Source: Eubacteriales bacterium (lineage in GTDB: Bacteria > Bacillota > Clostridia > Oscillospirales > CAG-382). Taken from it: a DNA stretch of 64,000 nt. This document shows, in pieces, positions 1 to 64,000 of this stretch. Below the pieces are notes generated by a model. It was not told the origin of the DNA. It saw only the letters and a program-made list of their open reading frames with translations, and ran no database searches. A program made the position numbers and the translations under genes. The first letter of the stretch is position 1. Every line of letters begins with the position of its first letter. Where the stretch lies: assembly GCA_045595165.1 (NCBI GenBank), contig JAZNZY010000003.1, positions 1,374 to 65,373 on the forward strand, read 5' to 3'.

Positions 1-25
1 GGGCAAGTTCTGCTAATGTTTTCAT
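1..25 (-). CDS. 5' fragment (MKTLAELA...) of a gene running off the window, probably the thioredoxin-like [2Fe-2S] subunit (HndB-like) of the hydrogenase operon
   Basis: ATG at 25 with AAAGGA RBS; N-terminus and operon position fit HndB-type subunits; only 8 codons visible. Confidence 0.45.
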
Positions 26-55
26 TAAAAAAGATCCTTTCTTTTTTCGGTATAT

Positions 56-601
56 TTACATTTTTATATTTTCGTATTGTTGTTTGACGTAGTCCTTTAT
101 CCAAAGCTGTACGTCGGGATTTGAAAGGGGCAATCCCTGCAGGGCTTCCCGTAAAGCCCTTGTATCCAGCTCTACCGTTTTGCCCATAACGTCGTGTTTG
201 AATACCACATCTCCCTCGCCGCAGCCGTGCGCCATAAGGCATACGGTGGACGCCATATCGCCCAGCGGTGTGAAATCTATATGGTCTTTAAAAAACACTC
301 CGATTATTGCTGTTCCGTGTTTTTTCTCATCCTGCGAGCTTTGTATTTCAACGTGACCTCCGGTCTGCTCTGCAGCCTGACGGAAAAACGGAATACCGAG
401 TCCGACGTTTCTGGTGGTGCGGGTAGTGTAGAACGGGTCGGAAACCTTGTTAAGCGTTTCCTCACTCATACCGCTGCCGTTATCCTTTATGCATACGATA
501 AGCCTGTCCTCCGTTTCTTTCAACAGAACTTCTGTCAGCGAGGAGCGGGCTTCAAAGGAATTTTGGGCGATATCAAGTATATTAAGGGATAACTCTTTCA
601 T
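56..601 (-). CDS. HATPase_c (histidine-kinase-like ATPase) of hydrogenase operons
   Basis: LDIAQNS N-box, DNGSGM G1 box, DPFYTTR..VGLG G2 box. Confidence 0.8.
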   Translation of the reverse strand: MKELSLNILDIAQNSFEARSSLTEVLLKETEDRLIVCIKDNGSGMSEETLNKVSDPFYTTRTTRNVGLGIPFFRQAAEQTGGHVEIQSSQDEKKHGTAIIGVFFKDHIDFTPLGDMASTVCLMAHGCGEGDVVFKHDVMGKTVELDTRALREALQGLPLSNPDVQLWIKDYVKQQYENIKM

Positions 602-631
602 TTTCCGCCTCGTGGTGATCGATAATATATA

Positions 632-958
632 TTACAGTATCTTGCTCAGCTTCGTGCAGATATCGTAAGCGTTATCAGGCATAAGCAAAAGGTTGATTCC
701 TCTTGTTTCCGCCATGGAGATAACGTCATCCTCAGGACGGGCGTTTTCTCCGATAACAACACAGCTTACGTCTGCAAGAGATGCCACGGCAAGAACGTTG
801 ATATTTGACATTATCGTTACCCACACGTTGCACGGGCGCGCTTTACCCATTACCCGACTGAGGAGATCACCGGTATAACAGCCGCGCACAGTCTTTTCTC
901 CGCAAGGCAGTGCAAGCACTTGCGGTTCAAGCAGCGTAATAAGCTCGTTTACCGTCAT
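632..958 (-). CDS. DRTGG-domain protein
   Basis: YTGDLLSRVM..VWVTI..NINVLAVA motif; start moved to MTVNELI after AAAGGAG RBS. Confidence 0.75.
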   Translation of the reverse strand: MTVNELITLLEPQVLALPCGEKTVRGCYTGDLLSRVMGKARPCNVWVTIMSNINVLAVASLADVSCVVIGENARPEDDVISMAETRGINLLLMPDNAYDICTKLSKIL

Positions 959-1037
959 TTTGTACATCTCCTTTCGGATACGTTGTTGCGCCAGGGGGAA
1001 AGCGCCGGTTTGAAAGCCGGAAAACATCTGTATCCTT

Positions 1038-1520
1038 TTAGTTTCTGTATTTATCCAGAATATCCTTAACGTCTGCGGGAGTAAGACGACCGTAAACGTC
1101 TTCGTTTATTGTCATTACGGGTGCAAGACCGCAGCAACCGAGGCAGCGGGTGTCCTGAATAGTGAACAATCCGTCAGCAGTGGTTTCGCCTGCGCCGATA
1201 CCGAGTATCTCCATAACCTTATCAAGAACTGCCTGCGCACCTTTAACGTAGCAAGCGGTACCTGTGCATACGCTGATAATGTATTCTCCCTTGGGTTTAA
1301 GAGAAAACTGGGCATAGAATGTAGCAACGCCGTAAACCTCGGAAAGAGGGATATCCAGCGAATCTGCTATAAGCTCTTGTGTTTCCAAAGAAAGGTATCC
1401 GAAGAGTCCCTGTGCGTATTGCATGATGGGCATAAGAGGGCCGTCCATATTCTTGTGTTCCTCAATAAACGCCTTGAGCTCGGCTGTCTTTTGCTCCATC
1501 TTCTCTTTTGTTAATGCCAT
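1038..1520 (-). CDS. NuoE/HndA/HydC-like [2Fe-2S] subunit of NAD(P)-linked hydrogenase
   Basis: VYGVATFY, CTGTAC..CLGCCGLAP cysteine motifs. Confidence 0.9.
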   Translation of the reverse strand: MALTKEKMEQKTAELKAFIEEHKNMDGPLMPIMQYAQGLFGYLSLETQELIADSLDIPLSEVYGVATFYAQFSLKPKGEYIISVCTGTACYVKGAQAVLDKVMEILGIGAGETTADGLFTIQDTRCLGCCGLAPVMTINEDVYGRLTPADVKDILDKYRN

Positions 1521-1753
1521 TCTTTTTTGTCCTCCTGAAAAACTTATTTAACAGTTTTAGACCTGTTTGTTTTTGTAAAAATATCAAGCGTTATATAAAA
1601 AAGTATATAACAGCATATATGTTCACCATATAATAGCACATCCTTAAGTTTTTTTCAACAAAAAATGCAAAAAAATTTCACTTAATTTATATAAAATATT
1701 TGTGTATTGGAAAAAAGTGTGATATAATTTATGAGAAAGGAGTAATGAACCTC

Positions 1754-3412
1754 ATGAAAAACAAAACTTGGTGGCACGATAAAGTCGCGTATCAGATATA
1801 TCCCCGTTCTTTTATGGATTCCAACGGCGACGGTATCGGCGATATAAACGGCATTATCAGCAAGCTTGATTACCTTAAAGACTTGGGTGTGGAGATAGTT
1901 TGGCTTTCTCCCGTATACCGCTCTCCTATGGACGACGGCGGTTACGATATCTCCGATTATTACGATATAGACCCTATCTTCGGCAAAAAAGAAGATATGG
2001 ATAAGCTTTTGGAAGAGGCAAATAAGCGGGGCATAAAGATACTTATGGACCTTGTTATCAACCATTGCTCCGATGAGCACGAGTGGTTCCAAAAGGCTCT
2101 TGCAGACCCGAACTGCGAGGAAGCGGATTATTTCTGGTTCCGCGAGAGTGAGAACGGCCCTCCCAACAACTGGCGCTCTATGTTCGGCGGCTCTGCTTGG
2201 GAAAACGTTGGCGGAAACAGGTACTATATGCATCTGTTCTCTAAAAAACAGCCCGATCTTAACTGGGAAAACCCCGTTTTAAGACAAAAACTGTACGATA
2301 TGATCAATTATTGGCTGGATAAGGGCTTGGGCGGCTTCCGTATAGATGCTATCACTCACATAAAGAAGGACCCTACATTAAAATCCTACCCTGCGGATGC
2401 GGACGGAATGGCAGGCTGCTTTGCTCCTACCAGAAACTTCCCCGGTATCGGCGAATATCTCACGGATCTGCGCAAAAACACCTTCGATAATTACGAATGT
2501 GTTACCGTTGCGGAGGCGGCAGGTGTGCCCTATCAGGATCTTGGCGCATACATAGGCGCGGAAGACGGATATTTTGATACTATGTTCGATTTCTCTTATT
2601 CCGAGCCTTACGCGTACGGAAACGGTTGGCACGATTGCTATCGTCCCGGTGAATGGGATTTTGTTTCCTGGAGAGATACTTTGTATATGAGCCAGACCGA
2701 AACCGAAAAAATCGGATTCGGCGCGGTGTTTATAGAAAACCACGATTACCCCCGTTCTATGGATAAATTCATTCCCGATGCGTACAGAAGCGAGCGTGCT
2801 CAGAGAATGCTGGGCAATATGTATTTCTTTATGCGGGGTATTCCCTTTATTTATCAGGGGCAGGAATTGGGTATGACCAACACCCGTATGGACAGAATCG
2901 AGGATTTTGACGATATCTCCACCAAAAACCACTACCGCGTAGCTTTAAGGGACGGTCTTTCTCCCGAAAAAGCGCTGGCTGGAGTTATGCGTTATTCCCG
3001 CGATAACGCTCGCGTTCCGTTCCCTTGGACAACGGGTGAAAACGGCGGCTTTACCACAGGCACTCCTTGGCTTAAATGTCATCCCGATTACAAGGAATTC
3101 GCCGCAGAAGAGCTGATGAAAGACGAAAACAGCATGTACCACTGGTACAAGAATATGATCCGCATCCGCTCCGAATACAAGGATATACTTGTAGAAGGCT
3201 CTTTTGCTCCTCTTGATTTCGGTGTTGAAAAGAGCGTGTGCTATTCCCGCACCTCACAAAGCGGAAAGATAGTAAGCATAAACTCCTTTACTCCCGAAGC
3301 TACCGAATACGCTTGCGGATCAGGCAAGGTTATTAACGGCGACGGCATAAAGAGCTATGAAAACGGCGTGCTTACCCTTGAGCCCTTCGGCTGTGCTTTG
3401 ATACTTTTGTAA
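1754..3412 (+). CDS. GH13 alpha-glucosidase / oligo-1,6-glucosidase
   Basis: YQIYPRSF.DSNGDGIGD, DLVINH, QPDLNW, GFRIDAI, ENHD, YQGQELGM motifs. Confidence 0.92.
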   Translation: MKNKTWWHDKVAYQIYPRSFMDSNGDGIGDINGIISKLDYLKDLGVEIVWLSPVYRSPMDDGGYDISDYYDIDPIFGKKEDMDKLLEEANKRGIKILMDLVINHCSDEHEWFQKALADPNCEEADYFWFRESENGPPNNWRSMFGGSAWENVGGNRYYMHLFSKKQPDLNWENPVLRQKLYDMINYWLDKGLGGFRIDAITHIKKDPTLKSYPADADGMAGCFAPTRNFPGIGEYLTDLRKNTFDNYECVTVAEAAGVPYQDLGAYIGAEDGYFDTMFDFSYSEPYAYGNGWHDCYRPGEWDFVSWRDTLYMSQTETEKIGFGAVFIENHDYPRSMDKFIPDAYRSERAQRMLGNMYFFMRGIPFIYQGQELGMTNTRMDRIEDFDDISTKNHYRVALRDGLSPEKALAGVMRYSRDNARVPFPWTTGENGGFTTGTPWLKCHPDYKEFAAEELMKDENSMYHWYKNMIRIRSEYKDILVEGSFAPLDFGVEKSVCYSRTSQSGKIVSINSFTPEATEYACGSGKVINGDGIKSYENGVLTLEPFGCALILL

Positions 3413-3423
3413 AGGAAAAATAT

Positions 3424-4461
3424 ATGATTAAAATAGGATTAAGCGGCGTTGGCAGAATGGGCTCGTACCACCTCGCCGTGTACGAAAAATTAATGAACGA
3501 GGGCTTTCCCGTTAAGGTTGTCGCTGTTTGCGACGTAGATGTTTCCCGTCTTGACGGAAGTAAATCCACCCTTTCCAATTTGGCAGGGGAAAAAGGTAAT
3601 ATTTCCGCATATAACCAGTATACCGACCTTGACGAAATGCTAAAAAACGAAGAGCTGGACGCAGTTGATATAATTATGCCCACATACCTTCACAGCGCTG
3701 CGGCTGTTAAGGTGCTTAACAGCGGCAGACATTGTATGTGCGAAAAGCCTATGGCACTTAACGAAGATGAGTGCCGCGCAATGATAGACGCTGCCGATAA
3801 AAACGGCAAAATCCTTATGATCGGTCATTGCCTCCGTTTCTGGAAGGAATACGCATATCTTAAGGATATTACCGAAAAAGGCGTTTACGGTGCCTGCCTC
3901 AAGGCGTCATTCTGGCGGGGCGGATATCAGGACCACGTTAATTCCCCCTCTTGGGAGGATTGGATAATCACCCGTGAAAAGGGCGGCGGCGGTCTGTTTG
4001 ACCAGCATATTCACGATGCAGACTGTATCCGCTGGCTGTTCGGCGATCCCGAAACGGTTTCCGTTTTCGGCAAGACCGTTCATCCCAAGAGCGCCCACGA
4101 TATCGTAAACGCCAACTACGTGTATTCCGATAAACCCGTTTACGCTCACGATGATGTGGCTTACAAGGGTTATCCCTTCGGTTACGGATTTACCGTAAGC
4201 TATGAGCACGGCACGGTGGAATATAAAGATAACCTTCTTACCGTTTATCCCGAGGAGGGCGAAAAGTTCACACCCGACCTCACCTCCTACGGCGAAACCA
4301 CGGATGCATATTACAACGAGCTTAAATATTTCCTCACCTGCGTGCTGGAAGGACGTAAGCCCGAAAGATGTATGCCTTATGAAAGTATGCAGGCTGTAAA
4401 GCTGGTTACCGCAGAAACCCTTTCCGCAGACAACGGCGGAAAAATGATACAATATAAATAA
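3424..4461 (+). CDS. Gfo/Idh/MocA family oxidoreductase
   Basis: G.GRMG Rossmann fold, CEKP motif, GGGLFDQHIH. Confidence 0.9.
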   Translation: MIKIGLSGVGRMGSYHLAVYEKLMNEGFPVKVVAVCDVDVSRLDGSKSTLSNLAGEKGNISAYNQYTDLDEMLKNEELDAVDIIMPTYLHSAAAVKVLNSGRHCMCEKPMALNEDECRAMIDAADKNGKILMIGHCLRFWKEYAYLKDITEKGVYGACLKASFWRGGYQDHVNSPSWEDWIITREKGGGGLFDQHIHDADCIRWLFGDPETVSVFGKTVHPKSAHDIVNANYVYSDKPVYAHDDVAYKGYPFGYGFTVSYEHGTVEYKDNLLTVYPEEGEKFTPDLTSYGETTDAYYNELKYFLTCVLEGRKPERCMPYESMQAVKLVTAETLSADNGGKMIQYK

Positions 4462-4500
4462 AATCACCCCAAGAAACCTTACGGCTTCTCGGGAACCCCG
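4462..4500 (+). repeat. Hairpin repeat family, short copy 1
   Basis: AATCACCCCAAGAAACCTTACGGCTTCTCGGGAACCCCG; similar to copies at 6088, 34383 and 55922. Confidence 0.85.
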
Positions 4501-4506
4501 ATAATT

Positions 4507-4534
4507 AAAAACGCCCGAATTTCTCGGGCGTTTT
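4507..4534. terminator. Bidirectional intrinsic terminator
   Basis: AAAACGCCCGA-loop-TCGGGCGTTTT between convergent genes. Confidence 0.85.
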
Positions 4535-4554
4535 ATTATGGAGTGATTATGCTG

Positions 4555-5931
4555 TTAAATAATCGGGAAGAAGATATCATAAAAAGAGTAATATTTGTGA
4601 TACCACGCGCCGAAGCCTTCGTATTCGCGTACCGAATGTCCGCCGGTGGCGTAGGAATGGTACTCCTTCTTTATAATTTCTCCGTCTTCGTTATAAGTGT
4701 ATTCCCAAACCTCGTCTTGTTTACCGCTGAACTCGTTGTATCCTTTTTCCACCGATTTTATAATTCTTCCGTATTCATCGGTGGTATACTCAATACGTCC
4801 GTAACTATTAAGTCCGTCTATAGAATCCCATTCCTCGGATTTAATAAAACCGTTTTCGTCGTATTCGTATACATAGCGGTAAATTTGATTTTCTCCGCTT
4901 TTCTTTTCCTTGACCAAAAGATTTCCGTTTTCATCGTAGGTTCGGGTTTCGATAGCGATAGTTCCGTCAAAATACGGTTCTTCCGTCTTTACAAGCTTAC
5001 CGTTTTCTCCGTAGGTATACTTGGTTATACTGCCGTTAAGGGATTCCTCGATAATTCTTCCTTGTTCATCGTGCTTCCATTTCTGTATACGGTAAACTCC
5101 CATATCGCTTTTGTAGGTTTCGTAGTGGATAATTCTTCCGTTACCGTCATAAGCAAATCTTTTTATTTCCAAAACGTCGTCGGAAGAATGGGTGGTGGTT
5201 TCAATCCGTTCAAGCATACCGTAATCGTTCCAGAAAAACAGCTTTGTCTGCGAATATCCGTCCCGTATTTCAGTACGCTTGATAAGTCTTCCCTCGGAAT
5301 CGTAATAATATTTATGATAACTGTCCGAAACCGTGTGTAACAAACCGTTGCTGTCGAAGTAAAATCCGGTTACGCTGTCGTGAGGTGATCCTGAGCCGTG
5401 GTGGTATTCGTATACTGTCAAATATACGCTTTTGGGATTGCCGTTTTCGTAAAACCGGCAAAAATAGTTATAAGTCCCGTCTATTCCGCGTAACGTATCG
5501 TGAAACTGATACTTTTGGGTTTCATAATAAGAACCGAAGTTGTTGAGCAGTTGGGTGGCATAAATATCGTATTCTTTTTCTTTTAGCAATCTGTATGCTT
5601 GTGTGTATTCGCCGCTGTTGATAAGAGTGTGTATTTCCTCATATCCTTCCGGTATTTGTATTACATCCGGCGTTTTGGGGAAATTCTCGCTTATCATTGG
5701 CTGTGCGTAGCTTTTTTCGTCAGCGTCGCTCTCTTCCGCAGGCTTGCTTTCCTCGGGTTTGCTGTCCTCGGGTTTGCTTTCCTCGGGCGCAGATTCGTTT
5801 ACGCTTTCTTCTGCGGATTCGGAGCGGGAAACATTACTGCTCACGTCGGCGGGGTCGTCGGCTATGCATGAAACCGTAAACAAAACGATAGATAAAATAA
5901 GTGCTGTAAGTACAAAAAGCTTGGTTTTCAT
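4555..5931 (-). CDS. Lipoprotein with YD/RHS-like repeats
   Basis: Lipobox-like FTVSC, acidic S/E linker, repeated Y.YD..G.L motifs; start MKTKLF after GGAGGAG RBS. Confidence 0.75.
   Translation of the reverse strand: MKTKLFVLTALILSIVLFTVSCIADDPADVSSNVSRSESAEESVNESAPEESKPEDSKPEESKPAEESDADEKSYAQPMISENFPKTPDVIQIPEGYEEIHTLINSGEYTQAYRLLKEKEYDIYATQLLNNFGSYYETQKYQFHDTLRGIDGTYNYFCRFYENGNPKSVYLTVYEYHHGSGSPHDSVTGFYFDSNGLLHTVSDSYHKYYYDSEGRLIKRTEIRDGYSQTKLFFWNDYGMLERIETTTHSSDDVLEIKRFAYDGNGRIIHYETYKSDMGVYRIQKWKHDEQGRIIEESLNGSITKYTYGENGKLVKTEEPYFDGTIAIETRTYDENGNLLVKEKKSGENQIYRYVYEYDENGFIKSEEWDSIDGLNSYGRIEYTTDEYGRIIKSVEKGYNEFSGKQDEVWEYTYNEDGEIIKKEYHSYATGGHSVREYEGFGAWYHKYYSFYDIFFPII
5741..5787. repeat. 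15-bp coding tandem repeat (about 3 units; E-E/D-S-K-P linker)
   Basis: GGTTTGCT(T/G)TCCTCG units. Confidence 0.8.
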
Positions 5932-5986
5932 ATGTTTCTCCTCCATTAGTAATTATATATATTCGGCTGTTAACCTTTACACTTAT

Positions 5987-6045
5987 ATTATACATAATAT
6001 GGTAAAAATGTCTATAAATAAATTATGAATAAAATGAATTTTGTG
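5987..6045 (-). promoter_or_regulatory. Sigma-A-like promoter with upstream repeat boxes, shared with 36108-36168
   Basis: TAGACA-16 nt-TATAAT with TG; ATTTATAGAC and CCATATTATG blocks identical to those at 36134-36160. Confidence 0.6.
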
Positions 6046-6087
6046 TAAATGAACAATAAATTATTTGTAATTTGTAGATTTTATACT

Positions 6088-6126
6088 AATCACCCTAAGA
6101 AGCCGCAAGGCTTCTTGGGGACCCCG
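6088..6126 (+). repeat. Hairpin repeat family, short copy 2
   Basis: AATCACCCTAAGAAGCCGCAAGGCTTCTTGGGGACCCCG. Confidence 0.85.
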
Positions 6127-6130
6127 ACAA

Positions 6131-6163
6131 AAAGCGGCATTCGCAAAAAACGGATGCCGCTTT
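6131..6163 (-). terminator. Intrinsic terminator of the amidase operon
   Basis: AAAGCGGCAT.CG...CGGATGCCGCTTT stem with A-tract on the left. Confidence 0.75.
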
Positions 6164-6168
6164 AAAAG

Positions 6169-7860
6169 CTATTTGGTTTTACGAAGAATTCTCACGTAAT
6201 CGTTAAGGGTTACTTTGCCGTCGCCATTGGCGTCGGGATATCCGCGGGGAACGTCCTCGCCCAAAATTATTTTGCGGATATATTCGGCATCCCGCTTTTC
6301 GATCTTTCCGTTGTAATCCGCATCGCCGTTTATCACTCGCGTAGCCGCTTCCACGGATTCGGTTACCATATACGCTGTGCCGTCGGTATCAATAACGTAA
6401 TCGGGCAGGGTAGCGGAGGGGGAATATCTGTGCTTTTCAAGCCGTGTTCCTTCGGATGTCATCGCCTCGTAATATTTGTTTACCAGACTCATAAAATAAT
6501 TCCATCCGGTTCCGTCGTGTATCAGTTGCTTATTTGTATTTAACCGCATATAATATGGGCATTGCTTTGAGTGGAAATAATACACATCGGTATGCTGAAG
6601 AATCTTATCCGGCGTAAGCTCGTATTTTACCAGCAATTCTGCGGTAAGCACAGCCGCGTTTTCCATTGCGGGAGTAAATGTTTCTTCATACCATTTATCG
6701 AATTCCGCACCGCTTGTTATGGGGTCGTTGTTACCGCCGGGACCTACGGGCGCACCCTGAAGACAAATCTCTATGCCGATAGTATAAAAATTATAATTGG
6801 TGGCGGCGTGCCAGCCCGCAACTGCATCGGGCAAGCCGTGGTAAATCACGTTTCCGTCTACGGTATAGTGCCACGAGGAGGAAGAGCCGTCCGTCTTGTG
6901 GACAAGATAATTGTGAACAAAATCCGCATCGGAGTAATATTCACACATGCCCGTGTTGTGTATTACGATATAGCGGATATCGTTGACGTAATGGGAATAA
7001 TAAGGTCTTCCCACCGACATAAAATCGTTTATAACCTTTACTTTTTCTCCGAATCCTTCACCGATGTAAAAGGTTTTACCGGGTTCGTCAAAATTCGCGG
7101 TAGAGGGATATGCGTATCCCGATACTTTTTTGATACTGTTTTCAAGCACGCCTTCGGGAATAGCGTATCCGCTGGAGAAATCGTATATTCTGCCTTCGCC
7201 GTCGCCGCCGAGAGAGGTTATATGCTCAATGTTTCCGTAAGCGGAAACGCATATTTCATCTGTAAGAGTGGTGTACTTTGCATCCTGTGTAAAGGTCACG
7301 CGGATATATCTTGCGGAAAAGGTTTCTTCAAGCTGAATTCGGTTTATCAGTATTTCGGTGCGCTTGTTTTCAACGTTTTGCACCATCAGGTCGCCTACGG
7401 AGAAAAAGTTTTCCCCGTCAACGGATGCCTTTACAGAAATAGAAGGCGTAAGACCTGAAATTCTGCGTTCCGTCATAGTGCGTATGAAGACTTGACCGAT
7501 CTCCCGCGCTACGTAGCCTATATCCAGAGTTACGGTAACGGAATAAGTCCCCTCGCCGCTTTCGGATTTATATCCTACCCAACCGTTGCTTCCTATCCAA
7601 TCCGTGTTGTTGTAATCGATAACAGGCGCGAAAATACCGTCCGTAAGCTCGTTGCCGTCGTCCGTGTAGTTTTCGAGAGGGATCGCGTCATTATATTCCA
7701 CAGTATAGTTCTTGTTTTGGGATACGGTCGCTTGTCTTGTGGCAGCGCGTTCCTCGGTATCGTATACAGGCGTTGCGTTTGCCGCTGTTGCCGCTATGGG
7801 AAACAGCGCCAGAATTACCGCCATTACGAATAAAACTGTCTTTTTCAAAATCTTCATCAA
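6169..7860 (-). CDS. Secreted N-acetylmuramoyl-L-alanine amidase (Amidase_2) with N-terminal discoidin-like domain and C-terminal dockerin
   Basis: Signal peptide; IVIHNT, SWHYTVD, AGWHA, IGIEIC, QH.D..K.CP; two EF-hand-like dockerin loops (GDADYNGKI, DANGDGKVTLND). Confidence 0.8.
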   Translation of the reverse strand: MMKILKKTVLFVMAVILALFPIAATAANATPVYDTEERAATRQATVSQNKNYTVEYNDAIPLENYTDDGNELTDGIFAPVIDYNNTDWIGSNGWVGYKSESGEGTYSVTVTLDIGYVAREIGQVFIRTMTERRISGLTPSISVKASVDGENFFSVGDLMVQNVENKRTEILINRIQLEETFSARYIRVTFTQDAKYTTLTDEICVSAYGNIEHITSLGGDGEGRIYDFSSGYAIPEGVLENSIKKVSGYAYPSTANFDEPGKTFYIGEGFGEKVKVINDFMSVGRPYYSHYVNDIRYIVIHNTGMCEYYSDADFVHNYLVHKTDGSSSSWHYTVDGNVIYHGLPDAVAGWHAATNYNFYTIGIEICLQGAPVGPGGNNDPITSGAEFDKWYEETFTPAMENAAVLTAELLVKYELTPDKILQHTDVYYFHSKQCPYYMRLNTNKQLIHDGTGWNYFMSLVNKYYEAMTSEGTRLEKHRYSPSATLPDYVIDTDGTAYMVTESVEAATRVINGDADYNGKIEKRDAEYIRKIILGEDVPRGYPDANGDGKVTLNDYVRILRKTK

Positions 7861-8555
7861 CCTTTTTTGGATTCTACGGCTCTGCTTATTTTCTTGATTG
7901 CATCGTCTGTCATGGCATCGGGATGTACCGTAAACATTACTTTTGCGTTATCGGTGCTTATTTCAATTACAAAGCATTCAACGTAGCGGTTTTTCTTTTT
8001 TATTTCCTTAGTGTAGCTTTTGTCAATAAGTTCGATATTCTTTATCTCGGAAAGAGGCGCGTTGAATCGGGTAATGTTCGTATCGCCGCTCATAAGGTCA
8101 AGATTGCCCGCAACAACGTACAGCGTATCCGGTGTATAAGTAACGGCGCCGCCGCCGTACCGGTCACAGCGGGGAGTGTTGTCCCCTCCGAACACCAAAG
8201 CGGTTATATCATTATCCCACAGCTCGTATCCGCCTGAAACGTAATCGAAAACGCGGTTTATCTTTGCGTGCTTTTCGGTTTCGTTTACAAAGCTTTCCAG
8301 CTCGTTTTCCAATTTCTTGTGGAAGGTAGCGGAATATTCATCCACCGAGCCATCCTTTATACGTACTGCGAAATGGCATATTATTACTACAACGCCTGCC
8401 ACTATAGTTAGCCAGGATGCCTGATACAACTGCCATTCGTGAAGCAGGAAATCATTGAGGAAGTACAGTATAATTCCCGCAATAACGATTCCCACACCCG
8501 TAAAAAGCAGTTTTTTCGTTTGAGTGAAATATTTTTTAAAGCTCTTTTTCTCCAT
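7857..8555 (-). CDS. Hypothetical membrane protein (2 N-terminal TM helices)
   Basis: ORF in operon with 4-bp overlap; hydrophobic segments. Confidence 0.7.
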   Translation of the reverse strand: MEKKSFKKYFTQTKKLLFTGVGIVIAGIILYFLNDFLLHEWQLYQASWLTIVAGVVVIICHFAVRIKDGSVDEYSATFHKKLENELESFVNETEKHAKINRVFDYVSGGYELWDNDITALVFGGDNTPRCDRYGGGAVTYTPDTLYVVAGNLDLMSGDTNITRFNAPLSEIKNIELIDKSYTKEIKKKNRYVECFVIEISTDNAKVMFTVHPDAMTDDAIKKISRAVESKKG

Positions 8556-8558
8556 TAA

Positions 8559-9734
8559 TTAACCTTCGACTTTCTTTATCGTGTCCTTCAGACTGTCATA
8601 AATTGCCTGTGCGTATGTTTTGTAGGTGGTATCCTTGGGATGCAATCCGTCGGTAAATATCTCCTTCTGTCCTTTTCCCCAGGTATACAGATCTATTGTT
8701 TCAAGTGAAAATTCCTCGGCGATCTGCTTTATGAGGGGAAGGGAATATGCGTCAATATTTGCGTTCCAGCCGTCGGCGTTCCAGTGATCCGTGCCTACCT
8801 TGAAAAGAGGTGTGGGCAGACAAATGTATATCTGTACGTCCTTGTTCTTTTTATAAAAAGAATTCAGAAGTGCTCTTGCGGAATTAAGGAACATATCCTT
8901 TCTGTCGGGATCGGACCAATCCTTCCAATCCTGACCGGGGTTGGAATCGTTGGTGCCCAGCGCAAATATTACCACGTCGGGATCAAACTTCAATGCGTCG
9001 CTGTACTGCTTGCTTTTTCCGTATGCGTAAGGATCGTTACTGCAGATGGAATATCCGCTCAGTCCCGCGTTAAGCACGCAGTAATCCCAGCCCAGCATTT
9101 GCTGAATGTATGCGGGATATGTCATATCGTTTCTTGTGGAGTTTATACCTTGGGTAATACTGTCGCCCACGCAGGCAACCTTTATAACCGGTTCGTTACC
9201 ACTGGTCATAAAATCCGTAAGATCTCCGTCTTTATCGGTCTTGCAAACTTTTATCAGCTTTTCCAAAGCAAAGTGCCAGCCGTTTGCATGGCTTCCCGCC
9301 AGCATGATCTTGGTTCCCTTTACTACCAGGGAATATTGACCTGCTTCAAAGGAATCTCTGTCAAAAGCGTTGCGCAGGCTTCTTCCCGATGTAAATCCCA
9401 CCAGAATCTCGTACTCAGTTTGGGCAACGGTATCGGGTACCGCTTTGAGAGTGTAACCGCAGTATTCCTGCAAAAATGCGTTTATCTCGTCAACTACCAG
9501 ACGGTAGTGGTTATAATTATCGTAGGTGGCGGAATTGCAGTAAACAATGGTAAATTCCTTAAGGCTTACACCGTTTACCGTAATCTCTCGGGGACCGAAT
9601 CCCTCGTCTTTGGATACTTCTTTGCTTTGTTCGTCGCTCGCGTCGGATACTTCGGGGGTATCGGTGCAGGCAAAAAGGGTAATGGTAAAGCAAAGGCAAA
9701 GTAAAAGCGCAATAATTTTTTTCATTTTGTTCAC
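8559..9734 (-). CDS. SGNH/GDSL esterase lipoprotein
   Basis: LFAC lipobox; GDSIT, N.G.SG, LGTND, DGLHP blocks. Confidence 0.85.
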   Translation of the reverse strand: MNKMKKIIALLLCLCFTITLFACTDTPEVSDASDEQSKEVSKDEGFGPREITVNGVSLKEFTIVYCNSATYDNYNHYRLVVDEINAFLQEYCGYTLKAVPDTVAQTEYEILVGFTSGRSLRNAFDRDSFEAGQYSLVVKGTKIMLAGSHANGWHFALEKLIKVCKTDKDGDLTDFMTSGNEPVIKVACVGDSITQGINSTRNDMTYPAYIQQMLGWDYCVLNAGLSGYSICSNDPYAYGKSKQYSDALKFDPDVVIFALGTNDSNPGQDWKDWSDPDRKDMFLNSARALLNSFYKKNKDVQIYICLPTPLFKVGTDHWNADGWNANIDAYSLPLIKQIAEEFSLETIDLYTWGKGQKEIFTDGLHPKDTTYKTYAQAIYDSLKDTIKKVEG

Positions 9735-9755
9735 TCCGCGTTAATTATTATATCC

Positions 9756-9784
9756 ATTATAATTGTTTTTTGTCCATATGTCAA
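9756..9784 (-). promoter_or_regulatory. Consensus sigma-A promoter
   Basis: TTGACA-17 nt-TATAAT on the minus strand. Confidence 0.8.
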
Positions 9785-9929
9785 TTGATTTAATATATAT
9801 TTATTGATACAACCGCCCTGTTTTTTCAATTTGCGTGTCTATGTACATATATGTTTATATAGACGGTGTATAATCAAGCAAATTGTCAAGAATATATACC
9901 TCTAATAAAATATATACATTGAGAGGTGT

Positions 9930-10139
9930 ATGGTAATGGTCAAAATTATTCTTGATAAAGCATTGAAAGACCGTGGTATGAGCAGATATCGCTTGGCTCA
10001 GCTTACGGGAACACAGTTTCAGGTTGTAGATAAATATTATAAAAACAAAGTAGTGCGTTACGATAGCTATTTGCTTGATAAGTTCTGTCAGGCGCTTAAT
10101 TGCGAAATAGGAGATATAATCGAATATATTCCCGAGTAA
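9930..10139 (+). CDS. Cro/C1-type HTH regulator (YozG-like)
   Basis: MSRYRLAQLTG..LDKFCQALNCEIGDIIEY pattern; GAGG RBS. Confidence 0.85.
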   Translation: MVMVKIILDKALKDRGMSRYRLAQLTGTQFQVVDKYYKNKVVRYDSYLLDKFCQALNCEIGDIIEYIPE

Positions 10140-10146
10140 AAAAGCA

Positions 10147-10171
10147 CGGCGCACCGTTTTGGTGCGCCGTA
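10147..10171. terminator. Intrinsic terminator between convergent genes
   Basis: ACGGCGCACC-GTTTT-GGTGCGCCGT. Confidence 0.75.
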
Positions 10172-10176
10172 TAATA

Positions 10177-10887
10177 TTATTTTAACGCTTCGTTTTGTAT
10201 TTCCATTATTTCCTTTAAGCCTTTTGTGCCCAAAGCAAGTAATTTGTTCAGCTCGTCTGCGGTAAAGGCTCTGCCTTCGCCCGTGCCCTGAATTTCTATA
10301 AACGCGCCGGTATCGTCCATTACAAGGTTCATATCCACCTCTGCGCTTGAATCTTCTTTGTAGCAAAGGTCCAGAAGGGGAGTATCTCCGTTTATACCTA
10401 CAGATACCGCCGCGATCTGATGCATCAAGGGATTTTTTGAAATTATACCCTGCTTAAGCCACTTTTTCACGCCAAGTGCAAGGGCAACGTATGCGCCGGT
10501 TATAGAAGCTGTGCGGGTGCCTCCGTCGGCTTGAATAACGTCGCAATCTATCCATATGGTCTTTTCGCCCAGGGCTTCAAAATCCACAGCCTGCCGCAAC
10601 GCTCTGCCTATAAGACGCTTGATTTCGGTACTGCGTCCGTCGGGCTTTAAGGTTTCTCTCTTTTTCCTTCCGCCGGTGGAGGAGGGGAGCATAGCGTATT
10701 CCGCCGTAAGCCAGCCTTTTCCCGTATCCTTTAAAAAGGGCATGGTGCCTTCCTCGATAAGCGCGGTGCATATAACACGGGTCTTTCCCCAGTTTATCAG
10801 TACGCTGCCGCCGGTTGTTTCGGTGAAGTTTACGGTTATATCAATATTTCTTAAGTTATCGGGCGTTCTTCCGTCAATACGATTCAT
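10177..10887 (-). CDS. rph: Ribonuclease PH
   Basis: RIDGR, GWLTAEYAMLP, RLIGRALR, ADGGTRTASITG, DSSAEVDMN, EIQGTGE. Confidence 0.97.
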   Translation of the reverse strand: MNRIDGRTPDNLRNIDITVNFTETTGGSVLINWGKTRVICTALIEEGTMPFLKDTGKGWLTAEYAMLPSSTGGRKKRETLKPDGRSTEIKRLIGRALRQAVDFEALGEKTIWIDCDVIQADGGTRTASITGAYVALALGVKKWLKQGIISKNPLMHQIAAVSVGINGDTPLLDLCYKEDSSAEVDMNLVMDDTGAFIEIQGTGEGRAFTADELNKLLALGTKGLKEIMEIQNEALK

Positions 10888-10917
10888 ATCAGCATCTCCT
10901 ATTGTTTTTATAAACGT

Positions 10918-10946
10918 ATTATATATAATACTATTTGAAAAGTCAA
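10918..10946 (-). promoter_or_regulatory. Sigma-A promoter of rph
   Basis: TTGACT-17 nt-TATAAT. Confidence 0.7.
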
Positions 10947-10971
10947 TCAAAATACATATACCGAGGTAAAT

Positions 10972-11379
10972 ATGTTTGGAAAATTATTAAGAGATTACCG
11001 TAAAAAACACAGAATAAGCCAAAAAGTTTTAGCCGTTATGAGCGGCGTTGACAGAAGCACTATTTCCCGAATCGAAAGAGGGACGGAGCAAACAGATAAT
11101 TGTGTTCAGGCAAAGCTTGTAAACGCGCTGCTGCGGAATACCCGCCATTTTCGCCCCGAAAACACCACGGGATACGAGCGGGGCGAACAGCTTGGTGTTT
11201 TGCTGGGTACACTTTCTCCCGAAATGGCGGATCGAGTATACAGAGATATTATAGAAAAACTCAAAGATTACGTGTCATTTCAGATAAATCTGGATATAGA
11301 AACCGTTTATCCCAAGGAAACAGTAACACGCCGCAAACGCAAGTATATGTATTATAAATTCGATTCTCCCATAGAATAA
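10972..11379 (+). CDS. XRE-family HTH protein
   Basis: LRDYRKKHRISQKVLA..GVDRSTISRIERG. Confidence 0.8.
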   Translation: MFGKLLRDYRKKHRISQKVLAVMSGVDRSTISRIERGTEQTDNCVQAKLVNALLRNTRHFRPENTTGYERGEQLGVLLGTLSPEMADRVYRDIIEKLKDYVSFQINLDIETVYPKETVTRRKRKYMYYKFDSPIE

Positions 11380-11383
11380 TCGT

Positions 11384-11410
11384 AAAAAAGCACTCGGAGG
11401 AGTGCTTTTT
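11384..11410. terminator. Bidirectional terminator
   Basis: AAAAAGCACTC-GGAG-GAGTGCTTTTT. Confidence 0.8.
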
Positions 11411-11416
11411 AAAATA

Positions 11417-11830
11417 CTATAATTTTCTGTTAAGCTTTTTGGTGGTCGCCTTTACGGAAAGATAAACTATAATCCATATTGTAAAATATCCTACCACAAA
11501 AATTGCCGTGAAAATAAGCACAGCCATCAGTTCAAAGGGTATCCATGTGTTGATGAGATAACATCCGACATATGCGATATAAATAGACGCGAAATGGCAA
11601 AGGAGCGATTTCGTAATCGGCCATTCCTCGATTTGGTTGAATACAGATGCTCCCGCCTGCACAAAAGCGAGAATATATGTTGATAATATGGCTATAAATA
11701 CCTGATATCCCGTAAGCGAAAAATCCGTTAACGTTTTTCCGAGAATGAGGAAAACAATCCCTGCGATTATAGGTCCGAATCCTCCGAAAGCGACACCGCG
11801 CTGTAAAAATCCTTTTAAATACTTGTTCAT
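11417..11830 (-). CDS. DUF3021-type membrane protein (putative inhibitor in a LytTR regulatory system)
   Basis: Four TM segments, IEEWPI..LLCHF motif, C-terminal KKLN; coupled to the LytTR gene. Confidence 0.8.
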   Translation of the reverse strand: MNKYLKGFLQRGVAFGGFGPIIAGIVFLILGKTLTDFSLTGYQVFIAILSTYILAFVQAGASVFNQIEEWPITKSLLCHFASIYIAYVGCYLINTWIPFELMAVLIFTAIFVVGYFTIWIIVYLSVKATTKKLNRKL

Positions 11831-12261
11831 TATATTCCTATCCTTTCTTTTACCGTTTTAAACTGTCTTCGGGAAACGTAATCTTTGTACCCGTTTTTGA
11901 ATATTATAAGCATACTGCCCGATACTGACACGTCAAATTTTTTGATCTGTTTGATATTTGCTATGCAGGATTGATTTATCTTAACAAAGTTTGCGGGCAG
12001 CTTTTCTTCGAGCTGATACAAACGAGGCTTGATGACAAGCTTTTCTTCTTTTGTAAGGGCATATACCTTGTTATCCTCGGTAATAAAACAATACACCTCT
12101 GCAAGGTCTATCTGCTTGTAGGAATAATCCGCATAACCCATCACGTTAAAATTATGCTCGTTCACCGCATCGCTTATGGTTTTGATCAACTCCGAGTTTT
12201 CGTGGGTGAAAATTATTATTTCTTCTTCTCTTGTTTTATCAATATTAATGGTCAGCTTCAA
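11830..12261 (-). CDS. Stand-alone LytTR DNA-binding regulator
   Basis: RLYQLEEKLP..FVKINQSCIAN, YVSRR; TTG start after AAAGGAGG; no receiver domain. Confidence 0.88.
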   Translation of the reverse strand: MKLTINIDKTREEEIIIFTHENSELIKTISDAVNEHNFNVMGYADYSYKQIDLAEVYCFITEDNKVYALTKEEKLVIKPRLYQLEEKLPANFVKINQSCIANIKQIKKFDVSVSGSMLIIFKNGYKDYVSRRQFKTVKERIGI

Positions 12262-12322
12262 AGCACGTCCTCCTTTCAAAAAATAATATACACCGTTTTT
12301 CCGCCGTTTTCAACTGTTTTGA

Positions 12323-12352
12323 GTATTCGGCGTTTTTTTCTCCGTATTCGGC
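12323..12352 (-). promoter_or_regulatory. LytTR-type direct-repeat operator
   Basis: GTATTCGGC-12 nt-GTATTCGGC perfect 9-bp repeat upstream of the LytTR gene. Confidence 0.75.
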
Positions 12353-12375
12353 AAAAAACACACTCTAAAGCAATG

Positions 12376-12401
12376 AAACCACCGGCTTAACCGGTGGTTT
12401 T
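12376..12401 (-). terminator. Intrinsic terminator ending the 12405-17658 gene run
   Basis: AAACCACCGG-CTTAA-CCGGTGGTTT. Confidence 0.7.
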
Positions 12402-12404
12402 GTC

Positions 12405-13232
12405 TCACTTTTTTATTCGCTTGAATTCTGCGGAAGGACGGGTACGAGTGAATCCGCACGACTTTGCAACAGCTTCCGATTCCGGAGTTATGGCATATCC
12501 GTAATGGGGGTATAGACCGTTTTTCAGCAGGTCGTAAGAAAAATGCAAGGTCAACAGCTTGCCGTAGCTTTTGCCACGATAAGCAGGAGCCACGTAAACC
12601 CAGCCGATATCATAATAATTACGAAATCCGCATTCTCCACGCAGGAAACCGATAATTTTATCTCCATCCTTTAAAAGATAGAGTCGGGTATCAAAAAAGC
12701 AATCGCAACTGTCAAACAGCTCTACGTTGCGAAGCTCCTCTTCCAATGCGTTCAAAACGGATATGTCTGCTGCCGCTGCCTTTCTGTCCTCTTCCGTGGC
12801 AAGGGAAACAATCACTTCTTGAGAGAGCGTAATTGGTGTCAGGTCATCGGGCGAAAGCAACCCGTAAATAGGCGCGCCTCTTTCCGATGAAACGAAAGAG
12901 AGCCTTTCAACTACATAAGGATGAACGAAGAACTCCTCGTATGTTGCGCTTACGTCGATCTCTTTTGCTGTCAAAGAGAAAATGAAGTCCGCGGCATCAT
13001 TCCAAAACTTTTCTTCCGGTGAATTGACGTTTATTACCAAAGAATCGTCCCAATAGGTTTTCACACAAACAAACGAATAAAGGCGTGGGAAACCATCCTC
13101 GGTGAAATATGCAATTTCTTTGATTTTATATCCGTCCCTGCCTGCCATCTCGGTATCGTAGCAGTAGTAAAAATAGCGATCTATATCCTGTGCAAACAGC
13201 GCAAGCATTTCCTCGTTGGATATCTTCTTCAT
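12405..13232 (-). CDS. GNAT family N-acetyltransferase
   Basis: VYVAPAYRGKSYGK acetyl-CoA motif, AKSCGF. Confidence 0.8.
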   Translation of the reverse strand: MKKISNEEMLALFAQDIDRYFYYCYDTEMAGRDGYKIKEIAYFTEDGFPRLYSFVCVKTYWDDSLVINVNSPEEKFWNDAADFIFSLTAKEIDVSATYEEFFVHPYVVERLSFVSSERGAPIYGLLSPDDLTPITLSQEVIVSLATEEDRKAAAADISVLNALEEELRNVELFDSCDCFFDTRLYLLKDGDKIIGFLRGECGFRNYYDIGWVYVAPAYRGKSYGKLLTLHFSYDLLKNGLYPHYGYAITPESEAVAKSCGFTRTRPSAEFKRIKK

Positions 13233-13244
13233 ATGTTCAGCCTT

Positions 13245-13898
13245 TTACAGTGTTTTCATCCAGTCTTCGATAATGGGAGTAATAATATTATATCCCGAAG
13301 AGTTGGGGTGGATATGGTCGGGCAGGTTGTCCGTAAGATGAGTTTTAAGCTTGTTTTTGTTTAAGTCCTCATCAAAAAACAGATCCAGATAAGGTATGCC
13401 CCATTTATCGCATATCTTTTTGGAAAGAGCAAAATATTCGCTCATGTCCGACATTCTTCCGAATTCAGCAGCAGGCATGGTAAAGGTAACGATAAACCCG
13501 AAGGTAGCGTCGGTGAAATTATCCTTTGCATATTTTATGGTGTTTTCAAAACCTCCCGCAAAGGTGGTAGTATCGAAAGGACCTTCAAATCCCTCTGTAA
13601 TTTCGCCTACGGGCGCACTTTCCCAAGCGTCGTTTCCGCCGCCTTCAAGGATCAGATAATCGTATTCGTTGCCCGTCATATCGATAAGCTGGTTTATAAC
13701 GGTATTTTCACCGCGGCAATCGGAAAGGGATGCGCCGCCCAGACTTCTGTTAAGCCCGCCCATCTCGTTTGCCTTCATAATTCTGCCTGCCCAGCCTACT
13801 TTATCGCCGTAATCGGCGGTATTTTTCTCGCAATAAGCCTCGCAAAGAGAATCTCCCACAAATAAAACACTTTTTCCATATAAAGGATTATTTTTCAT
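13245..13898 (-). CDS. SGNH/GDSL hydrolase
   Basis: GDSL, GG.ND, DHIHPN. Confidence 0.85.
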   Translation of the reverse strand: MKNNPLYGKSVLFVGDSLCEAYCEKNTADYGDKVGWAGRIMKANEMGGLNRSLGGASLSDCRGENTVINQLIDMTGNEYDYLILEGGGNDAWESAPVGEITEGFEGPFDTTTFAGGFENTIKYAKDNFTDATFGFIVTFTMPAAEFGRMSDMSEYFALSKKICDKWGIPYLDLFFDEDLNKNKLKTHLTDNLPDHIHPNSSGYNIITPIIEDWMKTL

Positions 13899-14452
13899 TC
13901 CGTTTCCTTCTTTCCGTAAATGTTTTCAAAATCTTTTTTGCCTAAATTCCACAGTTTTTTGCATATAAAGAACACGCCTGTAAGGAACACTGCGGTTATG
14001 GCAAGGTAAATAATCGCATACACCGCGCTGTCAATTACGTTTAACGGGCCGAAGGTGTATTTATCCACCCAAGCTCCGTAGATCAGGTTGTACCATTCGC
14101 TGGATACTTTGTCCAGATACCTTCTGAAGAACAGCACACAGCCCAGAAATCTTACGATCTCACCGATAATAACCAGACTCACCGTCTTTTTTACCCACAT
14201 ATTTTTATCTTCGCTTCTGTGGTAAAGGGCGGGGAATTTTATAAATAGGAATACGGATGTAACACCCCAGCTTATAACGAGGTGAAGTGCCGTCATAATC
14301 AGCAATGCAAGCACGTATACGGCGATATTGGTAAGGGCGTTTTTGAAAATTGCGTTTACTATCCAATAACTCAGGTTTGAGGATATTAGCATGGCAATAA
14401 ACGCTACCACCGCGTATATCGCCTTCATGTCCATAGATACTCTTTTTTCCAT
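13895..14452 (-). CDS. Hypothetical membrane protein
   Basis: About 4 TM segments; GGAGG RBS. Confidence 0.7.
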   Translation of the reverse strand: MEKRVSMDMKAIYAVVAFIAMLISSNLSYWIVNAIFKNALTNIAVYVLALLIMTALHLVISWGVTSVFLFIKFPALYHRSEDKNMWVKKTVSLVIIGEIVRFLGCVLFFRRYLDKVSSEWYNLIYGAWVDKYTFGPLNVIDSAVYAIIYLAITAVFLTGVFFICKKLWNLGKKDFENIYGKKETE

Positions 14453-14462
14453 ATAAAACCTC

Positions 14463-15356
14463 CTACAGTATCAAAGAAAGCCACAGGGGCAGGGTTACCA
14501 GAGAAAGTATGTGGGATATAAGTGCAAGCCGCGCGCCGGGCTTGCAATCCTCGCCCACAAGCTTGGGGAACACGATCGTGTTCAGTCCGCAGGGCATAAC
14601 GGTGATTATGAGTATAAAGGGGAGCAAAGCATCAAGCCCAAAGAGAGTGCATACCCCGTATGCGATTGCAGGGAACAATATAAGCCGCAGACCGCAGAAA
14701 ATATATGCTTGCTTGTTTATAAAAAGCTCCTTTAACGAGAAAGCGGCAAGGGTAATACCCGTAAGCAGCATGCTCAAAGGTCCCACGCAGGCAGATGCCA
14801 TAGACGTTACGGATGAGATTACATCGGGTATTTTTACAGATGTCATTCCGCATATCATACCAAGGACAATAGCGATCGTTATGGGGTTGATAAGCCGTTT
14901 TACGGGGTTCTTTCCTCCCGTGAGCATTGCGTAGCCCGCGGTGTAGGTGTAGATAATAAAGGGAATGGCAAAAAAGATAAAGTTGGAAAGCATCTCTTCG
15001 CCGAACACTCCCTCGATCAGAGCGTAGCCAAGGTATGCGTAGTTGGATATGGCAAAGGAATATCGGTATACCTTGCGTTCATAAGGGTGCTTTGTAATCA
15101 GCTTTGATGCAAAGTAAGCGGCAATAACCAAAATCAGCAGAAGTACTGCGGATACGGGTAAAAATATGTATTTTTCTTTAAAATCCGCAACCGTAAAATT
15201 GTTTGCAAAGGTGTTGAATATCTTGCAGGGCAGTAAAAGGTTTACAATAAGAACGGATAAAATATCCCCGCTTACCGCCTTTTTCCGCTTTCCTATAACC
15301 CATCCCGCAAACAAAAATATATACAGTATAAAAAGCTGCTTGAATACAAGAAACAT
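14463..15356 (-). CDS. AEC (auxin efflux carrier) family transporter
   Basis: Multi-TM; SNYAYLGY, NPITIA, PLSMLLTG, MPCG motifs. Confidence 0.85.
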   Translation of the reverse strand: MFLVFKQLFILYIFLFAGWVIGKRKKAVSGDILSVLIVNLLLPCKIFNTFANNFTVADFKEKYIFLPVSAVLLLILVIAAYFASKLITKHPYERKVYRYSFAISNYAYLGYALIEGVFGEEMLSNFIFFAIPFIIYTYTAGYAMLTGGKNPVKRLINPITIAIVLGMICGMTSVKIPDVISSVTSMASACVGPLSMLLTGITLAAFSLKELFINKQAYIFCGLRLILFPAIAYGVCTLFGLDALLPFILIITVMPCGLNTIVFPKLVGEDCKPGARLALISHILSLVTLPLWLSLIL

Positions 15357-15398
15357 CTGCGTATCTCTCCTTGGGGTTTTCCGTTATTACCTAATCCC

Positions 15399-15794
15399 CT
15401 ATTCGTTTGAATCAATATACTCCTGCAACGCCGTAATGTGAGCTTCGATATTGCCCGGGGGTTCGGGTATCAGCCAATCGTCGATACCCAGAATATCGTA
15501 ACAGCAGCACACGAAGAACGCGGCGTTCAGTGAATTCAAAGGCGTTTCCAAAGTGTAGGAAAGAATATAAGGCACACCCTCTTTTCCAAACTCCGCAAGA
15601 GCATTGTATTCTTCGGGATATTGCTCGGTATACAGCGTGGGATCGGATAAATTCGTTACCATTATATGAAACGCCGTGTATTCGGCACTTACGTCGATTT
15701 TTTCCATAGTTTTATATATTTTCGCCTTTTGTCCCGTGCAGGAAGCAAGCGTAATGCAAAGCAGAATGGCGAGGAAAAAAGCTGTTTTTTTCAT
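15399..15794 (-). CDS. Hypothetical lipoprotein
   Basis: MKKTAFF..LASC lipobox. Confidence 0.7.
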   Translation of the reverse strand: MKKTAFFLAILLCITLASCTGQKAKIYKTMEKIDVSAEYTAFHIMVTNLSDPTLYTEQYPEEYNALAEFGKEGVPYILSYTLETPLNSLNAAFFVCCCYDILGIDDWLIPEPPGNIEAHITALQEYIDSNE

Positions 15795-15826
15795 AAGTAA
15801 TTCTTTACCTCTCAAAGAGTTGAAAT

Positions 15827-16282
15827 TTAAGACTGCGTTGTTTTTTTGAGTATTGTTTCTATAATTTCGGTTTCCGCTTCTTTTCCGTAAGCGTAAAGCG
15901 TAACAGTCACTTTTGAGCCGTCTTTTAGAGTCAAGGCGTGAAAAAAGCAATCGCCGGTATAAATTACGTCGCCTTTGCGAAATGTACTTTTTACGGATAT
16001 GACTTCTTCAAACCGAATAACCGTTTTTCGTAAAAGTCTTTCTCCGTTTTTTTCAGCACCTCTCGGAAAAATGATTTTTTCGGAATCCATCACCAAATAT
16101 CTGCTTTTTTCTGCAAGAAAAGCGGCAAGAAAGATTACACTTGTCATACCGCCGAGCAGCGCAAATCCAAATCCGACAGAAAAATCAACAAATGCCAATA
16201 TTACTCCGACTGCCGAAATCACGGCACAAGACAAAGTAACGATTGCCAACGGTTTTGTAGCACGGGATGTGTATTTTTTCAT
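15827..16282 (-). CDS. Hypothetical membrane protein (2 TM plus PH-like beta domain)
   Basis: AAGGAG RBS; hydrophobic N-terminus. Confidence 0.65.
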   Translation of the reverse strand: MKKYTSRATKPLAIVTLSCAVISAVGVILAFVDFSVGFGFALLGGMTSVIFLAAFLAEKSRYLVMDSEKIIFPRGAEKNGERLLRKTVIRFEEVISVKSTFRKGDVIYTGDCFFHALTLKDGSKVTVTLYAYGKEAETEIIETILKKTTQS

Positions 16283-16303
16283 AAGCACTCCTTTTTTGCT
16301 CTG

Positions 16304-16828
16304 TTATTCTTTTTTCGGTAACGTATGTACGAAAGATAAAAGCTTGATTAAATTTTGAATCGACTTGGGATTTCTTGCTTGATCTCTGTAATGAAACGAA
16401 ATCAAATCGTAAATATCCGTTAAGCCATCCGGATACAAAGTACTGAATTTTTTGATAAAGTCGGGGGCTCCGATCAGAATCCCGATTCCGGATTCAAGCC
16501 CTTCTTCAATTACAATAACCCAATCAAATTTATCGGATGTGATAAAAGATACCGAATAAAGATTCAAGTTTATATATTCCTCGTAGGACATTGGCAGGTC
16601 AAACCGAAACGTTTCACCGGAATCGTTTTGCGCAATATAAAGAGCCTTGTAAGAAGAAGTAATATCCATCAATGCGTCAAACTGCTTTTTGTTCAGCCAA
16701 AGGTCGTCTGTGTTATACAGCAGGGCGGTCGGAATATCGGAGGGGATGTTTAAATCCAATATTGAATCATTGATCTTGCTTTCGCCCAAAAAGAGTTTTA
16801 ATTTCTCAACAAGGTCTTGCTTTGTCAT
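16304..16828 (-). CDS. Hypothetical protein (possibly toxin-immunity-like)
   Basis: Start MTKQDL after the repeated RBS; function inferred only. Confidence 0.6.
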   Translation of the reverse strand: MTKQDLVEKLKLFLGESKINDSILDLNIPSDIPTALLYNTDDLWLNKKQFDALMDITSSYKALYIAQNDSGETFRFDLPMSYEEYINLNLYSVSFITSDKFDWVIVIEEGLESGIGILIGAPDFIKKFSTLYPDGLTDIYDLISFHYRDQARNPKSIQNLIKLLSFVHTLPKKE

Positions 16829-16847
16829 TCGTATCACCGCCTTTCGT
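16829..16847. repeat. 19-bp direct repeat, copy A
   Basis: TCGTATCACCGCCTTTCGT, identical to 17658-17676. Confidence 0.9.
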
Positions 16848-17658
16848 ATATTTGTGTACAGTAATTTTGGCAGAAATCCTTCACAACAGATTTTATGGAA
16901 CCGTCTATTCGCATATCGCAAAAGCGTTTTATATGTTCGGGAATTTCTTTATAATATGCTTCTGCAATTCCGCCGGCGATACAAGCCTGCGTATCTGCAT
17001 CACCGCCGAGAGAAACGGCATTTCTGATGGCGCTTTCATAATCTGTTGATTCCAGAAACGCAATTATGGCCGGAGGAACGCTGTATGATGTACGGCTGTC
17101 GAACACGTGAGTTTCTTTTATAGCGGAAAGGGGAACAGACAGCTTGAATTTGAATGTTTTTTCCAAATATGTCTTTATGTTTTCTTTGCTCTCTCCGTTT
17201 CGTGCCAAAAAGACTGCAGCGGCAACAGCTTGTGCGCCTTTTATTGCCTCTTTGTGGTTGTGCGTGGAAATACAACTCGCTTTTGCTTGCAAAAGTGTCT
17301 GTTCCAAAGTATTGTAGGCATATCCGATAGGGATCACACGCATGGATGCACCGTTGGCATAGCTGTGCCCGTTTTTTGAATACGGGTCTTTCGCCCAAGC
17401 GGTGAACATATTGCCGAATCCGGCATGGGGATGATACGAATAATATCGGCGGTATTGAGCGGCGTATTCTCTTGAACGGGCGCGGATACTCCATTTGGAT
17501 ATATCGTTTGGAGCAGTAATTATTGCTTTACATACCGCCGCAATCAAAACGCTGTCATCGGTAAAGAAACTGTCTTTATTGAATTCAAAATTATAATCCT
17601 TTGTACAATGCACTTCATAGTACGAGCCGATTACATCTCCGTATATTGCGCCAAACAT
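16834..17658 (-). CDS. ADP-ribosylglycohydrolase (ARH/DraG family)
   Basis: GAIYGDVIGS, FTDDS, SYANGASMR, STH, LGGDADT. Confidence 0.92.
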   Translation of the reverse strand: MFGAIYGDVIGSYYEVHCTKDYNFEFNKDSFFTDDSVLIAAVCKAIITAPNDISKWSIRARSREYAAQYRRYYSYHPHAGFGNMFTAWAKDPYSKNGHSYANGASMRVIPIGYAYNTLEQTLLQAKASCISTHNHKEAIKGAQAVAAAVFLARNGESKENIKTYLEKTFKFKLSVPLSAIKETHVFDSRTSYSVPPAIIAFLESTDYESAIRNAVSLGGDADTQACIAGGIAEAYYKEIPEHIKRFCDMRIDGSIKSVVKDFCQNYCTQIYERR

Positions 17659-17676
17659 CGTATCACCGCCTTTCGT
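17658..17676. repeat. 19-bp direct repeat, copy B
   Basis: TCGTATCACCGCCTTTCGT, identical to 16829-16847. Confidence 0.9.
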
Positions 17677-17682
17677 GTTTTT

Positions 17683-17711
17683 ATCATATCACAATTTCTT
17701 AAATAAATCAA
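17683..17711 (-). promoter_or_regulatory. Sigma-A-like promoter heading the minus-strand gene run
   Basis: TTGATT-17 nt-TATGAT with extended TG. Confidence 0.6.
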
Positions 17712-17723
17712 GGCGCAAGACTT

Positions 17724-17899
17724 GTATATCATCCGCAACTTGTTGCGGTATGGAATTGGCACGAAGTGCCGTATGGAATCATCACGAAGTGATGTATGGC
17801 ATCAATCCGAAGGTGGATACACGCTGACGCGTGATGCCATACGCCTGCGGCGATTCCATACACCCTGCGGGTGATTACATACCAATCCTTCGGATTGGA
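17724..17899. repeat. Nested inverted-repeat and hairpin ladder element
   Basis: GTATGG(A/C)AT(C/T) at 17748, 17771, 17794; inverse GAT(G/T)(C/A)CATAC at 17833, 17852, 17873; units separated by short hairpins. Confidence 0.85.
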
Positions 17900-17900
17900 T

Positions 17901-17936
17901 AGCAAAAAGCACTTGCGAAAGCAAGTGCTTTTTGCT
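17901..17936 (-). terminator. tRNA terminator
   Basis: AGCAAAAAGCACTTGC-GAAA-GCAAGTGCTTTTTGCT perfect stem. Confidence 0.85.
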
Positions 17937-18011
17937 GGCAGGGATAGCTGGATTCGAACCAGCGAGATGACGGAGTCAAAGTCCGTTGCCTTACCGCTTG
18001 GCTATATCCCT
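17936..18011 (-). tRNA. tRNA-Gln (UUG), CCA encoded
   Basis: Cloverleaf AGGGATA..GCCAAGCGGTAAGGC..ACGGA-CTTTGAC-TCCGT..GCTGGTTCGAATCCAGC-TATCCCT-G-CCA. Confidence 0.97.
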
Positions 18012-18029
18012 ATATTAAATTGCCAAATG

Positions 18030-18058
18030 ATTATATAACAAATAACTCTTTTTGTCAA
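18030..18058 (-). promoter_or_regulatory. Consensus sigma-A promoter of the tRNA
   Basis: TTGACA-17 nt-TATAAT. Confidence 0.85.
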
Positions 18059-18140
18059 GAGAAATAAAAGCAAGAGTTTTGTTGATTTTATTAGCATTAT
18101 ATGTTAAAATGCTTATATTAAAGTGCGCGAGGTAGTAAAT

Positions 18141-19958
18141 ATGAAAAAATGGTCTTTTTACACTTCCAATGAAATAAAGCCTTTGGGATGGGTAAAGCGT
18201 CAGCTTGAAATACAGGCGCAGTCCCTTTGCGGAAACCTACACAAGGTCTGGCCCGATGTGCGTGACAGCAAGTGGATCGGCGGTACGGCAGAAGGCTGGG
18301 AGCGTGTCCCTTATTGGCTGGACGGATTTATACCCATGGCGTATCTCCTTGAAGACGAAGAGCTTATTTCCGTAGCCCAAAAATATATGGACGCAATACT
18401 CTCTTTCCAACAGCCCGACGGATGGCTGTGCCCCTGCGAAGAGGAAAAGCGTCCCACTTACGATACCTGGGCGGTGTTGCTGCTTTCCAAGGTGCTCACC
18501 GTGTATTACCAATGCTCGGGCAAAGAGCAGGCGGTGGATGCGCTGTATAAAATGCTTAAAAACTATCACGAACTGCTCAAAAACGGCACGGTAAAGCTGT
18601 TTGAGTGGGGAAAATACCGTTGGTACGAAGGATTTATCGCTATCGACTTTTTGTATTCCCGCTGCGGCGAAGAATGGCTTTTGGACCTTGCTCGCATACT
18701 TAAAGAGCAGGGAATGGATTACGATACTGTAACCCACCTCTGGGAACGCCCTATGAACTGGTGGCGGTTTGATACACATATAGTAAACCTTGCAATGATG
18801 CTTAAATCCGAAGCGGTATCTGCGGCTCTTCTCGGTGATCAGTACACGGATAAAGCACAAAAATACTACGATATTCTGGAAAAGTACAACGGTATGCCCG
18901 CAGGCGTTTTCACGGGGGATGAATGTCTTTCCGGCGTAAGCCCCATTCAGGGCGCGGAGCTTTGCTCGGTAGTGGAATTAATGTATTCCTATGAGCATCT
19001 CTATGCCTGCACCGGGGATAAAAAGTGGGCGGAACGTCTGGAGAAAATTGCCTTCAACGCACTTCCCGCCGCTATAAGCGACGATATGTGGGCGCACCAG
19101 TATGTTCAGCAAAGCAACCAGATATCCTGCATACGCTTCCCCGGAAAATCCGTTTTCCGCACCAACAACAGCGAAGCCCACCTTTTCGGTCTTGAGCCCA
19201 ATTTCGGATGCTGTACGGCGAATTTCGGTCAGGGCTGGCCCAAGCTTGTGCTGTCCTCATTTATGTATAACGGGGATAGGGTTATAAATGCCGTTCCCGT
19301 TCCCTCGGTACTTAAGACGGAGGACGTATATGTTTCTCTTGAAACCGAGTATCCCTTCAAAAACACCTTTAAATACACCGTAAAAGCGGAAAAAGATTTT
19401 ACTCTCGTTCTCCGCGTGCCCACCTTTGCCGTCGATTATACCGTTAACGGCGAAAAAGCGTGGGTTGAGGAGGTTTCCGTGCCCGTAAAGGCAGGGGAAA
19501 ACAAGGTCATTAACGTGTCCTTTGAAGTAACACCTCGTTTTGAAAAACGTTCGGGCAACCTCAACACGGTGGAAATGGGCTCTCTGCTGTTCTCCCTGCC
19601 CATAGAGTACCGCACCCTTATAAAGGAATACGAGCGTGACGGTGTGGAGCGCAAATTCCCGTACTGCGATTACGAATATTACCCCGAAACTCCTTGGCAG
19701 TTCGGCTTTGCGGATACTGCTTTAAAAGCAGAATACCGCGGTGTTACCGAAACTCCTTTTTCTTCCCACAATCCCCCCGTTATCGTAAAAGCGAGCGTAA
19801 ATGAAATCGCTTGGGGCTATGCGGACGGATACGATACCGTCTGTGCAAAATATCCCGAGAGCCGCGAGGGCATTGGCGAAGTGAAGGAGATAGAACTGTA
19901 TCCTTACGGCTGTGCAAAGCTTCGTATGACTGAGCTTCCTTTCTGCGAAGAGGAATGA
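18141..19958 (+). CDS. GH127/GH146-like beta-L-arabinofuranosidase domain protein
   Basis: GWERVPYWLDG, H.VN, ELCSVVE.M.S, E..AFNALP, CCTANFGQGWP. Confidence 0.85.
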   Translation: MKKWSFYTSNEIKPLGWVKRQLEIQAQSLCGNLHKVWPDVRDSKWIGGTAEGWERVPYWLDGFIPMAYLLEDEELISVAQKYMDAILSFQQPDGWLCPCEEEKRPTYDTWAVLLLSKVLTVYYQCSGKEQAVDALYKMLKNYHELLKNGTVKLFEWGKYRWYEGFIAIDFLYSRCGEEWLLDLARILKEQGMDYDTVTHLWERPMNWWRFDTHIVNLAMMLKSEAVSAALLGDQYTDKAQKYYDILEKYNGMPAGVFTGDECLSGVSPIQGAELCSVVELMYSYEHLYACTGDKKWAERLEKIAFNALPAAISDDMWAHQYVQQSNQISCIRFPGKSVFRTNNSEAHLFGLEPNFGCCTANFGQGWPKLVLSSFMYNGDRVINAVPVPSVLKTEDVYVSLETEYPFKNTFKYTVKAEKDFTLVLRVPTFAVDYTVNGEKAWVEEVSVPVKAGENKVINVSFEVTPRFEKRSGNLNTVEMGSLLFSLPIEYRTLIKEYERDGVERKFPYCDYEYYPETPWQFGFADTALKAEYRGVTETPFSSHNPPVIVKASVNEIAWGYADGYDTVCAKYPESREGIGEVKEIELYPYGCAKLRMTELPFCEEE

Positions 19959-19961
19959 GAA

Positions 19962-21128
19962 ATGGAAAAAATACGCGAATATTTCGAAAAATCTCTTTTG
20001 GCAGGCGCAAAAAGATTTGTTATAAGCAACCCCGTTTCCAAGGATGCACAGTACAAAAAGATTATTGCCGATAAAAAGTCAGCGGGATTTCAGATTGCCA
20101 AATATACCGAAAAGCAGGTGTTTCACGAAAACGTTTCGGAAACCGACCTTGCTATACGCTGTGCGGAGCTTGTTTACGGCAACTACAAGCAGGTAAACGG
20201 CTTTGCCGAAAATAACGAGCATATCCTGCTCATTTCCAAAAAAGGCGTAAGCAGATATTCGGTAAAGAAAAGCGCCTCCTTGTCTGTGCCCGAAAGCACG
20301 CAGCATAACAGAGAGAAAAACTATATCCTTTCCCAAGGAGAAAACATCCCTCCGCTTATAGATATGGGAGTGTTTACCAAGGACGGCAAGGTAATAAACG
20401 CTATGTACCACAAGTACAAGCAGATAAACCGCTTTCTGGAAACGGTGGACGATGAAATTTCCGCATACCCTTCGGAAACCTTAAACGTAATAGATTTCGG
20501 CTGCGGGAAATCATATCTTACGTTTATTCTTTATTATTACCTTACCGCCGTTAAGGGCAAAAAGGTAAATATGATAGGTCTTGACCTTAAAAAAGAGGTA
20601 ATAGAAAAGTGTGAAGCTTCTGCACGTAAATACGGCTACGACGGATTGCATTTTGAGCTTGGAGATATAAACGGCTATAAGGCTCCCTTTAAGGTGGATA
20701 TGGTGGTTACTCTCCATGCTTGCGATACCGCCACCGATCACGCTTTGTATAACGCTGTAAGCTGGGGTGCGAGGATGATCTTTTCCGTGCCCTGCTGCCA
20801 GCACGAGCTGAACAGGCAGATGCAGCCGAAAAATCTTGATATAATCTCCCGTTACGGCATTATACAAGAGCGTTTTTGCGCCCTCGCCACAGATGCCATA
20901 CGGGGAAATATATTGGAATACTGCGGCTATAAGACCCAGATAATGGAATTTATCGAACTTGACCATACCCCGAAAAATATCCTTATCCGCGCCGTAAAAC
21001 GTCCGTCCACCCCCCAAAAAGTAAAACAAAAAGCGCTGGACGAGATAAACGCAGTCATAAACGAATTCGGCTTTAAGCCAACGCTTTACCAGCTTTTAAT
21101 ACAAAAAAACGACACTTGTGTAGTATAG
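19962..21128 (+). CDS. Class I SAM-dependent methyltransferase
   Basis: IDFGCGKSYL, LHACDTATD, VPCC, HTPKN. Confidence 0.88.
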   Translation: MEKIREYFEKSLLAGAKRFVISNPVSKDAQYKKIIADKKSAGFQIAKYTEKQVFHENVSETDLAIRCAELVYGNYKQVNGFAENNEHILLISKKGVSRYSVKKSASLSVPESTQHNREKNYILSQGENIPPLIDMGVFTKDGKVINAMYHKYKQINRFLETVDDEISAYPSETLNVIDFGCGKSYLTFILYYYLTAVKGKKVNMIGLDLKKEVIEKCEASARKYGYDGLHFELGDINGYKAPFKVDMVVTLHACDTATDHALYNAVSWGARMIFSVPCCQHELNRQMQPKNLDIISRYGIIQERFCALATDAIRGNILEYCGYKTQIMEFIELDHTPKNILIRAVKRPSTPQKVKQKALDEINAVINEFGFKPTLYQLLIQKNDTCVV

Positions 21129-21169
21129 TCTGCATATGGAAGTTTCAGCAAGAAAAGGAGAATGTTGAT

Positions 21170-22678
21170 ATGAAAAAAATCATTTCTATCTTCATAGTTA
21201 CCGTGTGTATTTGCGCGTTGTTTACATTAAATACAACTGCTGCCCGCGATCCTCTGGCAGAAAAGTTTGAGGATGCACTTTGGAGTCTTGATCATTTTTA
21301 CGATTATGATTATGATTACATGATCCGTATCGCCAGCGACCAATTTGTGAACTGGGATGAAGACGGTCCCTTTACCGCTACTGCCGAGGAATTTGACGGT
21401 GTTTTGCGTAAATATTTTGCCATTACCGACAAGCAGATACAAGAGCTCCGCGAATACGGTAACCGTGATTACAAAAACGAAATATACGATGAAGAAACCT
21501 GGGAAGTAATTGAGGTTATTCCTTTCTTTAACGAAGCGACACAGACATACACCTTCCGTTTTTACGGAGGCTTTGGCGGCAATCTGCCTCCCCGTCAATA
21601 TCTTGGCTACGTTAAAAACGGCGAAACTTACGACGTGTATTTTCAGCACCTGACTTATGCTTATCTTGAAGATTATCTGCCCGAAGGCGTTGACGAGAAT
21701 GAGCTTATAGAAGGATGGCCCGAATTTATAGAATATGACGGTCTTCGCTTTGTGGGCGGTCCCGAAGGTTATTATACGACTCTTTCCTATGACGATTACG
21801 GCAGAAGATATACCGTAGAGCTTAACGGCGACGTAGTGCGCATTATTGATTGCATAGACTATAACGAAAGTCATCTGCCCAAGGCTTTTGACGATAAAGA
21901 AGTGCCTGATGTAATATACGATATTCCCGCAGATGTCACTATTCCCGAAAACGATTGCTTTGAAGGCAACACGATCGTTAAGGCTGAAGAAATAAAAACC
22001 GGCAGTACGATGGAAAAAGTAGCTGCGGCTATGAAATCTATTGCCAAAAATTACATAGCTTTTGAATTTATCGCCACAAAAGATAATACAGCGGTTCAAC
22101 CTAAGGGTAAATTAGCGGTAACTTTTGCCATACCCCAGGGATATAGCAACAACGTTACTGTGTTCTATATGGCACAAAACGGATCTTTGGAGCGGCTTAA
22201 CACTACTGTAAACGCCGCAAACAGAACTGCGAGTGCAGAGTTAGAGCATTTCAGCGTTTACATTTTAGCGGATGAAGACAGCGCAGAACACGAGCATAAT
22301 TATGAAACTGTTGTAGTTGAGCCCACCTGCACAACAAAGGGATATACCACATATACCTGTGCGTGCGGTGATACTTATACTGATGATGAAGTAGATGCTA
22401 TCGACCATAGCTTCGGCGAATGGACAGTAACCAAAACAGGGGAAGAAACAAGACAGTGTGAAAATTGCGAATTTTTCGAAACCCGTTCCGACGGGGACTC
22501 TTCGTCCGAACAGGTAGAAAGTAAACCAGAAACGAATTCATCCTGCATTATTCCCGATGATTCGGATGATGCTGGAGGTTCCGGCAATACTGTTATTATC
22601 ATCATTTCAGTTGTAGCTACGGTGGTTGTGGCGGCGGTTGTTGTTTTTGTAACAATCGGTAAAAAGAAAGCAAAATAA
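21170..22678 (+). CDS. Secreted/surface protein with Cys-His motif and C-terminal TM anchor
   Basis: Signal peptide, EHFSVY, PTCTTKGYTTYTCACG, hydrophobic tail followed by KKKAK. Confidence 0.75.
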   Translation: MKKIISIFIVTVCICALFTLNTTAARDPLAEKFEDALWSLDHFYDYDYDYMIRIASDQFVNWDEDGPFTATAEEFDGVLRKYFAITDKQIQELREYGNRDYKNEIYDEETWEVIEVIPFFNEATQTYTFRFYGGFGGNLPPRQYLGYVKNGETYDVYFQHLTYAYLEDYLPEGVDENELIEGWPEFIEYDGLRFVGGPEGYYTTLSYDDYGRRYTVELNGDVVRIIDCIDYNESHLPKAFDDKEVPDVIYDIPADVTIPENDCFEGNTIVKAEEIKTGSTMEKVAAAMKSIAKNYIAFEFIATKDNTAVQPKGKLAVTFAIPQGYSNNVTVFYMAQNGSLERLNTTVNAANRTASAELEHFSVYILADEDSAEHEHNYETVVVEPTCTTKGYTTYTCACGDTYTDDEVDAIDHSFGEWTVTKTGEETRQCENCEFFETRSDGDSSSEQVESKPETNSSCIIPDDSDDAGGSGNTVIIIISVVATVVVAAVVVFVTIGKKKAK

Positions 22679-22696
22679 CTTTAATATTATAGTTTA

Positions 22697-22731
22697 AAAA
22701 GAGCTCGGCACTTCATAAACCGAGCTCTTTT
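22697..22731. terminator. Bidirectional terminator
   Basis: AAAAGAGCTCGG...CCGAGCTCTTTT. Confidence 0.8.
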
Positions 22732-22743
22732 GATTTGTTGTTT

Positions 22744-23274
22744 TTATGCAAAGTGTTTTCTATATCCGTCCGTAAGGATTTTTCCGTGGTCGGATGCGAT
22801 ATCCTCGCTCTTTCCTTCGGGGGAAAGGGTAAGTACCGTTTCGCCGTGAGAAAGGGTAAAGCCCTTTTCGCTTACGGAAATATCAAACCATTTAGCGTCC
22901 GCCGCATCGTCCCCTGCTTCGGTTTTGGGCATTTTTTCAAGTACTTGAGTAAACGCCACGGTGATTATACGGGTGCGGGGGTCGCGCTTGGGGTCTGAAT
23001 AAACCCTTAACTGCTCGGGGTATGCCTCCACGCCCGTTTCCTCCATAAGCTCACGGGATGCCGCTTGCTCGCAGGTTTCGTTCGGCTCCACAAATCCGCC
23101 GGGGAGCGCCCAAGTATCTATAAAGGGATGGTTTGCCCGTTTTATTAAAAGCACCTTGTTTTCGCAAAAGATAACCATATCCACGGTTACGGAAGGACGC
23201 TCAAATTTACTCGCATCGTAAGCGGCAAGAAATTCCGCTTCCGTCTGGCCCTGGGCGTTGCGTTTTTCTGTCAT
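22744..23274 (-). CDS. NUDIX hydrolase (ADP-ribose pyrophosphatase-like)
   Basis: PSVTVD, WALPGGF..E...AA.REL.EETG, RDPR, AGDDA. Confidence 0.9.
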   Translation of the reverse strand: MTEKRNAQGQTEAEFLAAYDASKFERPSVTVDMVIFCENKVLLIKRANHPFIDTWALPGGFVEPNETCEQAASRELMEETGVEAYPEQLRVYSDPKRDPRTRIITVAFTQVLEKMPKTEAGDDAADAKWFDISVSEKGFTLSHGETVLTLSPEGKSEDIASDHGKILTDGYRKHFA

Positions 23275-23289
23275 TTGTTTTTACCGCCT

Positions 23290-23994
23290 TTATAAAGGTT
23301 TTTTCATAATTCTGCCGTTTGCTCTGGGGTATTCGGCAGGGGTAGAGGATATCTTTTTTATAACTATAACGGTGTGGCTTCTGTCAAAAACGGGGATGGG
23401 AGCTTCAAAAAGCTCTGCCTCGCCGCCGCCCAGAACTTTTATGGCGTTGCGCGCTTCCTCCAGTTCTTCTCTGCCGCGGTTGCCCTTCATTGCTATAAAA
23501 TATCCGCCCTTTTTAACCAAAGGCAAACACCATTCGCACAGCACGTTAAGGCGGGCTACCCCGCGGGAAACGGCTATATCGTATTTTTCTCTGTGCCCGC
23601 CCTTGCCTGCTTCCTCTGCGCGGGCGCACAGAGTGGATATGTTGGAAATACCCGCTTCCCGCGCGGTTTCTTCAACAAATCTCAGTTTTTTTGCGGTGCT
23701 GTCCAATCCCGTGAAATGGCAGTCGGGAGCACATATCGCCAGAGGGAAGGTGGGGAACCCTCCTCCGCAGCCAATGTCAATAACCTTTTTGTTTTTAAAA
23801 AGTCCGGTTTTAAGAGGGGAGAGGGAATCCACAAAATGCAGCAGCGCAATCTCTTCGTCGGTCTTAAGGTCGGTTACGTTCAGGTTTCCTTCTATCCGTT
23901 TAAGTCCCTCCGCCACGGCGTAAAACTGCTTTTCCTGCTCCTCCGTAAAGGATATGGGGGAATATTTTTTTGTAATATCAATTATGTTTTTCAT
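23290..23994 (-). CDS. rsmG: 16S rRNA m7G527 methyltransferase
   Basis: LHFVDSL, IDIGCGGGFP, RAEE, position after mnmG. Confidence 0.95.
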   Translation of the reverse strand: MKNIIDITKKYSPISFTEEQEKQFYAVAEGLKRIEGNLNVTDLKTDEEIALLHFVDSLSPLKTGLFKNKKVIDIGCGGGFPTFPLAICAPDCHFTGLDSTAKKLRFVEETAREAGISNISTLCARAEEAGKGGHREKYDIAVSRGVARLNVLCEWCLPLVKKGGYFIAMKGNRGREELEEARNAIKVLGGGEAELFEAPIPVFDRSHTVIVIKKISSTPAEYPRANGRIMKKPL

Positions 23995-25852
23995 TGTTTT
24001 TCCTTTGAGTAAGCCATACCAGCAAAACGGAAATATCCGCAGGCGAAATGCCGGATATTCGGGATGCCTGACCAACGGAAGCGGGACGGAGTGCATTAAG
24101 CTTTTGCGCCGCTTCAAGACGTATTCCTTTGATTTGGGAATAGTCTGCGTCTGCAGGGAGCGCCTTATCCTCCAATTTGCTCACACGTTTAACCTCGTCA
24201 AGCTCTTTTTTGATATAGCCTTCGTATTTAATTTCGGTTTCTGCCCTGCGGGCAACCTCCCGCTTTACGTTGCGTCCGTCAAGAGCGCAAATATCTGCGT
24301 GGGTTATGGCGGGACGCTTTATCAGCTCCGCTTTACGCATACCGCCTTCGCTTTCGCCGTAGCCCCTCTCGGTAAGAAGCTGTGTAAGCGCCTCCGTTTT
24401 GGGCACGGAATTTGTGCGGAGATGGTTTATCTCCTCCTCCACTTCCTTGTAAAGGGCGATGTATTCGGCATATTTTTCGTCGGATATAAGCCCTGCGTAT
24501 CTGCCGTATTCTATAAGTCTTTGCTTTGCGTTGTCCTGCCTCAAAAGCAAGCGGTATTCGCTTCGGGATGTCATCATACGGTAAGGCTCATTCGTGCCCT
24601 TGGTAACCAGGTCGTCTATAAGGGTGCCGATATATCCTTCGCTCCGCTTAAGCACTATCTGCTCCCTGCCTTGAACAGCCAATGCGGCGTTTATACCCGC
24701 AATAATTCCCTGCGCCGCCGCTTCCTCGTAGCCGGAGGAGCCGTTGAACTGTCCTGCCCCGTAAAGACCTTTTAAGTTTTTAAACTCCAAGGTGGGGTGT
24801 AATTGAGTAGGGTCTGCGCAATCATATTCAATAGCGTATGCGGTGCGCATAAATACTGCGTTTTCAAGTCCCTTTATGGAATGAACTATCTGCTTTTGCA
24901 CTTCCTCGGGCAGGGATGAGGAAAGCCCCTGCAGGTACATTTCCTTGGTGTGCTCGCCCATAGGCTCTACAAATATCTGGTGTCTTTCCTTATCGGAAAA
25001 ACGCACCACTTTATCCTCTATAGAGGGGCAGTATCTGGGTCCCGTGCCCTTTATCACACCCGAAAAAAGCGGGGAACGGTGGAGGTTTTCTTTAATAATA
25101 CGGTGGGTTTCGGGATTGGTGTAGGTAATATAACATTCTCGCTTGTTTACTCCCGCCTGCTCATCGGAAAAACGTGTGGCAAACTCATCCCCAACCTGCT
25201 TTTCCATTTTATCGTAATCCAGAGAATCCGCGTGCACTCTGGGGGGAGTTCCCGTCTTGAATCGGGTAAGCTTTATTCCGTTTGCTTCCAGCGTTTGGGA
25301 AAGCTTGTCTGCGGATATGCTGTTATCGGGTCCCGAGGAATATGCGTGCTCGCCTGCAATAATTTTTCCTTTAAGGGACGTTCCCGTGGCGATTATTACC
25401 TTTTTTGCGGGAAAATGTCCTCCGAAAGCGGTGTCCACTCCCGTAATGCAACCGTCCTCGGCGGTTATTCCCGTAACCTCTGCTTGAATAAGGGTAAGGT
25501 TAGGGGTGCTTTCCACCACCTCGGTCATATAGTTTCTGTATGCAACTCTGTCCGCCTGCAGTCTTAAGGAATGTACCGCAGGTCCCTTGCTGGAATTCAG
25601 CATTCTGCTTTGAAGCATAGCGTGGTCGGCGGCTTTTCCCATTTCTCCGCCCAAAGCGTCTACCTCATATACCAGATGGCCTTTTCCCGTTCCTCCGATA
25701 GAGGGGTTGCAGGGCATATTTCCCACAAGATCAAGGGTAAGGGTGAACAGCGCCGTCTTCAAACCCATGCGTGCGGATGCAAGAGCCGCTTCAATACCTG
25801 CGTGTCCTGCACCTACCACGATTATATCATAATTTTCCGCTGTATAACTCAT
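23978..25852 (-). CDS. mnmG: tRNA uridine-5-carboxymethylaminomethyl modification enzyme
   Basis: GAGHAG, CNPSIGG, RFKTGTPPR, GPRYCPSIEDK, AGQFNGSSGYEEAAAQG. Confidence 0.98.
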   Translation of the reverse strand: MSYTAENYDIIVVGAGHAGIEAALASARMGLKTALFTLTLDLVGNMPCNPSIGGTGKGHLVYEVDALGGEMGKAADHAMLQSRMLNSSKGPAVHSLRLQADRVAYRNYMTEVVESTPNLTLIQAEVTGITAEDGCITGVDTAFGGHFPAKKVIIATGTSLKGKIIAGEHAYSSGPDNSISADKLSQTLEANGIKLTRFKTGTPPRVHADSLDYDKMEKQVGDEFATRFSDEQAGVNKRECYITYTNPETHRIIKENLHRSPLFSGVIKGTGPRYCPSIEDKVVRFSDKERHQIFVEPMGEHTKEMYLQGLSSSLPEEVQKQIVHSIKGLENAVFMRTAYAIEYDCADPTQLHPTLEFKNLKGLYGAGQFNGSSGYEEAAAQGIIAGINAALAVQGREQIVLKRSEGYIGTLIDDLVTKGTNEPYRMMTSRSEYRLLLRQDNAKQRLIEYGRYAGLISDEKYAEYIALYKEVEEEINHLRTNSVPKTEALTQLLTERGYGESEGGMRKAELIKRPAITHADICALDGRNVKREVARRAETEIKYEGYIKKELDEVKRVSKLEDKALPADADYSQIKGIRLEAAQKLNALRPASVGQASRISGISPADISVLLVWLTQRKNNEKHN

Positions 25853-25854
25853 AT

Positions 25855-27201
25855 TTATTTACCTACGCAAAAATGTGAAAAAATTTCGTTTACAATTTCC
25901 AGTGCGGCAGTTCTGCCGTCAATTTCCCCAAGTGCGGATACGGCACGTTCTATACATTCGCCCGCAATATCCTGGGTAAATCCGTCAAGGGCGTGTATAG
26001 CATCGTCAACGTTTTCCAAAGCTCTCTCAATGGCGGAAAACTGTCTTGCGGAAACGATTATATCCTGTGTGTCTGCCTCTGCCGCCCCTGCAAAGGAAAG
26101 TATTTTCTTCTGTAATTCTTCAAATCCCTCGCCCGTTGCCGCAGACATATATACTGCGTTTTCAAAGGGGGAAGCGGTTTTTTTGCCCATATCGCATTTG
26201 TTCATTACCGTTATAACACGGTCTTCTTTTCCTTTAAGCAGAGAAACAAGCTCGTTATCCTCCTCGGTAAGAGGGGAAGAACAATCAAACACCGCAATAA
26301 TAAGGGAGGATCTTTCTATTTCCTTTATACTTCTTTTAATTCCTGCCGCTTCAACGGTTTCTTCGCTTTCTCTTATTCCCGCCGTGTCCGCAAGGTTGAG
26401 CAGTACGTCCCCCACCTTAACCTGCTCGGTGATAACGTCGCGGGTGGTGCCTGCAATATCGGTTACAATGGCTCTGTCAGTACCGCATAAAAGGTTCATC
26501 AAAGTGGATTTACCCGTGTTGGGCTTGCCCGCAATAACGGTGGGTATACCTTCGGATATAGCCTTGCCGAACTTGTGAGTTCCCGCAAGGGAAACAAGCT
26601 CTGCTTTTACCTTGTTAAGCCGTGTGAGCATTTCGGGAACGGACATATCTGTCATATCCTCGTCGGGATAATCGATATACGCATACACGGTGGCGGCGGT
26701 CAAAATAAGCTCGTTACATAAAGCGTTTATTTTTTCGCTCATCTTTCCGTCCAGCTGGCGCAGGCTTACCTGAAGGTGCTTTTCGCTGTGGGCATCAATA
26801 AGTCCGCCTACCGCCTCCGCTTGGGAAAGGGTTATTTTGCCGTTTATATATGCCCGTCTTGTAAATTCTCCCGCACCTGCAGGCACAGCTCCTGCCCAAA
26901 AGCAGGCTTTAAGCAGCTTTTCCTGCACCAAGGCACCGCCGTGACAGCACAGCTCCGCCGTATCCTCCCCCGTAAATGAACGGGGAGAAATGAACATAGT
27001 TGCCATTCCGTCGTCAAAATTTCCGTCTTTATCGCAAAAATATCCGTGCACAGCCTTTCCTGCGGGATATTCGGTAATATCCTTTCCGGAAGCAGGGGAA
27101 AAAACCTTGCGGCAAACCTGCAAGGCGTCCTCTCCGGATATTCGTATAAGTGCAACGCCCCCTTTTCCTCTGGGGGTGGATATTGCCGCTACTGTGCTCA
27201 T
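25855..27201 (-). CDS. mnmE: tRNA modification GTPase
   Basis: SFTGED, GKPNTGKS, GTTRD, DTAG, NKCD, C-terminal FCVGK. Confidence 0.98.
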   Translation of the reverse strand: MSTVAAISTPRGKGGVALIRISGEDALQVCRKVFSPASGKDITEYPAGKAVHGYFCDKDGNFDDGMATMFISPRSFTGEDTAELCCHGGALVQEKLLKACFWAGAVPAGAGEFTRRAYINGKITLSQAEAVGGLIDAHSEKHLQVSLRQLDGKMSEKINALCNELILTAATVYAYIDYPDEDMTDMSVPEMLTRLNKVKAELVSLAGTHKFGKAISEGIPTVIAGKPNTGKSTLMNLLCGTDRAIVTDIAGTTRDVITEQVKVGDVLLNLADTAGIRESEETVEAAGIKRSIKEIERSSLIIAVFDCSSPLTEEDNELVSLLKGKEDRVITVMNKCDMGKKTASPFENAVYMSAATGEGFEELQKKILSFAGAAEADTQDIIVSARQFSAIERALENVDDAIHALDGFTQDIAGECIERAVSALGEIDGRTAALEIVNEIFSHFCVGK

Positions 27202-27686
27202 TTGAATAAATCTCCCTCGGTCTTAAAACCTTCAAAATCTCTTTGTCTTAACGCTTCGTAAACTGCAATGGCGGCGGCATTTGAAAGGTTAAGACTGCGT
27301 ATTTCGTCCTGCATAGGAATTCTCACGCAGTTTTCTTTGTGTGCAAAAAGCAAATCCTCGGGAAGTCCTTTTGTTTCTTTACCGAAGATAAGGTATACCT
27401 TGCCTTTGGCGTAGGAAACGTCGGTATACTTTTTATCCGCCTTGGTGGTGAAGAACCAATATTCCCCTTCGTTTGCTTTAAAAAATTCATCTATATTTTT
27501 GTAATACTTTACGTCCAGATACTTCCAGTAATCCAGTCCCGCCCGCTTTAAGGTGCGGTCGCTTATCTCAAAACCGAAAGGCTCTATAAGGTGAAGCGTT
27601 ACCCCCGTTGCCGCGCAGGTACGGGAAATGTTACCCGTGTTCTGGGGTATTTCAGGCTCCAAAAGTACTATGTTTATATCGTTCAA
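27198..27686 (-). CDS. trmL: tRNA (cytidine34-2'-O)-methyltransferase
   Basis: PEIPQNTGNI, RAGLDYW, FGKET.GL, RSLNLSN. Confidence 0.95.
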   Translation of the reverse strand: MNDINIVLLEPEIPQNTGNISRTCAATGVTLHLIEPFGFEISDRTLKRAGLDYWKYLDVKYYKNIDEFFKANEGEYWFFTTKADKKYTDVSYAKGKVYLIFGKETKGLPEDLLFAHKENCVRIPMQDEIRSLNLSNAAAIAVYEALRQRDFEGFKTEGDLFK

Positions 27687-27828
27687 CGGTCAAAACCTCT
27701 TTTCTGTCCCATGTAGTATATAACATTTTAAAGAAATATGCAATTATTTTTACAAAAAGGTATGTATTTTTCTGTTTTTTTGATGTATAATAAGCTGATT
27801 AAGAATATAATCGGAGGATTTTATCTAT

Positions 27829-30570
27829 ATGTCTTTTCTTTCTTCCCTCTTTCCGTCCTACAGCCAACGGCAAATAAAGAAGCTTAACGTTATTGCAGAT
27901 AAAGTTGATGCTCTTGCAGACAAATATTCTGTTATGAGCGATGCAGAGCTGAAATCGCAAACAGATATATTCCGCACCCGTCTTGCCGGCGGTGAAACTA
28001 CAGACGATATTTTGCCCGAAGCCTTTGCGGTGGTTCGCGAGGTAGCAGACCGTGTGCTTGGCAAGCGTCCCTTCCGCGTGCAGATACTTGCGGGTATCGT
28101 CTTGCATCAGGGCAGAATTGCGGAAATGAAGACGGGTGAAGGTAAGACCCTTATGGCAACCCTTCCCGCATACCTTAACGCTCTTGAGGGCAAGGGTGTA
28201 CACGTTGTTACCGTTAACGATTACCTTGCTAAGCGTGACAGCGAATGGAACGGAAACATATTCCGTTTTCTCGGTCTGTCCGTTGGACTTATCGTAAACG
28301 GACTTAACGCCCAGCAGCGTAAGGAAGCTTATGCCTGCGATATTACCTACGGCACCAATAATGAATTGGGCTTTGATTATCTTCGTGATAATATGGTGGT
28401 ATACAAGAGAAACCAGGTGCAGAGAGGACATCATTTCGCTATCGTGGACGAGGTGGACTCCATACTTATCGACGAAGCCCGTACTCCTCTGATCATCTCC
28501 GGTGCAGGCGAGAAAAGCTCGGATATGTACGAAAAGGCAGACAGATTTGTCCGCCGTCTTAAATGTTTGCGTATAAAGGAAAACGATTCCAAAAAATCCG
28601 ATGAGGACTTGGAAGAGGATTATATCGTTGACGAAAAAGCCCGCAACGCCGTGCTTACGGGCAACGGTATAAGAAAAGCGGAGGAATATTTCGGTATAGC
28701 TAATTTCGGCGATTACGAAAATACAGATCTCGTTCACTATATAAACAACGCTATCCGCGCCCACGGCGTTATGCAGTGCGACGTGGACTATATCGTGCGT
28801 GACGGAGAAGTGCTTATTATAGACTCCTTTACGGGACGTATTATGCCCGGCAGACGTTATTCCAACGGCTTGCATCAGGCGATAGAAGCCAAGGAAGGCG
28901 TAACTGTGGAAAAGGAAAATATGACACAGGCTACCATCACCTTCCAGAATTACTTCAGAATGTATAAAAAGCTTTCCGGTATGACGGGTACTGCCCTTAC
29001 CGAGGAAGAGGAATTCAGAGGAATATACAGCCTTGACGTTGTGGAGATACCCACCAACCGTCCTATGATACGTAAGGATCACAACGATGTAATGTATACT
29101 ACCTTAAACGGCAAATACCGTGCAATTATTCAGCAGGTATTGGAGTGCAACAAAAAGGGACAGCCCGTGCTTGTGGGTACGTCGTCTATTGAAAAAAGTG
29201 AATTCTTATCAAAGGTGCTTTCCAAAAACGGTATAAAGCACAACGTTCTAAATGCGAAAAATCACGAAAAAGAAGCGGAGATAATCGCGCAGGCGGGCAA
29301 GTTCGGCGCCGTAACCATCGCTACCAATATGGCGGGAAGAGGTACGGATATTATGCTGGGCGGTAACTCGGAATATCTGGCAAAAGCCCAGATGCGTTCT
29401 GAGGGATTTACCGAAGAGCAGATATTTGAATCCACCGAATTCGGTGCAACGGACGACGAGGGTATCCTTGCGGCACGCGCACGCTTTAAGGAGATCGAAA
29501 CAGAAAAGCGTGTGGTTACCGATGAGGAGAAATTGCGCGTTCTCGAAGCGGGCGGATTGTTTATTCTTGGTACTGAGCGACATGAGAGCCGCCGTATCGA
29601 TAACCAGCTCCGCGGCCGTTCGGGAAGACAGGGCGACCCCGGTGAAAGCCGTTTCTTCCTCTCTATGCAGGACGATCTTATGCGTCTGTTCGGCGGGGAC
29701 AGAATTCAGGCGATCGCCGCAAATATTCCCGATGATCAGCCTATTGACCTGAAGCTTCTTTCCAATAGCGTTGAAACAGCCCAAAAGCGTCTTGAGGGCA
29801 ACAACTACGAGCGCCGTAAAAATGTGCTTCAGTATGATGACGTTATGAACCGTCAGCGTGAGCTTATTTACAAGCAGCGTAATGACGTGCTTGAGAATAA
29901 AGACCTTAAAAACACTATTTGGAAGATGGTGGAAGAATACGTTTACGGCGGAGTGGATGCATTTACAAACGCTGACGATGCTTCGGGATGGAACTTTGAA
30001 GGCTTGCGTGCCCACTTTATGGGTGTGCTTTGCGGTGAAAACGATTTCCGCTATACCGAAGAAGAGCTGAAAAAGCTTGAAAAGGACGATATTTCCGCCC
30101 TTCTTATTGACCGCGCGGAAAAGAGATACGAAATGCAGGAGCAGATCTTTACTCCCGAGGTATTCCGTGAGGTGGAACGCAGAGAACTGCTTATGCGTGT
30201 TGATAAAAACTGGGTAGTTCATATTGATGCAATGGACGATCTTATTTCCAGCGTGGGACTTAACGCATACGCTCAAAGAGATCCCGTTACTCAGTATAAA
30301 ATTCAGGGAAGCGAAATGTTTGATGAAATGATCGCTACCATCCGCGAGGAAACGGTACGCGGTATCCTCACCGTTGCTCCCAGAAGAGTTGTGGAGCGCA
30401 AGCAGGTGCTTGTAGACGGCACGGCAGGTCTTAAAGGGGACAAAGCCGTTAACCGCACCGTTAAAAAAGCGCCCGAAAAAGCAGGCCCCAACGATCCCTG
30501 CCCTTGCGGAAGCGGCAAAAAGTACAAAAAGTGCTGCGGCTCTCCCGCAAACGCTTCCAAGGGTGAATAA
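27829..30570 (+). CDS. secA: Preprotein translocase ATPase SecA
   Basis: MKTGEGKT, DEVDSILIDEARTPL, ATNMAGRGTDI, QLRGRSGRQGDPG, SEC-C motif. Confidence 0.99.
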   Translation: MSFLSSLFPSYSQRQIKKLNVIADKVDALADKYSVMSDAELKSQTDIFRTRLAGGETTDDILPEAFAVVREVADRVLGKRPFRVQILAGIVLHQGRIAEMKTGEGKTLMATLPAYLNALEGKGVHVVTVNDYLAKRDSEWNGNIFRFLGLSVGLIVNGLNAQQRKEAYACDITYGTNNELGFDYLRDNMVVYKRNQVQRGHHFAIVDEVDSILIDEARTPLIISGAGEKSSDMYEKADRFVRRLKCLRIKENDSKKSDEDLEEDYIVDEKARNAVLTGNGIRKAEEYFGIANFGDYENTDLVHYINNAIRAHGVMQCDVDYIVRDGEVLIIDSFTGRIMPGRRYSNGLHQAIEAKEGVTVEKENMTQATITFQNYFRMYKKLSGMTGTALTEEEEFRGIYSLDVVEIPTNRPMIRKDHNDVMYTTLNGKYRAIIQQVLECNKKGQPVLVGTSSIEKSEFLSKVLSKNGIKHNVLNAKNHEKEAEIIAQAGKFGAVTIATNMAGRGTDIMLGGNSEYLAKAQMRSEGFTEEQIFESTEFGATDDEGILAARARFKEIETEKRVVTDEEKLRVLEAGGLFILGTERHESRRIDNQLRGRSGRQGDPGESRFFLSMQDDLMRLFGGDRIQAIAANIPDDQPIDLKLLSNSVETAQKRLEGNNYERRKNVLQYDDVMNRQRELIYKQRNDVLENKDLKNTIWKMVEEYVYGGVDAFTNADDASGWNFEGLRAHFMGVLCGENDFRYTEEELKKLEKDDISALLIDRAEKRYEMQEQIFTPEVFREVERRELLMRVDKNWVVHIDAMDDLISSVGLNAYAQRDPVTQYKIQGSEMFDEMIATIREETVRGILTVAPRRVVERKQVLVDGTAGLKGDKAVNRTVKKAPEKAGPNDPCPCGSGKKYKKCCGSPANASKGE

Positions 30571-30572
30571 TA

Positions 30573-31124
30573 ATGGGCTTTGGATTAATACTTGTAGGTC
30601 TGGCGCTTCTCGTGGGTGTTGAAGCAGGCTTTGGCGTGGTGGGATATATCCTCATTTTCGTCGGCTGCAGAAAGCTTTCCCGCATTCACGATGATTTCAA
30701 TATCTGCGCCGTACTTGCGTTACTTAACGTGCCCTATTCTCTGGCATCCGCTTTAACCCTTTTCAAGGTTTTGCCTCAGGGAAACATTGTTGTAAACAGT
30801 CTTAACGTAATGCATTTTGTCTTTTCTGCGGCAATGTTCTGGTATTTTTGTATGCGCATACGCTCTATAGCCTTATCGGGGGATGACGAAAAATTAGCCT
30901 CCTCCGCTTTGCGCAACGGGCTTATGTCGGTTATGTATTATTTCTGGACATTTTTGGTGCTCATATTACCCTTTATACGAAATACGGTTATGGTAGGTAT
31001 ACTCGCTTTGTTCAAATACCTGCTTATCGTCTGCGGAATTCTGTTTTTACTTTCCTGCGGCGCAAAAATAACCACGCCTTCCCAAATGGCGAAGGAGAAC
31101 AGAGATAAAGCCAAAAACGTTTAA
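30573..31124 (+). CDS. Hypothetical membrane protein
   Basis: Multi-TM ORF in the secA operon. Confidence 0.7.
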   Translation: MGFGLILVGLALLVGVEAGFGVVGYILIFVGCRKLSRIHDDFNICAVLALLNVPYSLASALTLFKVLPQGNIVVNSLNVMHFVFSAAMFWYFCMRIRSIALSGDDEKLASSALRNGLMSVMYYFWTFLVLILPFIRNTVMVGILALFKYLLIVCGILFLLSCGAKITTPSQMAKENRDKAKNV

Positions 31125-31139
31125 AAAAGGAGAATTAAA

Positions 31140-32450
31140 ATGGCAAAAAACAAATCTTTACCGTTTTTCTTTTCGCCTCTTGCGGCGGTAGGAATAGTTT
31201 TTCTTGCCAATCCCATATTCGGAATAGTTGACATTTTGCCGGATGCGTTGGGTTGTCTGTGTCTGTGGCTTGCCCTTACCGAGCTTTCGTATATCGACAG
31301 CCGTATAGACACTGCCCGAAGCCGCCTTTTACTCCTTGCGGGGATAGAAGGAATAAAGCTTGTTTTAACTCCCACGCTGTATAAAAGCGTAGTGTCATCG
31401 GACACCTTGGCGGCAACGGCGTTTTTCGGCGTTATAGAAGGACTGTTGCTCATATTGGCTTTCAACAATCTTTACGAAGGACTTTCTTATTCCGTTTCCC
31501 GTCGGGGAGATGGAAAAAGTCTTAACGTGTTTGAGGGCGCAAAGGCGCTGTGCTTCGTTTTCGTGGTGCTCAGGGTGCTTATGAATATCGTTCCCGAATG
31601 CGCCGCGCTTTTTGAGCTTGCGGCTCACAGCGATATTACCAATGCGGAATTGTTCTACAGCATTGCGGGACTAAAAAATTATTTCCACCTGCTTAACGGA
31701 TTTATAGTTATCATTATGGGCGTATGGTGGAGCATAAGTGCTTGCGGAATGTTTAAAAAGCTTCGGAGGGACAGCGCATTTACACAGTCCCTTGCTATTT
31801 CCTACGGGGAAGGCTATTCCGCCAATCTTCGGGTAAAGACCTCTTCCTGGTTCAGAACTGCCGCCCGTATAGTTATGGTTGCACTTGTATTCTTTTTCAA
31901 TTTCGATCTGGGATACCGCAGTATGCTGCCGAATTTTGTGGGAACAGCATTTCTTTTGGCAGGAGTCGCCGTGTTGGGATACCCTCTCAAAAAACAGCTA
32001 TACAAGCGTTTTTCCCTGCCTGTTATTATATACGCCTTTGCCGTTCAGATAGGTGCGTACATATACCGCGCTTTGAATGTGGATCTTACCATCGAATTTT
32101 TCACACAGCTCAATTGGGTGGACGTTACTGTGTGCGGAGTTATCGGACTGGCGGAATTTATATCGTTTATACTGCTGGCGAGAATGTGCGAAAAAATATT
32201 TACCGAATACGTAAACGGTATCTGCGGTGAAAAGACGGCAGGTCTTATGTATTCCGTAAAGATCGCCGTATACGCTTCGGGCTTTATATATTGGGTGGGC
32301 TACACCCTGCCTCTGTTAAGAGGATATCTTGTTTTACCTCAGATCGTTGCACTTATCGCCATCGGCGCAATTATAAACGCAAACGTGAATTTTGTTCGCG
32401 GATGCGTAGAAAATCCGGAGGAAAATGTAAATCTATGTGCGGATTTATAG
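31140..32450 (+). CDS. Hypothetical polytopic membrane protein
   Basis: DILPDALG motif, many TM helices, AAGGAG RBS. Confidence 0.7.
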   Translation: MAKNKSLPFFFSPLAAVGIVFLANPIFGIVDILPDALGCLCLWLALTELSYIDSRIDTARSRLLLLAGIEGIKLVLTPTLYKSVVSSDTLAATAFFGVIEGLLLILAFNNLYEGLSYSVSRRGDGKSLNVFEGAKALCFVFVVLRVLMNIVPECAALFELAAHSDITNAELFYSIAGLKNYFHLLNGFIVIIMGVWWSISACGMFKKLRRDSAFTQSLAISYGEGYSANLRVKTSSWFRTAARIVMVALVFFFNFDLGYRSMLPNFVGTAFLLAGVAVLGYPLKKQLYKRFSLPVIIYAFAVQIGAYIYRALNVDLTIEFFTQLNWVDVTVCGVIGLAEFISFILLARMCEKIFTEYVNGICGEKTAGLMYSVKIAVYASGFIYWVGYTLPLLRGYLVLPQIVALIAIGAIINANVNFVRGCVENPEENVNLCADL

Positions 32451-34321
32451 GAATTTTAAATAACAACGGTATTACCGAAAGAGATATAGCGGACACAAAG
32501 GCGATGTCCCACGTTATAAGGCACAGGGGTCCCGATCTTGACAAAGGTTATACGGGGGACAAGGTGTGCTTCGGCTTCCGCCGTCTTTCCATAATCGATC
32601 TTGAGGGCGGAACACAGCCTTACGTTTCTCCCGACGGACGCTATTCCTGCGTCTACAACGGCGAGGTATATAATTATCTTGAACTCCGTAACGAGCTTCT
32701 TGCCAAGGGTGAAAAGTTTGAATCCAATTCCGAAATAGAAGTAATGGTCCGTCTGTACTCTTTGTACGGGGAAAGCTTTATATCCCGCCTCCGCGGTATG
32801 TTCGCTTTTCTTATATACGATAAAGAAACGGGCACTCTAATGGCGGGAAGAGATCCTTTCGGTATAAAGCCCCTGTACTTCCGCGTGGAAAAGGAACGCA
32901 CCGTGTTCGCCAGCGAGATGAAGGCGTTTTTCGCAGACAGCGAGTACGAGGGCTTTTCCGTGGACAGCACCCTCCTGCAGCATTATTTCTCCTTCCAGTT
33001 TGTGCCCGAGCCCGATACCGTGGGAGGGGATATAAAGAGCGTGCCCAAGGGCTCATATATGCTGGTGAAGGGTGATACGAGAGAAACCTTTTCTTACTGG
33101 AAGCCCGTTTTTGCTCCTGACCGTACAGGTACTTACGATACCCGAAAAAAGGCTCTTCGTGAAGCCGTAGAAAGCTCGGTTCAGTATCATATGCTGGCAG
33201 ACGTTCCCGTGGGAAGCTTTCTCTCCTCTGGCGTGGATTCCGCCATTATCACCGCAGTTGCTTCCAAGCTTCAGCCGGGTATAAAAGCGTTCACCGTGGG
33301 ATTTGACGTAAAAGGCTTTTCCGAAATCGAAGACGCCTGCGAAATTTCCGCACATCTTGATATAGACCATATTACTCTCCGCGCAACGGTGGAGGATTTT
33401 AAAGAAGCCTTTGAAAAAACCATATATCATCTGGATTCTCCCGTAGCAGACCCTTCCGTTGTGGCGATCTATCTGATCTCCCGTGAAGCGTCCAGGCACG
33501 TAAAAACTATTCTTTCGGGCGAGGGAAGTGATGAATTGTTCGGCGGCTACCGTCAGTACGCCACCGCCGCGCCCAGCGCGCGAATGAACTCTCTGCCCGG
33601 ATTTATTAAGAGCTTTCTTTTGTTTATTGCAAATATGATGCCCGACGGAATGAAGGGCAAGGGTTATATCACCCGCGGCTGTGTTCCTATCGAAAAACGC
33701 TTCGTAGGCGGCTCGTTTATATTTACCGAGCAGCAAAAATCAAAGTTTTTGCGCACATTTGATAAAGACGTTCACTTTACCCAGCGCACCGCGCCTATCT
33801 TTGAATCCGCAGTGGGCTACACACCGCTTCAAAAAATGCAGCATTGCGATCTTAATTGCTGGCTTCCTTCGGATATCCTTGTAAAAGGGGACAGGCTTTC
33901 TATGGCGCACTCCCTTGAAGCCCGCGTTCCTTTTCTGGATAAAGAGGTGTTCAAGGCGGCAAGATGTCTGCTGGACAGCGATAAGATCTCCCACGGCACC
34001 ACAAAGTATATCTTAAGAGATACTTTTTCCGATCTGCTTAACAGCGAAACGGTGGTCCGTCCCAAGAAGGGATATCCCGTTCCCGTAAGAATATGGCTTA
34101 AGGACGAATTGTTTGATTGGGCAAAGAATATTCTTGCAAACAACCCCGCGCCTCAGTTTATAGACGAACGGTACGTTATCGATCTGCTTGAAAAGCACGC
34201 TTCCGGCAAGGGGGATTATTACCGTCAGATATGGGCGGTCATAGCCTTTATGACATGGTACCGCCTTTACGTTACCGAGGCGGATATCACCCGTAATAAG
34301 ATCGTTGCGGGCGAGTTTTAA
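32435..34321 (+). CDS. asnB: Asparagine synthase (glutamine-hydrolysing)
   Basis: N-terminal MCG, HRGPD, YNGEVYN, LSSGVDS, SGEGSDELFGGY, LEARVPFLD. Confidence 0.95.
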   Translation: MCGFIGILNNNGITERDIADTKAMSHVIRHRGPDLDKGYTGDKVCFGFRRLSIIDLEGGTQPYVSPDGRYSCVYNGEVYNYLELRNELLAKGEKFESNSEIEVMVRLYSLYGESFISRLRGMFAFLIYDKETGTLMAGRDPFGIKPLYFRVEKERTVFASEMKAFFADSEYEGFSVDSTLLQHYFSFQFVPEPDTVGGDIKSVPKGSYMLVKGDTRETFSYWKPVFAPDRTGTYDTRKKALREAVESSVQYHMLADVPVGSFLSSGVDSAIITAVASKLQPGIKAFTVGFDVKGFSEIEDACEISAHLDIDHITLRATVEDFKEAFEKTIYHLDSPVADPSVVAIYLISREASRHVKTILSGEGSDELFGGYRQYATAAPSARMNSLPGFIKSFLLFIANMMPDGMKGKGYITRGCVPIEKRFVGGSFIFTEQQKSKFLRTFDKDVHFTQRTAPIFESAVGYTPLQKMQHCDLNCWLPSDILVKGDRLSMAHSLEARVPFLDKEVFKAARCLLDSDKISHGTTKYILRDTFSDLLNSETVVRPKKGYPVPVRIWLKDELFDWAKNILANNPAPQFIDERYVIDLLEKHASGKGDYYRQIWAVIAFMTWYRLYVTEADITRNKIVAGEF

Positions 34322-34338
34322 AAAATAAATAAAAAAAT

Positions 34339-34381
34339 AACGGCTTTTTCCTTTTAAAATAAGGATAAAGCCGTTTTTTTG
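34339..34381 (+). terminator. Intrinsic terminator after asnB
   Basis: AACGGCTTT.TCCTT...AAGGA.AAAGCCGTT followed by T-tract. Confidence 0.7.
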
Positions 34382-34382
34382 T

Positions 34383-34420
34383 CGGGGTCCCGAAGAAGTC
34401 GCAGACTTCTTGGGGTGATT
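34383..34420 (-). repeat. Hairpin repeat family, short copy 3
   Basis: Reverse complement AATCACCCCAAGAAGTCTGCGACTTCTTCGGGACCCCG. Confidence 0.85.
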
Positions 34421-34504
34421 TGGGATTATTATGTATCAACGCTCCCTTTTTTGGACAAAATACGCATATACAATGTAGTATTATATGTTCGGGAGGTAAA
34501 GTAT

Positions 34505-34825
34505 ATGCATATTGATTACAAATTAAGAGGAACCACACTCACTGCATCGCTTCACGGAGAAATAGATCATCACACCGCGGCGATAGCCCGTTCGGAGATC
34601 GATATGGAAATAGACCGTGTAAAAGCCACGGGGCTGAATCTTGATCTTTCGGATATTTCCTTTTGCGATTCATCGGGACTTGGTCTGGTGATGGGTAGGC
34701 TTAAAAAAATGAAAGCGGGCGGCGGAAGTGCTGTAGTGGTAAATCCGTCGGAACGGGTGGAAAAGGTATTGCATCTGGCAGGAATAGACACACTTATGCC
34801 CATAAAAAAGGAGGAAAGAAAATGA
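34505..34825 (+). CDS. spoIIAA: Anti-sigma F factor antagonist
   Basis: GEIDHH, FCDSSGLG STAS motif; operon context. Confidence 0.93.
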   Translation: MHIDYKLRGTTLTASLHGEIDHHTAAIARSEIDMEIDRVKATGLNLDLSDISFCDSSGLGLVMGRLKKMKAGGGSAVVVNPSERVEKVLHLAGIDTLMPIKKEERK

Positions 34826-35271
34826 GTAAATCTCCCCTTAATCGTTTTAAGGCGGAATTTCCCGCCAAAAGTATTAACGAAGGCTATGCCAGAATGGTGG
34901 CGGCGGCTTTCGTTTCCCAGCTTGATCCCACTGTTGCGGATCTTGCGGATATAAAAACAGCGGTAAGCGAGGCGGTTACAAACTGTATCGTCCACGCATA
35001 CCGTGATAAAACGGATTATTGCCCCATCTACATAACGGGAGCATATTATGCTGACGGAAAAACAGTTATCACCGTCCGTGATAAGGGTTGTGGCATAGAG
35101 GATATATCCAAAGCGGTAACCCCTTTATATACCACGGACCCCGGGGGCGAGCGAAGCGGAATGGGTTTTACCATTATGGAAAGCTTTTGCGATAAAATGA
35201 CAGTTTCCTCCCGTGTGGGGAAGGGTACTACGGTTCGGTTGGTGAAGAAAATTGTTCGTCCGCAGTCCTGA
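34822..35271 (+). CDS. spoIIAB: Anti-sigma F factor
   Basis: KTAVSEAVTNCIVHAY, ERSGMGFTIMESF. Confidence 0.96.
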   Translation: MSKSPLNRFKAEFPAKSINEGYARMVAAAFVSQLDPTVADLADIKTAVSEAVTNCIVHAYRDKTDYCPIYITGAYYADGKTVITVRDKGCGIEDISKAVTPLYTTDPGGERSGMGFTIMESFCDKMTVSSRVGKGTTVRLVKKIVRPQS

Positions 35272-35956
35272 TACTCCGTCACTCATAGCCTCCGCACAGC
35301 AGGGGGACAAGGAAGCGTTGGATATTCTTGTAAAAGAGAATATGGGCTTGGTAAAATCTATTGCTTTTCGCTTCCGCGACCGTGCCGAAATCGATGATCT
35401 TATTCAGCTGGGCGTAATAGGGCTTATAAAGGCGATACGGGGCTTTTCTTTTGAACGTGAAACCGTTTTGTCTACCTATGCTGTTCCTTTGATCACGGGG
35501 GAAATAAAGCGTTTTTTAAGGGATGACGGTACCGTTAAGGTTTCCCGAGAACTGAAAAAACGAGGAAGAACAGTACTTAAAGCGAGGGAATATATAATTT
35601 CCGAAACAGGCAGTGAGCCTACCTTAAAATATCTGGCAGAGTATTGCGGTCTTTCCGAAGAGCAGACCTTGGAAGCACTGGATTGCGCTTTGCCCATACT
35701 ATCCTTTTCCTCCCCCGTGGGGGACAAAACGGTGGAGGAATATGTGGGGGAAGACTGTATGGCACCGCTAACGGAAAGCATTGCTCTTACCCAAGCGATA
35801 GGTGCCCTTCCCGAGGAAGAACGGGTTTTGGTGGAATGCCGCTTTTACCGCGGTCTTTCCCAACAGCAAACGGGTGTCATTCTGGGCTGTACCCAGGTGA
35901 AAATATCCCGTATGGAAAAAAGAGTAATAGAAAAATTAAGACAGCAGTTAAAATGA
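35252..35956 (+). CDS. sigF: Sporulation sigma factor F
   Basis: NMGLV, DDLIQLG.IGL, STYAVPLI.GEIKRFLRDDG, QVKISR.EK; follows spoIIAB. Confidence 0.9.
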   Translation: MFVRSPDTPSLIASAQQGDKEALDILVKENMGLVKSIAFRFRDRAEIDDLIQLGVIGLIKAIRGFSFERETVLSTYAVPLITGEIKRFLRDDGTVKVSRELKKRGRTVLKAREYIISETGSEPTLKYLAEYCGLSEEQTLEALDCALPILSFSSPVGDKTVEEYVGEDCMAPLTESIALTQAIGALPEEERVLVECRFYRGLSQQQTGVILGCTQVKISRMEKRVIEKLRQQLK

Positions 35957-35982
35957 AAAAGCAAGGCGCGCCCTTGCTTTTT
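35956..35982 (+). terminator. Terminator of the spoIIA operon
   Basis: AAAAAGCAAGG-CGCGC-CCTTGCTTTTT. Confidence 0.8.
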
Positions 35983-36107
35983 GTTACATTTTCACAAACT
36001 TTTAAAAAACGTAAAAATTTTATAGATGTTTTTGCTTTTTCAGTCACTATATAATAAGAAGAGGAAATCAATGCAACTGTAAACGCATATGCGCCCACGT
36101 CAAATTG

Positions 36108-36168
36108 CACAAATTTGCACTTGTTCACAAAATATTTATAGACTTTTTGCCCATATTATGGTAATATG
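36108..36168 (+). promoter_or_regulatory. Promoter sharing a motif with 5987-6045
   Basis: TTCACA-5 nt-TTTATA overlapping TAGACT-17 nt-TAATAT. Confidence 0.6.
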
Positions 36169-36280
36169 TATATGACAAGTTAAACAGGTTAAAGGACGCG
36201 TTGAAAGGAGGTAATATTCAAGTCGTCCAATGCCGTAAAATCACCCACTACAACAAAATAAAGAAAGGATAATTACAACC

Positions 36281-38599
36281 ATGAAAAGACGTTTTACAAA
36301 AGTAACGGCTTTCATCCTTGCCATTACCCTTACTTTACCGTTTACGGTATTTGCTGCAGCGCAGGATGAAAAAGCCTCGAGCGATAGCACCGACATTGCT
36401 TATGAACTTACAGAATTACGAAACGAATTTGAAAAGCACTTCCTTATGTCGGACGGCACGGTAGTTGCCGCCACGTACGCCGAACCGGTCAATTATTATG
36501 ATAAAGCTGAAGGTATGTGGAAGGAAATTGATAACACTCTTACACACAGTAACGGACGCTACCGCAACAAAGGACACGGCGGGTTCGACGTATCATTCCG
36601 AGGAGAAAACACAGGCGGAGATATGGTGGAAATGTCAGACGGCAGCCACACGATATCCTGGACTGTTTCCGTGCAAAACGAACTCGGCAAAAAAGACACG
36701 GTAAAAAGCCGAATTGATGCTTCCGTAAAACAAGAGAGAAGCGATAGCGGAAATAAATTTGCCGCAGACAGGGCAGGTTCGGCAATTAAGTATAATTCCC
36801 CTTTTTCCGGCAACAAGTTAATAAACGTAGATTACACCGTTTCCCAGTATAAGGTTAAAGAGGATATAACCATATATTCCTCCAAAGACGGAAACGCGAT
36901 ACACTACACTTACAACTGCGGGGATCTTACAGCGATTCTCAACCCTGACAACAGTATTGATTTTGTTGACCGGGAAGGCGAACCCGTATATACCGTTCAT
37001 AAACCGTATATGTATGATTCCGCAGGTAACGGTTCATATAATTTCAGCATAACCTTAAAACAACAGGGCGGCGTTTGCACAGTAGTTATGACCCCCGACA
37101 AAGAATGGCTTGACACTGCGGTTTATCCCGTTGTTATCGACCCGACGGTGACTAATAATAAAATTACTACCAATTACGATGACACGTATATTCATTCGGG
37201 TGACAGCGCAGGTGATCACATAAATGAAGAAACTATGACGGTCGGATTACTTGGCGGCGTACAAAACTACGGCTTGTTAAAGTTACACGTATTACCCACC
37301 ATACCTGCCAACGCAACCGTCGCTAAAGCGGAATTGGTGCTCAGGCTGCCCACAGGCTCTACCAGCGGCGGACCGTTTACTTTAAGACAAATAACCACCT
37401 CTTGGTCGGAAAATACAGTTAGCTTCAGCAGCCGGCCTATTGCAACAAAGGCAGTAGATTCTTCTGTTGCCGCAGACTTCGGCGCATTGAAAATAACTTT
37501 TGATATAACCACCCACTACAACGCTGTGTTGGCAGGAACAAGAACCGACTACGGCTTCCAGATAGAGAATACCAACAAATCCTTGAACGACTTCAACTGC
37601 CCATACACAAGTAATTGCGGGGATCTTTCGCAGTTTCCTGTAGTGCAGATACGATACACGCCGACAAACGAAAGCGAATCCAACAACACCTTTGCCACTG
37701 CGGACGAAATAGAGCTTTTACCGCAGCCCGGCATCAAAACTTATATATAGGGTACAAAGGCGAGCGGAACATCGGCAGATTATGACTATTTCAAATTCGT
37801 TGCGCCAAGACACGGCAGAGTAGAAGTTTTTTTAACGGTGTATGGCACCACAGCTTACACTTTGTCGGTATATAACGAAAATCAAAGCCTGAACGACTCG
37901 ACCACTACGGCGCTCCTCACGCATTATTCCGACGGCACCAAAACGATGACAGGCGGTTTGTCGTTTACCGCAACAAAAGACGGAGATTCGAATGGAAATT
38001 TAGACACCTATTACATTCGTGTGTATGCCCCTGCAAGCGCTACCTGTTCTTATCGCTTAATGATAGAATACTCGACTGACTATGCTTCACTCAACTGGCA
38101 GTATCCGCTACCCACCAACTGGGTTGACGTTTCTTCCCCTGCGGGAACACGGCTTTTCAACGGCTCTTATGAATATCACGAAGGAATTGACATTCCGGCA
38201 AACAGCGGCGTTGATGTGCTCGCCGTTGCCGATGCATATGTTTATAGAAGCAGCTGGGATTCCAGTATGGGGAATTACGTAACATTATATACTGCTGTTG
38301 TAGAGAATTTAGCAATCAAAAGCCGATTAGACGTTGACCCTTACGACTCCGAAGCGTCGTTTGTTATAACATATATGCATTTATCGTTGCTTTCTGTTGC
38401 CGAAGGTACCGATGTAACTAAAGAACAAAAAATAGGAGAGGTCGGAACAACCGGCTATTCAACAGGCAATCATTTGCATATAGGTATATTTTCCAGCAGC
38501 ACTTTGCCGAATTATATGACCGCCAATTTGCCTACTGATGTAATTAATCCCTACGACTTTTTCTACGACGATGTTTCTTTCACCGGGACGCCATACTAA
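36281..38599 (+). pseudogene. Secreted wall-associated protein (WapA-like N-terminus, DNRLRE-like domain, PPC-like domain, M23 peptidase) interrupted by one in-frame TAG at 37748-37750
   Basis: ORFs 36281-37750 and 37838-38599 are in the same frame with no other stop; YPVVIDPT motif; E.ESNNT..A...DYDYFKF spans the stop; HEGID and HLH M23 motifs. Confidence 0.75.
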
Positions 38600-38613
38600 G
38601 GAGGTAACTCTAT

Positions 38614-39618
38614 ATGAAAAAGATTTTGCTTATTACTGCAGTTTTTATATTGCTATGCGTTTTGCTTATTTCGTGCAACAAGTTAACAGACGATGAAAAC
38701 AGCAAAAACGTTATGCAAAACGAAGCATCATTAACAGAACTTTCTGTTCCCCTCGACATTTCAATAACGGAGGATGAGGAAGTCTCAAAAACAGATGTTT
38801 CCGTTCCCACCGAAAACTCCGTAAACGAAGACCCGCCGCCCGAAACTTCCGAAACCGAAAAAAGCCGGACCGAAGTAACCGAATCATACATATGGTATGG
38901 CGAAAAGGAAATGGACGAATGGTTTGCCGAAGCTAAAGACGGCTGGGAAAAGGAAGATTCTTTAGACGGAAAGCACATAAGATTTTTTCACCAGGTAGAC
39001 GGACGTCTAATAAATTACATCGTCACTCAAGAAAAGTTCTACCACTACGTCTCCTTTGCGGGAGACACGAAATTAGGCGGCACAACCGCTGCAGTGTGCG
39101 AATATTTTGGAATCAGCAAAGAAGAATATATGGCATACTATAACAATCATTTGATGAATTCCGGAAAGGTGCCGTACGGCGTAATTCCGATAGGGATATA
39201 CGGGAATATCGATCTCTATCGTTATGATGCAATATTTTCGGAGGAATTCTGGAATCATCCCGACTATTTGTTAAGCGGTTACGTTGCTCCGGAAACAGAT
39301 GATTACTACACGTCATTGAAAGACAGAAACGGCTATATGAGAGTATACTATATCATAGACCGTCTGCTCATAGAACATGTCGGCATAGATGCTTTTGAAC
39401 AATGGCTTGAAGAAAAAGAGGATTCAGACCAAAACATTATTGAATTCGTTAAAGATTTCGGTATAACACGTGAAATTTATGAGGATATATACCGCGAAAC
39501 CTGCTATTCCGAGTGGCTCGATAGATGGAGTATGATCCCGTATAACCCCGATTATCTTTTCGGCACGCCCGAAATGCAGGATGAATACTTCAAGGTCCAT
39601 CCTTTGAACAAAGAATAA
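38614..39618 (+). CDS. Lipoprotein with an internally duplicated domain
   Basis: LISC lipobox; AAGGAGG RBS; two related ..D..LI...F.....FGI(S/T).E.Y segments. Confidence 0.75.
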   Translation: MKKILLITAVFILLCVLLISCNKLTDDENSKNVMQNEASLTELSVPLDISITEDEEVSKTDVSVPTENSVNEDPPPETSETEKSRTEVTESYIWYGEKEMDEWFAEAKDGWEKEDSLDGKHIRFFHQVDGRLINYIVTQEKFYHYVSFAGDTKLGGTTAAVCEYFGISKEEYMAYYNNHLMNSGKVPYGVIPIGIYGNIDLYRYDAIFSEEFWNHPDYLLSGYVAPETDDYYTSLKDRNGYMRVYYIIDRLLIEHVGIDAFEQWLEEKEDSDQNIIEFVKDFGITREIYEDIYRETCYSEWLDRWSMIPYNPDYLFGTPEMQDEYFKVHPLNKE

Positions 39619-39623
39619 AACAC

Positions 39624-39652
39624 AAAAAAGCCGCGAAAATATCGCGGCTTTT
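39624..39652. terminator. Bidirectional terminator
   Basis: AAAAGCCGCGA-AAATA-TCGCGGCTTTT. Confidence 0.85.
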
Positions 39653-39667
39653 AGTCTTTTCGTGTGA

Positions 39668-40342
39668 TTAGTTTTTGGGTTCCGTTCTTATGGTAATGCT
39701 CTTGATCACAGGCTTATCTGAATCGGCAACTGCGCCGTTGTAGCCTTGGGGTACGGTTTCGCATATTTTGTCCACCACTTCCATACCGCTTATAACGTGG
39801 CCGAAAGCGGCGTACTTGCCGTCAAGACTGTCTTCGCTGTCCTCGTGTACGATAAAGAACTGGCTGCTTGCGCTGTTGGGATCGTTGGCACGAGCCATAG
39901 AGATTACGCCTCTCTTGTGGGAGATGGGATTGTCGTGTCCGTTTGCGGAAAATTCGCCCACAACCGTCTTTTCCGCACCGCCGGTACCGTTACCCTCGGG
40001 GTCTCCGCCCTGCATCATAAAGCCTTTCATAATACGGTGGAAGGTGAGTCCATCGTAAAATCCGCTTTGGGCAAGGGAAATAAAGTTGCCAACTGTTTTG
40101 GGTGCGGCGCTTTGGTCAAGCTTTACGGTTATCATACCGTAGTCTTTAATATCTATATCCGCATAATAGGTAAGGTTGGGGTCTGCTTCCACGTATTTTA
40201 TCTCATTTTTGCAGGAGCTTATTCCAACTATTACTCCTATCAGCACCGCTACGCACAATACTGCTATGATAGAGTAAATAACCGTTTTCTTTTGCTGCTC
40301 GGCTTTTCTTTGCTGTGCCGCATAGCTGTTTTTCTTTGACAT
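39668..40342 (-). CDS. Cyclophilin-type peptidyl-prolyl isomerase, membrane anchored
   Basis: APKTVGNF, FYDGLTFHRI, QGGDP, SMAR, SQFFI, LDGKYAAFG. Confidence 0.95.
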   Translation of the reverse strand: MSKKNSYAAQQRKAEQQKKTVIYSIIAVLCVAVLIGVIVGISSCKNEIKYVEADPNLTYYADIDIKDYGMITVKLDQSAAPKTVGNFISLAQSGFYDGLTFHRIMKGFMMQGGDPEGNGTGGAEKTVVGEFSANGHDNPISHKRGVISMARANDPNSASSQFFIVHEDSEDSLDGKYAAFGHVISGMEVVDKICETVPQGYNGAVADSDKPVIKSITIRTEPKN

Positions 40343-40356
40343 AAATAATTCCTTTT

Positions 40357-41187
40357 CTAATTCAATTCCTTGTAAATTTCGTTTTTGGGTACGCCTCTGT
40401 CCTTTGCCACGGCTTTTGTGGCGTCCATTTTGGAAAGACCGAGGTTAACATAATGTTCAAAGTGCTGTTCCACTGACATATCTGCCCAGAACATATCGCT
40501 TTCATCAGCTTCGTATCCCGTTACGATCAGTACGAATTCTCCCTTGGGGTTTATCTCCCCGCTTTTAAAGCCTTCCTTTATTTGGGAAAGAGTAAGGGAA
40601 AAATATCTTTCGTTTATTTTGGTTATTTCCTTTGCCAGTACCGCCTGTCTGTCCCCAAGGAATTCTATCAGATCTGAAATATCCTTTTCCGTATCGTGAG
40701 GGGATACGTGGAATATCATTGTCCGCACGTCCTTGCAGACAGAACGCAGATATTCCTCTCTCTCCTTGTTGGACTGGGGCAGAAAGCCTTCAAATGAAAA
40801 CCTGCGTGAAGGCAATCCGCTGGCAGAAAGTGCGGTAATCGCGGCGCAGGCACCGGGCAGGGCAATAACGTTTATACCCGCCTTGCGGCATTTGCGCACC
40901 AGATCTTCACCGGGGTCGGAAACGGCGGGAGTACCTGCATCGGTGACCAAAGCACAATCCTCTCCGTCAAGAATACGGTTTACTATTGCCTTTCCGCTTT
41001 TTTCTTTGTTGTGCTCGTGGTAGCTTACCAGGTTTGAATGTATATTCAAAAGCTGTAAAAGCCGTCCGCTAACGCGGGTGTCCTCTGCGGCGACAAAGTG
41101 AACCTTTTCCAGCGTTTCCTTTGCCCGCAAGGTAATATCACCCATATTACCGATAGGGGTGGGGACTATATAAAGTGTTCCTGCCAT
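40357..41187 (-). CDS. rsmI: 16S rRNA (cytidine1402-2'-O)-methyltransferase
   Basis: LYIVPTPIGN, AEDTR, TDAGTPAVSDPG, FEGFLP. Confidence 0.96.
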   Translation of the reverse strand: MAGTLYIVPTPIGNMGDITLRAKETLEKVHFVAAEDTRVSGRLLQLLNIHSNLVSYHEHNKEKSGKAIVNRILDGEDCALVTDAGTPAVSDPGEDLVRKCRKAGINVIALPGACAAITALSASGLPSRRFSFEGFLPQSNKEREEYLRSVCKDVRTMIFHVSPHDTEKDISDLIEFLGDRQAVLAKEITKINERYFSLTLSQIKEGFKSGEINPKGEFVLIVTGYEADESDMFWADMSVEQHFEHYVNLGLSKMDATKAVAKDRGVPKNEIYKELN

Positions 41188-41188
41188 A

Positions 41189-43669
41189 TTATTCTCCCTT
41201 CGCCTCAAACCAGTTTTTGCCCACGTTTGCATCTACGGACATAGGCACCGCAAGGCTGCAAGCGTTTTCCATACAAGAAACCAAAATTTCCTTTACCTTT
41301 TCTGCGTCTTTTTCGCTTGCTTCCACTATCAGTTCGTCGTGTACCTGAAGTATAAGTGCGGCATCACAGCCGGATTCCTTCAGGGCTTGTTCGGTCTTTA
41401 CCATAGCGATCTTTATTATATCTGCCGCCGTGCCCTGTATGGGAGTGTTCATCGCCACACGCTCGCCGAATGCACGAATTGTCGCTTTGGGTGAGCGAAG
41501 CTCGGGAACGTATCTTCTTCTGCCGAACAGGGTGGTTACGTACCCGTTTTCTTTTGCCGTTTCTTTGCAGGAATCCAGATACTCTTTTATTGCGGGATAT
41601 CTTGCAAAGTACGCTTTAATATATTCGTCCGCTTCCTTTCGGGTAACTCCTATATCATCGGAAAGAGAAAAGGCGGAAATACCATATACTATTCCGAAAT
41701 TCACCGCTTTTGCATGCTTACGCATTGCGGGAGTAACCATTTCTATGGGGATGCCGAACACTTCGGATGCAGTGAGTGTGTGAATATCATCACCGGATAA
41801 AAAAGCGTTTATCATTTTTTCGTCCCCCGAAACGGCGGCGAGCACACGCAGTTCTATCTGTGAATAGTCTGCGTCAATAAGGACTCGTCCTTCGGGTGCG
41901 ACGAAAAATCTGCGCATCTCCCTACCCAGCTCGGTGCGGACGGGAATATTCTGCAAATTGGGCTCAACGGATGAAAGACGTCCCGTTTGGGTAAGCGTCT
42001 GTCTGAACGTGGTGTGAATACGGCCGTCCTCGGGGCTTATCACGTTAAGCATTCCGTCGGTATAAGTGCCTTTAAGCTTTGCAAGAGTACGGTAATGAAG
42101 GATGTAGTCCACTATCTCGTGACGTTCTTTCAGCTTTTCCAGCACCTCTGCATCGGTGGAATAACCGTTTTTATTCTTTTTGTTCTTGGGGGCGGGAAGT
42201 CCAAGCACCTCGAAAAGTATGTGTCCGAGCTGTTTTGGAGAGTTTATATTAAATTCTTCTCCCGCGCAAAAATAAATGCTTTCTTCAAGCTGTTTTATAT
42301 TTTCTGACAAGTATTCGCCAAAATCAATAATACCCTGCTTGTCTACCGCAAAGCCTCTTTTTTCCATATTGAACAGCACCTTTGCAAGGGGCAGCTCGGT
42401 GTCTTTATAAAGGCTTGTCTGGTCCTGCTCTTTGAGAATAGGGTAAACCTTTTCCGCAATCAACGGCAGGCAGGACAGAGTATCCGTTACAGCCTCCGCA
42501 TCTGCATATGCGGTGGCGGCTTTTGCAACCGTCATACCGCTGTCCGCAGGAGATGCGGTATAGCACATAAGCGAAATATCATCGGTAAAATCGGTAAATT
42601 CTATACCGATCTTGTCCAATGCGTGCATAGTGTCCTTTACGGACCAGGCACATACGTTGTTAAGAAGTGCTATCTCCTTGGGATCGAGTATAATATACTT
42701 TTCCCCGTCGGTAGCGTAAAGCCCGTCCTCTCTCAACTCCACAAAAACACGCTTTGTACCGCAAAAATCCTTTGCGTTTCCCCGTGTATATACCGCTTCG
42801 GGCAGGGGAGAAACAGTTTTTGTGAGGGACATTCTTTCTATAAGTGAAGTGAACTCCAGCTCGGTAAATAGGTCTATAAGGCTGTCTGCATCCTTACCGT
42901 AGTAAACGTAGTTTTCGAGATTGGTATCAATAGGCGCATCAAGACGGATAGTGGCGAGAAAACGGCTTTCGTATGCGCTGTCCTTGCCGTCGATAATCTT
43001 TTTGCCGGTAGAGCCGCTTATTTCATTCGCGTGTTCATAGATCCCGTCAAGAGTGCCGTATTCTTTAAGCAGATTTACTGCACCCTTTTCGCCTATTCCG
43101 GGCACACCCTTAATATTGTCGGAGCTATCCCCCATAAGCGCTTTAAGGTCAATAAGCTTTTCGGGAGGAATACCGTATTTTAAGGTAACCGCTTCGGTAT
43201 CCATTATCTGCGTTTCGTTGGTGGCGGCAAGATAAACCACCGTGCCGTCCCCAACAAGCTGAAGACTGTCACGGTCGCCGGTTACTATAACGCATTCCAC
43301 GCCGTTCTCTTTTGCGGCCTTGGACAACGTGCCCAGCACGTCGTCCGCCTCAAAATTTTCGCAGGTGGTTATTTTAAGCCCCAATCCTGCGGCGGCTCTG
43401 TAGGCGTAAGGCATTTGCTGTGCCAGATCCTCGGGCATACCCTTGCGGGTTGCCTTATAGCTGTCCACCGCCTTGTGCCGAAAAGTCTTTCCCGGCAGAT
43501 CGAAGGCTATGGCGGCGTAATCCGGTTGGACCGCCGCCATATTTTTCTCTATAATATTTATGAATCCGAGTACCGCGTTGGTGGGAATACCGCCTTTTGT
43601 GGTAAGAGGACGTATTCCGTAATAAGCGCGGTTGAGTATGCTGTTTCCGTCAAAGACGATAAACTTCAT
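41189..43669 (-). CDS. polA: DNA polymerase I
   Basis: DGNSIL.RAY, EADD, GDSSDNIKGVPGIG, TGRLSS..PNLQNIP, DYSQIELR, QVHDEL. Confidence 0.99.
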   Translation of the reverse strand: MKFIVFDGNSILNRAYYGIRPLTTKGGIPTNAVLGFINIIEKNMAAVQPDYAAIAFDLPGKTFRHKAVDSYKATRKGMPEDLAQQMPYAYRAAAGLGLKITTCENFEADDVLGTLSKAAKENGVECVIVTGDRDSLQLVGDGTVVYLAATNETQIMDTEAVTLKYGIPPEKLIDLKALMGDSSDNIKGVPGIGEKGAVNLLKEYGTLDGIYEHANEISGSTGKKIIDGKDSAYESRFLATIRLDAPIDTNLENYVYYGKDADSLIDLFTELEFTSLIERMSLTKTVSPLPEAVYTRGNAKDFCGTKRVFVELREDGLYATDGEKYIILDPKEIALLNNVCAWSVKDTMHALDKIGIEFTDFTDDISLMCYTASPADSGMTVAKAATAYADAEAVTDTLSCLPLIAEKVYPILKEQDQTSLYKDTELPLAKVLFNMEKRGFAVDKQGIIDFGEYLSENIKQLEESIYFCAGEEFNINSPKQLGHILFEVLGLPAPKNKKNKNGYSTDAEVLEKLKERHEIVDYILHYRTLAKLKGTYTDGMLNVISPEDGRIHTTFRQTLTQTGRLSSVEPNLQNIPVRTELGREMRRFFVAPEGRVLIDADYSQIELRVLAAVSGDEKMINAFLSGDDIHTLTASEVFGIPIEMVTPAMRKHAKAVNFGIVYGISAFSLSDDIGVTRKEADEYIKAYFARYPAIKEYLDSCKETAKENGYVTTLFGRRRYVPELRSPKATIRAFGERVAMNTPIQGTAADIIKIAMVKTEQALKESGCDAALILQVHDELIVEASEKDAEKVKEILVSCMENACSLAVPMSVDANVGKNWFEAKGE

Positions 43670-43692
43670 ATTTTACTCCTTGTTTTTTTGTT

Positions 43693-44844
43693 TTAGAGAA
43701 GGATTGTCTTGCGGATACCTGCAATTGCAGATATCTTTGCGCAAATAGAGTCATCAACTTCGTCGTTGGTTTCAAACATAGCAACACCGTTTGTGCCCTT
43801 GGAGGAGGACATCATATGCTCGATGTTGATACGATCTGCAGAGAATACCGAGGATGCCTGAGCGATCATATTGGGGATATTCTCGTGAAGCACTACTATT
43901 CTGTGCTTTGCGCCTCTGGGCATAGAAATTGCGGGATAGTTTACGCTGTTCTTAATATTACCGTCAAGCAGGTAATCCATAAGCTGTTCAGCCGCCATAA
44001 CTGCGCAGTTTTCCTCGCTTTCGGGAGTGGATGCGCCCAGATGGGGGATGCAGATAACGTTCTTTTTGCCGATCAGCTTTTCATCGGGAAAATCGGTAAC
44101 GTAGCAAGATACCTTGCCGCTTTCAATAGCCGCAAGAATATCGTCGGTTACAACAATATTTCCGCGGGAAAGGTTGATAATACGCACGCCGTCCTTCATT
44201 TTTGCAATGGACTCGGCGTTTATCATACCGATAGTATCCTTAACGGAAGGAACGTGAACGGTAATGTAATCGCACTGGGGATACAGTTCGTCGTAGGTGT
44301 CTGCCTTAACTACCTTGCGGGAAAGATGCCATGCGGCGTTTACCGTCATAAACGGGTCGCAGCCGATAACCTTCATGCCCAAAGATTCTGCGGCGTTGGC
44401 AACGGGACCGCCGATAGCGCCCAGACCGATAACGCCCAGAGTCTTTCCCTTTATTTCGGGACCTGCAAATGCGCTCTTGCCTTTTTCAACCTGCTTGGGT
44501 ACGTCGTCACCGGTAAGGGAGGAAGCCCACGCAATACCGTCGGTTATCTTTCTGGAGGAAAGAAGCAATGCGGTAATAGCAAGCTCTTTAACGCCGTTTG
44601 CGTTTGCGCCGGGAGTGTTGAATACAACGATACCCTCTTCCGCACAGCGGTCAAGAGGAATGTTGTTTACACCTGCGCCCGCACGGGCTATAGCCTTTAA
44701 GGAAGAAGGAAACTCCGCTTCCAAGAGGGACGCACTGCGCACCATATACGCATCGGGATTTTCAATATCTTCGCCGTATGCAAATCTGTCGTCAAAAACG
44801 TCCAGACCGGCTTTGTCGATCTTATTTATAAGCTTAACGTTCAT
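43693..44844 (-). CDS. serA: D-3-phosphoglycerate dehydrogenase
   Basis: RAGAGVNNI, GLGAIG, PHLGAST.E, ACT domain; next to serC. Confidence 0.93.
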   Translation of the reverse strand: MNVKLINKIDKAGLDVFDDRFAYGEDIENPDAYMVRSASLLEAEFPSSLKAIARAGAGVNNIPLDRCAEEGIVVFNTPGANANGVKELAITALLLSSRKITDGIAWASSLTGDDVPKQVEKGKSAFAGPEIKGKTLGVIGLGAIGGPVANAAESLGMKVIGCDPFMTVNAAWHLSRKVVKADTYDELYPQCDYITVHVPSVKDTIGMINAESIAKMKDGVRIINLSRGNIVVTDDILAAIESGKVSCYVTDFPDEKLIGKKNVICIPHLGASTPESEENCAVMAAEQLMDYLLDGNIKNSVNYPAISMPRGAKHRIVVLHENIPNMIAQASSVFSADRINIEHMMSSSKGTNGVAMFETNDEVDDSICAKISAIAGIRKTILL

Positions 44845-45917
44845 TTTTTGCTCCTCTCGAATTCTGCCATGAATTCTACAAGTTTGTCAACACCCTCTGC
44901 AGGCATTGCGTTGTATATTGATGCACGCATACCGCCTACGGAACGGTGTCCCTTGAGGTTTTCAAATCCTGCCTTCTTTGCGGCGGAAACGAACTCTTTG
45001 TCAAGCTCTGCGTCGCCGGTAACGAAGCAAGCGTTCATAATGGAGCGGAACTCCTTGTCTGCGGTCGCCTTGAACATTTCGGATGAATCAAGGTAATCAT
45101 AAAGCACCTTTGCCTTTGCCACGTTGCGCTGTTCCATTACGGAAAGACCGCCCATATCAAGGAGCCACTTGAATACAAGACCTGCAACGTAAATGGAATA
45201 GCAGGGAGGAGTATTATACATAGAGCCGTTATCTGCCTGAATTTTGTAATCCAGCATAACGGGCGTGCCTTCTCTTGCGTTGCCGATAAGGTCTTCTCTT
45301 ATAATAACCACGGTAAGACCGGAGGGACCCATATTCTTTTGAGCGCCTGCATAAAGCATACCGAACTTTGTTACGTCTATGGGACGGGAAAGTATGCAGG
45401 AGGAAACGTCTGCAACCAAGGGAATATCGCCGGTTTCGGGAATATAGTTGTAGGTAGTGCCGTAAATAGTGTTGTTAAGGCAGATGTGAACGTAATCCGC
45501 ATCGGGAGAGAAGGAATCAACGTAAGGCACGTATGCAAAATTTCTGTCCTTGGAGGAAGCAAGAATATTTACCTCGCCGTACTTTGCGGCTTCATCCGCC
45601 GCCTTTTTGGAAAACTGACCGGATACGATATAATCAGCCTTCTTATTCTTGTTCATAAGATTAAGAGGTACTGCGGAAAACTGTGTGGTAGCACCGCCCT
45701 GCAGGAACAGTACGCGGTAGTTATCGGGAATTTCCATAAGAGTGCGGAGGTCTGCTTCTGCTTGCTTGATGATATTATCGTAAACCGGAGATCGGTGACT
45801 CATCTCCATAACAGAACACCCGCTGCCCTGGTAATCCAGCATTTCGGAAGCGGCTTGGGTCAATACTTCTACGGGAAGCATAGAAGGTCCTGCGGAGAAA
45901 TTGTAAATTCTTTTCAT
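44841..45917 (-). CDS. serC: Phosphoserine aminotransferase
   Basis: NFSAGPS, EMSHRS, GAQKNMGP, GHRSVGGMRASIYN. Confidence 0.98.
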   Translation of the reverse strand: MKRIYNFSAGPSMLPVEVLTQAASEMLDYQGSGCSVMEMSHRSPVYDNIIKQAEADLRTLMEIPDNYRVLFLQGGATTQFSAVPLNLMNKNKKADYIVSGQFSKKAADEAAKYGEVNILASSKDRNFAYVPYVDSFSPDADYVHICLNNTIYGTTYNYIPETGDIPLVADVSSCILSRPIDVTKFGMLYAGAQKNMGPSGLTVVIIREDLIGNAREGTPVMLDYKIQADNGSMYNTPPCYSIYVAGLVFKWLLDMGGLSVMEQRNVAKAKVLYDYLDSSEMFKATADKEFRSIMNACFVTGDAELDKEFVSAAKKAGFENLKGHRSVGGMRASIYNAMPAEGVDKLVEFMAEFERSKK

Positions 45918-45973
45918 AGCGTTTTTTCACCTTTTTCGGTTTATAAATTTTCAGTGATACTGAATAATAATTT

Positions 45974-46002
45974 ATTATATTACATTTTGGCTGTTAAGTC
46001 AA
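45974..46002 (-). promoter_or_regulatory. Sigma-A promoter of serC
   Basis: TTGACT-17 nt-TATAAT. Confidence 0.75.
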
Positions 46003-46065
46003 GGCTTAAATAGCTTTCCGTTAAAGATTATCATTTTTGTTTCACAATAAGCTTAAATAAAAGTA

Positions 46066-46091
46066 AGAGGCAAGGAATTTTCCTTGCCTCT
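46066..46091 (-). terminator. Terminator hairpin
   Basis: AGAGGCAAGGAA-TT-TTCCTTGCCTCT. Confidence 0.75.
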
Positions 46092-46106
46092 GTTTTGTGT
46101 GTGCTT

Positions 46107-46204
46107 CGGGGTCCCCAAAAAATTGTTTTTACGCGAATTGTTATGTCTATTGCGGGCGATTCGTGAATCGCCCCTACATTCCTAAAAACATTTTTTGGGG
46201 GATT
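46107..46204 (-). repeat. Hairpin repeat family, long copy with internal GTAG-REP-like hairpin
   Basis: Reverse complement AATCCCCCAAAAAATGTTTTTA..GTAGGGGCGATTCACGAATCGCCCGCAATAGACATAAC..TAAAAACAATTTTTTGGGGACCCCG. Confidence 0.8.
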
Positions 46205-46205
46205 T

Positions 46206-47213
46206 TTACTTCTCCCAGATCTTGAGGGACTTAATCTTGGATACCATAGTATCTGCCAGTTTTTCGTTTATCTTCATACCGGGATGTCCCGCCGCCGCGT
46301 AATCCTTTTTGGGGTTGGCAACGGATATGGGGACGAAATGCAGTTTTTCGTCGGTTTCACCCATACGCTTGAACAGCTTTTTAAGAAGTCCCATATAAGG
46401 ATCGCCCATAAGACCGTAGCACCAGATAATATGTGCGTGGGTGTATTTGGAACGGATATCGTTTATAAGCGCGGTTGCGCCTTTTTCAAAATCCTCTGCG
46501 CTCACGCCGCCCCAACCGTCGTTGGTGCCGCCGTTTATCATAACCACCTGGGGAGTCCATTTGCTGTGATCCCACACTTCTCCGTTACGGGAGGTCATAT
46601 TAAACATCTGGTCAAAGGTAAGGTCCAAAGCGCCCTCGCAGTTGCGTACGATACCCTTGCCGGAAGCACATTGGCAGTGCAGGTCTGCGCCCAGCTCCTC
46701 TGCAACAAGAAACGCCCAAGCGGCAGTGGAATCCTCATCGCAGGTGCGAAAAACGGTGGTATCCTGATCACCTCTTACGCCGTATCCGCAGGTGATGGAA
46801 TCGCCCAGAACCTCTATACGGCGCACGCTTTCAAGGGGAGGAGGCAGAATTTCACCGTATATTTCAAGCCCTTTTATGTACAGCTTATCTTCTCCCTCGG
46901 TAATGCGGAGAACGCGAACGGTGTGCTCTTCGTTTTTAAGATCGTCAACAATAACGTGTTCTTTTCCGTCGCTCACGCAGTATCTTGCGGTATCACCGCT
47001 CCAGCCGAAGAGCTTCTTTTCACGGTCAATATCCGCTCTTATGTATACGGGCTGGTCAGCCTTGTGCTCGCCGAAGATTATATGGAAACCCGTTCCCTTG
47101 AACTTAAAGGAAAATCCGCTGTTTGACCAATCCAGAAGCAGTGCGTCTGCCGCAAGGACGTGTCTGCCGTGGTACAAGAAATTATCACGCTCGGTAAGAT
47201 AAACTGTTTTCAT
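46206..47213 (-). CDS. SGNH esterase, CE2 (acetyl xylan esterase)-like
   Basis: N-terminal beta domain, GDSITCGYG, SGKG, GTND, GHP. Confidence 0.85.
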   Translation of the reverse strand: MKTVYLTERDNFLYHGRHVLAADALLLDWSNSGFSFKFKGTGFHIIFGEHKADQPVYIRADIDREKKLFGWSGDTARYCVSDGKEHVIVDDLKNEEHTVRVLRITEGEDKLYIKGLEIYGEILPPPLESVRRIEVLGDSITCGYGVRGDQDTTVFRTCDEDSTAAWAFLVAEELGADLHCQCASGKGIVRNCEGALDLTFDQMFNMTSRNGEVWDHSKWTPQVVMINGGTNDGWGGVSAEDFEKGATALINDIRSKYTHAHIIWCYGLMGDPYMGLLKKLFKRMGETDEKLHFVPISVANPKKDYAAAGHPGMKINEKLADTMVSKIKSLKIWEK

Positions 47214-47240
47214 TTTTTTACACTTCCCACTTTATATTTT

Positions 47241-49718
47241 TCATTTTTTGTTTTTTATTATCTTAAATATTTCACATACGGGGATAGGAGCGAAGGATAG
47301 TACTGCCACCGTTATCCATTCATAAATATTTAAACTTGCCGCTCCGAAAAGCGCCGCCGCGGGAGGAAACAGCATTATTCCCGCCTGCAAAGCCATACAA
47401 AGCATTACACTTAACAAAAGAGGCGTATTACTTGGAATGTTTCTTTTAAAAAACGGCTTTTCCGAACGCATATTGAAGGTGTGGAAAAGCTGTGAGAACG
47501 AGAGCACTCCAAAGCACATTGTACTTGCTATCTGTGTATCACCCGTTTTTAGTCCCAGCAAAAAGGCGGTGAGGGACATACAGCCCACCAAAATTCCTTC
47601 GGCGATGATCTTTATTCCCAGCCCCTCCGCAAAAAGACTTTGGTCCTTCGGCATAGGCTTCCGCTCCATAACGCTGTTATGTACTTTTTCCATACCCAGC
47701 GCCACGGCGGGAAGGGAATCCGTTACAAGATTTACCCACAAAAGCTGTATTGCGGAAAGGGGAGAGGGCAGGGACATTACCAGCGCGGCAAAAACGGTTA
47801 TTATCTCTCCTATATTGCAAGAGAGCAAAAAACGCACAGCTCTGCGTATATTGTCGTAAATGCTCCTACCGTATCTTACTGCTTCTATAATAGTCGAAAA
47901 ATTGTCATCTGTCAAGATAATATCTGCGGCTTCTTTTGCAACGTCTGTGCCGCCTTTTCCCATAGCACAGCCTATATCGGATTTTTTTAATGCGGGGGCA
48001 TCGTTTACTCCGTCCCCGGTCATCGCCACCACTTGGTTGCCGTACTTATACGCCTCTACTATCTTTACCTTGAATTCGGGGGTGGTTCTCGCAAAAACCG
48101 TACAGTTTTTAATAGCCTTTGCAAGGGAAGGCGTATCCAGACCGATTATTTCCCCTTGTGTCAGCACCGTGTCCCCCTCGCGGAGTATGCCTATATTCTT
48201 TGCCACCGCCGCCGCAGTTGCGGGGTGGTCGCCGGTTATCATAACGGGCTTGATTCCCGCTTTTCTGCATTTTCTCACAGCCTCCTTTACTTCGGGACGG
48301 GGCGGGTCCTCCATACCGCATACACCGCAGGGAATGAATTTGCAGTTTTCCATATCCGACGGTAAGGACGGCAAATAACAATAGGAAAAAGCAATAACAC
48401 GCTTTCCGTCAAGTGCCATTATGGAAGCGCGGCTTGCAAGTTCGGATTGCGGGCTTAAAACCTTTTCGGGCGCGCCTTTTTTTATGGCAAGGTATCCATT
48501 TTTATCTTTGTGCAGGGTGACCATATATTTTTTATCCGAATCAAATGGGATCTCTTTTATACGGGTGTATTCTGCCGTTTTTGCGTTTTTCTCCTTTCCC
48601 CATTCAAAAAGTGCGTTTTCTGTGGGTGATTCTCTGTCGTTGCAAATCAGGGCAAAAACCGCGGTTCTTTCCTCGTCGCCGTAAAAGGCGGTTACTGTCA
48701 TTTTGTTTTGAGTAAGGGTTCCCGTTTTGTCCGAGCAGATCACCGCGGCCGTACCCAGAGTTTCCACAGCGGGCAGACGTTTTACCACTGCCCTTTTTTC
48801 AGCCATCTGCTTAACTCCGATAGACAGAATTATGGTCACTATAGCGGGCAAACCTTCGGGGATAGCCGCTACCGCAAGGGAAACCGATGTCAAAAACATA
48901 TCCTTTACGGGCATACCCCGTATAAGTGAGATTACGAATATCACACCGCATATAACCAAAGCGATATTGCCCAATATACCGCTTGTTTTGCCCAACCTTA
49001 CCTGCAAGGGAGTTTTTTTGTTTTCATTTTCTTCCAGCATACCTGCAATACTTCCCATATAGCTGTCCATTCCCGTGGCGGTTACAATAGCCTTTCCGTT
49101 TCCGCCGCACACCGTAGTGCCGGAATATACCATATTTTTTATTTCCGAAGGGTGGGCGTTTTCAGGTGACGGGGAACAGCTTTTTTCCACGGGCATACTT
49201 TCACCCGTAATGGCGGATTCGTCGGTCATCAGCCCCGTTTGCTCAAAAATATACCCGTCCGCAGGGATAAGACACCCTTTTTTGAGTACGAGTATATCTC
49301 CCTTTACAATATCTTCGGAAGAAATTTCCGTTTCCTTTCCGTCCCGTATTACCGTTGAGTGAGGGGATGTCATTTTGCTTAGTGCTTCCAACGCTTTTTC
49401 TGCCTTACTTTCCTGAATTACTCCCAAAACACCGTTGAGTACGACTATCGCGAGGATGATTACGGTATCCGCCTTGCTTTCACCGCTTATAACCGCCGCG
49501 GCAAAGCTTATAATTGCGGCGATGAGGAGTATTACCGTCATTCTGTCGCAAAGAGAAAGCAAAAGCTTTTTAAAAAAAGACGCTTTCTTTTTGGATTTAA
49601 GTAGATTTTTTCCATCTTTTTTCAAGCGGGTTTCCGCTTCGTCGGAGGACAGCCCGCGGTTAAGGGAAACTCCATATGCTTTTGCGGCTTGGTTTTTGGT
49701 AAATGTATGGGGCTTCAA
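47241..49718 (-). CDS. P-type II cation (Ca2+)-transporting ATPase
   Basis: TGES, AIPEGL, DKTGTLT, KGAPE, TGD, GDGVNDAPAL; TTG start overlapping the upstream stop. Confidence 0.93.
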   Translation of the reverse strand: MKPHTFTKNQAAKAYGVSLNRGLSSDEAETRLKKDGKNLLKSKKKASFFKKLLLSLCDRMTVILLIAAIISFAAAVISGESKADTVIILAIVVLNGVLGVIQESKAEKALEALSKMTSPHSTVIRDGKETEISSEDIVKGDILVLKKGCLIPADGYIFEQTGLMTDESAITGESMPVEKSCSPSPENAHPSEIKNMVYSGTTVCGGNGKAIVTATGMDSYMGSIAGMLEENENKKTPLQVRLGKTSGILGNIALVICGVIFVISLIRGMPVKDMFLTSVSLAVAAIPEGLPAIVTIILSIGVKQMAEKRAVVKRLPAVETLGTAAVICSDKTGTLTQNKMTVTAFYGDEERTAVFALICNDRESPTENALFEWGKEKNAKTAEYTRIKEIPFDSDKKYMVTLHKDKNGYLAIKKGAPEKVLSPQSELASRASIMALDGKRVIAFSYCYLPSLPSDMENCKFIPCGVCGMEDPPRPEVKEAVRKCRKAGIKPVMITGDHPATAAAVAKNIGILREGDTVLTQGEIIGLDTPSLAKAIKNCTVFARTTPEFKVKIVEAYKYGNQVVAMTGDGVNDAPALKKSDIGCAMGKGGTDVAKEAADIILTDDNFSTIIEAVRYGRSIYDNIRRAVRFLLSCNIGEIITVFAALVMSLPSPLSAIQLLWVNLVTDSLPAVALGMEKVHNSVMERKPMPKDQSLFAEGLGIKIIAEGILVGCMSLTAFLLGLKTGDTQIASTMCFGVLSFSQLFHTFNMRSEKPFFKRNIPSNTPLLLSVMLCMALQAGIMLFPPAAALFGAASLNIYEWITVAVLSFAPIPVCEIFKIIKNKK

Positions 49719-50962
49719 AACAGTATTTCCTTTCTTTTTTTGATCAAAGCGTATAAATTGGGAAACAGCATAAGCGCGTTGAATATGTCCGCGGCGCTCC
49801 AAATACTGTCCGCATCCTGAACGCATCCGAAAAATGCTGATAATATCACCAAAAATCTGTATATGGCAACGAGAATTCTTTTGCTTTTGCAGATGTGTCC
49901 GATCAGGCTTTCGCTGTAAAAGCACCAGCTTATAACGGCGGAATACGCAAATATCCCCACCGTCGCCGCAAGCATAATTCCTCCTGCGCTTCCGAAGCAG
50001 ACAAAAAACATTTCTTCCGCGCTCTCGCTTTTGGTTGTCAGCAAAGCCAAAGCGGTGATAGTGCTTACGGCAAAGGTATCCACAAAAACCTCAATAATTC
50101 CAAAGCACGCGGCACCTTGGGGAGTTGTGTCCGCCGCCGCGTGGGCGATAGGAGATGAGCCCATACCCGCTTCGTGAGAGAAAACGCCCTTGGACACCCC
50201 CGTACGTAGGGCTACGGATATGGCGGTGCCCGTAAACCCCGCCCCCATTTCCGAAAATCCGAAGGCGGATGTAAATATTTTAAAAAATGCCTGCGGTATC
50301 TCCTTTGCGTTGTAAACCGTTATTCCCAAAGCGGCGGCAATAAACAAAATTGCCGCAAGGGGAACCAGCATTCCGTTTACACGGGCAATAAGCTTTTGTC
50401 CGCCAAGAACTGCGGGAATAAGCAGCAATGCGAATACTATTCCAACGGTATATTTGTTTGCACCTGCTTCTGCGGCGGCGGAAGAAAATGCGTTTGCTTG
50501 TGCCAGATTTCCGCTTCCGAAGGATGCGAGTATTCCCGTTACGGCAAAAAACACCGCGGTTTTTCTTTTTCCCATAGCGGCAAGAACGGTAGCGGCGCTT
50601 CCCTGTACTCCTTGCTTTCTGCATTCCTTTACCGTAATATAATTTTCCGCATATTTCAGCATCATACAGAAAAAGGAGCTTATCCACATCCACAGCAGCG
50701 CGCCTGCGCCGCCTTGAGTAATAGCGTATGCCACACCCGTAATGCTTCCCACACCTACCGTTCCGCCCAATGCGGTCATCAACCCGCGGACAGGAGATAT
50801 TTCCGTGTTACCGTCGCTTTCCTTTACGCTCTTTATTATTTTCCCAAGGCATCTTATTGGGAAAAATCTGCTTTTGAACGTAAAATACATTCCCGTGCCC
50901 ATAAGAAGGACCATTGTGGGAAAAGACCATAAAGCGTTTTTAATAAGGTTAAGCAAAAACAT
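49715..50962 (-). CDS. Sodium:alanine/glycine symporter (AGCS family)
   Basis: GGTVGVG.I.GV..AI..GG.GA..WMW, GVFSHEAGMGS. Confidence 0.9.
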   Translation of the reverse strand: MFLLNLIKNALWSFPTMVLLMGTGMYFTFKSRFFPIRCLGKIIKSVKESDGNTEISPVRGLMTALGGTVGVGSITGVAYAITQGGAGALLWMWISSFFCMMLKYAENYITVKECRKQGVQGSAATVLAAMGKRKTAVFFAVTGILASFGSGNLAQANAFSSAAAEAGANKYTVGIVFALLLIPAVLGGQKLIARVNGMLVPLAAILFIAAALGITVYNAKEIPQAFFKIFTSAFGFSEMGAGFTGTAISVALRTGVSKGVFSHEAGMGSSPIAHAAADTTPQGAACFGIIEVFVDTFAVSTITALALLTTKSESAEEMFFVCFGSAGGIMLAATVGIFAYSAVISWCFYSESLIGHICKSKRILVAIYRFLVILSAFFGCVQDADSIWSAADIFNALMLFPNLYALIKKRKEILF

Positions 50963-51046
50963 ACCTTCTTTTTTTGAAAAAGTGATTGCATATAGGGGAA
51001 AAGGGTGATAAAATATAATAAATATGTTTTTACGGAGGTAAACGAT

Positions 51047-51811
51047 TTGCGTACCGCAATAATAACGGGTGCTTCTGCCGGACTTGGAAAAGAATACGTC
51101 CTTGCAGTTGCGAAAAAATATACGGATATAAAGGAATTCTGGCTTATCGCCCGCAGAGTTGATCTGCTGGAGGAACTAAAAGCTATGCTTCCCGCGGATC
51201 TTTCCGTAAAAATATTGGATATGGACCTTAATGACAGAGCTTGCTTTTCACAGCTTTGCTCCTTGCTTGAGGAAGAAAAGCCCGAAGTAGGCTTGCTCAT
51301 AAACAATGCAGGATTCGGCAAGCTGGGATACGTTTGGGAGATAGATCCCAACGTACAGCGGGATATGATCGATCTTAATTGCGGCGCGCTTACCGCCGTT
51401 ACCTCTGCGGTGATCCCTTATATGCCAAAAGGGAGCGGAATACTGAACGTGTGCTCCATAGCATCCTTCGTGCCCAACACCAGAATGACGGTATATTCCT
51501 CCACCAAGGCGTACGTTATGTCATTTTCCAGAGCATTGCGTGAGGAATTAAAGCAAAAGCACATAAACGTGCTTGCCGTCTGCCCCGGACCGATGAGTAC
51601 GGAATTCTTATCCCGCGCTCATATTAGCAAAGGCGCATCAAAAACCTTTGATACTTTGCCGTATTGCAATCCCAAGGAGATAGCGGTAAAGAGTCTTAAC
51701 GCTCTTAAAAAGGGAAAAGCGGTATATACCAACAGATTTTTATATAAGCTTTACCGCGTGCTGGGCAAGCTTGTTCCCAAGGCGGTTATGATGAAATTTG
51801 CAAAATGCTGA
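51047..51811 (+). CDS. Short-chain dehydrogenase/reductase
   Basis: TGASAGLG, NNAG, YSSTK. Confidence 0.92.
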   Translation: MRTAIITGASAGLGKEYVLAVAKKYTDIKEFWLIARRVDLLEELKAMLPADLSVKILDMDLNDRACFSQLCSLLEEEKPEVGLLINNAGFGKLGYVWEIDPNVQRDMIDLNCGALTAVTSAVIPYMPKGSGILNVCSIASFVPNTRMTVYSSTKAYVMSFSRALREELKQKHINVLAVCPGPMSTEFLSRAHISKGASKTFDTLPYCNPKEIAVKSLNALKKGKAVYTNRFLYKLYRVLGKLVPKAVMMKFAKC

Positions 51812-51827
51812 AAGGAAATTTATTACT

Positions 51828-53213
51828 ATGAAGAATATAGCAAAGCAAGTAAGAGAGTTTATGGAAAGAGAGGATATAAAGCAGCAGTTCGAGCAGGATC
51901 TTGCATCCATTATATCCATTCCTTCCGTATCTGAAAAAGGGGAAGGGAAATACGTTTTCGGCGAAAATTGCGCTCGTGTTCTTGAAACCACTCTTGCCAT
52001 AGGTGAAAAATACGGCTTCAAGCCCGAAAACCACGAATACTACTGCGGTTCTCTTATATACGGTGAGGGAGAAAAGGAGATAGGTATCGTTTCCCATCTT
52101 GACGTTGTGCCCTGCGGCGGCGGTTGGAGCGTAGAGCCCTATGCACTTACCGTGAAGGACGGTCTGTATATCGGCAGAGGCACCGAGGACGATAAAGGTC
52201 CTATGCTTATTTCTATGTACGCTATCCGTTTTCTTATGGAAAAGGGGTATGATCTTCCCTTTGCTGTTCGTATGATACTCGGCTGTGATGAAGAGGTTGG
52301 CAGTACCGATCTCCGTCATTTTGCATCCGTAAGAAACGTGCCCGATTTTTCCTTCACGCCCGATAGCGGATTTCCCGTTTGCATAGGAGAAAAGGGGATT
52401 TTCTCCTTTGATATTCTGCTTGGCGAAAAGCCCGCAAACATACTTGAGATCGGCGGCGGTACTGCAAGCAATTCCGTGGCGGATTCCGCATATTGCGTTG
52501 TAAAGACCGACGTTGTTCCCGGAGAAAAAGACGGTATCACCGTTGCAAAGGAAGGCGACTCTATTCGTATTACCGCAACGGGAAAGGGAGCCCACGCCTC
52601 TCTGCCCGAAAACAGCTTAAGCGCAGTAAAGTTGCTTTGCGAATATCTTTTGGAAAACGGCATTGCCGATACCAAAGGACTGCGTTTTCTTGCCGAGGCT
52701 TGCTCCGAATACAAGGGTAAGACCTTCGGCATAGACAAAGAGGATAAGGACTTCGGATATCTTACCTGCATCTGCGGTCTGCTGGGCGAAAAAGAAGGCA
52801 AGCTTTGGGCAAACTTCAACGTCCGCTATATTCCCTCCGTTCCTTACGAGGAGATTATCGCAACTATCAAGAAAACTGCCGAGGATAACGGCTTTTCCGC
52901 ATACAGCGGCGGCTGCTCAGAGGGATATATAATGTCTTCCGATGATCCCCGTATTCAGGCGCTTACCGATTCCTGCCGTGATATTATCGAGGAGGACTGC
53001 TCTCCTTATACTATGGGCGGCGGCACTTACGCCAGATATATGAAAAACACCGTTGCCTTCGGCGCAACCATTTCCGCTTACCGCGGACTTTTGGGCGAGG
53101 GTAAGGGCGGCGCTCACGAGAGAGATGAATACATCTCCCGCGAGGAAGTCATCCGTGCGGCGCAGATATTCGTATTGTCTATTTTAAGACTCAAAAAGGT
53201 TTATTCGGGTTAA
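51828..53213 (+). CDS. M20 family dipeptidase (PepV/Sapep-like)
   Basis: SHLDVVP, GRGTEDDKGP, DEE, GEKG, GGGTYAR, AHERDE. Confidence 0.92.
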   Translation: MKNIAKQVREFMEREDIKQQFEQDLASIISIPSVSEKGEGKYVFGENCARVLETTLAIGEKYGFKPENHEYYCGSLIYGEGEKEIGIVSHLDVVPCGGGWSVEPYALTVKDGLYIGRGTEDDKGPMLISMYAIRFLMEKGYDLPFAVRMILGCDEEVGSTDLRHFASVRNVPDFSFTPDSGFPVCIGEKGIFSFDILLGEKPANILEIGGGTASNSVADSAYCVVKTDVVPGEKDGITVAKEGDSIRITATGKGAHASLPENSLSAVKLLCEYLLENGIADTKGLRFLAEACSEYKGKTFGIDKEDKDFGYLTCICGLLGEKEGKLWANFNVRYIPSVPYEEIIATIKKTAEDNGFSAYSGGCSEGYIMSSDDPRIQALTDSCRDIIEEDCSPYTMGGGTYARYMKNTVAFGATISAYRGLLGEGKGGAHERDEYISREEVIRAAQIFVLSILRLKKVYSG

Positions 53214-54381
53214 ATTTTATTTCCTGCCGCATAGCAATATTTTTGTTTATTACAACGTGTGCTTTTAACCGGTACACGTTGTTTTTTATACTTTCCTCCG
53301 TTTCGATGCTGACTATTTCACCGTCTGAAACCTTTTCCCACCAAAGCTGTAAGGCTTTATCTGCTTTTCTTTTAGCTTCTTCCTCGGTAATTTGGTATTC
53401 ACGGGTTACGTATTCCTTGTAAACCACTGTAGAGATCTTCACCGGCAGCTTCAGCCCGAAAATTTTAAGGTTTCTTTCTTCCGTAACCGCATCGCAGGAA
53501 GAAAAGGAAGATTCTTGGTTTGTATATAACCTTATAGGAAAGCCGATTATATATATTTCCCGCTTTACGTCTTCTTTTCCCGTGTATTCCTTGCCCGAAG
53601 CCGTTAACGAAATATCAAACACCTGTATTTCAGCCACATCGGCGTAAACGTATCCCTTGGAATTCACTATTTTATATGCACCGTATCTGTTTTCCACAAG
53701 CCCGTTTATGAGAAGCTGTCCTTGGGTAACCACATCGCCCACTTTTATCTCGGGGTGTCCTTCAGCCGCTACTACGTTGGTTATTATTCCGTCCCATCCT
53801 GCGACCAGATTACAGTATCCCTCTTCGGGAAAAACGGTTTCGGGCTTTGGCACCCGCTCAATAACGTCCACGGTTGCCACGGTTCCTTTCACGTTTATGG
53901 CAAGGGAGGAGAGGGGGGAATAATCAAGCAATATGTATTCGGCAGTGAGATCGGCATCCATATCGGGTATAAACGTACCTACCTTTACACCGTAGGATGC
54001 CAGCACCTTTGTAATTTCCTCTGCAGAAACGTTAACGTTGCCCGTAATGTTAATTTCCCATATAAATAAAGATGATATCAAAAGAAAAGCGGCACCAAGC
54101 AGGATTCCTGCGTATATGCCGTATCTTTTTCGGTAGCGGGATATCAAAAACGGCAATCCCCGCTGTTTTACGATTACAGCGTCTATTCCCAGTTCATGGG
54201 CGGTATCAATAAAGGCTTTGCAGGAAAACAGGCTTGCGTTTGCCGTTACCGTATCTCCATCTGCCAATGGGGAAAAGAAGAATATGTCTTTTTCCTTGCA
54301 TTTGTTCAGCAGCTTTGGTGCATCGTCTTTTGGAAAAGCGATGGTATAAGATCCAAAAAAATTACGTATTATTCGGTTCAT
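53191..54381 (-). CDS. yqfD: Sporulation protein YqfD
   Basis: GLPF..RYRKR, FIWEINITGN, NLVA..DGII, V..GQLLI.G. Confidence 0.88.
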   Translation of the reverse strand: MNRIIRNFFGSYTIAFPKDDAPKLLNKCKEKDIFFFSPLADGDTVTANASLFSCKAFIDTAHELGIDAVIVKQRGLPFLISRYRKRYGIYAGILLGAAFLLISSLFIWEINITGNVNVSAEEITKVLASYGVKVGTFIPDMDADLTAEYILLDYSPLSSLAINVKGTVATVDVIERVPKPETVFPEEGYCNLVAGWDGIITNVVAAEGHPEIKVGDVVTQGQLLINGLVENRYGAYKIVNSKGYVYADVAEIQVFDISLTASGKEYTGKEDVKREIYIIGFPIRLYTNQESSFSSCDAVTEERNLKIFGLKLPVKISTVVYKEYVTREYQITEEEAKRKADKALQLWWEKVSDGEIVSIETEESIKNNVYRLKAHVVINKNIAMRQEIKFNPNKPF

Positions 54382-54601
54382 ATTCCACACTCCGTATGTA
54401 ACCGTCGATTCCTATTTTCTCTCCGGATAAGTAATTCATTTTCAATCTTTTTCCCGTTACGGTTATTTTAAGGCTTTTTCCTGCCAGAACTATTTTTTCA
54501 TTTCCGTATACCAGCATTTTTCCGTATCCGTCTGCGGCAAGATAAGTATTGCCTCTTATTTCCAAAAACTCACCGAACAAGGTATCGGGTAATTTTTTCA
54601 T
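54362..54601 (-). CDS. yqfC: YabP/YqfC family sporulation protein
   Basis: Small ORF upstream of yqfD; ITVTG..L, I.G.I.SVEY. Confidence 0.75.
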   Translation of the reverse strand: MKKLPDTLFGEFLEIRGNTYLAADGYGKMLVYGNEKIVLAGKSLKITVTGKRLKMNYLSGEKIGIDGYIRSVEYEPNNT

Positions 54602-54647
54602 ATTTTTCCCGCCTTTCCGTATATATTATTATGGGAGTTGATGGTTT

Positions 54648-55538
54648 ATGAATAAAGCCGCACGCAGAGTTTGGATAAAAGCGGTAAATCTTATGTTCAT
54701 AGGCGTGTTTGCTTTTCTTTTGGTATACCCAAGCTATGTCAGCGTCGCTACAGCACGTGCTGTAACCTTTTGCCTTAAAAATATAATTCCCTCCCTTTTC
54801 ATTTATCTCGTGTTTTCCCGGCGTATAACAGCCATAACAGCAGTGACAAAGCTTTGCGCCAATCCATTGTGGGGAAGCGTTTTCACAGTATTGCTGGGCT
54901 TTCTCTGCGGATATCCCGCAGGGGCGAGAAATTGCGTGTGTCTGTACGAAAGCGGCGTTATTTCACGAAAAAGAGGGGAGTATCTGTGCTGTCTTTGCTC
55001 GGGCGCGTCTGTTGCGTTCGTCCTCGCTTTTGCAGGTGCATCGGTTATGGGAAGTGTAAAATACGGCTTAAAGCTTTTGGTATTCCAGTTCGCCGCCACA
55101 CTTGTCACAGCGGTTATCTTTTACCCGTTTATGCTGAAAAATGATGATAAAATAGTGCCCTGCGCTCAGAACACATACGTGCGAAATGTGGATTTTTCCT
55201 TGGCGGTATCCGAATCTGCTTTGCTTATGGTGCGGATCTGCGGATTCATCGTGTGTTTTTTTGTGTTGGGCGCTATCGTTTCCGACCTTTTTCCTGCGGA
55301 AAGTATGCGGTCCGTGTTGGTTAAAGGATTGTTTGAGTTTTCATCCGGAATAGCCGAAAGCGCATTCTTTTCCCTTCCCACCCGCGAGGTACTGTGCAGC
55401 TTGTTTCTGGGGTTCGGTTCACTTTCCGCAATATTTCAGACCGTGTCTGTAATAAAGGAAGTTTTTTCCGTAAAGCCGTTTATAATATCCCGCTTGGTTA
55501 TTGCTTCACTTATGGCCGTTTTCGCTTTGCTCACTTGA
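54648..55538 (+). CDS. ylbJ: Sporulation integral membrane protein YlbJ-like
   Basis: IIPSLF, LGFLCGYPAGA, ICGFI, LFEFSSG. Confidence 0.8.
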   Translation: MNKAARRVWIKAVNLMFIGVFAFLLVYPSYVSVATARAVTFCLKNIIPSLFIYLVFSRRITAITAVTKLCANPLWGSVFTVLLGFLCGYPAGARNCVCLYESGVISRKRGEYLCCLCSGASVAFVLAFAGASVMGSVKYGLKLLVFQFAATLVTAVIFYPFMLKNDDKIVPCAQNTYVRNVDFSLAVSESALLMVRICGFIVCFFVLGAIVSDLFPAESMRSVLVKGLFEFSSGIAESAFFSLPTREVLCSLFLGFGSLSAIFQTVSVIKEVFSVKPFIISRLVIASLMAVFALLT

Positions 55539-55563
55539 CAAAACATCTTTAAGGTCGTATAAT
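55535..55563 (+). promoter_or_regulatory. Perfect consensus sigma-A promoter
   Basis: TTGACA-17 nt-TATAAT. Confidence 0.85.
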
Positions 55564-55582
55564 AATCTGCGAGGTGAAAAAA

Positions 55583-55777
55583 ATGTCTGCTTCTGTCGAA
55601 AAACAATGCCTGAATTGTGTTCACTCCAACGGAGATTTTGATAAATGCTATTGTCTGTATAAGGGTGAGGTATCATTTTCAGCCAAGTGCCGTAAGTATA
55701 AATTGGATCTGCTAAAAATAAAACCCCGCCCTCCTATCAACCTTAATGCGGAAGATATAGTTATAGAACGAATATAA
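55583..55777 (+). CDS. Small Cys-rich hypothetical protein (64 aa)
   Basis: GAGGTG RBS; CxxC...CxC..KG.V.....CRKY. Confidence 0.75.
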   Translation: MSASVEKQCLNCVHSNGDFDKCYCLYKGEVSFSAKCRKYKLDLLKIKPRPPINLNAEDIVIERI

Positions 55778-55778
55778 A

Positions 55779-55960
55779 AAGCACCCCAAGAAAGGTTTTT
55801 AGGGGGAGTGTGGCGATTTGCAAATCGCCCGCAACAGACATAACAAATGCATTAAAAACGCTTTCTCGGGGGACCCCGCAAAAAGCACCCTAAGAAATTT
55901 GCAATTTCCCAATAACCCGATAATCACCCCAAGAAGCCTTGCGGCTTTTCTGGAACCCCG
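55779..55960 (+). repeat. Three tandem copies of the hairpin repeat family (long 55779-55878, degenerate short 55883-55919, short 55922-55960)
   Basis: AA(G/T)CACCC(C/T)AAGAA starts and ACCC(C)G ends; the long copy matches 46107-46204. Confidence 0.85.
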
Positions 55961-55965
55961 ATAAT

Positions 55966-55996
55966 AAAAAAGTGCTGTCGTTTTGACAGCACTTTT
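55966..55996. terminator. Bidirectional terminator
   Basis: AAAAGTGCTGTC-GTTTT-GACAGCACTTTT. Confidence 0.85.
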
Positions 55997-56002
55997 GTGT
56001 TT

Positions 56003-56458
56003 TTATTCTATTATTTCATAGCCCTGCTTTACATAGTGTTTATCCGAAAACTGCTCGTACAGACTTTGTATGCTTTCAAACTCAACGGTAAGGTTAAGCA
56101 CGCAGACCATACACGCACTCTCGTCGTTATCCACAAGGCTGTACAATTCCTTTACGGAATCAGCGTTATAATAATTCATAGCGTAGTCATGCTCACTTAA
56201 ATTACCGTAGAATTCGTAGGTGTATTCTTTTATAACACCGTCTTCGGTAACGTAAACCAGATACACGTCGCAATCCAGCGCTCGGTTATACGGTTTTTTG
56301 ACTACCAGCTTTTGCTCATCGGACATTCCCATTTCTTGCACGTACGCATCCATCGCTTCGTCATCACGAAGGATCTTGCTTCTGCCATCGTCTGCGATAC
56401 AGGATGGCAGCACAAGGAAAATCACGATAAGCGCAATAATAAACGCTCTGTACTTCAT
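56003..56458 (-). CDS. Hypothetical lipoprotein
   Basis: LPSC lipobox-like signal. Confidence 0.65.
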   Translation of the reverse strand: MKYRAFIIALIVIFLVLPSCIADDGRSKILRDDEAMDAYVQEMGMSDEQKLVVKKPYNRALDCDVYLVYVTEDGVIKEYTYEFYGNLSEHDYAMNYYNADSVKELYSLVDNDESACMVCVLNLTVEFESIQSLYEQFSDKHYVKQGYEIIE

Positions 56459-56461
56459 AGT

Positions 56462-57535
56462 TTAATCAAGAAGTCCCTTTGCATAAAGGAATTCTGCGGT
56501 AAGCAATCCGCCGCCTGCGGCACCGCGGAGTGTGTTGTGGGAAAGGCATACGAACTTGTAATCGAATATGCTGTCCTTGCGGAGTCTGCCTACGCAAATA
56601 CCCATACCGCCCTCGGTATCACGGTCAACGCCGGTCTGGGGACGGTTATCCTCTTCAAAATAGGTTATAAACTGCTTGGGCGCGGAGGGAAGACCAAGTT
56701 TTTGGGGCTCGCCTTCAAAATTCTTCCAAGCGTCAAGCATTTCCTGCTCTGTGGGAGGATTTGTAAACTTTACGGAAACGGTTGCAAGGTGTCCGTCGGA
56801 AACGGGCACGCGAACGCACTGAGCGGAGATAACGGGCTTCTCTGCGTTAACGATAACGCCGTTTTCTACCTTACCCCAGATCTTGAGAGGCTCTTTTTCG
56901 CTTTTTTCTTCTTCGCCGCCGATATAAGGAATAATGTTATCCAATATACCCTCAAAGCTTTCCAGAGTTTTTCCTGCGCCGGAAACTGCCTGATAGGTGC
57001 TTACGTTGATATATTCGATACCGCGATCCATAAGGGGAGTAAGGGCGGGAACGTAGGTCTGGATAGAGCAGTTGGGCTTAACTGCGATAAATCCGCGCTT
57101 TGTGCCCAAACGCTTTTTCTGTGCTTCGATTACCTCGGTATGATGAGGGTTGAGCTCGGGAATAAACATAGGAACGTCGGCAACACCGCGGTTTGCGGAG
57201 TTGTTGGAAACTACGATGATCTCTGCCTTTGCATAGGTTTCCTCGAGATTTTTCGTGTATGCTTTATCCATATCGATAGCGCAGAATACGAAATCGCACT
57301 TTTCCTTTATGGTTTCTATATCCTCGGAATCTACTATTTTCATATCCTTAACGTATTCGGGCATGGGAAGGGGAACGCGCCATCTGTTGCCTACAGCTTC
57401 GGTATAGGTCTTTCCTGCGCTTCTTGCAGATGCGGCAAGACAGGTAACGTCAAAATAAGGGTGGTTTTCAAGTAAGGTAATAAAGCGCTGACCTACCATA
57501 CCGGTTGCGCCTACAATACCGGCTCTTTTTTTCAT
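56462..57535 (-). CDS. asd: Aspartate-semialdehyde dehydrogenase
   Basis: VGATGMVGQRF, KPNCS, TYQAVSGAG, RVPVSDGH, HNTLRGAAG. Confidence 0.97.
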   Translation of the reverse strand: MKKRAGIVGATGMVGQRFITLLENHPYFDVTCLAASARSAGKTYTEAVGNRWRVPLPMPEYVKDMKIVDSEDIETIKEKCDFVFCAIDMDKAYTKNLEETYAKAEIIVVSNNSANRGVADVPMFIPELNPHHTEVIEAQKKRLGTKRGFIAVKPNCSIQTYVPALTPLMDRGIEYINVSTYQAVSGAGKTLESFEGILDNIIPYIGGEEEKSEKEPLKIWGKVENGVIVNAEKPVISAQCVRVPVSDGHLATVSVKFTNPPTEQEMLDAWKNFEGEPQKLGLPSAPKQFITYFEEDNRPQTGVDRDTEGGMGICVGRLRKDSIFDYKFVCLSHNTLRGAAGGGLLTAEFLYAKGLLD

Positions 57536-57553
57536 AATGTTGGTTTTCCTTTG

Positions 57554-58027
57554 CTAAATAAGATCTTTATATACACCGGGAACGCTGTTTTCTATAACTG
57601 TCGCTCCACAGCACTTTTCATAAAAATGTACGGGTCCCGCAGAACCTATAATTGCGTATCCGTATCCTTCTTCCCGCATAGCCTCAAGGCATTTAAGAAG
57701 CAATGCTTTGCCCAGACCTTTTCCGCGGTAATCGGGATGTACGCCGGTAGGACCGAAGAAATCTCTGCAGGTACAATCGTAGCCTGCGAAGCCTATTACG
57801 CGCTTTTCTTTATTATCATATGCGATAAAGCAGGAAACGGGGAAGCGGGTGAACGCGGTGCTTATTTCATCTGCCCAGCCTGTTCCGAAATTTTCGACTA
57901 TAAATTCACGGATAGGCGTCTGATTAGGTGTCATAGGGCGGATAATACGAATATCCTGCTCTTCTATGGATTTATACAGCTCTGTGCTGTCGGGAAGCTC
58001 ATAAAGCTTGACGAGCATATCGGGCAT
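57554..58027 (-). CDS. GNAT family N-acetyltransferase
   Basis: FGPTGVHPDYRGKGLGKALL, FYEK. Confidence 0.88.
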   Translation of the reverse strand: MPDMLVKLYELPDSTELYKSIEEQDIRIIRPMTPNQTPIREFIVENFGTGWADEISTAFTRFPVSCFIAYDNKEKRVIGFAGYDCTCRDFFGPTGVHPDYRGKGLGKALLLKCLEAMREEGYGYAIIGSAGPVHFYEKCCGATVIENSVPGVYKDLI

Positions 58028-58057
58028 AATGCATTTTCTCCTTTTTATGTTGTATTT

Positions 58058-58086
58058 TGGGGACGGATTTTACATATTCCGTCCCC
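58058..58086 (-). terminator. Terminator hairpin
   Basis: GGGGACGGA...TCCGTCCCC. Confidence 0.6.
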
Positions 58087-58101
58087 ATTTTTGTATTTGT
58101 T

Positions 58102-59823
58102 TTATTTGGAAGCTTCGTCGGAAACGTCCGCAGAGGTGTCTTCTTTGGAGGTTTCGTCCTTGGAAGTTTCGTTCTTATCGGTCTTGTCCTTGGAGTTGTT
58201 GTCCTTGGTTATGGTAGCCTTGGTATATGCATCCAGAGCCTTCCAATCGGTGATCATATTATCCTTAAAGTTAAGGGTCTTTATCTTTTCCACATCAAAA
58301 GCGCCCTTAAGATCGGTAAGATCATTGATCATATTATCGGAAAGGTTAAGAGAAGTAAGCTCCTTCTTATTCTTAAGACCGCTTACGTCCTGGATCTTAT
58401 TAGCGGAAAGATCGATAGTGGTAAGCTTGGAAAGCTTTTCAAGAGCAGCAGTGCTGGTAACGCCGCTGTTGTTGAGAGTAAGAGCAGTGAGCTTTGTAAG
58501 ACCTGCAAGAGGAGTGATATCCTTAATGCCGGTGTAGCTTATGGTAAGAGTTTCAAGCTCGGTCATATCCTTAAGAGCTTCGAGGCTTACAAGCTGGTTT
58601 GCGGGCTTCTTATCGGTAAAGGTAAGGCCCAGACCGGTAAGCTTGGTCATTCCTGCGATAGGAGTGAGGTCCACGATGGTGTTGTTGCCGGAAAGATCAA
58701 GAGTTTCAACAGTGGTGAGATCCTTAAGACCGTCGAGAGCAGCAAGCTTGTTATCGGAAAGATTAAGGGTTTCAAGAACGGGTGCGGTAACTGCGATCTC
58801 TGCGATCTCGTTTCCGTCCGCATAGAGAGATTTAAGGTTGTTAAGATTCAGTTCCAGCTTCTTAAGCTTATTGGAAGAAAGGGAAAGGTTTGTAAGCTTG
58901 GAATCTGCCTTGAAGGAGGGGATGGACTCAAGCTTATTGGAGGAAACTTCGAGAGTTTCGAGCTTTTCAAGCTTTTCTACGCCTGCAACGGAGGTAAGGG
59001 AGTTGCTGCCAAGGTAAAGAGCGATAAGCTCGGATGCCTTTTCAACGCCCTCAACAGAGGTCAGCTTGCAGGAAGAAGCGTCAAGTGCAACGAGCTTGGG
59101 GAAGTTCTCAATACCCTCAAGGTTTGCAACGTGAGAATATGCTACGCCCAGGTACTCAAGATTTGTGAGTGCGGAAATGTCCTTAAGAGAGGTAAGATCA
59201 TCGGGAACGATAGCATTGTAGATGGCAGAAGCGGAAACAGAGGATGAGGTTCCGAGAAGCTGTGCATACATACTTGCCATATAAACGTTGTAGTTTATAT
59301 CGTAAGCGGTGCTGCTGTCAATTACGGAAAGCACGCGGAGATTGGTGAACTTAACTATATCTGCTATAGTGGAAGGAGTAGCGTAAACCTGAACGGTGTC
59401 AAATTTGGGTCCTTCGTCCTCGGAGGTATCGGAAGTTTCTGCGGATTCTTCCTTTTCTTCTTCCTCTTCCTTCTCTTCGTTCATAGTGCGGGTGTTTTCA
59501 ATGATGTAATCAGCGTAATCTGCATAACCCAGAGTTACGTAAGGAATGGTAACAGCCTGGTAACCGGTGCTTGCGTCACAGGATACGTAGCAGGAAACTA
59601 CCATAACTTCGAATTTTTCGATATCGTCTTCGCCAAGGAAGCGGGCAGTCTTATCAAGTCCGTCAGCAAGTGCGGAAGCGAAGGCCTGATCTTCGAAATA
59701 GGGGGATACGGAAAGGAATTTGTCAATGGCGATCCAAGCGATCATCGCTACAAGGATCACCGCCAGAGAAACTGCGATGATTGATGTAAGTTTCTTTTCG
59801 TTTTTCTTAAGAAAATTGCTCAT
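58102..59823 (-). CDS. Membrane-anchored leucine-rich-repeat (internalin-like) protein
   Basis: N-terminal TM; about 22-aa L..L.L..N.(I/L)..L..L repeats; low-complexity tail. Confidence 0.88.
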   Translation of the reverse strand: MSNFLKKNEKKLTSIIAVSLAVILVAMIAWIAIDKFLSVSPYFEDQAFASALADGLDKTARFLGEDDIEKFEVMVVSCYVSCDASTGYQAVTIPYVTLGYADYADYIIENTRTMNEEKEEEEEKEESAETSDTSEDEGPKFDTVQVYATPSTIADIVKFTNLRVLSVIDSSTAYDINYNVYMASMYAQLLGTSSSVSASAIYNAIVPDDLTSLKDISALTNLEYLGVAYSHVANLEGIENFPKLVALDASSCKLTSVEGVEKASELIALYLGSNSLTSVAGVEKLEKLETLEVSSNKLESIPSFKADSKLTNLSLSSNKLKKLELNLNNLKSLYADGNEIAEIAVTAPVLETLNLSDNKLAALDGLKDLTTVETLDLSGNNTIVDLTPIAGMTKLTGLGLTFTDKKPANQLVSLEALKDMTELETLTISYTGIKDITPLAGLTKLTALTLNNSGVTSTAALEKLSKLTTIDLSANKIQDVSGLKNKKELTSLNLSDNMINDLTDLKGAFDVEKIKTLNFKDNMITDWKALDAYTKATITKDNNSKDKTDKNETSKDETSKEDTSADVSDEASK

Positions 59824-59873
59824 TTTAATTTGGGCTCCTTTTGGGATTTTTTTATAAAAGTAAAAATTATAAC

Positions 59874-60629
59874 CTAATCTTTGTACGCAAACAGCTCGTT
59901 AAACAGCTCTACATTTGCCTTGTATTCCTCTTCGGTTCTGCCGAACAGCAATTCACCGGCTTCGCTGTTGGGGAAACGGCGTATGCATACTATAATATCT
60001 TCCGGCATCGTATTAAACCCGGGAAGGGAATATATGTCCAGATCCTTAAGGTATACGGAATATTCATCTCTGGGGTTTTCGGGCATATTATCTTCCTCCA
60101 GCACGGTGTCCAAAGGTGCTATTACCTTCATAGACAATGCCAGATCGTAATAATATTCCTCCATAAGATAAATTACCGAATCTCCTATGGTAACTGCCAT
60201 ATTAAACTGCTCTTTCGTATCGGAATCAAGGTCGGCATTTACAACCACTCTTGAATATTCTACGTCTGCAGAAGGATCGGCGAGTATTATCTCCCCATCG
60301 GAAACGTAATCGTCTTCGCCCAATATGGGATAATTCTCATATCTCGTTTCTGCGGCGATGCTTTGTACGGATACTATTCTTTCTCCGTCCCCGTTGGCAT
60401 CGGGTATCATATCCTGCAGCGAGCCTTGCAACAGATCCTGAACGGATATGGAAAGCTTTAAAGGACCGACGTAGAGAATGTTAACGTCGGGCTCGTCGTT
60501 TCTCGAGCAGGATACTACTGCAAAGATCACCAAAGCGATAATAAGAGCAATAGATATTATCATCCATTTGTGGGACCACCAAAGGTGCTCCAGCCACAAA
60601 CGGGCTTCACTTTTTCTTTTTTCTTCCAT
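59874..60629 (-). CDS. Conserved hypothetical membrane-anchored protein
   Basis: WLEHLWW.HKW followed by TM; in the lysS operon. Confidence 0.7.
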   Translation of the reverse strand: MEEKRKSEARLWLEHLWWSHKWMIISIALIIALVIFAVVSCSRNDEPDVNILYVGPLKLSISVQDLLQGSLQDMIPDANGDGERIVSVQSIAAETRYENYPILGEDDYVSDGEIILADPSADVEYSRVVVNADLDSDTKEQFNMAVTIGDSVIYLMEEYYYDLALSMKVIAPLDTVLEEDNMPENPRDEYSVYLKDLDIYSLPGFNTMPEDIIVCIRRFPNSEAGELLFGRTEEEYKANVELFNELFAYKD

Positions 60630-60632
60630 AAT

Positions 60633-62138
60633 TTATTTACTTTCGGGCTTCATGGTGGGGAAGAAGAGAACGTCGCGTATAGCGGGGCTGTCTGTAAGCA
60701 GCATTACCAAACGGTCTATTCCGTAGCCGATACCGCCCGTGGGAGGCATACCCAGCTCAAGGGCATAAAGGAAATCCTCGTCGGTGGTGTTGGCTTCTTC
60801 GTCACCCTGTGCCAGCAAGGCTTCCTGCGCCTTAAAGCGTTCGCGCTGGTCGATGGGATCGTTAAGCTCGGAATATGCGTTGCACATTTCCCAACCGTTC
60901 ATAAACATTTCAAAACGTTCAACGTATTCGGGATTACCGGGCTTTTTCTTGGTAAGAGGGGATATCTCAATGGGATGATCCATAACGAAGGTAGGCTGAA
61001 TAAGATGCTCTTCAACGAATTCTTCAAAGAAGAGATTGAGTATATCGCCCTTCATGTGGCGATCCTCGTATTCAACGTGATGCTCCTTGGCAACCGCGCG
61101 CGCCTGCTCAAGGGTGGTTATTTCGTTAAAATCAACGCCGGAGTACTTCTTTACAGCGTCAACCATAGTGATGCGCTCAAAGGGCTTGCCCAGATCCATT
61201 TCCACACCGTTGTATGTAATGGTGGTAGTGCCGAGAACCTCCTGCGCTACGTGACGGAACATGTTTTCCGTAAGATCCATCATACCGTTGTAATCGGTAT
61301 ACGCCTGATAAAGCTCCATAAGAGTGAATTCGGGATTGTGTCTGGTATCAAGACCCTCGTTACGGAAAACTCTTCCGATCTCGTAAACCTTCTCCAAACC
61401 GCCGACAATAAGGCGCTTCAAGTAAAGCTCAAGAGATATTCTCAGCTTGATGTCAAGATCCAGTGCGTTAAAGTGGGTCTGGAAAGGTCTTGCAGCCGCG
61501 CCGCCCGCATTGGAAACCAGCATAGGCGTTTCAACTTCCATAAAGCCCTGACTGTCAAGATATTTCCGGATGGAGCTTATGATCCTGGAACGGTTGATAA
61601 AGGTCTGCTTTACCTCGCTGTTCATTATAAGGTCAACGTAACGCTGACGGTAACGCATATCGGTATTGGTAAGACCATGGTACTTCTCGGGAAGTATCTG
61701 CAAGCTCTTGGAAAGCAGGGTAACCTTGGAAGCGTGAATGGATATTTCACCGGTCTTGGTAAGGAACACTTCGCCTTCGATACCCACGAGATCGCCGATA
61801 TCCAGCTTTTTAAACGCTTTGTACTCTTCTTCGCCGATACTGTCCCTTGCTACGTAGGACTGAATGCTTCCCTTAAGGTCCTGAACGTTACAGAAGGAAG
61901 CCTTTCCCATAACACGCTTGGACATAAGTCTTCCTGCGATAGAAACGGTCTTGCCCTCCATATTTTCAAAATCAGCCTTGATATCTGCGCTGTGATGTGT
62001 CTGGTTATATTTGGTTATTTCAAAAGGATCGTTACCGCTTTCCTGCAGTTCGGCAAGCTTTTCACGGCGTACACGGATAAGCTCGTTTACGTTTACCGTG
62101 TTTTCTCCGCCTTGTGCCTTTATGTTTTCGTTTTCCAT
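60633..62138 (-). CDS. lysS: Lysine-tRNA ligase (class II)
   Basis: [41 protein letters not shown]. Confidence 0.99.
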
Positions 62139-62146
62139 AGATCCAC

Positions 62147-62620
62147 CTACTTGGAAATAGAGATTACGGTGTACTTAACTATACCGCCGGGGGTTTCTAC
62201 GTTGATGGAATCACCTACGCGCTGTCCCAACAGAGCCTTGCCGAGAGGACAGTCATCGGATATTTTTCCTTCGATAGGATCGGATTCGGTAGCGCCGACA
62301 ATGCGGTATTCCTCATCTTGCTCGGTAGCGATGTTGTATATTTTAACCGTGTTACCTACGCTTACCTTATCAGTTTTGATATCCTTGTCATCAAGGATGG
62401 TGGCATTTTCCAGAGTTACCTCCAGCATTGCGATACGGCTTTCGATTTCAGCCTGCTCGTTTTTAGCCTCGTCGTATTCGCTGTTTTCAGAAAGGTCGCC
62501 GAAGGAGCGTGCTTTCTGAATAGCCATTGCAACCTCTTTACGCTTTACTGTTTTAAGGTGCTCAAGCTCGTTTTCAAGCTTCTGGTATCCTTCCTTGGAT
62601 ACAAAAATCTGCTTTGCCAT
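62147..62620 (-). CDS. greA: Transcription elongation factor GreA
   Basis: [28 protein letters not shown]. Confidence 0.97.
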
Positions 62621-62649
62621 TTTGTTACCTCTTTTTGTATATGAATATT

Positions 62650-63873
62650 TTAATCTTCGTTTTTAACCGCTTCCAACGCTTTCTGGAGCTGAATGTCCTC
62701 TTCGTCGGTAAGCTGGTAGTATTTGTTTGCAAGCTCTTCGGGCAGGTCTATCTCTATATCGGGAGTAATACCGATACCCTCGTAGTTAATTCCGCAGGGG
62801 GGATTGTAGAAATAGGTGGAAATTCTCACACCGCTGCCGTCATCAAGGGTTATAAGGCTTTGCATTTCGCCTTTACCGTAGGTGGTGGTGCCCACGGTTA
62901 CAGCCATATCGTAATCGCGGAGTGCCGCTGTGAACAGCTCTGCCGCAGAAGCGGTGTTGCCGTTTATAAGCACTGCCATAGGTGCATCGAGAGATTCTTT
63001 TGCGGTAGAGGAATAGGTTTGTATAACCGTTCCATTTTTATCGGATGCGGTGAGTATGGTTCCCTCGGGGAGGAGCATATCCAAAACCTTAACAATAGCG
63101 TTAAGGTCGCCGCCGCCGTTGTTTCTCATATCGAAAACGTAATATTTTACGTTATCCTTCTTTGCCTGTGTAAGCGCTGCCCTGAAATCGTCTGCGGTGG
63201 TCTGGGTGAACTGAAGCACCTCGATCACTGCGGTGTCGCCGATGGTTCTGTAGAAAACGCTGGTATTCTCTACCTTTTTGCGTGTCATAGTAACATCGAG
63301 GGTTTCTTCGCCTCTTTTTACTTTAAGAGTAACGTCCGTTCCCGCTTCGCCTTTTACTGCGTTTACAGCCTTGAAATAGGTTTCCTCGGAGCATACCACG
63401 TCCTCTACCTGAACGATAATATCACCGACTAAAAGTCCTGCGTCCATAGCGGGGGAATCGGGGAATACGGTTATGATATATATTCCCTGAGTAGCGGTAT
63501 CGTAAGACACCTGCACGCCGATACCCACGTAGCTTCCCTCAGAGGTGGAAAGGTACTCCGCCATCTCTTCTGCGGTGTGGTACATAGTGTATTTATCGCC
63601 CAGCGCCGCAAGATATGCGGAGCAGACTGCATCGGAAAGCGCCTCTTTGTCTATATCGCCTACGAAATAATCATTGGCGATTTTTTCGATCTCGCCAAGC
63701 TTGTCATACATATCCTGGTAAGCCGACGTTTCGCCGTTGCCGGAGTTACCAACAAGTTGGGAAATTTTCTCCATATACGCTATATTCAAAGCGGCGGAGG
63801 TGGCAAGATAGGTTGCCACGCACAAAACCAGCGCTACCAAGATACTTATCCAAAGCGAGACCTTTTTGTTCAT
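62650..63873 (-). CDS. S41 carboxyl-terminal processing protease
   Basis: GIGV PDZ, DMRNNGGG, TASAAE, TYGKG.MQ, GITPD. Confidence 0.93.
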   Translation of the reverse strand: MNKKVSLWISILVALVLCVATYLATSAALNIAYMEKISQLVGNSGNGETSAYQDMYDKLGEIEKIANDYFVGDIDKEALSDAVCSAYLAALGDKYTMYHTAEEMAEYLSTSEGSYVGIGVQVSYDTATQGIYIITVFPDSPAMDAGLLVGDIIVQVEDVVCSEETYFKAVNAVKGEAGTDVTLKVKRGEETLDVTMTRKKVENTSVFYRTIGDTAVIEVLQFTQTTADDFRAALTQAKKDNVKYYVFDMRNNGGGDLNAIVKVLDMLLPEGTILTASDKNGTVIQTYSSTAKESLDAPMAVLINGNTASAAELFTAALRDYDMAVTVGTTTYGKGEMQSLITLDDGSGVRISTYFYNPPCGINYEGIGITPDIEIDLPEELANKYYQLTDEEDIQLQKALEAVKNED

Positions 63874-63909
63874 TCAATTTACCTCATTGATTCTTAAAAA
63901 ACGGGATTA

Positions 63910-64000
63910 TCAGGGCTGTTTTGCGGGATAGAATTTTTTGACGTAATATCCGTCGGGCAGATAATCGTCGGGGTTAAGGTAGGAACCGTTTACTATAACG
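63910..64000 (-). CDS. 3' end of a gene entering the window, probably an M23/EnvC-like peptidase
   Basis: ...VIVNGSYLNPDDYLP...QP* resembles an M23 C-terminus; typical position upstream of an S41 protease. Confidence 0.55.
   Translation of the reverse strand, partial: VIVNGSYLNPDDYLPDGYYVKKFYPAKQP

Follow-up and report, generated by a model that had tools for sequence, protein, structure and literature searches.

A 41-nt hairpin repeat beside intrinsic terminators, variably present among sister species and found again in distant phyla

The 64-kb window, by which we mean the whole stretch of DNA that was analyzed, is densely coding (3650 non-coding bases out of 64000, according to our own gene list) and contains seven copies of a hairpin repeat at five loci, four of them short, two long and one decayed, all of which are intergenic, Table 1. 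A previous interpretation based on the sequence alone had listed seven copies at these loci and each of them is present. At locus 1 the repeat follows a GFO/IDH/MocA oxidoreductase gene (3424-4461, +) and lies between its stop codon (4461) and a terminator that is common to this gene and a convergent one (4555-5946, −). Copy c2 is found behind the terminator of an amidase/dockerin gene (6169-7860, −), and c3 behind that of asparagine synthase (asnB, 32291-34321, +) and upstream of spoIIAA-spoIIAB-sigF. At locus 4 c4 follows a CE2/GDSL esterase gene (46206-47213, −) and at locus 5 a three-unit array follows a 67-aa ORF (55574-55777, +) that is without Pfam support, in both cases between stop codon and terminator. 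This gene context agrees with the sequence-only reading, which had placed three loci between stop codon and terminator and two beyond the terminator; since the terminators of loci 1 and 5 are shared with a convergent gene, the copies there precede the terminator as seen from one gene and follow it as seen from its convergent partner. The ACCCCG end of the repeat is separated from the A/T-extended terminator stem by 7, 4, 7, 15 and 2 nt at loci 1 to 5, respectively, in keeping with the ∼15 nt limit proposed earlier for all five.

Table 1. Repeat copies, nested hairpins and terminator hairpins in the window
Feature	Positions	Strand	Remarks
Short copy c1, locus 1	4462-4501	+ (orientation of the sequence-only reading)	Best-folding strand −; model match 4460-4505, E = 2.9e-17
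Terminator hairpin, locus 1	4508-4534		A/T-flanked, bidirectional; 7 nt from c1; ΔG −16.4
Short copy c2, locus 2	6088-6128	+	41-nt block; model match E = 1.9e-15
Terminator hairpin of amidase/dockerin gene, locus 2	6131-6163		4 nt from c2; ΔG −19.4
Terminator after NUDIX gene 22744-23274 (−), without repeat	22690-22743		L108 ortholog is followed by a copy of the repeat
Terminator hairpin after asparagine synthase, locus 3	34339-34375		7 nt from c3; ΔG −16.9
Short copy c3, locus 3	34382-34420	−	Model match E = 8.9e-17
Terminator hairpin after CE2/GDSL esterase, locus 4	46066-46091		15 nt from c4; ΔG −18.5
Long copy c4, locus 4	46107-46204	−	Family stem, AAAAA/TTTTT variant, around ∼60-nt insert
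GTAG-tagged hairpin, canonical REP type, in c4 loop	46150-46178	−	Pattern has 3 occurrences vs 0.06 expected
Long copy c5, locus 5	55779-55878	+	Unit 1 of three-unit head-to-tail array
Nested hairpin in c5 loop	55808-55834	+	Homologous to nested hairpin of c4
Decayed copy c6, locus 5	55883-55921	+	Partial model match only, E = 6.3
Short copy c7, locus 5	55922-55961	+	Final array unit, adjoins terminator; model match E = 9e-15
Bidirectional terminator hairpin, locus 5	55968-55996		Common with convergent gene 56003-56458 (−)

Within the window the motif GGNACCCCG occurs 6 times where 1.73 occurrences are expected, a count that is reached in 0/100 shuffles, and CACCCYAAGAA with at most one mismatch occurs 6 times as compared with 1.82 expected. 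Neither a fuzzy regular expression nor the covariance-model scan that had been suggested, run here on the window with filters off, found any additional copy there; the model recovers the four short copies at E ≤ 9e-15, with the long forms and the decayed copy giving partial matches only. Tandem arrays run head-to-tail with a 41-nt period and can include decayed copies, and inverted pairs are seen at 0/5 window loci.

The element unit comprises 41 nt, with a 37-nt core that includes a 12-bp stem, and each unit forms a single hairpin. Read 5′ to 3′ on the strand that folds best it consists of a (C)GGGGT tag, a 12-bp stem beginning CCCC, a loop of 3-7 nt, the second arm of the stem and, as its tail, TGATT(R)T. 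The stem is supported by covariation, and the compensatory changes noticed earlier are real: 6 of the 12 pairs have changed on both sides, corresponding to 116 cells vs 27.3 in shuffles, a value reached in 0/500 shuffles, and 90.6% of cells on the forward strand are paired vs at most 58.7% when the partners are slid. The orientation that had originally been assigned to the element is, however, not that of the strand under folding constraint, which is its reverse complement. Paired cells amount to 97.6% on the reverse strand vs the 90.6% on the forward, and all 11 pairs are standard in 102/128 rows vs 51/128, although this bias is carried mainly by two stem positions, pairs 5 and 12, whose signal could be one of inherited variants and not of many independent events. 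Over the 128 aligned copies the foot of the stem is ATCA on the strand first described and (C)GGGGT on the folding strand. Element and neighboring terminator form two separate hairpins in every case, the z-scores ranging between −2.3 and −8.0.

The polarity of the repeat was evaluated over 56 arrays, 5 from the window and 51 from relatives among ruminant-gut Clostridia, taking as strong any hairpin with ΔG ≤ −12 that starts no more than 15 nt from the array end. Such a hairpin adjoins the ACCCCG end in 45/56 arrays and the other end in 2/56 (5/5 vs 0/5 in the window, 40/51 vs 2/51 in the relatives), and arrays that are discordant between ends divide 43:0 (sign test, p = 2e-13), where the copies in relatives are partly orthologous (L016 and L056 with window locus 1, L007 with L037, L006 with L070) and therefore not independent. 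Using naive ORFs, 8 arrays are solely in a sense 3′UTR, 13 solely behind the terminator of a convergent gene and 18 both, with a further 20 either neither or with a flank too short to judge. This mixed placement, together with the polarity, upholds the claim that orientation follows the hairpin and not the direction of transcription. A neighboring hairpin is not obligatory, since no strong one adjoins 11/56 arrays and, in Acidobacteriota, one copy is part of a coaX reading frame.

On the folding strand the element comes directly after the hairpin and its T-tract, in or at the T-tract, and in most Clostridia copies the junction reads TT[AG]T/CGGGG (the slash marking the boundary), with the same motif ending the element. 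Among T-rich TTRT sites in the HP-free non-coding DNA of the window only 6/30 have a strong hairpin next to them vs 45/56 arrays (Fisher p = 1e-7); a T-rich TTRT sequence target alone is insufficient for placement. That the hairpin itself is read, as in the earlier proposal of structure-targeted insertion, is at this point a possibility, and selection against insertions elsewhere may contribute to the hairpin-adjoining placement.

The repeat has been gained and lost between sister species, as shown by empty alleles, which had been suggested as a check. In species L056 the ortholog of the locus 2 terminator, whose hairpin has diverged, is without repeat in flanks that are 80-87% identical, constituting an exact empty site relative to which the window has 41 extra bases precisely between the T-tract and GTAT. 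Conversely, it is the window that is empty at the NUDIX terminator where L108 is filled, Table 1. The locus 2 comparison is the one precise empty site found and its boundaries fit a target duplication of either 0 or 2 bp; direct repeats AYAA / AYAA flank the element commonly and at the empty site do not form a clean duplication. An ortholog of c1 is present in both of the sister species L016 and L056, and 36/37 core bases are identical at this one locus in three species, a conservation that would also fit a function for the host.

The repeat is not confined to one lineage. The same hairpin occurs in Acidobacteriota, where it is abundant, in Desulfarculus and in further phyla, and there it frequently lies within the loop of a different palindrome; ∼20 specified bases are the same across phyla. 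Copies from GC-rich phyla have other flanks (CC/CGGGG) and need no terminator. The element is found inside an outer stem in 18/48 Acidobacteriota copies vs 3/63 Clostridia copies. Nesting of a different kind characterizes the long forms c4 and c5, in which the family stem surrounds a shared ∼60-nt insert with a GTAG-type hairpin; in the relative L079 there is a long form without the inner hairpin. At gathering thresholds Rfam recognizes only a tRNA in the window; for loci 4 and 5 searched at E ≤ 10 the best match scores 26 bits vs a threshold of 70, and 20 related loci give only the unrelated Acido-Lenti-1. What had been called an unnamed family is thus a dispersed non-coding hairpin family without an Rfam match in these three sets.

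Searches for the HUH enzyme that had been invoked to move the element gave no candidate. Pfam identifies no Y1/HUH or other transposase gene in the window, the 2 kb around the sampled copies yielded none either, with no protein family shared by more than 5 of the loci, and a Y1 motif regular expression, in itself a weak test, has 0 matches in 1239 ORFs around 108 related loci.

Given its place beside terminators, its turnover among sister species and its presence in distant phyla, the repeat seems to be a variant of the small mobile REP-type repeats that has so far gone undescribed. We lean, by a modest measure, toward a REP-like mobile DNA element that is small and non-autonomous, has a 41-nt unit with a GGGGT tag in place of GTAG, lands in the T-tract behind existing hairpins and is probably moved as single-stranded DNA. 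New copies would land in or at the T-tract behind a hairpin that may be an intrinsic terminator, either strand of a bidirectional one serving, or another copy of the element, giving head-to-tail arrays with the 41-nt period, or, in other phyla, they would enter the loop of another palindrome. Landing of this sort would account for an ACCCCG end that faces the terminator whatever the direction of transcription. Movement as single-stranded DNA would be through a trans-acting HUH Y1 enzyme (RAYT, TIRYT or IS200-like), with one hairpin and its tag guiding cleavage at both ends, TTRT being present both in the 5′ flanking sequence and at the 3′ terminus of the element itself, and with the neighboring hairpin itself presumably a part of the target.

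RAYTs recognize a 5′ tag together with a hairpin in the REPs that they cleave, and the canonical REP carries a GT[AG]G (or CGTC) tetranucleotide at the 5′ foot of its stem, according to the cited passages of PMC6006769. Our element is likewise a short (20-40 bp) imperfect, GC-footed palindrome whose 5′ foot bears a conserved tag; its many copies are extragenic and cluster at the 3′ ends of genes, and it shares with REPs and REPINs stem covariation, nesting with other REPs, occasional in-frame copies in genes and persistence at orthologous sites. It differs in its (C)GGGGT tag, the canonical tetranucleotides being absent from the 128 aligned copies, in copies that are single or head-to-tail where REPINs are inverted doublets, in its fixed polarity toward a neighboring terminator hairpin and in a core found in several phyla where REP families are described as RAYT-specific; no cognate RAYT was found in the window or, by the Y1 motif, in the ORFs of the related loci. 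Passages of two papers (Di Nocera 2013, PMC3733652; Quentin 2018, PMC6006769) describe TIR repeats with consensus GGGGWSAS that flank TIRYT genes (TnpA-Y1 subclass 2.1), some families of which are self-complementary and clustered, and a well-defined TIRYT group in Acidobacteria, the phylum in which our element is abundant. The element's ends GGGGTGAT and GGGGACCC each agree with that consensus, as the passages give it and with which alone they were compared, at 7/8 positions, so that neither fits exactly, and no TIRYT gene was seen beside any copy. Like IS200/IS605 elements and PATEs it is defined by a hairpin and shows no clear target duplication, 0 or 2 bp both fitting the empty site, and as IS608 abuts TTAC one end abuts, in most Clostridia copies, a short specific flank, TTRT; a strand-specific folding bias, a further likeness to IS200/IS605, suggests a single-stranded intermediate. 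Those elements, however, have distinct left-end and right-end subterminal hairpins where ours has one, and in contrast to IS200/IS605 the unit is 41 nt long with no tnpA or tnpB nearby. MITEs are cut-down insertion sequences with TIRs and a target-site duplication of fixed length; in our element the two arms make up the whole unit.

The repeat might be mobile without reading structure, inserting at T-rich TTRT in a T-run, with only harmless terminator-side insertions surviving and with the constant polarity following from T-tract/A-tract asymmetry around bidirectional terminators. We consider this unlikely, yet it is favored by the junction motif and its recurrence at the element end, by window terminators having A-tracts upstream and T-tracts downstream on both strands, by the small number of other tolerant places that so little non-coding DNA leaves, and by the GC-rich phyla, whose copies do without TTRT flanks or terminators. 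The low fraction of TTRT sites next to strong hairpins speaks against it, as does the occurrence in other phyla again in or next to other hairpins, both of which selection could also explain.

Less probable still is a module that serves the host, whether as an auxiliary or backup terminator, a 3′-end mRNA stabilizer or the binding site of a conserved protein, disseminated through recombination and then retained by selection. The hairpin with TGATTTT on the folding strand of c1 scored as terminator-like in a consensus scan, 5 of the ∼10 A/T-flanked terminator hairpins in the window (by our own reading) carry the repeat, and E. coli REPs are described as 3′UTR regulators in a passage of bioRxiv 10.64898/2026.03.23.713779; the preservation of c1 in three species and of the ∼20 specified bases across phyla add to this side. 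However, copies do not keep one orientation with respect to the gene that is transcribed, a folding-strand element positioned after a terminator would rarely be transcribed, sister species differ in presence at otherwise conserved sites, copies may be tandem, decayed, nested or, in one case, in frame inside a gene, and Rfam has no matching family. It is very improbable that the repeat derives, as remnant or satellite, from a retroelement that homes to terminators and is copied through RNA, such as a group IIC intron. These introns are found directly downstream of an inverted repeat, be it that of a terminator with its T's or another one (cited passage of PMC1702495), a geometry that is also that of the folding strand and amounts to the same safe haven outside genes. 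They are, however, kilobase ribozyme and reverse-transcriptase retroelements, whereas the element is a 41-nt DNA hairpin with neither intron domain nor ribozyme signature and with ends that do not resemble intron boundaries as these are generally known; membership was rejected on the basis of unit size, of no Rfam group II intron match in the window or the 20 related loci, and of no Pfam reverse transcriptase in the window.

Returning to a REP-like mobile element, the near-identity of its core among unrelated phyla is not what REP-type repeats usually show and points to horizontal spread of the machinery that reads it. A bolder version, possible if on the doubtful side, would have the GGGGT tag define a third, undescribed superfamily of REP-like elements, a 41-nt one-hairpin ssDNA transposon spread across Clostridia, Acidobacteriota, Desulfobacterota, Chloroflexota and other phyla and homing to T-tracts behind hairpins, above all intrinsic terminators. 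With one hairpin and one guide for both ends it would be a DNA-only counterpart of the terminator-homing group IIC introns, and its enzyme might belong to TnpA-Y1 subclass 2.1 (TIRYT), which is still without an assigned function.

REP-type small mobile repeats are known as a kind and what would be new here is a GGGGT-tagged, terminator-docking repeat. To our knowledge, the main other examples of structure-directed integration are group IIC introns and the insertion sequences that target REPs. If the interpretation is correct the repeat would offer a minimal system, defined by sequence, in which to study how so small a DNA hairpin locates terminators, and it would provide an orphan class of HUH enzymes with a substrate testable in vitro. 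With about half of the terminators in this region, by our reading, carrying an extra hairpin, terminator prediction, 3′UTR structure and assembly breaks in gut MAGs would all be affected.

The five loci of the HP element, a hairpin repeat family of 41 nt, lie where the sequence-only reading had put them, and the sequence re-read at each one agrees; throughout, the reader's strand is the one that ends in ACCCCG and the folding strand is its reverse complement, which starts with (C)GGGGT. The end motif GGNACCCCG is found 6 times in the window with 1.73 expected, and CACCCYAAGAA (≤1 mismatch) likewise 6 times with 1.82 expected; in neither case do any of 100 shuffles reach 6. No further copies in the window were returned by a fuzzy regular expression or by R1, a covariance model of the element run without filters, a search that is informative for the absence of other copies because the four short window copies sat in the training set and owe their scores to it by construction.

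Copies of the HP element (c1 to c7) and of a second hairpin family nested in two of them
Feature	Position in window	Strand	Form
c1	4462-4501	+	short
c2	6088-6128	+	short
c3	34382-34420	-	short
c4	46107-46204	-	long
c5	55779-55878	+	long
c6	55883-55921	+	decayed
c7	55922-55961	+	short
GTAG-foot hairpin inside c4 loop	46150-46178	-	
GTAG-foot hairpin inside c5 loop	55808-55834	+	

In the two long forms the family stem is kept and encloses a common insert of ∼60 nt (84% column identity), which holds a GTAG-tagged, GC-footed hairpin of the canonical REP type whose pattern gives 3 matches against 0.06 expected. The pattern of the insert recovers one other locus, L002 (loci in other genomes matched by our pattern scan are numbered L001 to L108), where the GTAG-foot hairpin lies at ∼2095-2130 in a repeat-rich spacer of a relative, so that these Clostridia host several nested palindrome families. 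A further candidate for the insert, L059, has 3 mismatches and is probably a chance match. Because the long form in L079 is without the inner GTAG hairpin, the nested insertions happened stepwise.

The window comes from the chromosome of a spore-forming Clostridia member that bears dockerins, and its GC content is 0.43-0.47; genes identified with Pfam include spoIIAA-spoIIAB-sigF, yqfD, yabP, secA, polA, mnmE-mnmG-rsmG and a gene for a dockerin-domain amidase, and none of the 63 window ORFs put to Pfam is a transposase, integrase or reverse transcriptase. A tRNA gene at 17939-18011 (-) is the sole Rfam match in the window. The mnmE-mnmG-rsmG genes, usually origin-proximal, are here at 23290-27201, and the 64 kb contain neither a DnaA-box cluster nor a usable skew; DnaA-box-like nonamers (≤1 mismatch) number 26 with 13.7 expected, a count reached in 0/100 shuffles, and are scattered and unclustered.

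Every HP array in the window has beside it a strong hairpin distinct from the element, preceded by an A-tract and followed by a T-tract, that begins 2-15 nt from the ACCCCG end of the array. As had been described from the sequence, three arrays lie between stop codon and terminator and the other two beyond the terminator of the gene ending there; the first three begin 0-4 nt past the stop codon, and a convergent gene shares the terminator at loci 1 and 5. By our reading the true intergenic gaps of the window hold ∼10 distinct terminator hairpins with A/T flanks, and the HP element is found at 5 of them. A cysteine-rich ORF of 67 aa without a Pfam match (55574-55777, +) stops 1 nt short of the three-copy array and, depending on whether it is real, the nearest upstream stop codon is 1 nt or ∼240 nt from that array. 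A consensus terminator scan misses A/T-extended stems and leaves the hairpins at 4508-4534 and 6131-6163 unlisted. The same scan scored window 4467-4494 (-), which is the HP element itself followed by TGATTTTATT, as terminator-like. A strong hairpin at 58060-58090 (TGGGGACGG...CCGTCCCCA, dG -18), after an LRR-protein gene (58102-59823, -) and with no clear T-tract, may be a member of another, GGGGAC-type palindrome family, as in L001 and L002.

Relatives of the element were sought with a pattern in which the 5' arm and the 3' end were constant and the arms stood 13-18 nt apart, a spacing that samples short forms and passes over long ones. At least 108 loci in a collection of species-representative genomes match, with ∼26 chance matches expected across the collection by our arithmetic from the information content of the pattern, and the internal stem is missing in only ∼3 of the matches listed (L039, L090 and L096). 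Among the matches listed, 46 loci belong to MAGs of ruminant-gut Clostridia, Eubacteriales or Oscillospiraceae, 44, unexpectedly, to Acidobacteriota (Terracidiphilus and relatives), 8 to Desulfarculus or another deltaproteobacterial MAG, and one each to Bacteroidales, Saccharibacteria, Chloroflexota, Dehalococcoidia and Dormibacterota; the flanks of the non-Clostridia loci are GC-rich, as is typical of their taxa. Two loci come from sister species, L016 (85.5% identity to the window over 3349 nt) and L056 (87.4% over 2077 nt), and both have the c1 ortholog. Rfam gave nothing relevant to the HP element, either in gathering scans of the window and 20 related loci or at E≤10 on loci 4 and 5, and blastn of c7 against plasmids and phages gave weak partial matches only (E ∼1).

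In A5, an alignment of 128 distinct short copies, 90.6% of the stem cells on the reader's strand are in standard pairs, as compared with at most 58.7% for slid partners, and both-sided changes occur in 6 of the 12 pairs (116 cells vs 27.3 in shuffles, with 0/500 shuffles reaching 116). Complementarity of the 3' arm was not imposed by the scan, whose pattern set the 5' arm but placed no constraint on most of the 3' arm. The cells that are not Watson-Crick are unevenly distributed between the strands: 97.6% of cells pair on the reverse strand, where all 11 pairs are standard in 102/128 rows vs 51/128 on the reader's strand. This bias comes mainly from pair 5 (pairing in 70/128 rows forward, 123/128 reverse) and pair 12 (76/124 and 115/124), and is therefore a consistent hint, short of proof, that the reverse strand may be the one that folds better. 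On this folding strand the order is (C)GGGGT, stem, loop, stem, TGATT(R)T, directly after a hairpin and T-tract and, as in tagged REPs, with a 5' tag at the foot of a GC-footed stem.

The polarity of the HP element is linked to the neighboring hairpin. Copies were merged into arrays and each side was examined for a single hairpin of dG≤-12 kcal/mol beginning within 15 nt; 56 arrays were counted, 3/59 having been dropped for a flank of <60 nt. A strong hairpin is present at the ACCCCG end of 45/56 arrays and at the opposite end of 2/56 (5/5 and 0/5 in the window, 40/51 vs 2/51 in relatives), with discordant arrays split 43:0 (p=2e-13), the effective sample being below 56 as some arrays are orthologous between species. 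This fold-based count supersedes that of a stricter first terminator detector (33/69 vs 13). Of the 11 arrays that lack a 3' hairpin, seven lie within larger composite repeats (L001, L002 twice, L003, L029 twice and L064). Orientation relative to genes is mixed: with naive ORFs of ≥100 aa, 8 arrays are in a sense 3'UTR only, 13 only behind the terminator of a convergent gene, 18 in both contexts, and 20 in neither or with too short a flank.

The HP element is also mobile. When empty sites were sought in relatives, L056 proved to lack c2 at the orthologous locus 2: its sequence can be aligned to either side of the site and retains the terminator as a diverged ortholog, without the HP element. 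On the - strand L056 reads ...GCTGTTTTTT|GTATG vs ...CCGCTTTTTG + 41 bases + GTATA in the window; the boundaries permit no target duplication, or GT at most, and a block of 41 nt is also the period of the tandem arrays in relatives. At the terminator of a NUDIX-gene ortholog, L108 has an HP copy behind it and the window has the terminator only, a case of presence/absence rather than a clean empty site since the terminators differ.

On the folding strand TT[AG]T directly precedes CGGGG in most Clostridia copies and the element ends with a similar TTRT, so that each insertion would recreate a target at its own end and head-to-tail arrays would follow. A sequence target alone is not enough, since 6/30 T-rich TTRT sites in HP-free non-coding window DNA follow a strong hairpin by no more than 15 nt vs 45/56 arrays beside one (Fisher p=1e-7). 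What remains is that the hairpin belongs to the target or that insertions at other places are lost to selection, and the data fit both. An outer stem of at least 6 pairs surrounds the copy in 18/48 Acidobacteriota vs 3/63 Clostridia cases, several of the Acidobacteriota stems having a GTAG foot; a control that joined a copy to the 3' flank of another gave no information, as these copies are parts of the same composite repeats. In L022 (a Terracidiphilus MAG, 298-343) a copy lies in frame inside the ORF of type III pantothenate kinase (coaX), adding ∼15 residues between conserved N-terminal segments. From this nesting and the coaX copy it follows that the element can enter loops and, rarely, genes. 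In the Deltaproteobacteria MAG WY2.bin34 (L041, L050, L054, L069, L078 and L085) the HP hairpin is the apex of a palindromic repeat of ∼170 nt that recurs at several loci and has conserved outer arms, and in two Bacteroidales/Bacteroidia MAGs (L020 and L099) it lies inside a long palindrome of similar kind.

The sequence-only reading had proposed a non-autonomous, structure-targeted mobile element and pointed to the HUH enzymes that move REP and PATE elements. Its interpretation is supported in part: mobility and hairpin-linked polarity are borne out, while an HUH mechanism of movement and genuine structure-reading are steps that we infer. No RAYT gene was found near HP copies, no family recurred in more than 5 loci when the 1239 ORFs of the loci were compared all against all by blastp, the ORFs that inverted copies bracket in L022 and L010 were all housekeeping genes where Pfam identified them, and a Y1 transposase motif expression, a weak test, had 0 matches among the ORFs of the loci.

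The defining feature of canonical REPs is a 5' GT[AG]G tag at the hairpin foot, and they flank their cognate RAYT gene (PMC6006769), and a second REP superfamily has a CGTC tag (PMC3733652). The HP element resembles REPs in every respect tested (tagged hairpin, extragenic location, clusters at gene 3' ends, covariation, nesting and persistence), yet because it has neither tag, is not in inverted doublets and has no RAYT found nearby, we do not class it among the canonical REPs. TIRYT genes, of which Acidobacteria have a distinct group, are flanked by repeats sharing GGGGWSAS, some of them self-complementary and clustered (Di Nocera, PMC3733652); the HP ends match this motif at 7/8 positions, a lead and not a test as the comparison is through the consensus motif only. 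A literature text search found GGGGWSAS only in Di Nocera 2013 (PMC3733652), the searched strings are absent from two supplements of Quentin et al. (PMC6006769), and among the matches listed for the HP end strings all were unrelated, eukaryotic or technical. Group IIC introns occupy the same position as the element on its folding strand, directly after a hairpin and T-tract (PMC1702495). On balance, and with moderate confidence, the HP element is best explained as a REP-like tagged palindrome, mobile and placed behind terminators. The original observation is confirmed, indeed strengthened; for an element of this REP-like kind, both the strict docking behind terminators and a near-identical core in distant phyla are uncommon.

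Follow-up and report, generated by a model that had tools for sequence, protein, structure and literature searches.

A duplicated ribosome-binding leader bounds an ADP-ribosylglycohydrolase gene in a hypervariable locus behind tRNA-Gln of a Clostridia genus

In a 64,000-nucleotide stretch of an Eubacteriales bacterium (contig JAZNZY010000003.1 of assembly GCA_045595165.1; hereafter the window), an ADP-ribosylglycohydrolase (ARH) gene lies between two exact copies of a 19-base sequence, and related DNA lacks the gene precisely between these copies. The 19-mer is best explained as the gene's own mRNA leader (Shine-Dalgarno sequence plus spacer), a second copy of which now serves the neighbouring gene for a 174-aa protein. 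We lean towards an account in which the locus has been reshuffled by the ordinary recombination of the host, with alternative alleles stacked and the leader duplicated, and with no dedicated integrase.

The sequence TCGTATCACCGCCTTTCGT occurs exactly twice, at 16829-16847 and 17658-17676, both in the window and in the whole genome (G000; 2.05 Mb, 39 contigs). A third copy was found neither at up to 3 mismatches in the window nor at up to 2 in the genome, and the reversed 19-mer, taken as a control, has 0 matches in the genome. The chance expectation in the window is 0.03, and at least 2 matches arose in 0 of 100 shuffles. Ungapped extension of the repeat gives 23 identical bases of 25. On the coding (minus) strand the upstream copy (17658-17676) reads ACGAAAGGCGGTGATACGA and forms the leader and Shine-Dalgarno region of ARH; it includes the Shine-Dalgarno-like GAAAGGCGGTG, the ARH ATG begins with its final base, an A, and homologous leaders precede ARH in two related genomes (G004 and G007). 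The downstream copy (16829-16847, minus strand) holds the end of ARH, whose frame closes inside it (..TAC GAA AGG CGG TGA), and also provides the 174-aa gene with its Shine-Dalgarno leader; the ATG of that gene lies one base beyond. A preliminary description of the window had placed ARH between two such copies and had read the upstream one as its ribosome-binding site and the downstream one as its last codons, its TGA stop and the ribosome-binding site of the next gene; all of this stands, and the genome search that it suggested returned these two copies only. Both junctions are also crossed by Logan contigs of run X1 (pieces 16646-17034 and 17360-17715, with 1 other letter each), so the layout does not come from this assembly alone, with the proviso that X1 may be the source sample. 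Within the genome, 118 merged exact direct repeats of at least 19 nt lie within 3 kb, most of them in tandem paralogues or palindromic elements; such repeats are never due to chance, and the count alone does not single out the 19-mer pair.

The ARH gene (16834-17658, minus strand) encodes 274 aa and matches PF03747 (ADP_ribosyl_GH; E 1.2e-30; 107.7 bits, cut-off 26.2); the match spans profile positions 3-286 of 287. Its TDD(S/T) and GGDxDT motifs, FTDDS and GGDADT, which we take to be metal-binding, align with YTDDT and GGDTDT of ARH3 structures, and the closest solved structures are ARH3 enzymes (E 8e-14). The product is probably an enzyme that reverses ADP-ribosylating toxins. Homology of the DNA to the genes of G004, G005, G007 and G034 ends at 16874; the tail in G000 resembles the ancestral stop context and then reads through into the leader, and most of the 120 relatives listed are 267-270 aa long, their alignments covering no more than 96-98% of the query. 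ARH stands at the same locus, in the same orientation and behind related leaders in G004, G005 and G007; none was found in the closest relative, G006, or in G002, G003, G008 and G009. This pattern fits two or more losses, or one loss followed by a regain, and parsimony does not choose between them. The G000 gene is 79-80% identical to three clade-II genes, which are themselves 87-91% alike despite a housekeeping identity of 80-82%, so the history of ARH is not simply vertical. Phage collections yielded no relative of the ARH unit, and 16 plasmids in plasmid collections match only about 140 nt of conserved ARH motif (73-77%). ARH seems to be a long-standing occupant of this locus, and the earlier view of it as an inserted cassette is not borne out: the gene stands here in three related genomes with a homologous leader, and its G+C content (43.5%) is near the genome mean (45.6%; 174-aa gene, 37.5%).

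The 174-aa gene occurs without ARH in two sister species (G002 and G003) and in one animal-gut metagenome contig, so the two genes are not always linked. In both species a single 19-mer copy is joined to the same promoter; its left flank agrees with that of the left copy in G000 at 44 of 45 bases, and its right flank with that of the right copy at 30 of 45. The metagenome contig (run X5) runs from 16828 directly to 17658, skipping 829 bases, and 19 bases at the joint fit either side. The 829-bp unit had been predicted to be removable by recombination between the copies, and the alleles with one repeat copy and no ARH that were to be looked for are these three: the unit is polymorphic for presence and absence, with the 19-mer as the exact junction. 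The metagenome evidence consists of contigs throughout, not reads, and shows no excision in progress; where contig cover of ARH or of the 174-aa gene is missing in some of the runs X3, X5 and X6, the gap was not counted as absence. A run X6 contig with ARH ends its match at 16833 and a run X3 contig at 16345; these breaks could reflect another neighbour, or a copy below the 88% threshold.

The array begins behind a tRNA-Gln (UUG) gene (17936-18011, minus strand; ARAGORN; Rfam RF00005, 66.3 bits), which occupies the same locus in 8 further genus genomes with the variable array on its 3' side. Next to it is a perfect hairpin (17901-17936; 16-bp stem, 4-nt loop, 100% complementary, A/T runs on either side), which from its form is likely a two-way terminator behind the tRNA. 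This is followed by a 'ladder' element (17712-17900, minus strand) of nested stems with GTATGGAAT/ATTCCATAC-type rungs and small side hairpins, whose computed RNA fold (-75.5 kcal/mol, z -4.73) was equalled by 0 of 200 shuffles. The end of the ladder, CGCCTTGATTT, provides the -35 of a promoter-like site (17683-17711, minus strand; TTGATT-17-TATGAT with a TG extension) that comes first before ARH. The site matches the consensus at 9 of 12 positions, in a region with 8 such sites against 7.2 expected, and its sequence is conserved before the 174-aa gene in G002 and G003 and before another gene in G006. The upstream 19-mer starts at 17676, 7 bases past the -10 hexamer (17688-17683). The unit is laid out as first described, at the head of the row behind this predicted promoter and beside the ladder and tRNA.

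The stretch from tRNA-Gln to a transporter gene is hypervariable, and its first gene differs in nearly every species: ARH in G000, G005 and G007, the 174-aa gene in G002 and G003, and others in G001, G004, G006, G008 and G009. Its left border is conserved and formed by the Mem_trans (AEC-type) transporter gene (14463-15356, minus strand; PF03547, E 1.8e-29), which is syntenic in G002, G003, G006 and G008; the conserved right border past the tRNA is a GH127-like glycosidase gene (18123-19958, plus strand; PF07944, E 1.4e-14), present in 10 of 10 genus genomes. Between ARH and the transporter, on the minus strand, lie the 174-aa gene (16304-16828; no Pfam family; G+C 37.5%), a 153-aa gene (15827-16288, probably starting from the ATG at 16282; product hydrophobic in its N-terminal half and without a Pfam family, G+C 39.8%) and a small predicted lipoprotein gene (15399-15794; MKKTAFFLAILLCITLASC.., lipobox read by eye, no Pfam family) that is 96% identical in G003. 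The array genes are co-oriented, and two of them are below the genome mean in G+C (37.5% and 39.8% vs 45.6%). Pfam searches with the 153-aa and lipoprotein products, with the first genes of G001, G006, G008 and G009 and with a 147-aa product of G003 gave no match or sub-threshold ones; a WapI-like gene of G004 (32.2 bits, cut-off 27) is the sole family-level immunity match among the variable genes, 7 others having no Pfam family.

By its genomic company the 174-aa protein is a candidate immunity protein of polymorphic-toxin systems, since relatives adjoin a PT-HINT toxin tip, a SUFU protein, an RHS-repeat protein and an orphan RHS tip. Its structure model (pLDDT 87) has a weak best match by VIA-align to CdiI (5t86_I; Z 6.4, rmsd 3.1, 102 residues); a Z of 6.4 is below the level of a safe fold match, so the likeness serves as a hint only. 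Foldseek returned nothing for the model at E <= 0.001, and a protein atlas search found unnamed clusters only. A ladder and promoter precede a relative of this gene at tRNA-Trp of another genus. With its low G+C, the 174-aa gene looks acquired and immunity-like.

Three further blocks at the locus are bounded by direct repeats of translation-start regions, of 12, 64 and 52 nt. In G000 the 12-mer CTTATGAAAAAA (coding strand) lies over the start codon of the 153-aa gene (16274-16285, minus strand) and again over that of the lipoprotein gene (15786-15797, minus strand); it has 6 occurrences in the genome, both strands counted. The 153-aa gene is missing from G003 exactly between the 12-mers, and the single copy there has a left flank identical to that of the downstream copy at 50 of 50 bases and a right flank that matches the G000 leader of the 153-aa gene. 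In G004 a 64-nt promoter-plus-leader repeat (98% identical, spacing 911) surrounds ARH, and its downstream copy serves the WapI-like gene. In G003 a 52-nt repeat (94% identical, spacing 989) comprising the first 17 Mem_trans codons surrounds a two-gene block, and G002 has one copy of it. The same anatomy with other sequences and lengths fits homology-driven joins, not one recognition site. Identity between G000 and G002/G003 amounts to 93.5-94.6% for the 174-aa gene but to 84.5-88.8% for two housekeeping genes, and the lipoprotein region reaches 96% against G003; that the array regions are closer than the housekeeping genes is counted in favour of reticulate exchange.

In the account that we prefer, the locus 3' of tRNA-Gln would be a hypervariable expression site made up of the ladder, an outward promoter and small accessory genes in a short row of one orientation; some of these, at least, may be of immunity type against contact-delivered toxins. 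Strains and species would hold alternative alleles behind the same promoter (P) and leader (L), namely P-L-ARH, P-L-174aa and others. Two of these would have been stacked by host recombination, one end being anchored in a conserved flank and the other joined illegitimately, or through short homology, at the edge of a gene. The product, P-L-ARH-L-174aa, would carry the leader twice; the duplicate would keep the newcomer 174-aa gene translated, and because the leader is duplicated ARH would be precisely removable by recombination or slippage between the copies. The single copy of G002 and G003 could be a deletion product or the parental P-L-174aa allele. Transformation experiments in Acinetobacter, Streptococcus and Bacillus have revealed homology-facilitated illegitimate recombination and short-repeat deletion. 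The likeness lies in the pairing of one homologous anchor with one microhomology join, and together the two mechanisms would explain, without recourse to a dedicated enzyme, why junction duplications vary in length and how DNA between 12-64-nt repeats is lost precisely; unlike those genera, in which they were shown by transformation, the host genus here is uncultured, and the parallel is one of analogy. Against this account we count that the leader stands before a foreign 174-aa gene and that the join falls exactly at the start codon. Moreover, RecA-type exchange would ordinarily call for a longer stretch of homology than 19 bp.

Host recombination without an integrase could also have worked the other way round, which we consider rather unlikely. 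ARH together with the ladder upstream of it would then be the newcomer in G000: a tRNA-ladder-P-L-ARH fragment of another lineage, anchored through homology in tRNA-Gln/GH127, would at its other end have been joined illegitimately to the 5' edge of the resident leader in a G002-like allele (P-L-174aa). G000 and G002/G003 do differ both in ARH and in the element from tRNA to promoter (G000 has a ladder there, G002/G003 have arrays of 7-base units), G006, the closest relative, is without ARH, and the two sides of the locus have different affinities, the ladder (82%) and ARH (79%) being like G004 and the side from the 174-aa gene to the transporter like G002/G003 (93-96%). The divergence of ARH also exceeds that predicted from its own rate among clade-II species. 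However, in its promoter and leader the G000 ARH agrees with G002/G003 (91% identity, 35 identical bases) and not with G004, so an ARH donor would have to be sought in the same gene pool; in G+C, ARH is like the genome at large; and 5.8 billion proteins hold no closer donor, the best match outside its own 98% cluster being 85% identical.

That ARH is instead a mobile single-gene cassette, moved at the 19-bp site by a site-specific recombinase encoded elsewhere in an integron-like attI/Pc arrangement, is very unlikely. It would suit this reading that both ends carry an exact repeat, that the empty site is precise, that the unit lies nearest the promoter and that the array varies between strains, and Bacteroidales orphan-immunity arrays (rAID-1) are described, in the accessible part of a preprint, with integron-like repeats and a XerD-type recombinase (bioRxiv 10.1101/471110). 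Profile searches with PF00589 and PF00239, however, found no tyrosine or serine recombinase on the 88-kb contig of the window (C3). The genome has 8 PF00589 and 2 PF00239 matches, those to PF00589 on contigs C17, C6, C19, C26, C22 and C8; the assembly searched is 97% complete in 39 contigs, and a recombinase elsewhere could act in trans. The exact 19-mer stands at no other locus in 10 genus genomes, and allowing 3 mismatches gave 8 matches there vs 23 for the reversed control. A metagenome scan for the 19-mer returned 3 loci, all of one sequence without similarity to the window, which were set aside as chance matches and added no alleles. The ends of the unit (16829-16853 and 17658-17682) contain no inverted repeat, the repeats of the neighbouring units (12, 52 and 64 nt) are unrelated, and plasmids and phages hold no relatives beyond the 140-nt motif. 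The preliminary description noted neither an integrase nor attC sites in the window, and for recombinases this absence extends to the whole 88-kb contig; the comparison that it drew with the Pc/attI layout of an integron is not supported, given the missing recombinase, the unshared 19-mer and the differing repeats.

Retroposition would make the downstream copy the 5' end of a reverse-transcribed leader-174aa message inserted after ARH. A start 7 bases after the -10 is at the usual distance of transcription starts, whereby the 19-mer would equal the predicted 5' UTR; yet that start is predicted, not mapped, weak similarity runs 6 bases further (23 of 25), and the parallel repeats contain the promoter itself in G004 and coding sequence in G003, all of which leaves an RNA-templated origin extremely unlikely. 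Coincidence between two strong ribosome-binding sites, with no tie to gain or loss, is hardly credible and in effect already refuted: 11 of the 19 bases are a near-consensus Shine-Dalgarno sequence that selection could yield twice, but the remaining 8 and a C variant within the Shine-Dalgarno sequence are identical too, only 2 copies exist in 2.05 Mb, and two species and one metagenome contig place the indel boundary exactly at the repeat. A broader reading, decidedly unlikely in our view, would take the start regions as regular crossover sites of a gene-collecting system behind the tRNA-linked ladder and promoter, in which single ORFs are stacked and dropped by an unrecognised enzyme or by transcript-templated capture. 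This would be a Clostridial counterpart of the integron that uses none of its parts, and it is compatible with the four repeat-bounded blocks, the equation of the 19-mer with the predicted 5' UTR and the ladder at tRNA-Trp in another genus.

The locus shares with integrons a promoter-proximal row of co-oriented, strain-variable, repeat-bounded single-gene units, and where an integron has a fixed promoter that reads the first unit, here a predicted promoter is conserved before differing first genes. It differs in that the contig encodes no integrase, attC-like imperfect palindromes are missing, the 19-mer is confined to one place, and the repeats are the genes' own translation-start regions, specific to each unit (19, 12, 52 and 64 nt). 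Islands built by integrases at tRNA genes likewise have variable DNA on the 3' side of the tRNA gene; here the units are single genes, there is no integrase, and the 3' end of tRNA-Gln (25 nt) matches only itself in the window at up to 3 mismatches, with no repeat at a far border.

Closer in gene content are the rAID-1 clusters of Bacteroidales, which in the available portion of the preprint have a 5' XerD-like recombinase and up to 31 genes (Ross et al., bioRxiv 10.1101/471110). As described there, they too are strain-variable arrays of gut bacteria with low G+C and repetitive intergenic sequence, and they consist of orphan immunity-type genes, for which the present locus has candidates; the present array belongs to a Clostridia genus, has 1-4 genes behind a tRNA, is headed by tRNA-Gln and the ladder, lacks a recombinase and contains only some genes that can be called immunity-like. 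Heterogeneous polyimmunity loci, according to the part of the paper available, are usually longer and often adjoin XerC/D (Zhang et al. 2012, PMC3482391). They also consist of tandem, co-directional, unrelated genes, probably on one message and of strain-variable number and type, whereas junctions with a duplicated leader or start codon, as seen here, are not described in that part. For ARH itself the nearest parallel is Tri1, a DraG-like ADP-ribosylhydrolase immunity protein encoded beside its toxin, which it plugs with an N-terminal extension (Ting et al. 2018, as summarised in the available text of PMC8120803). Both belong to the PF03747 superfamily, of enzymes able to undo a toxin's ADP-ribosylation, and ARH stands among candidate immunity-type genes. 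Unlike Tri1 as summarised there, ARH starts at the conserved GAIYGD motif and, beginning at profile position 3, has no Tri1-like N-terminal extension; its neighbours are the 174-aa gene and the promoter, with no ART toxin adjoining.

If the host-recombination account is true, gut Clostridia keep a small slot behind tRNA-Gln in which defence-type genes are swapped one at a time between strains and species without mobile-element machinery, and the duplicated ribosome-binding leader would record a gain and at the same time allow a clean loss. Orphan-immunity arrays, so far mainly from Bacteroidales and Proteobacteria, would extend to ruminant-gut Clostridia, and the junctions at start codons would offer a testable anatomy for ORF-precise gene turnover. 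For annotation, identical leaders before adjacent genes can flag recent recombination, and a gene bounded by repeats is not necessarily the mobile partner.

Searches of the ladder and leader against Rfam matched no family, the tRNA alone being recognised; two sub-threshold plastid families were taken as noise. Further copies of the ladder in G000 stand behind other tRNAs; the genes that follow them are either ordinary or of unknown kind, and the element is thus not confined to immunity arrays.

The 19-mer TCGTATCACCGCCTTTCGT occurs at 16829-16847 and 17658-17676, on either side of an ADP-ribosylglycohydrolase gene (ARH), as the preliminary description held; the gene encodes a 274-aa protein (16834..17658, minus strand) matching PF03747 across the whole profile. 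The coding strand also reads as described there: the upstream copy (17658-17676, minus strand; ACGAAAGGCGGTGATACGA) is the ARH leader, with a near-consensus Shine-Dalgarno and a final A that is the first base of the ARH start codon, while the downstream copy holds the ARH 3' end with its stop (..AC GAA AGG CGG TGA) and is the leader of the next gene (174 aa; 16304..16828, minus strand), whose ATG lies one base past it. Only two copies are present in the window with up to 3 mismatches tolerated (0.03 expected by chance; two copies in 0 of 100 shuffles), and the genome-wide search proposed earlier returned the same two (2.05 Mb, 39 contigs). Both junctions are spanned by independent Logan contigs of metagenome run X1. 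Between tRNA-Gln (17936-18011) and ARH lies a promoter-like site (17711-17683; 9/12 consensus match); such sites are no commoner in the region than in shuffles, and conservation in relatives is better support for this predicted promoter than the consensus scan. The upstream 19-mer starts 7 bases past the -10 hexamer TATGAT (17676-17688), at the expected transcription start, so the repeat is predicted to be a 5' untranslated leader; repeats in the congeneric genomes G004 and G003 depart from this spacing.

An allele lacking ARH, which the preliminary description had sought, exists in relatives. The 174-aa gene is present in 5 of 61 related genomes, counting the window's own (G000), with 90-91% amino-acid identity in G002 and G003 and 28-29% in G005 and G007, where it lies elsewhere in the genome. 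ARH is present in 12 of the 61, within the genus in G004 (86%) and, at contig ends, in G005 and G007 (82-84%); no copy was found in G001 (83% complete), G002, G003, G006, G008 or G009 (76% complete). G002 and G003 carry exactly one 19-mer copy ahead of the 174-aa gene, its left 45 bases matching the left flank of the downstream G000 copy (44/45) and its right 45 bases the right, promoter-side flank of the upstream copy (30/45), with at most 14/45 for either flank against the other G000 flank. These two genomes are close kin (95-99% identity over two housekeeping genes), so their empty sites represent a single event. In animal-gut run X5, a contig whose 174-aa gene is 95% like that of the window joins 16828 to 17658; it lacks the 829 bases between, and 19 bases at the join fit either side.

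Window positions 8000-20000 were compared with the same locus in the other genus genomes, revealing a variable middle between a conserved left border (the transporter gene Mem_trans and the sequence to its left) and a conserved right border (tRNA-Gln and a GH127-like gene). Read from the tRNA, the G000 allele comprises a terminator hairpin, a nested-stem element (ladder), the promoter, ARH and the 174-aa gene, each with the 19-mer-type leader, a 153-aa gene and a lipoprotein gene. The G002 allele has a different repeat element, the same promoter as G000, the 174-aa gene with its leader and a terminator, and that of G003 is similar, followed by a truncated transporter-start copy, a 147-aa gene and a lipoprotein gene. 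G004 carries a ladder, a 312-aa gene, a ladder fragment, ARH, a WapI-like gene (PF24716, 32.2 bits, cut-off 27) and more; G005 and G007 carry a ladder, ARH and ladder fragments, then conserved genes. Another first gene again follows tRNA-Gln, ladder and promoter in G001, and in G009 another gene lies directly ahead of the GH127-like gene on a contig that ends 631 bases upstream and on which the tRNA was not found. The first gene differs again in G006 and G008, where tRNA-Gln and its 3' variable stretch are inverted relative to G000 (L030 994-1168 and L028 12155-12339, respectively), and the array therefore faces the GH127-like gene, not the transporter gene. Further metagenome joins connect 15797 to 17687 (X6) and 15356/15367 to 16303/16304 (X5), and similarity breaks occur at 16833 (X6) and 16345 (X3).

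Repeats at translation starts recur within this locus. The 153-aa gene of G000 is flanked by an exact 12-mer (15786-15797 and 16274-16285; coding strand CTTATGAAAAAA) that spans both start codons, and G003 has a single 12-mer, whose flanks match the lipoprotein gene (50/50 bases) and the G000 153-aa leader, respectively. ARH of G004 lies between 64-nt direct repeats (98% identical, spacing 911) made up of promoter and leader, the downstream copy serving the WapI-like gene. A two-gene block in G003 is flanked by a 52-nt repeat (94% identical, spacing 989) comprising the transporter start codon and first 17 codons, present once in G002. This single locus therefore contains four blocks with a copy of a duplicated translation-start region on either side, each of the four duplications having its own sequence and length.

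No tyrosine or serine recombinase was found on the 88-kb contig (8 and 2 matches, respectively, elsewhere in the genome), no second copy of the tRNA-Gln 3' end was found in the window, and the unit ends carry no inverted repeat. The exact 19-mer was found at no other locus in the 10 genus genomes, where 3 mismatches gave 8 matches, fewer than the 23 of a reversed control; plasmid and phage collections yielded no relative, and a metagenome scan for the 19-mer returned unrelated sequence only. The layout resembles integron Pc/attI in having a fixed, here predicted, promoter that reads the first gene, but neither IntI nor attC, which define integrons, was found at the locus. In content and variability it is like polyimmunity loci (PMC3482391) and rAID-1 clusters (bioRxiv 10.1101/471110), but it differs from both in lacking their recombinase and in belonging to a different phylum.

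The route proposed here would begin with a promoter and leader common to alternative alleles. DNA of one allele would recombine into another with one end anchored in the conserved flank and the other joined illegitimately at a gene boundary; any part of the shared start region lying between the join and the point where homology begins would become duplicated, and the duplicated repeat would permit precise loss of the unit between its copies. Such a mechanism would explain why the repeats vary in length and why each begins or ends at a translation start, and likewise the retained ribosome-binding site of the downstream gene and the absent enzyme gene. It gives no account of how an ARH-type leader arrived exactly at the foreign 174-aa start codon.

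ARH occupies the same place in G004, G005 and G007, directly after the promoter, with leaders recognisably related to that of G000 (CAGAAAGGCGGTGAGGCAATG in G004, ACGAAAGGTGGCGATGCAGTG in G007), and its G+C content is 43.5%, close to that of the genome (45.6%) and unlike that of the 174-aa gene (37.5%) or the 153-aa gene (39.8%). DNA similarity of the G000 gene to other ARH genes ends at 16874; by eye its tail resembles the ancestral ..CTGATTACATAG end minus two bases, and with these lost the frame continues to the TGA within the leader. Most relatives among the best 120 have lengths of 267-270 aa, and their alignments cover only 96-98% of the query. Such sequence comparisons favour the reading that ARH is long resident and that the 174-aa gene was acquired. 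The closest relative, G006, is without ARH; the G000 ARH is 79-80% identical to clade-II genes, themselves 87-91% identical (housekeeping genes 80-82%); the 174-aa genes of G000 and G002/G003 are 93.5-94.6% identical, with housekeeping genes lower (84.5-88.8%); and ladder types cut across the species tree, grouping G000 with G004 and G006 with G007 and G001. These observations speak against a simple history, and that of the locus is reticulate. The earlier view of ARH as an inserted single-gene cassette stands as to a dispensable unit, exactly repeat-bounded, in a variable array, but is not supported as to an integron-like mechanism or, probably, as to direction.

ARH retains the motifs TDD(S/T) and GGDxDT in alignment with ARH3 structures and has no N-terminal extension; ARH-family enzymes act as immunity against ADP-ribosylating toxins, e.g. 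Tri1 (PMC8120803). The 174-aa family matches no Pfam family and its relatives are all unnamed; the closest match to its predicted structure (pLDDT 87) is a CdiI immunity protein, at only Z 6.4. Seven more distant loci of this family were examined (L006, L007, L074-L078), and polymorphic-toxin hallmarks were present at four. A PT-HINT tip lies directly upstream of the relative in L078 (40 bits, cut-off 27.7), a SUFU-family neighbour adjoins that in L076, an RHS-repeat protein is near that in L077, and L006/L037 has an orphan RHS-type tip two genes upstream (motif by eye; the sole Pfam match, TseH-like, is sub-threshold). The relative in L074 sits behind tRNA-Trp, a ladder and a promoter, and that in L075 adjoins a large serine recombinase; no hallmark, tRNA-ladder or serine recombinase was seen in L007. 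There is about an even chance that the array is a small orphan-immunity locus. In L037 (10250-12340, G007 C28) the RHS-type tip, which has a promoter of its own, contains a weak TseH-like domain (19.5 bits, below cut-off); after it come a membrane protein and a 189-aa relative of the 174-aa gene.

The ladder is dispersed in G000 (window 17712-17900; C21:56919-57165, C21:143634-143800, C21:81890-82060 and C18:49071-49200), and all copies seen directly follow a tRNA gene and terminator, and their end, CGCCTTGATTT, provides the -35 for a promoter facing outward. The ladder folds strongly (z -4.7) and matches no Rfam family; in two of four animal-gut runs (X1, X5) its contig depth sums to 146-383, with flanking genes at ~3-19. 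Ladders of the same build with other rung sequences lie at tRNA-Gln of sister species (L027 G007, L030 G006, L033 G001, L028 G008), the rungs being ACATCATT in G001, G006 and G007 and ATATCAC in G008. A GATTTCAT-type ladder and promoter lie between tRNA-Trp and a relative of the 174-aa gene in another genus (L074 3200-3420), and in G002/G003 (L005/L004 2100-2290) the place of the ladder is taken by small hairpins with inverted arrays of 7-base units (CACTTTT.. / ..AGTGAAT) around them.

The G007 assembly breaks within ARH (L027 1-534, C15; L031 1-441, C7), and the ends overlap by 141 identical bases, which may reflect strain heterogeneity at the locus in that sample. A short shared boundary, ..ACATAGG..TCGTT(T)GCAAGCATGG.., comes after the array's first gene, whichever that is (L009 2440-2470; L031 440-470; L032, G005; L028 13005-13060): ARH in G005/G007, where the boundary contains its stop codon, the 312-aa gene in G004 and a 108-aa membrane protein gene in G008. 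A spacer, AGAATAACA(G/C)AG(C/T)AAAAAGGAGTGCTT (window 16286-16310 vs L024 1000-1030), joins differing gene pairs, the 174-aa and 153-aa genes in G000 and the 147-aa and lipoprotein genes in G003, with similarity from the upstream gene's stop codon onward.

Follow-up and report, generated by a model that had tools for sequence, protein, structure and literature searches.

The window analysed here, a stretch of 64,000 nucleotides of DNA, carries directly behind a tRNA-Gln gene an array of repeated 10-nt words and small hairpins, and the question raised by this locus is what the array is and in which form, RNA or DNA, it is maintained. An earlier note had read it as a BIME-like mobile unit, a folded recombination site or an ncRNA, in which nested 10-mers could pair into stacked four-way junctions. 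The element is a non-coding, dispersed and modular piece of DNA of about 250 bases located directly 3' of a tRNA gene. A covariance model finds a single copy in the 64-kb window, at 17683-17936, which starts directly after the end of tRNA-Gln with the array 3' of that gene. Its parts and neighbours are as follows.

17936..18011, minus strand: tRNA-Gln (UUG) with encoded CCA end (ARAGORN; Rfam tRNA 66.3 bits)
17901..17936, either strand: bidirectional intrinsic terminator consisting of an A-tract, a 16-bp perfect stem (16/16) and a T-tract; an inverted repeat that folds on both strands
17883..17899, minus strand: hairpin H0, CCAATCC-GAA-GGATTGG, with a CCGAAGG mini-hairpin core
17833..17882, minus strand: proximal arm with units GTATGTAATC, GTATGGAATC and GTATGGCATC (model, 117.9 bits)
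within 17833..17882, minus strand: proximal-arm hairpins between the units, ACCC-GCA-GGGT and GCC-GCA-GGC
17821..17832, minus strand: apical hairpin, ACGC-GTCA-GCGT, with closing pair C17820:G17833
17803..17820, minus strand: centre, comprising a partial unit (GTAT), a pyrimidine linker and CCTTCGGATTG
17724..17803, plus strand: distal arm with four units, GTATATCATC, GTATGGAATT, GTATGGAATC and GTATGGCATC (plus-strand match of the model, 57.5 bits)
17734-17747, 17758-17770 and 17781-17793, plus strand: distal-arm hairpins CGCAAC-TT-GTTGCG, GGCAC-GAA-GTGCC and ATCAC-GAA-GTGAT, respectively
17683..17723, minus strand: tail, comprising an imperfect terminal hairpin (17710-17723), a truncated unit AATC (17706-17709) and the outward promoter
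17711-17683, minus strand: predicted sigma-70-type promoter, -35 TTGATT (17711-17706) and -10 TATGAT (17688-17683) with a 17-nt spacer (9/12 matches, TG before the -10 box)
16834..17658, minus strand: ADP-ribosylglycohydrolase gene, a neighbour outside the element served by the predicted promoter (Pfam PF03747, E = 1.2e-30)

The repeats enumerated in the earlier note were all recovered. Read on the plus strand, the left arm has GTATGGAATT at 17748, GTATGGAATC at 17771 and GTATGGCATC at 17794, spaced by exactly 23 nt, plus a degenerate GTATATCATC at 17724, and the three left spacer mini-hairpins lie where they had been placed. The right arm has GATGCCATAC (17833), GATTCCATAC (17852) and GATTACATAC (17873), with the hairpins GCC-TGC-GGC, ACCC-TGC-GGGT and CCAATCC-TTC-GGATTGG (17883-17899). 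The array also lies, as described, between the tRNA terminator (17901-17936) and the minus-strand promoter (17711-17683). The apical hairpin at 17821-17832 had not been listed, nor had an 11/11 inverted repeat of the centre (17803-17813) with the last hairpin (17887-17897); CCTTCGGATTG in the centre is an inverted copy of the 5' half of H0 plus its loop.

The structure of this copy is not due to chance. With one mismatch or fewer, the 10-mer occurs at eight sites in the 64-kb window, six of which fall inside 17748-17882; at two or fewer mismatches there is no overall enrichment in the window (63 found vs 52 expected). Fold z-scores were -8.8 and -9.2 as RNA including the terminator, and -7.2 and -7.4 as DNA excluding it, with 0/200 shuffles equally stable in each case. 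Folding, a check proposed in the earlier note, thus gave a very stable structure on both strands, and this is one of the points that speak for a structured RNA. Such an RNA would be either a plus-strand sRNA running toward the shared terminator or a leader or trailer on the tRNA strand, with its hairpins set between GUAUGNNAUC words.

The family was searched for with a pattern scan demanding three strict 10-mers, followed by the covariance model. Among the matches listed, the model hit at least 64 loci (64/122 fetched loci), nearly all labelled Clostridia, so that the homologues which the earlier note proposed to seek in Clostridia MAGs exist. The carriers are gut Clostridia labelled Acutalibacteraceae, Oscillospiraceae, Ruminococcaceae, Christensenellaceae and similar. 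Pattern matches in Bacteroidales, cyanobacteria, archaea and others proved to be unrelated simple tandem repeats lacking palindromic spacers and were not counted, and two weak model matches (L022, 36.8 bits; L083, 27.7 bits) are regarded as doubtful. Members start immediately after a tRNA or tmRNA gene, at its CCA end. Of the 48 strong copies among the matches listed, 28 have a same-strand tRNA whose end lies 23-42 nt upstream of the module, always on the same side, which bears out the suspected proximity to tRNAs. The window copy, L093 and L075 all lie behind tRNA-Gln(UUG), that is, at orthologous positions which have been kept.

The family appears to be undescribed so far. When the whole window was compared with Rfam 15 at the gathering score, the tRNA alone passed; at E up to 10, the array within 17600-18020 was covered only by short chance matches of 19 bits or less. 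The array therefore matches no Rfam family at either setting, so that this refuting condition of the earlier note did not arise, and the missing match counts against a structured RNA. Comparison with plasmid and phage collections by blastn yielded matches of 28-35 nt only (E of at least 0.2), all but one in the terminator, and searches of the literature by the 10-mers or by topic found no relevant description.

The order of parts is conserved across the family: a bidirectional terminator, H0, three units of GTATGNNATC plus palindrome, the apical hairpin, an inverted partial copy of H0 and a run of inverted units, which is variable in length and often followed by a sigma-70 promoter facing outward. 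In each repeat unit a 10-nt word (GTATGNNATC) precedes a short perfect hairpin, whose sequence is free, whose closing pair is C:G and whose loop is G(N)NA. Since the units of both arms point to the centre, the strand that carries word and loop switches there. Units, wobble pairs and promoters were counted in 38 oriented members (L017, L082 and L112 left out). Proximal units number three in 36/38, while distal units number three in 18/38, four in 12/38 and take other values in 8/38; this unconserved distal number is not expected of a structured RNA. The unit spacing ranges from 19 to 27 nt, and the spacers, mostly 9-14 nt long, include 193 distinct sequences among 270.

The hairpins are clearly maintained. 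In the 270 spacers, 93-97% of symmetric positions are Watson-Crick pairs vs approximately 30% in shuffles. The side hairpins are 97.1% paired and show 100 two-sided changes vs 28.2 +/- 4.1 in shuffles (0/500 shuffles as high), and a control in which the partners were slid gave 16-45% pairing. Alignment A1, comprising 36 sequences (two of the 38 oriented elements, which do not have exactly three proximal units, were left out), was scored helix by helix. Helix 1 (H0) is 97.6% paired, with changes from U:A to G:C in 10/36 sequences, and its loop is GAA in 21/30 parsed copies; helices 2 and 3 of the proximal arm are 97.9% and 99.3% paired; helix 4 (apical) is paired at 93%, with two-sided change of the inner pair (columns 104:118 of the alignment) in 17/36. 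That the side hairpins are kept as structure, and hence selected, is strongly supported; compensatory change is abundant in them. The repeat shared by H0 and the centre matches at 7-11 of 11 positions across the family, mostly 10-11. The corresponding helix is 91.9% paired, and even the loop position covaries (A:U in 24 sequences, C:G in 8).

These data, namely hairpins that covary and an alternative H0-centre helix of 9-11 bp that covaries together with its loop position, favour the structured RNA too; H0 and the H0-centre helix might then form a switch, and the RNA could be a sponge for a protein, a site of processing or the leader of the downstream gene. Further, an A-tract and a T-tract flank the terminator in every inspected copy, which would be expected of a terminator that transcripts also reach from the array.

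The pairing of the 10-mers themselves is another matter. In the window copy the two inner rungs are indeed perfect (11/11 and 10/10) and the outer one matches at 9/10. Over 40 parsed elements, in-register Watson-Crick pairing at the variable 10-mer positions 2, 5, 6 and 7 was 0.69, 0.79, 0.65 and 0.59, and after a shift by one rung it was 0.64-0.67, 0.74-0.75, 0.64-0.65 and 0.57-0.62, respectively. At position 7 the innermost proximal unit retains a C, to which its partner is usually non-complementary, and the arms are unequal in unit number in most copies. Selection of the rungs as pairs is not supported. The stacked four-way junctions built from nested 10-mers are likewise not supported: in the parsed elements there is no effect of register, so that the refuting condition set in the earlier note, a lack of covariation in the 10-mer pairings, applies, and the arms are mostly unequal. 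The complementarity of the rungs probably arises solely from one word occurring in both orientations.

In which nucleic acid, then, do the hairpins fold? Among 224 tri- and tetraloops, G(N)NA accounts for 129 and T(N)NC for none. Of the 241 spacer hairpins with a scorable stem, 204 are closed by C:G and 140 have triloops. GNRA accounts for 26/84 tetraloops, which is in keeping with RNA; the triloops, and the 19/45 GNNA tetraloops that are not GNRA, are not. G(N)NA loops occur only on the strand where the unit reads GTATG, with the polarity flipping at the centre: on the tRNA strand they make up 45/69 loops in the proximal arm, 25/30 in H0 and 21/31 in the apical hairpin, and on the opposite strand 31/68 in the distal arm. 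Any single transcript would consequently have U(N)NC loops in one of its arms. Convergent transcripts entering from both sides would give an identical loop polarity. On the tRNA strand, G-U and A-C mismatches number 5 v 4 in the proximal arm, 7 v 9 in the distal arm and 13 v 10 in the H0-centre helix. An assignment of strand by wobble pairs was tried and abandoned, as G-U and A-C are equally rare on both strands and give no bias either way. The flip in loop polarity at the centre and the lack of a G-U excess over A-C on either strand make a single folded ncRNA unlikely. In addition, a scan predicted no promoter for a plus-strand RNA upstream of or within the array in the window. Taken over its several forms, the structured RNA is an unlikely explanation, if one worth keeping in mind.

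Folded mini-hairpins of single-stranded DNA fit better than one folded RNA, judging from loop chemistry and strand symmetry. The DNA mini-hairpin motif is defined by C:G-closed d(GNA) and d(GNNA) loops (PMC13037366; PMC3201870), and the array conforms to this definition, of the d(GCGNAGC)/d(GCGNNAGC) type, with each arm on its own strand. The guess of a BIME-like mobile unit or folded ssDNA is thus the best-fitting of the three in the earlier note, and the ncRNA is the one disfavoured by the polarity flip and the missing G-U excess. A review reports mini-hairpins at the origin of phage G4 and in the hairpin promoters of N4, and gives CCGAAGG, the core of H0, as a mini-hairpin sequence of the RSF1010 ssiA (PMC13037366).

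By analogy with these sites, the array could be a signal serving the host, that is, a chromosomal counterpart of single-strand initiation signals or hairpin promoters. Whichever strand is exposed first by a fork or polymerase from either side would carry GTATG words and mini-hairpins, and these could keep SSB off and bring in a primase, a helicase or some other factor, for instance for fork restart or pausing behind heavily transcribed tRNA genes. Inward-facing units on both sides are symmetric for a machine from either direction, the hairpins obey the DNA mini-hairpin rule down to the ssiA-like core of H0, and orthologous positions are kept behind tRNA-Gln(UUG). Yet the idea is pure analogy to ssi signals known from plasmids and phages, and neither a recognition triplet for primase nor any other known signal could be identified in the array. 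It also leaves unexplained the outward promoter, the four-helix-bundle gene and the near-identical units behind different tRNAs, all described below, and we consider it rather improbable. The G4 origin, the RSF1010 ssiA and the N4 early promoters share with the array C:G-closed G(N)NA mini-hairpins on a defined strand (PMC13037366). They differ in being single phage or plasmid sites with a known enzyme partner; here a chromosomal array of at least seven hairpins with a conserved 10-nt word is mirrored about a centre. Single-strand initiation signals are defined by priming, through primase or RNA polymerase, on the folded single strand, and the array has just the chemistry of the hairpins in common with them.

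At the far end of the element, the last unit of the array forms the -35 box of the predicted promoter, a contribution to the next transcription unit that the earlier note had not mentioned. In 11/38 oriented members a TTGATT tail is followed at exactly 17 nt by a -10 box, vs 88/677 (13%) of all TTGATT/GTGATT sites in the loci. The -35 box formed by the last unit is one of the features that would suit an array of protein-binding sites in duplex DNA. The 10-mers would then be bound by a regulator or recombinase, as iterons, operators or arm-type sites are, and would control the adjacent promoter or mark a site of recombination at a tRNA integration hotspot. It is the sequence of the 10-mers that is conserved and not their pairing, they run as direct repeats in one arm and as inverted repeats in the other about a centre, and fragments of tRNA 3' ends near several arrays suggest integration hotspots. 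Spacings of 19-27 nt, however, would not place the sites on one face of the helix, and the perfect palindromy of 193 different spacers and the strand-specific G(N)NA loops would be without a role. Nor is an integrase or regulator consistently nearby; a LytTR regulator lies 5.4 kb from the array in the window, with no evidence of a link. Binding to duplex DNA as the whole explanation is therefore doubtful, in our opinion quite unlikely.

A second kind of neighbour recurs in the family. A same-strand gene for a four-helix-bundle (Avd-like) protein follows 11/47 strong copies at a distance of 78-268 nt past the module; beside the window copy there is none. We take these proteins to belong to PF05635 / TIGR02436, the '23S rRNA intervening sequence protein' family, of which the DGR protein Avd is a member. 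A link to defence systems was rejected, as PADLOC gave no match for the four-helix-bundle proteins or for the proteins neighbouring the array in the window. At five loci (L050, L043, L055, L097 and L102) the gene abuts the array and has no recognisable promoter, and consequently the array is probably a transcribed 5' leader at these loci at least. Several such genes directly behind the array and lacking their own promoter also lend some weight to the structured RNA.

Returning to the folded single-stranded DNA, we asked how the element came to lie behind so many tRNAs. When terminators were compared with gaps allowed (the ungapped version overlooks the similar pairs), near-identical ones were found behind different tRNAs: Gln and Asn (L006/L005), Met and Gln (L085/L087), Thr and Cys (L097/L056), and Gln and Arg (L093/L071). 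The similarity of L085 to L087 starts right after the CCA and stops approximately 45 nt past the array. Such near-identical units of terminator plus array behind different tRNAs indicate that the unit has relocated and that the terminator travels with the array and not with the tRNA. One unit thus occurs in different genomic contexts, as is required of a mobile non-autonomous element. Copies within a genome are as divergent as copies between genomes (e.g., L093 and L112), so that movement, if any, would be old or rare. Relocation could equally represent recombination between tRNA loci.

Neither the 64-kb window nor 122 ORFs flanking 40 family loci yielded an enzyme able to move the element (transposase, integrase, RAYT or reverse transcriptase), no target-site duplication was recognisable in the A-rich ends at the mapped boundaries, and no empty site was identified. 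Real fragments matching the 3' end of a nearby tRNA occur in three further loci only (L035, L048 and L091), displaced from the tRNA and upstream of the array, on its tRNA side; T-loop-like tails are present at certain other loci. A search beyond the array of the window for a second copy of the tRNA-Gln 3' end gave nothing above a score of 8, which, together with the lack of an integrase there and among the 122 flanking ORFs, led us to reject a lambda-type attP or the end of an integrated island for the window copy. An integron attC has R''-L''...L'-R' boxes and an integrase, a CRISPR has unique spacers between identical repeats of 24-48 nt, and a type III antitoxin consists of identical tandem repeats ahead of a toxin gene. 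All three were rejected as well, given the word of 10 nt, the palindromic 'spacers' and the inverted arms, and no genes for IntI, Cas or ToxN-like proteins were detected in the window or among the same ORFs. A cassette array between successive accessory genes does not apply, as the window has one array and a gene is flanked by arrays on both sides in L005 only.

Among the closest known counterparts are dispersed repeats. The REP elements of Enterobacteria and Pseudomonas are extragenic, multi-copy and modular, consist of small hairpin units behind 3' ends or terminators and are mobilised by RAYT transposases; larger hairpins can form from inverted pairs, and REPs act in folded, single-stranded form. 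The array resembles REP, BIME and REPIN sequences in being extragenic, multi-copy and modular, in its small hairpin-forming units and in its place behind 3' ends and terminators. Unlike it, REPs have a conserved imperfect palindrome of about 20-40 nt with a GTAG-type head and units of alternating orientation. In the array the 10-nt linker is conserved and the hairpin sequence is free, the units are in tandem within each arm, and there is a strict tie to tRNA/tmRNA 3' ends in a fixed orientation, with its own terminator and promoter. A RAYT (Y1 HUH transposase), moreover, was found neither in the window nor among the 122 ORFs flanking 40 loci.

The pneumococcal BOX has a modular A-B(n)-C structure with a variable number of middle modules, and the Correia elements of Neisseria have outward promoters and can fold into hairpins when transcribed; both are non-autonomous intergenic repeats that alter the expression of neighbouring genes. 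The array shares the modular build and variable unit number of the former and the outward promoters of the latter. There is no sequence relationship, neither BOX nor Correia is known to be tied to tRNAs or built of word plus mini-hairpin, and in the array we found no terminal inverted repeats accompanied by a target duplication. The arm-type clusters in attP of the lambda family are several sites of about 10 bp, direct in one arm and inverted in the other, at tRNA genes, and the words of the array are disposed likewise around its centre. Here, in contrast, the arms lie side by side in the chromosome with palindromic spacers and no integrase nearby, and a near-identical unit may stand behind different tRNAs. 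Finally, 23S rRNA intervening sequences encode a four-helix-bundle protein and so provide a parallel for such a gene beside a long hairpin-forming non-coding segment at a stable-RNA gene; in the present family the gene stands beyond the inverted arms and follows tRNA genes instead of lying within rRNA. As opposed to a DGR, no reverse transcriptase or pair of template and variable repeats occurs near the four-helix-bundle genes.

On balance we tentatively favour, with somewhat less than even confidence, a dispersed modular non-coding element of gut Clostridia that is selected as folded single-stranded DNA in the manner of REP, BIME or BOX, with its words as predicted protein sites. The selected form would be DNA mini-hairpins on whichever strand carries GTATG, and the lifestyle, by analogy with REP/BIME/REPIN or BOX, would be non-autonomous. 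A cassette of terminator, array and, in part of the family, promoter may have been copied or moved among tRNA 3' flanks and, after relocation, inherited vertically with compensatory change. The element brings its own bidirectional terminator and often a complete, predicted outward promoter to restart transcription of the next gene. The 10-nt words are probable protein contact sites, for which the Avd-like four-helix-bundle protein is the best candidate by its neighbourhood only. Perhaps the arrays are the cis part of a single-stranded DNA system for tRNA/tmRNA 3' flanks, a cassette of terminator, promoter and, between them, C(GNA)G mini-hairpins in alternation with a 10-nt word, read as folded DNA by this protein and either moving site-specifically behind CCA ends or handling forks or polymerases as they leave heavily transcribed genes for stable RNAs; we hold this bolder proposal to be unlikely as it stands.

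The family is a complex, rule-bound non-coding element behind many tRNA genes in an abundant group of gut bacteria. Features that tend to be studied separately meet in it: a terminator and promoter in portable form, genes of the Avd-like four-helix-bundle family as neighbours, and DNA mini-hairpin chemistry, previously known mainly from phage and plasmid initiation sites. Their very low folding energies and real covariation will make the arrays misleading to ncRNA finders. The arrays also mark where tRNA operons end and supply predicted promoters to accessory genes, such as the ADP-ribosylglycohydrolase gene in the window. Should the single-stranded DNA system with an Avd-like protein prove true, it would be the first non-DGR role for the widespread '23S rRNA intervening sequence protein' family.

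Reading of nucleotides 17400–18200 recovered every 10-mer and mini-hairpin of the earlier note at its coordinates, and a repeat search returned both the spacing of exactly 23 nt between the three left-arm 10-mers and the two inner rungs (nested left/right pairs of 10-mers) as perfect inverted repeats. Eight sites with at most one mismatch to GTATGGAATC occur in the 64-kb window, six of them inside 17748–17882. Three features had been overlooked: a hairpin at the apex, an inverted repeat (11/11) linking the array centre with the last hairpin, and a truncated last unit which is the -35 box of the predicted promoter.

Features of the window copy
17936–18011, minus strand: tRNA-Gln
behind tRNA-Gln: perfect 16-bp hairpin with an A-tract on one side and a T-tract on the other (repeat search)
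17887–17897 and 17803–17813: last hairpin and array centre, 11/11 inverted repeat
17711–17683, minus strand: predicted promoter TTGATT-17-TATGAT; the gene downstream encodes an ADP-ribosylglycohydrolase

The surroundings are ordinary chromosome of a spore-forming Firmicute, with gidB, mnmG, mnmE and a spoIIAA-spoIIAB-sigma-F-like operon at 23293–27201 (minus strand) and 34379–35953 (plus strand); the gidB-mnmG-mnmE cluster is usually located near the replication origin. An RHS-repeat protein is encoded at 4558–5946. Genes for a LytTR DNA-binding protein and a DUF3021 membrane protein are paired at 11417–12279 (minus strand), 5.4 kb from the array. LytTR proteins bind spaced direct repeats, but nothing ties this one to the array.

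The comparison with Rfam proposed in the earlier note gave no match to the array, and plasmid and phage collections yielded only short matches (E ≥0.2). A scan of genome contigs for three GTATGNNAT words 10–15 nt apart listed at least 122 loci; the census and all counts rest on these listed matches and on a demand for three strict words, and so represent a biased sample. Approximately half of the listed loci are unrelated simple tandem repeats from other phyla. Among them, the 11–12-bp repeats of Bacteroidales MAGs (GTATGTGATTA type; L014, L033, L051, L063, L070, L078 and others) were rejected as chance pattern matches. The remainder share the build of the array and are labelled almost exclusively as Clostridia, Eubacteriales, Acutalibacteraceae, Oscillospiraceae, Ruminococcaceae or Christensenellaceae. 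A covariance model built from the conserved half of the array matched 64 of the 122 loci (E ≤0.01) and, in the window, each arm once and nothing else. The feature is real and conserved and, as far as our searches reach, belongs to an undescribed family with the following layout.

Parts of the array, read on the tRNA strand
1: tRNA with CCA end
2: A-tract, terminator stem-loop, T-tract
3: ATCC
4: hairpin H0, either CCAATCC-GAA-GGATTGG or a variant that covaries
5: three units, each GTATGNNATC plus palindrome (proximal arm)
6: apical palindrome
7: unit cut short to GTAT or GCAT, then a pyrimidine linker
8: CCTTCGGATT, which repeats the 5' half and loop of H0 in inverted orientation
9: inverted units, each GATNNCATAC plus palindrome (distal arm)
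10: tail

Among the matches listed, 36 of 38 oriented copies carry three units in the proximal arm; for the distal arm, 18 copies carry three units, 12 carry four and eight some other number. Units start 19–27 nt apart. Variants include ten distal units in L103 (160–470), with a fresh tandem duplication of one unit and its identical spacer; one-armed arrays of 9–10 units (L027:1900–2130, L028:1930–2100, L018:180–400); and a tail-to-tail pair of arms in L039/L040 (~1980–2250). A second word, GATGATATAC, is mixed into some arrays of variant architecture.

The spacers, i.e. the palindromes between the 10-mers, vary in sequence and retain their pairing: among the matches listed, 193 of 270 are distinct, and symmetric positions are Watson-Crick in 93–97% versus ~30% when shuffled. 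In alignment A1 (oriented copies with exactly three proximal units) the four hairpins are 97.1% paired, falling to 16–45% once the partners are slid. A covariation count found abundant compensatory change here: changes on both sides of a pair number 100, compared with 28.2 ± 4.1 for shuffled alignments (0/500 as high), so that the spacer hairpins are under selection. Complementarity between H0 and the centre is also kept (91.9% paired; 22 two-sided changes versus 6.8 shuffled). One H0 loop position forms A:U with the centre in 24 sequences and C:G in eight, and a single genome carries L093 (AATCC type) and L112 (AAGCC type), whose H0/centre pairs differ and are each internally matched.

A comparison of registers found no such change in the 10-mers, and gives no support to the proposed ladder of stacked four-way junctions as something conserved. 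At variable positions 2, 5, 6 and 7 the Watson-Crick fraction is 0.69, 0.79, 0.65 and 0.59 in nested register; a shift by one rung gives 0.64–0.67, 0.74–0.75, 0.64–0.65 and 0.57–0.62. Among the matches listed, 24 of 38 copies have GTATGGCATC or GTATGTCATC as third proximal unit, regardless of its partner. Because of this independence and the lack of a register effect, the 10-mer is conserved as a word and the rungs not as pairs; the arms are complementary because the word is present in both orientations, and the two perfect rungs in the window are happenstance. A word kept in this manner could also be read as the site of a duplex protein-binding array, an interpretation that we regard as improbable beside the covarying hairpins.

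The array folds far more stably than its shuffles, whether treated as RNA or as DNA.

Folding of the array (0/200 shuffles as good in each of four runs)
plus strand, RNA, 226 nt with terminator: z = -8.8
minus strand, RNA, 226 nt with terminator: z = -9.2
plus strand, DNA, 185 nt without terminator: z = -7.2
minus strand, DNA, 185 nt without terminator: z = -7.4

A structured RNA or leader would account for such folds and is nevertheless unlikely. Were RNA the form, a clear excess of G-U would be expected on either strand; however, on the tRNA strand the proximal hairpins have 5 G-U v 4 A-C mismatches, the distal hairpins 7 v 9 and the H0-centre repeat 13 v 10. Among the matches listed, on the strand reading GTATGNNATC, GNA accounts for 84 of 140 triloops and GNNA for 45 of 84 tetraloops, with no TNC or TNNC loop in either set, and a 5'-C:G-3' pair closes 204 of 241 hairpins. 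GNRA is the loop form stable in RNA, and 19 of the 45 GNNA loops depart from it. The loop polarity also flips at the array centre, and therefore no one transcript holds every hairpin in its preferred form; convergent transcripts from both sides of the array, a conceivable alternative, would produce the same polarity.

G(N)NA loops by array part
proximal arm, tRNA strand: 45/69
H0, tRNA strand: 25/30
apical hairpin, tRNA strand: 21/31
distal arm, other strand: 31/68

These loops lead us to infer folded single-stranded DNA as the selected form, in each arm on the strand that reads GTATG. A review describes GNA and GNNA loops with C:G closure as a "mini-hairpin DNA" motif, with natural examples in the phage G4 origin, RSF1010 ssiA and the phage N4 hairpin promoters (PMC13037366), and according to another paper their stability depends on the C:G closing pair (PMC3201870). 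The ssiA mini-hairpin is given in the former as CCGAAGG (PMC13037366), which is also the core of H0. By analogy, the array might act for the host as a single-strand signal to forks or polymerases, which we consider quite unlikely.

Among the matches listed, a same-strand tRNA ends 23–42 nt upstream of 28 of 48 strong modules (stretches matched by the covariance model at 75 bits or more), with eleven identities: Gln, Arg, Leu, Met, Asn, Lys, Thr, His, Cys, Tyr and Glu. Of the 20 others, five have upstream sequence too short to judge, and in three of these five it ends, by eye, in something like a T-arm plus CCA (L100, resembling tmRNA, L020 and L049); L057 follows a tRNA-like end by eye; nine are without tRNA; and five follow displaced tRNA fragments. 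Three of these fragments are in L035 (~1843–1864), L048 and L091, where the last 14–40 nt of a nearby tRNA are copied just before the terminator and array, 190–450 nt from the intact gene. Such displaced 3' fragments are the usual trace of integration into a tRNA 3' end, by which the former end is driven off together with the array. The other two are in L008 and L031, whose arrays follow a tRNA-Leu 3' fragment, read by eye; L031:2120–2849 and L008:1799–1950 are orthologous with identical terminator and array, and the insertion between tRNA-Leu and fragment is ~150 nt in L008 and ~730 nt in L031. In L029 (~1930–1975), L059, L066 and L088, all lacking a tRNA, the terminator is preceded by a short conserved motif of the gaaaatcagg...cggttCCA type, which follows a protein gene and ends in CCA or close to it.

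Near-identical terminators stand behind different tRNAs across genomes, and the terminator is therefore part of the array rather than of the tRNA. L085 (tRNA-Met) and L087 (tRNA-Gln) are alignable exactly from the CCA onward and diverge ~45 nt past the distal arm; together with the shared terminators, this makes the terminator plus array a discrete unit that has been copied, or has moved, from one tRNA flank to another. tRNA-Gln(UUG) precedes the window copy as well as L093 and L075. Several spacers are common to the window copy and L093, and others show compensatory differences, as expected if they had descended vertically after insertion.

In 11 of 38 oriented copies among the matches listed, the tail TTGATT (GTGATT in L038) has a -10 box exactly 17 nt beyond it (four TATAAT, three TATACT and one each of TACAAT, TAAAAT, TATGAT and TAAATT); the background for tail hexamers across the listed loci, scored by a looser rule, is 88/677 (13%). 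In the sub-lineage L002, L024, L005, L029, L066 and L059, the promoter spacer and -10 box are conserved before differing genes, and there the predicted promoter is part of the element. Other tails end in GTGATT and run directly into a ribosome-binding site. T-arm-like sequence (GGGTTCAAGTCC or GGTTCAAATCC type) belongs to the tail, 5–45 nt past the distal arm, in L035, L036, L085, L087 and L118, and its variants in L085 and L087 resemble the T-arm of their own upstream tRNA.

No transposase, integrase, RAYT or reverse transcriptase was found in the window or in the 122 flank ORFs of 40 family loci. The sole recurrent neighbour in these loci is a protein of 105–137 residues (TIGR02436/PF05635, E = 1e-18 to 1e-22; PF05635 matches in nine loci), annotated as a four-helix-bundle or 23S rRNA intervening-sequence protein, the closest solved structure being 2RLD. 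Using tblastn, its gene was located in 15 listed loci and is absent from the 64-kb window. Among the matches listed, 11 of 47 strong modules have it on their own strand, starting 78–268 nt past the module; these copies lie behind at least six tRNA species, and in some of them no promoter stands between array and ribosome-binding site. The L031 insertion contains a second, more distant gene of this type (2264–2674).

Examples of TIGR02436/PF05635 genes directly behind the distal arm
L050:1530–1886, minus strand
L072:1482–1832, minus strand
L005:1463–1819, minus strand
L003:1471–1830, minus strand
L056:2042–2410, plus strand

Members of this family are encoded inside rRNA intervening sequences, and Avd, a DGR protein, belongs to it. 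One review mentions PF05635 in the DGR context (PMC10053308).

XRE-type HTH, Fic and GNAT genes recur on the distal side of arrays. TIR-STING proteins are a type of defence effector, and one (Pfam CAP12-PCTIR_TIR and prok_STING) is encoded among the variable distal-side genes at L002:605–1570 (minus strand).

Our leading, though tentative, reading is that the array may be a non-autonomous, relocatable terminator-array-promoter cassette trailing tRNA genes, with folded single-stranded DNA as the selected form. It would be copied or moved between tRNA flanks as a terminator-array unit and would thereafter descend vertically.
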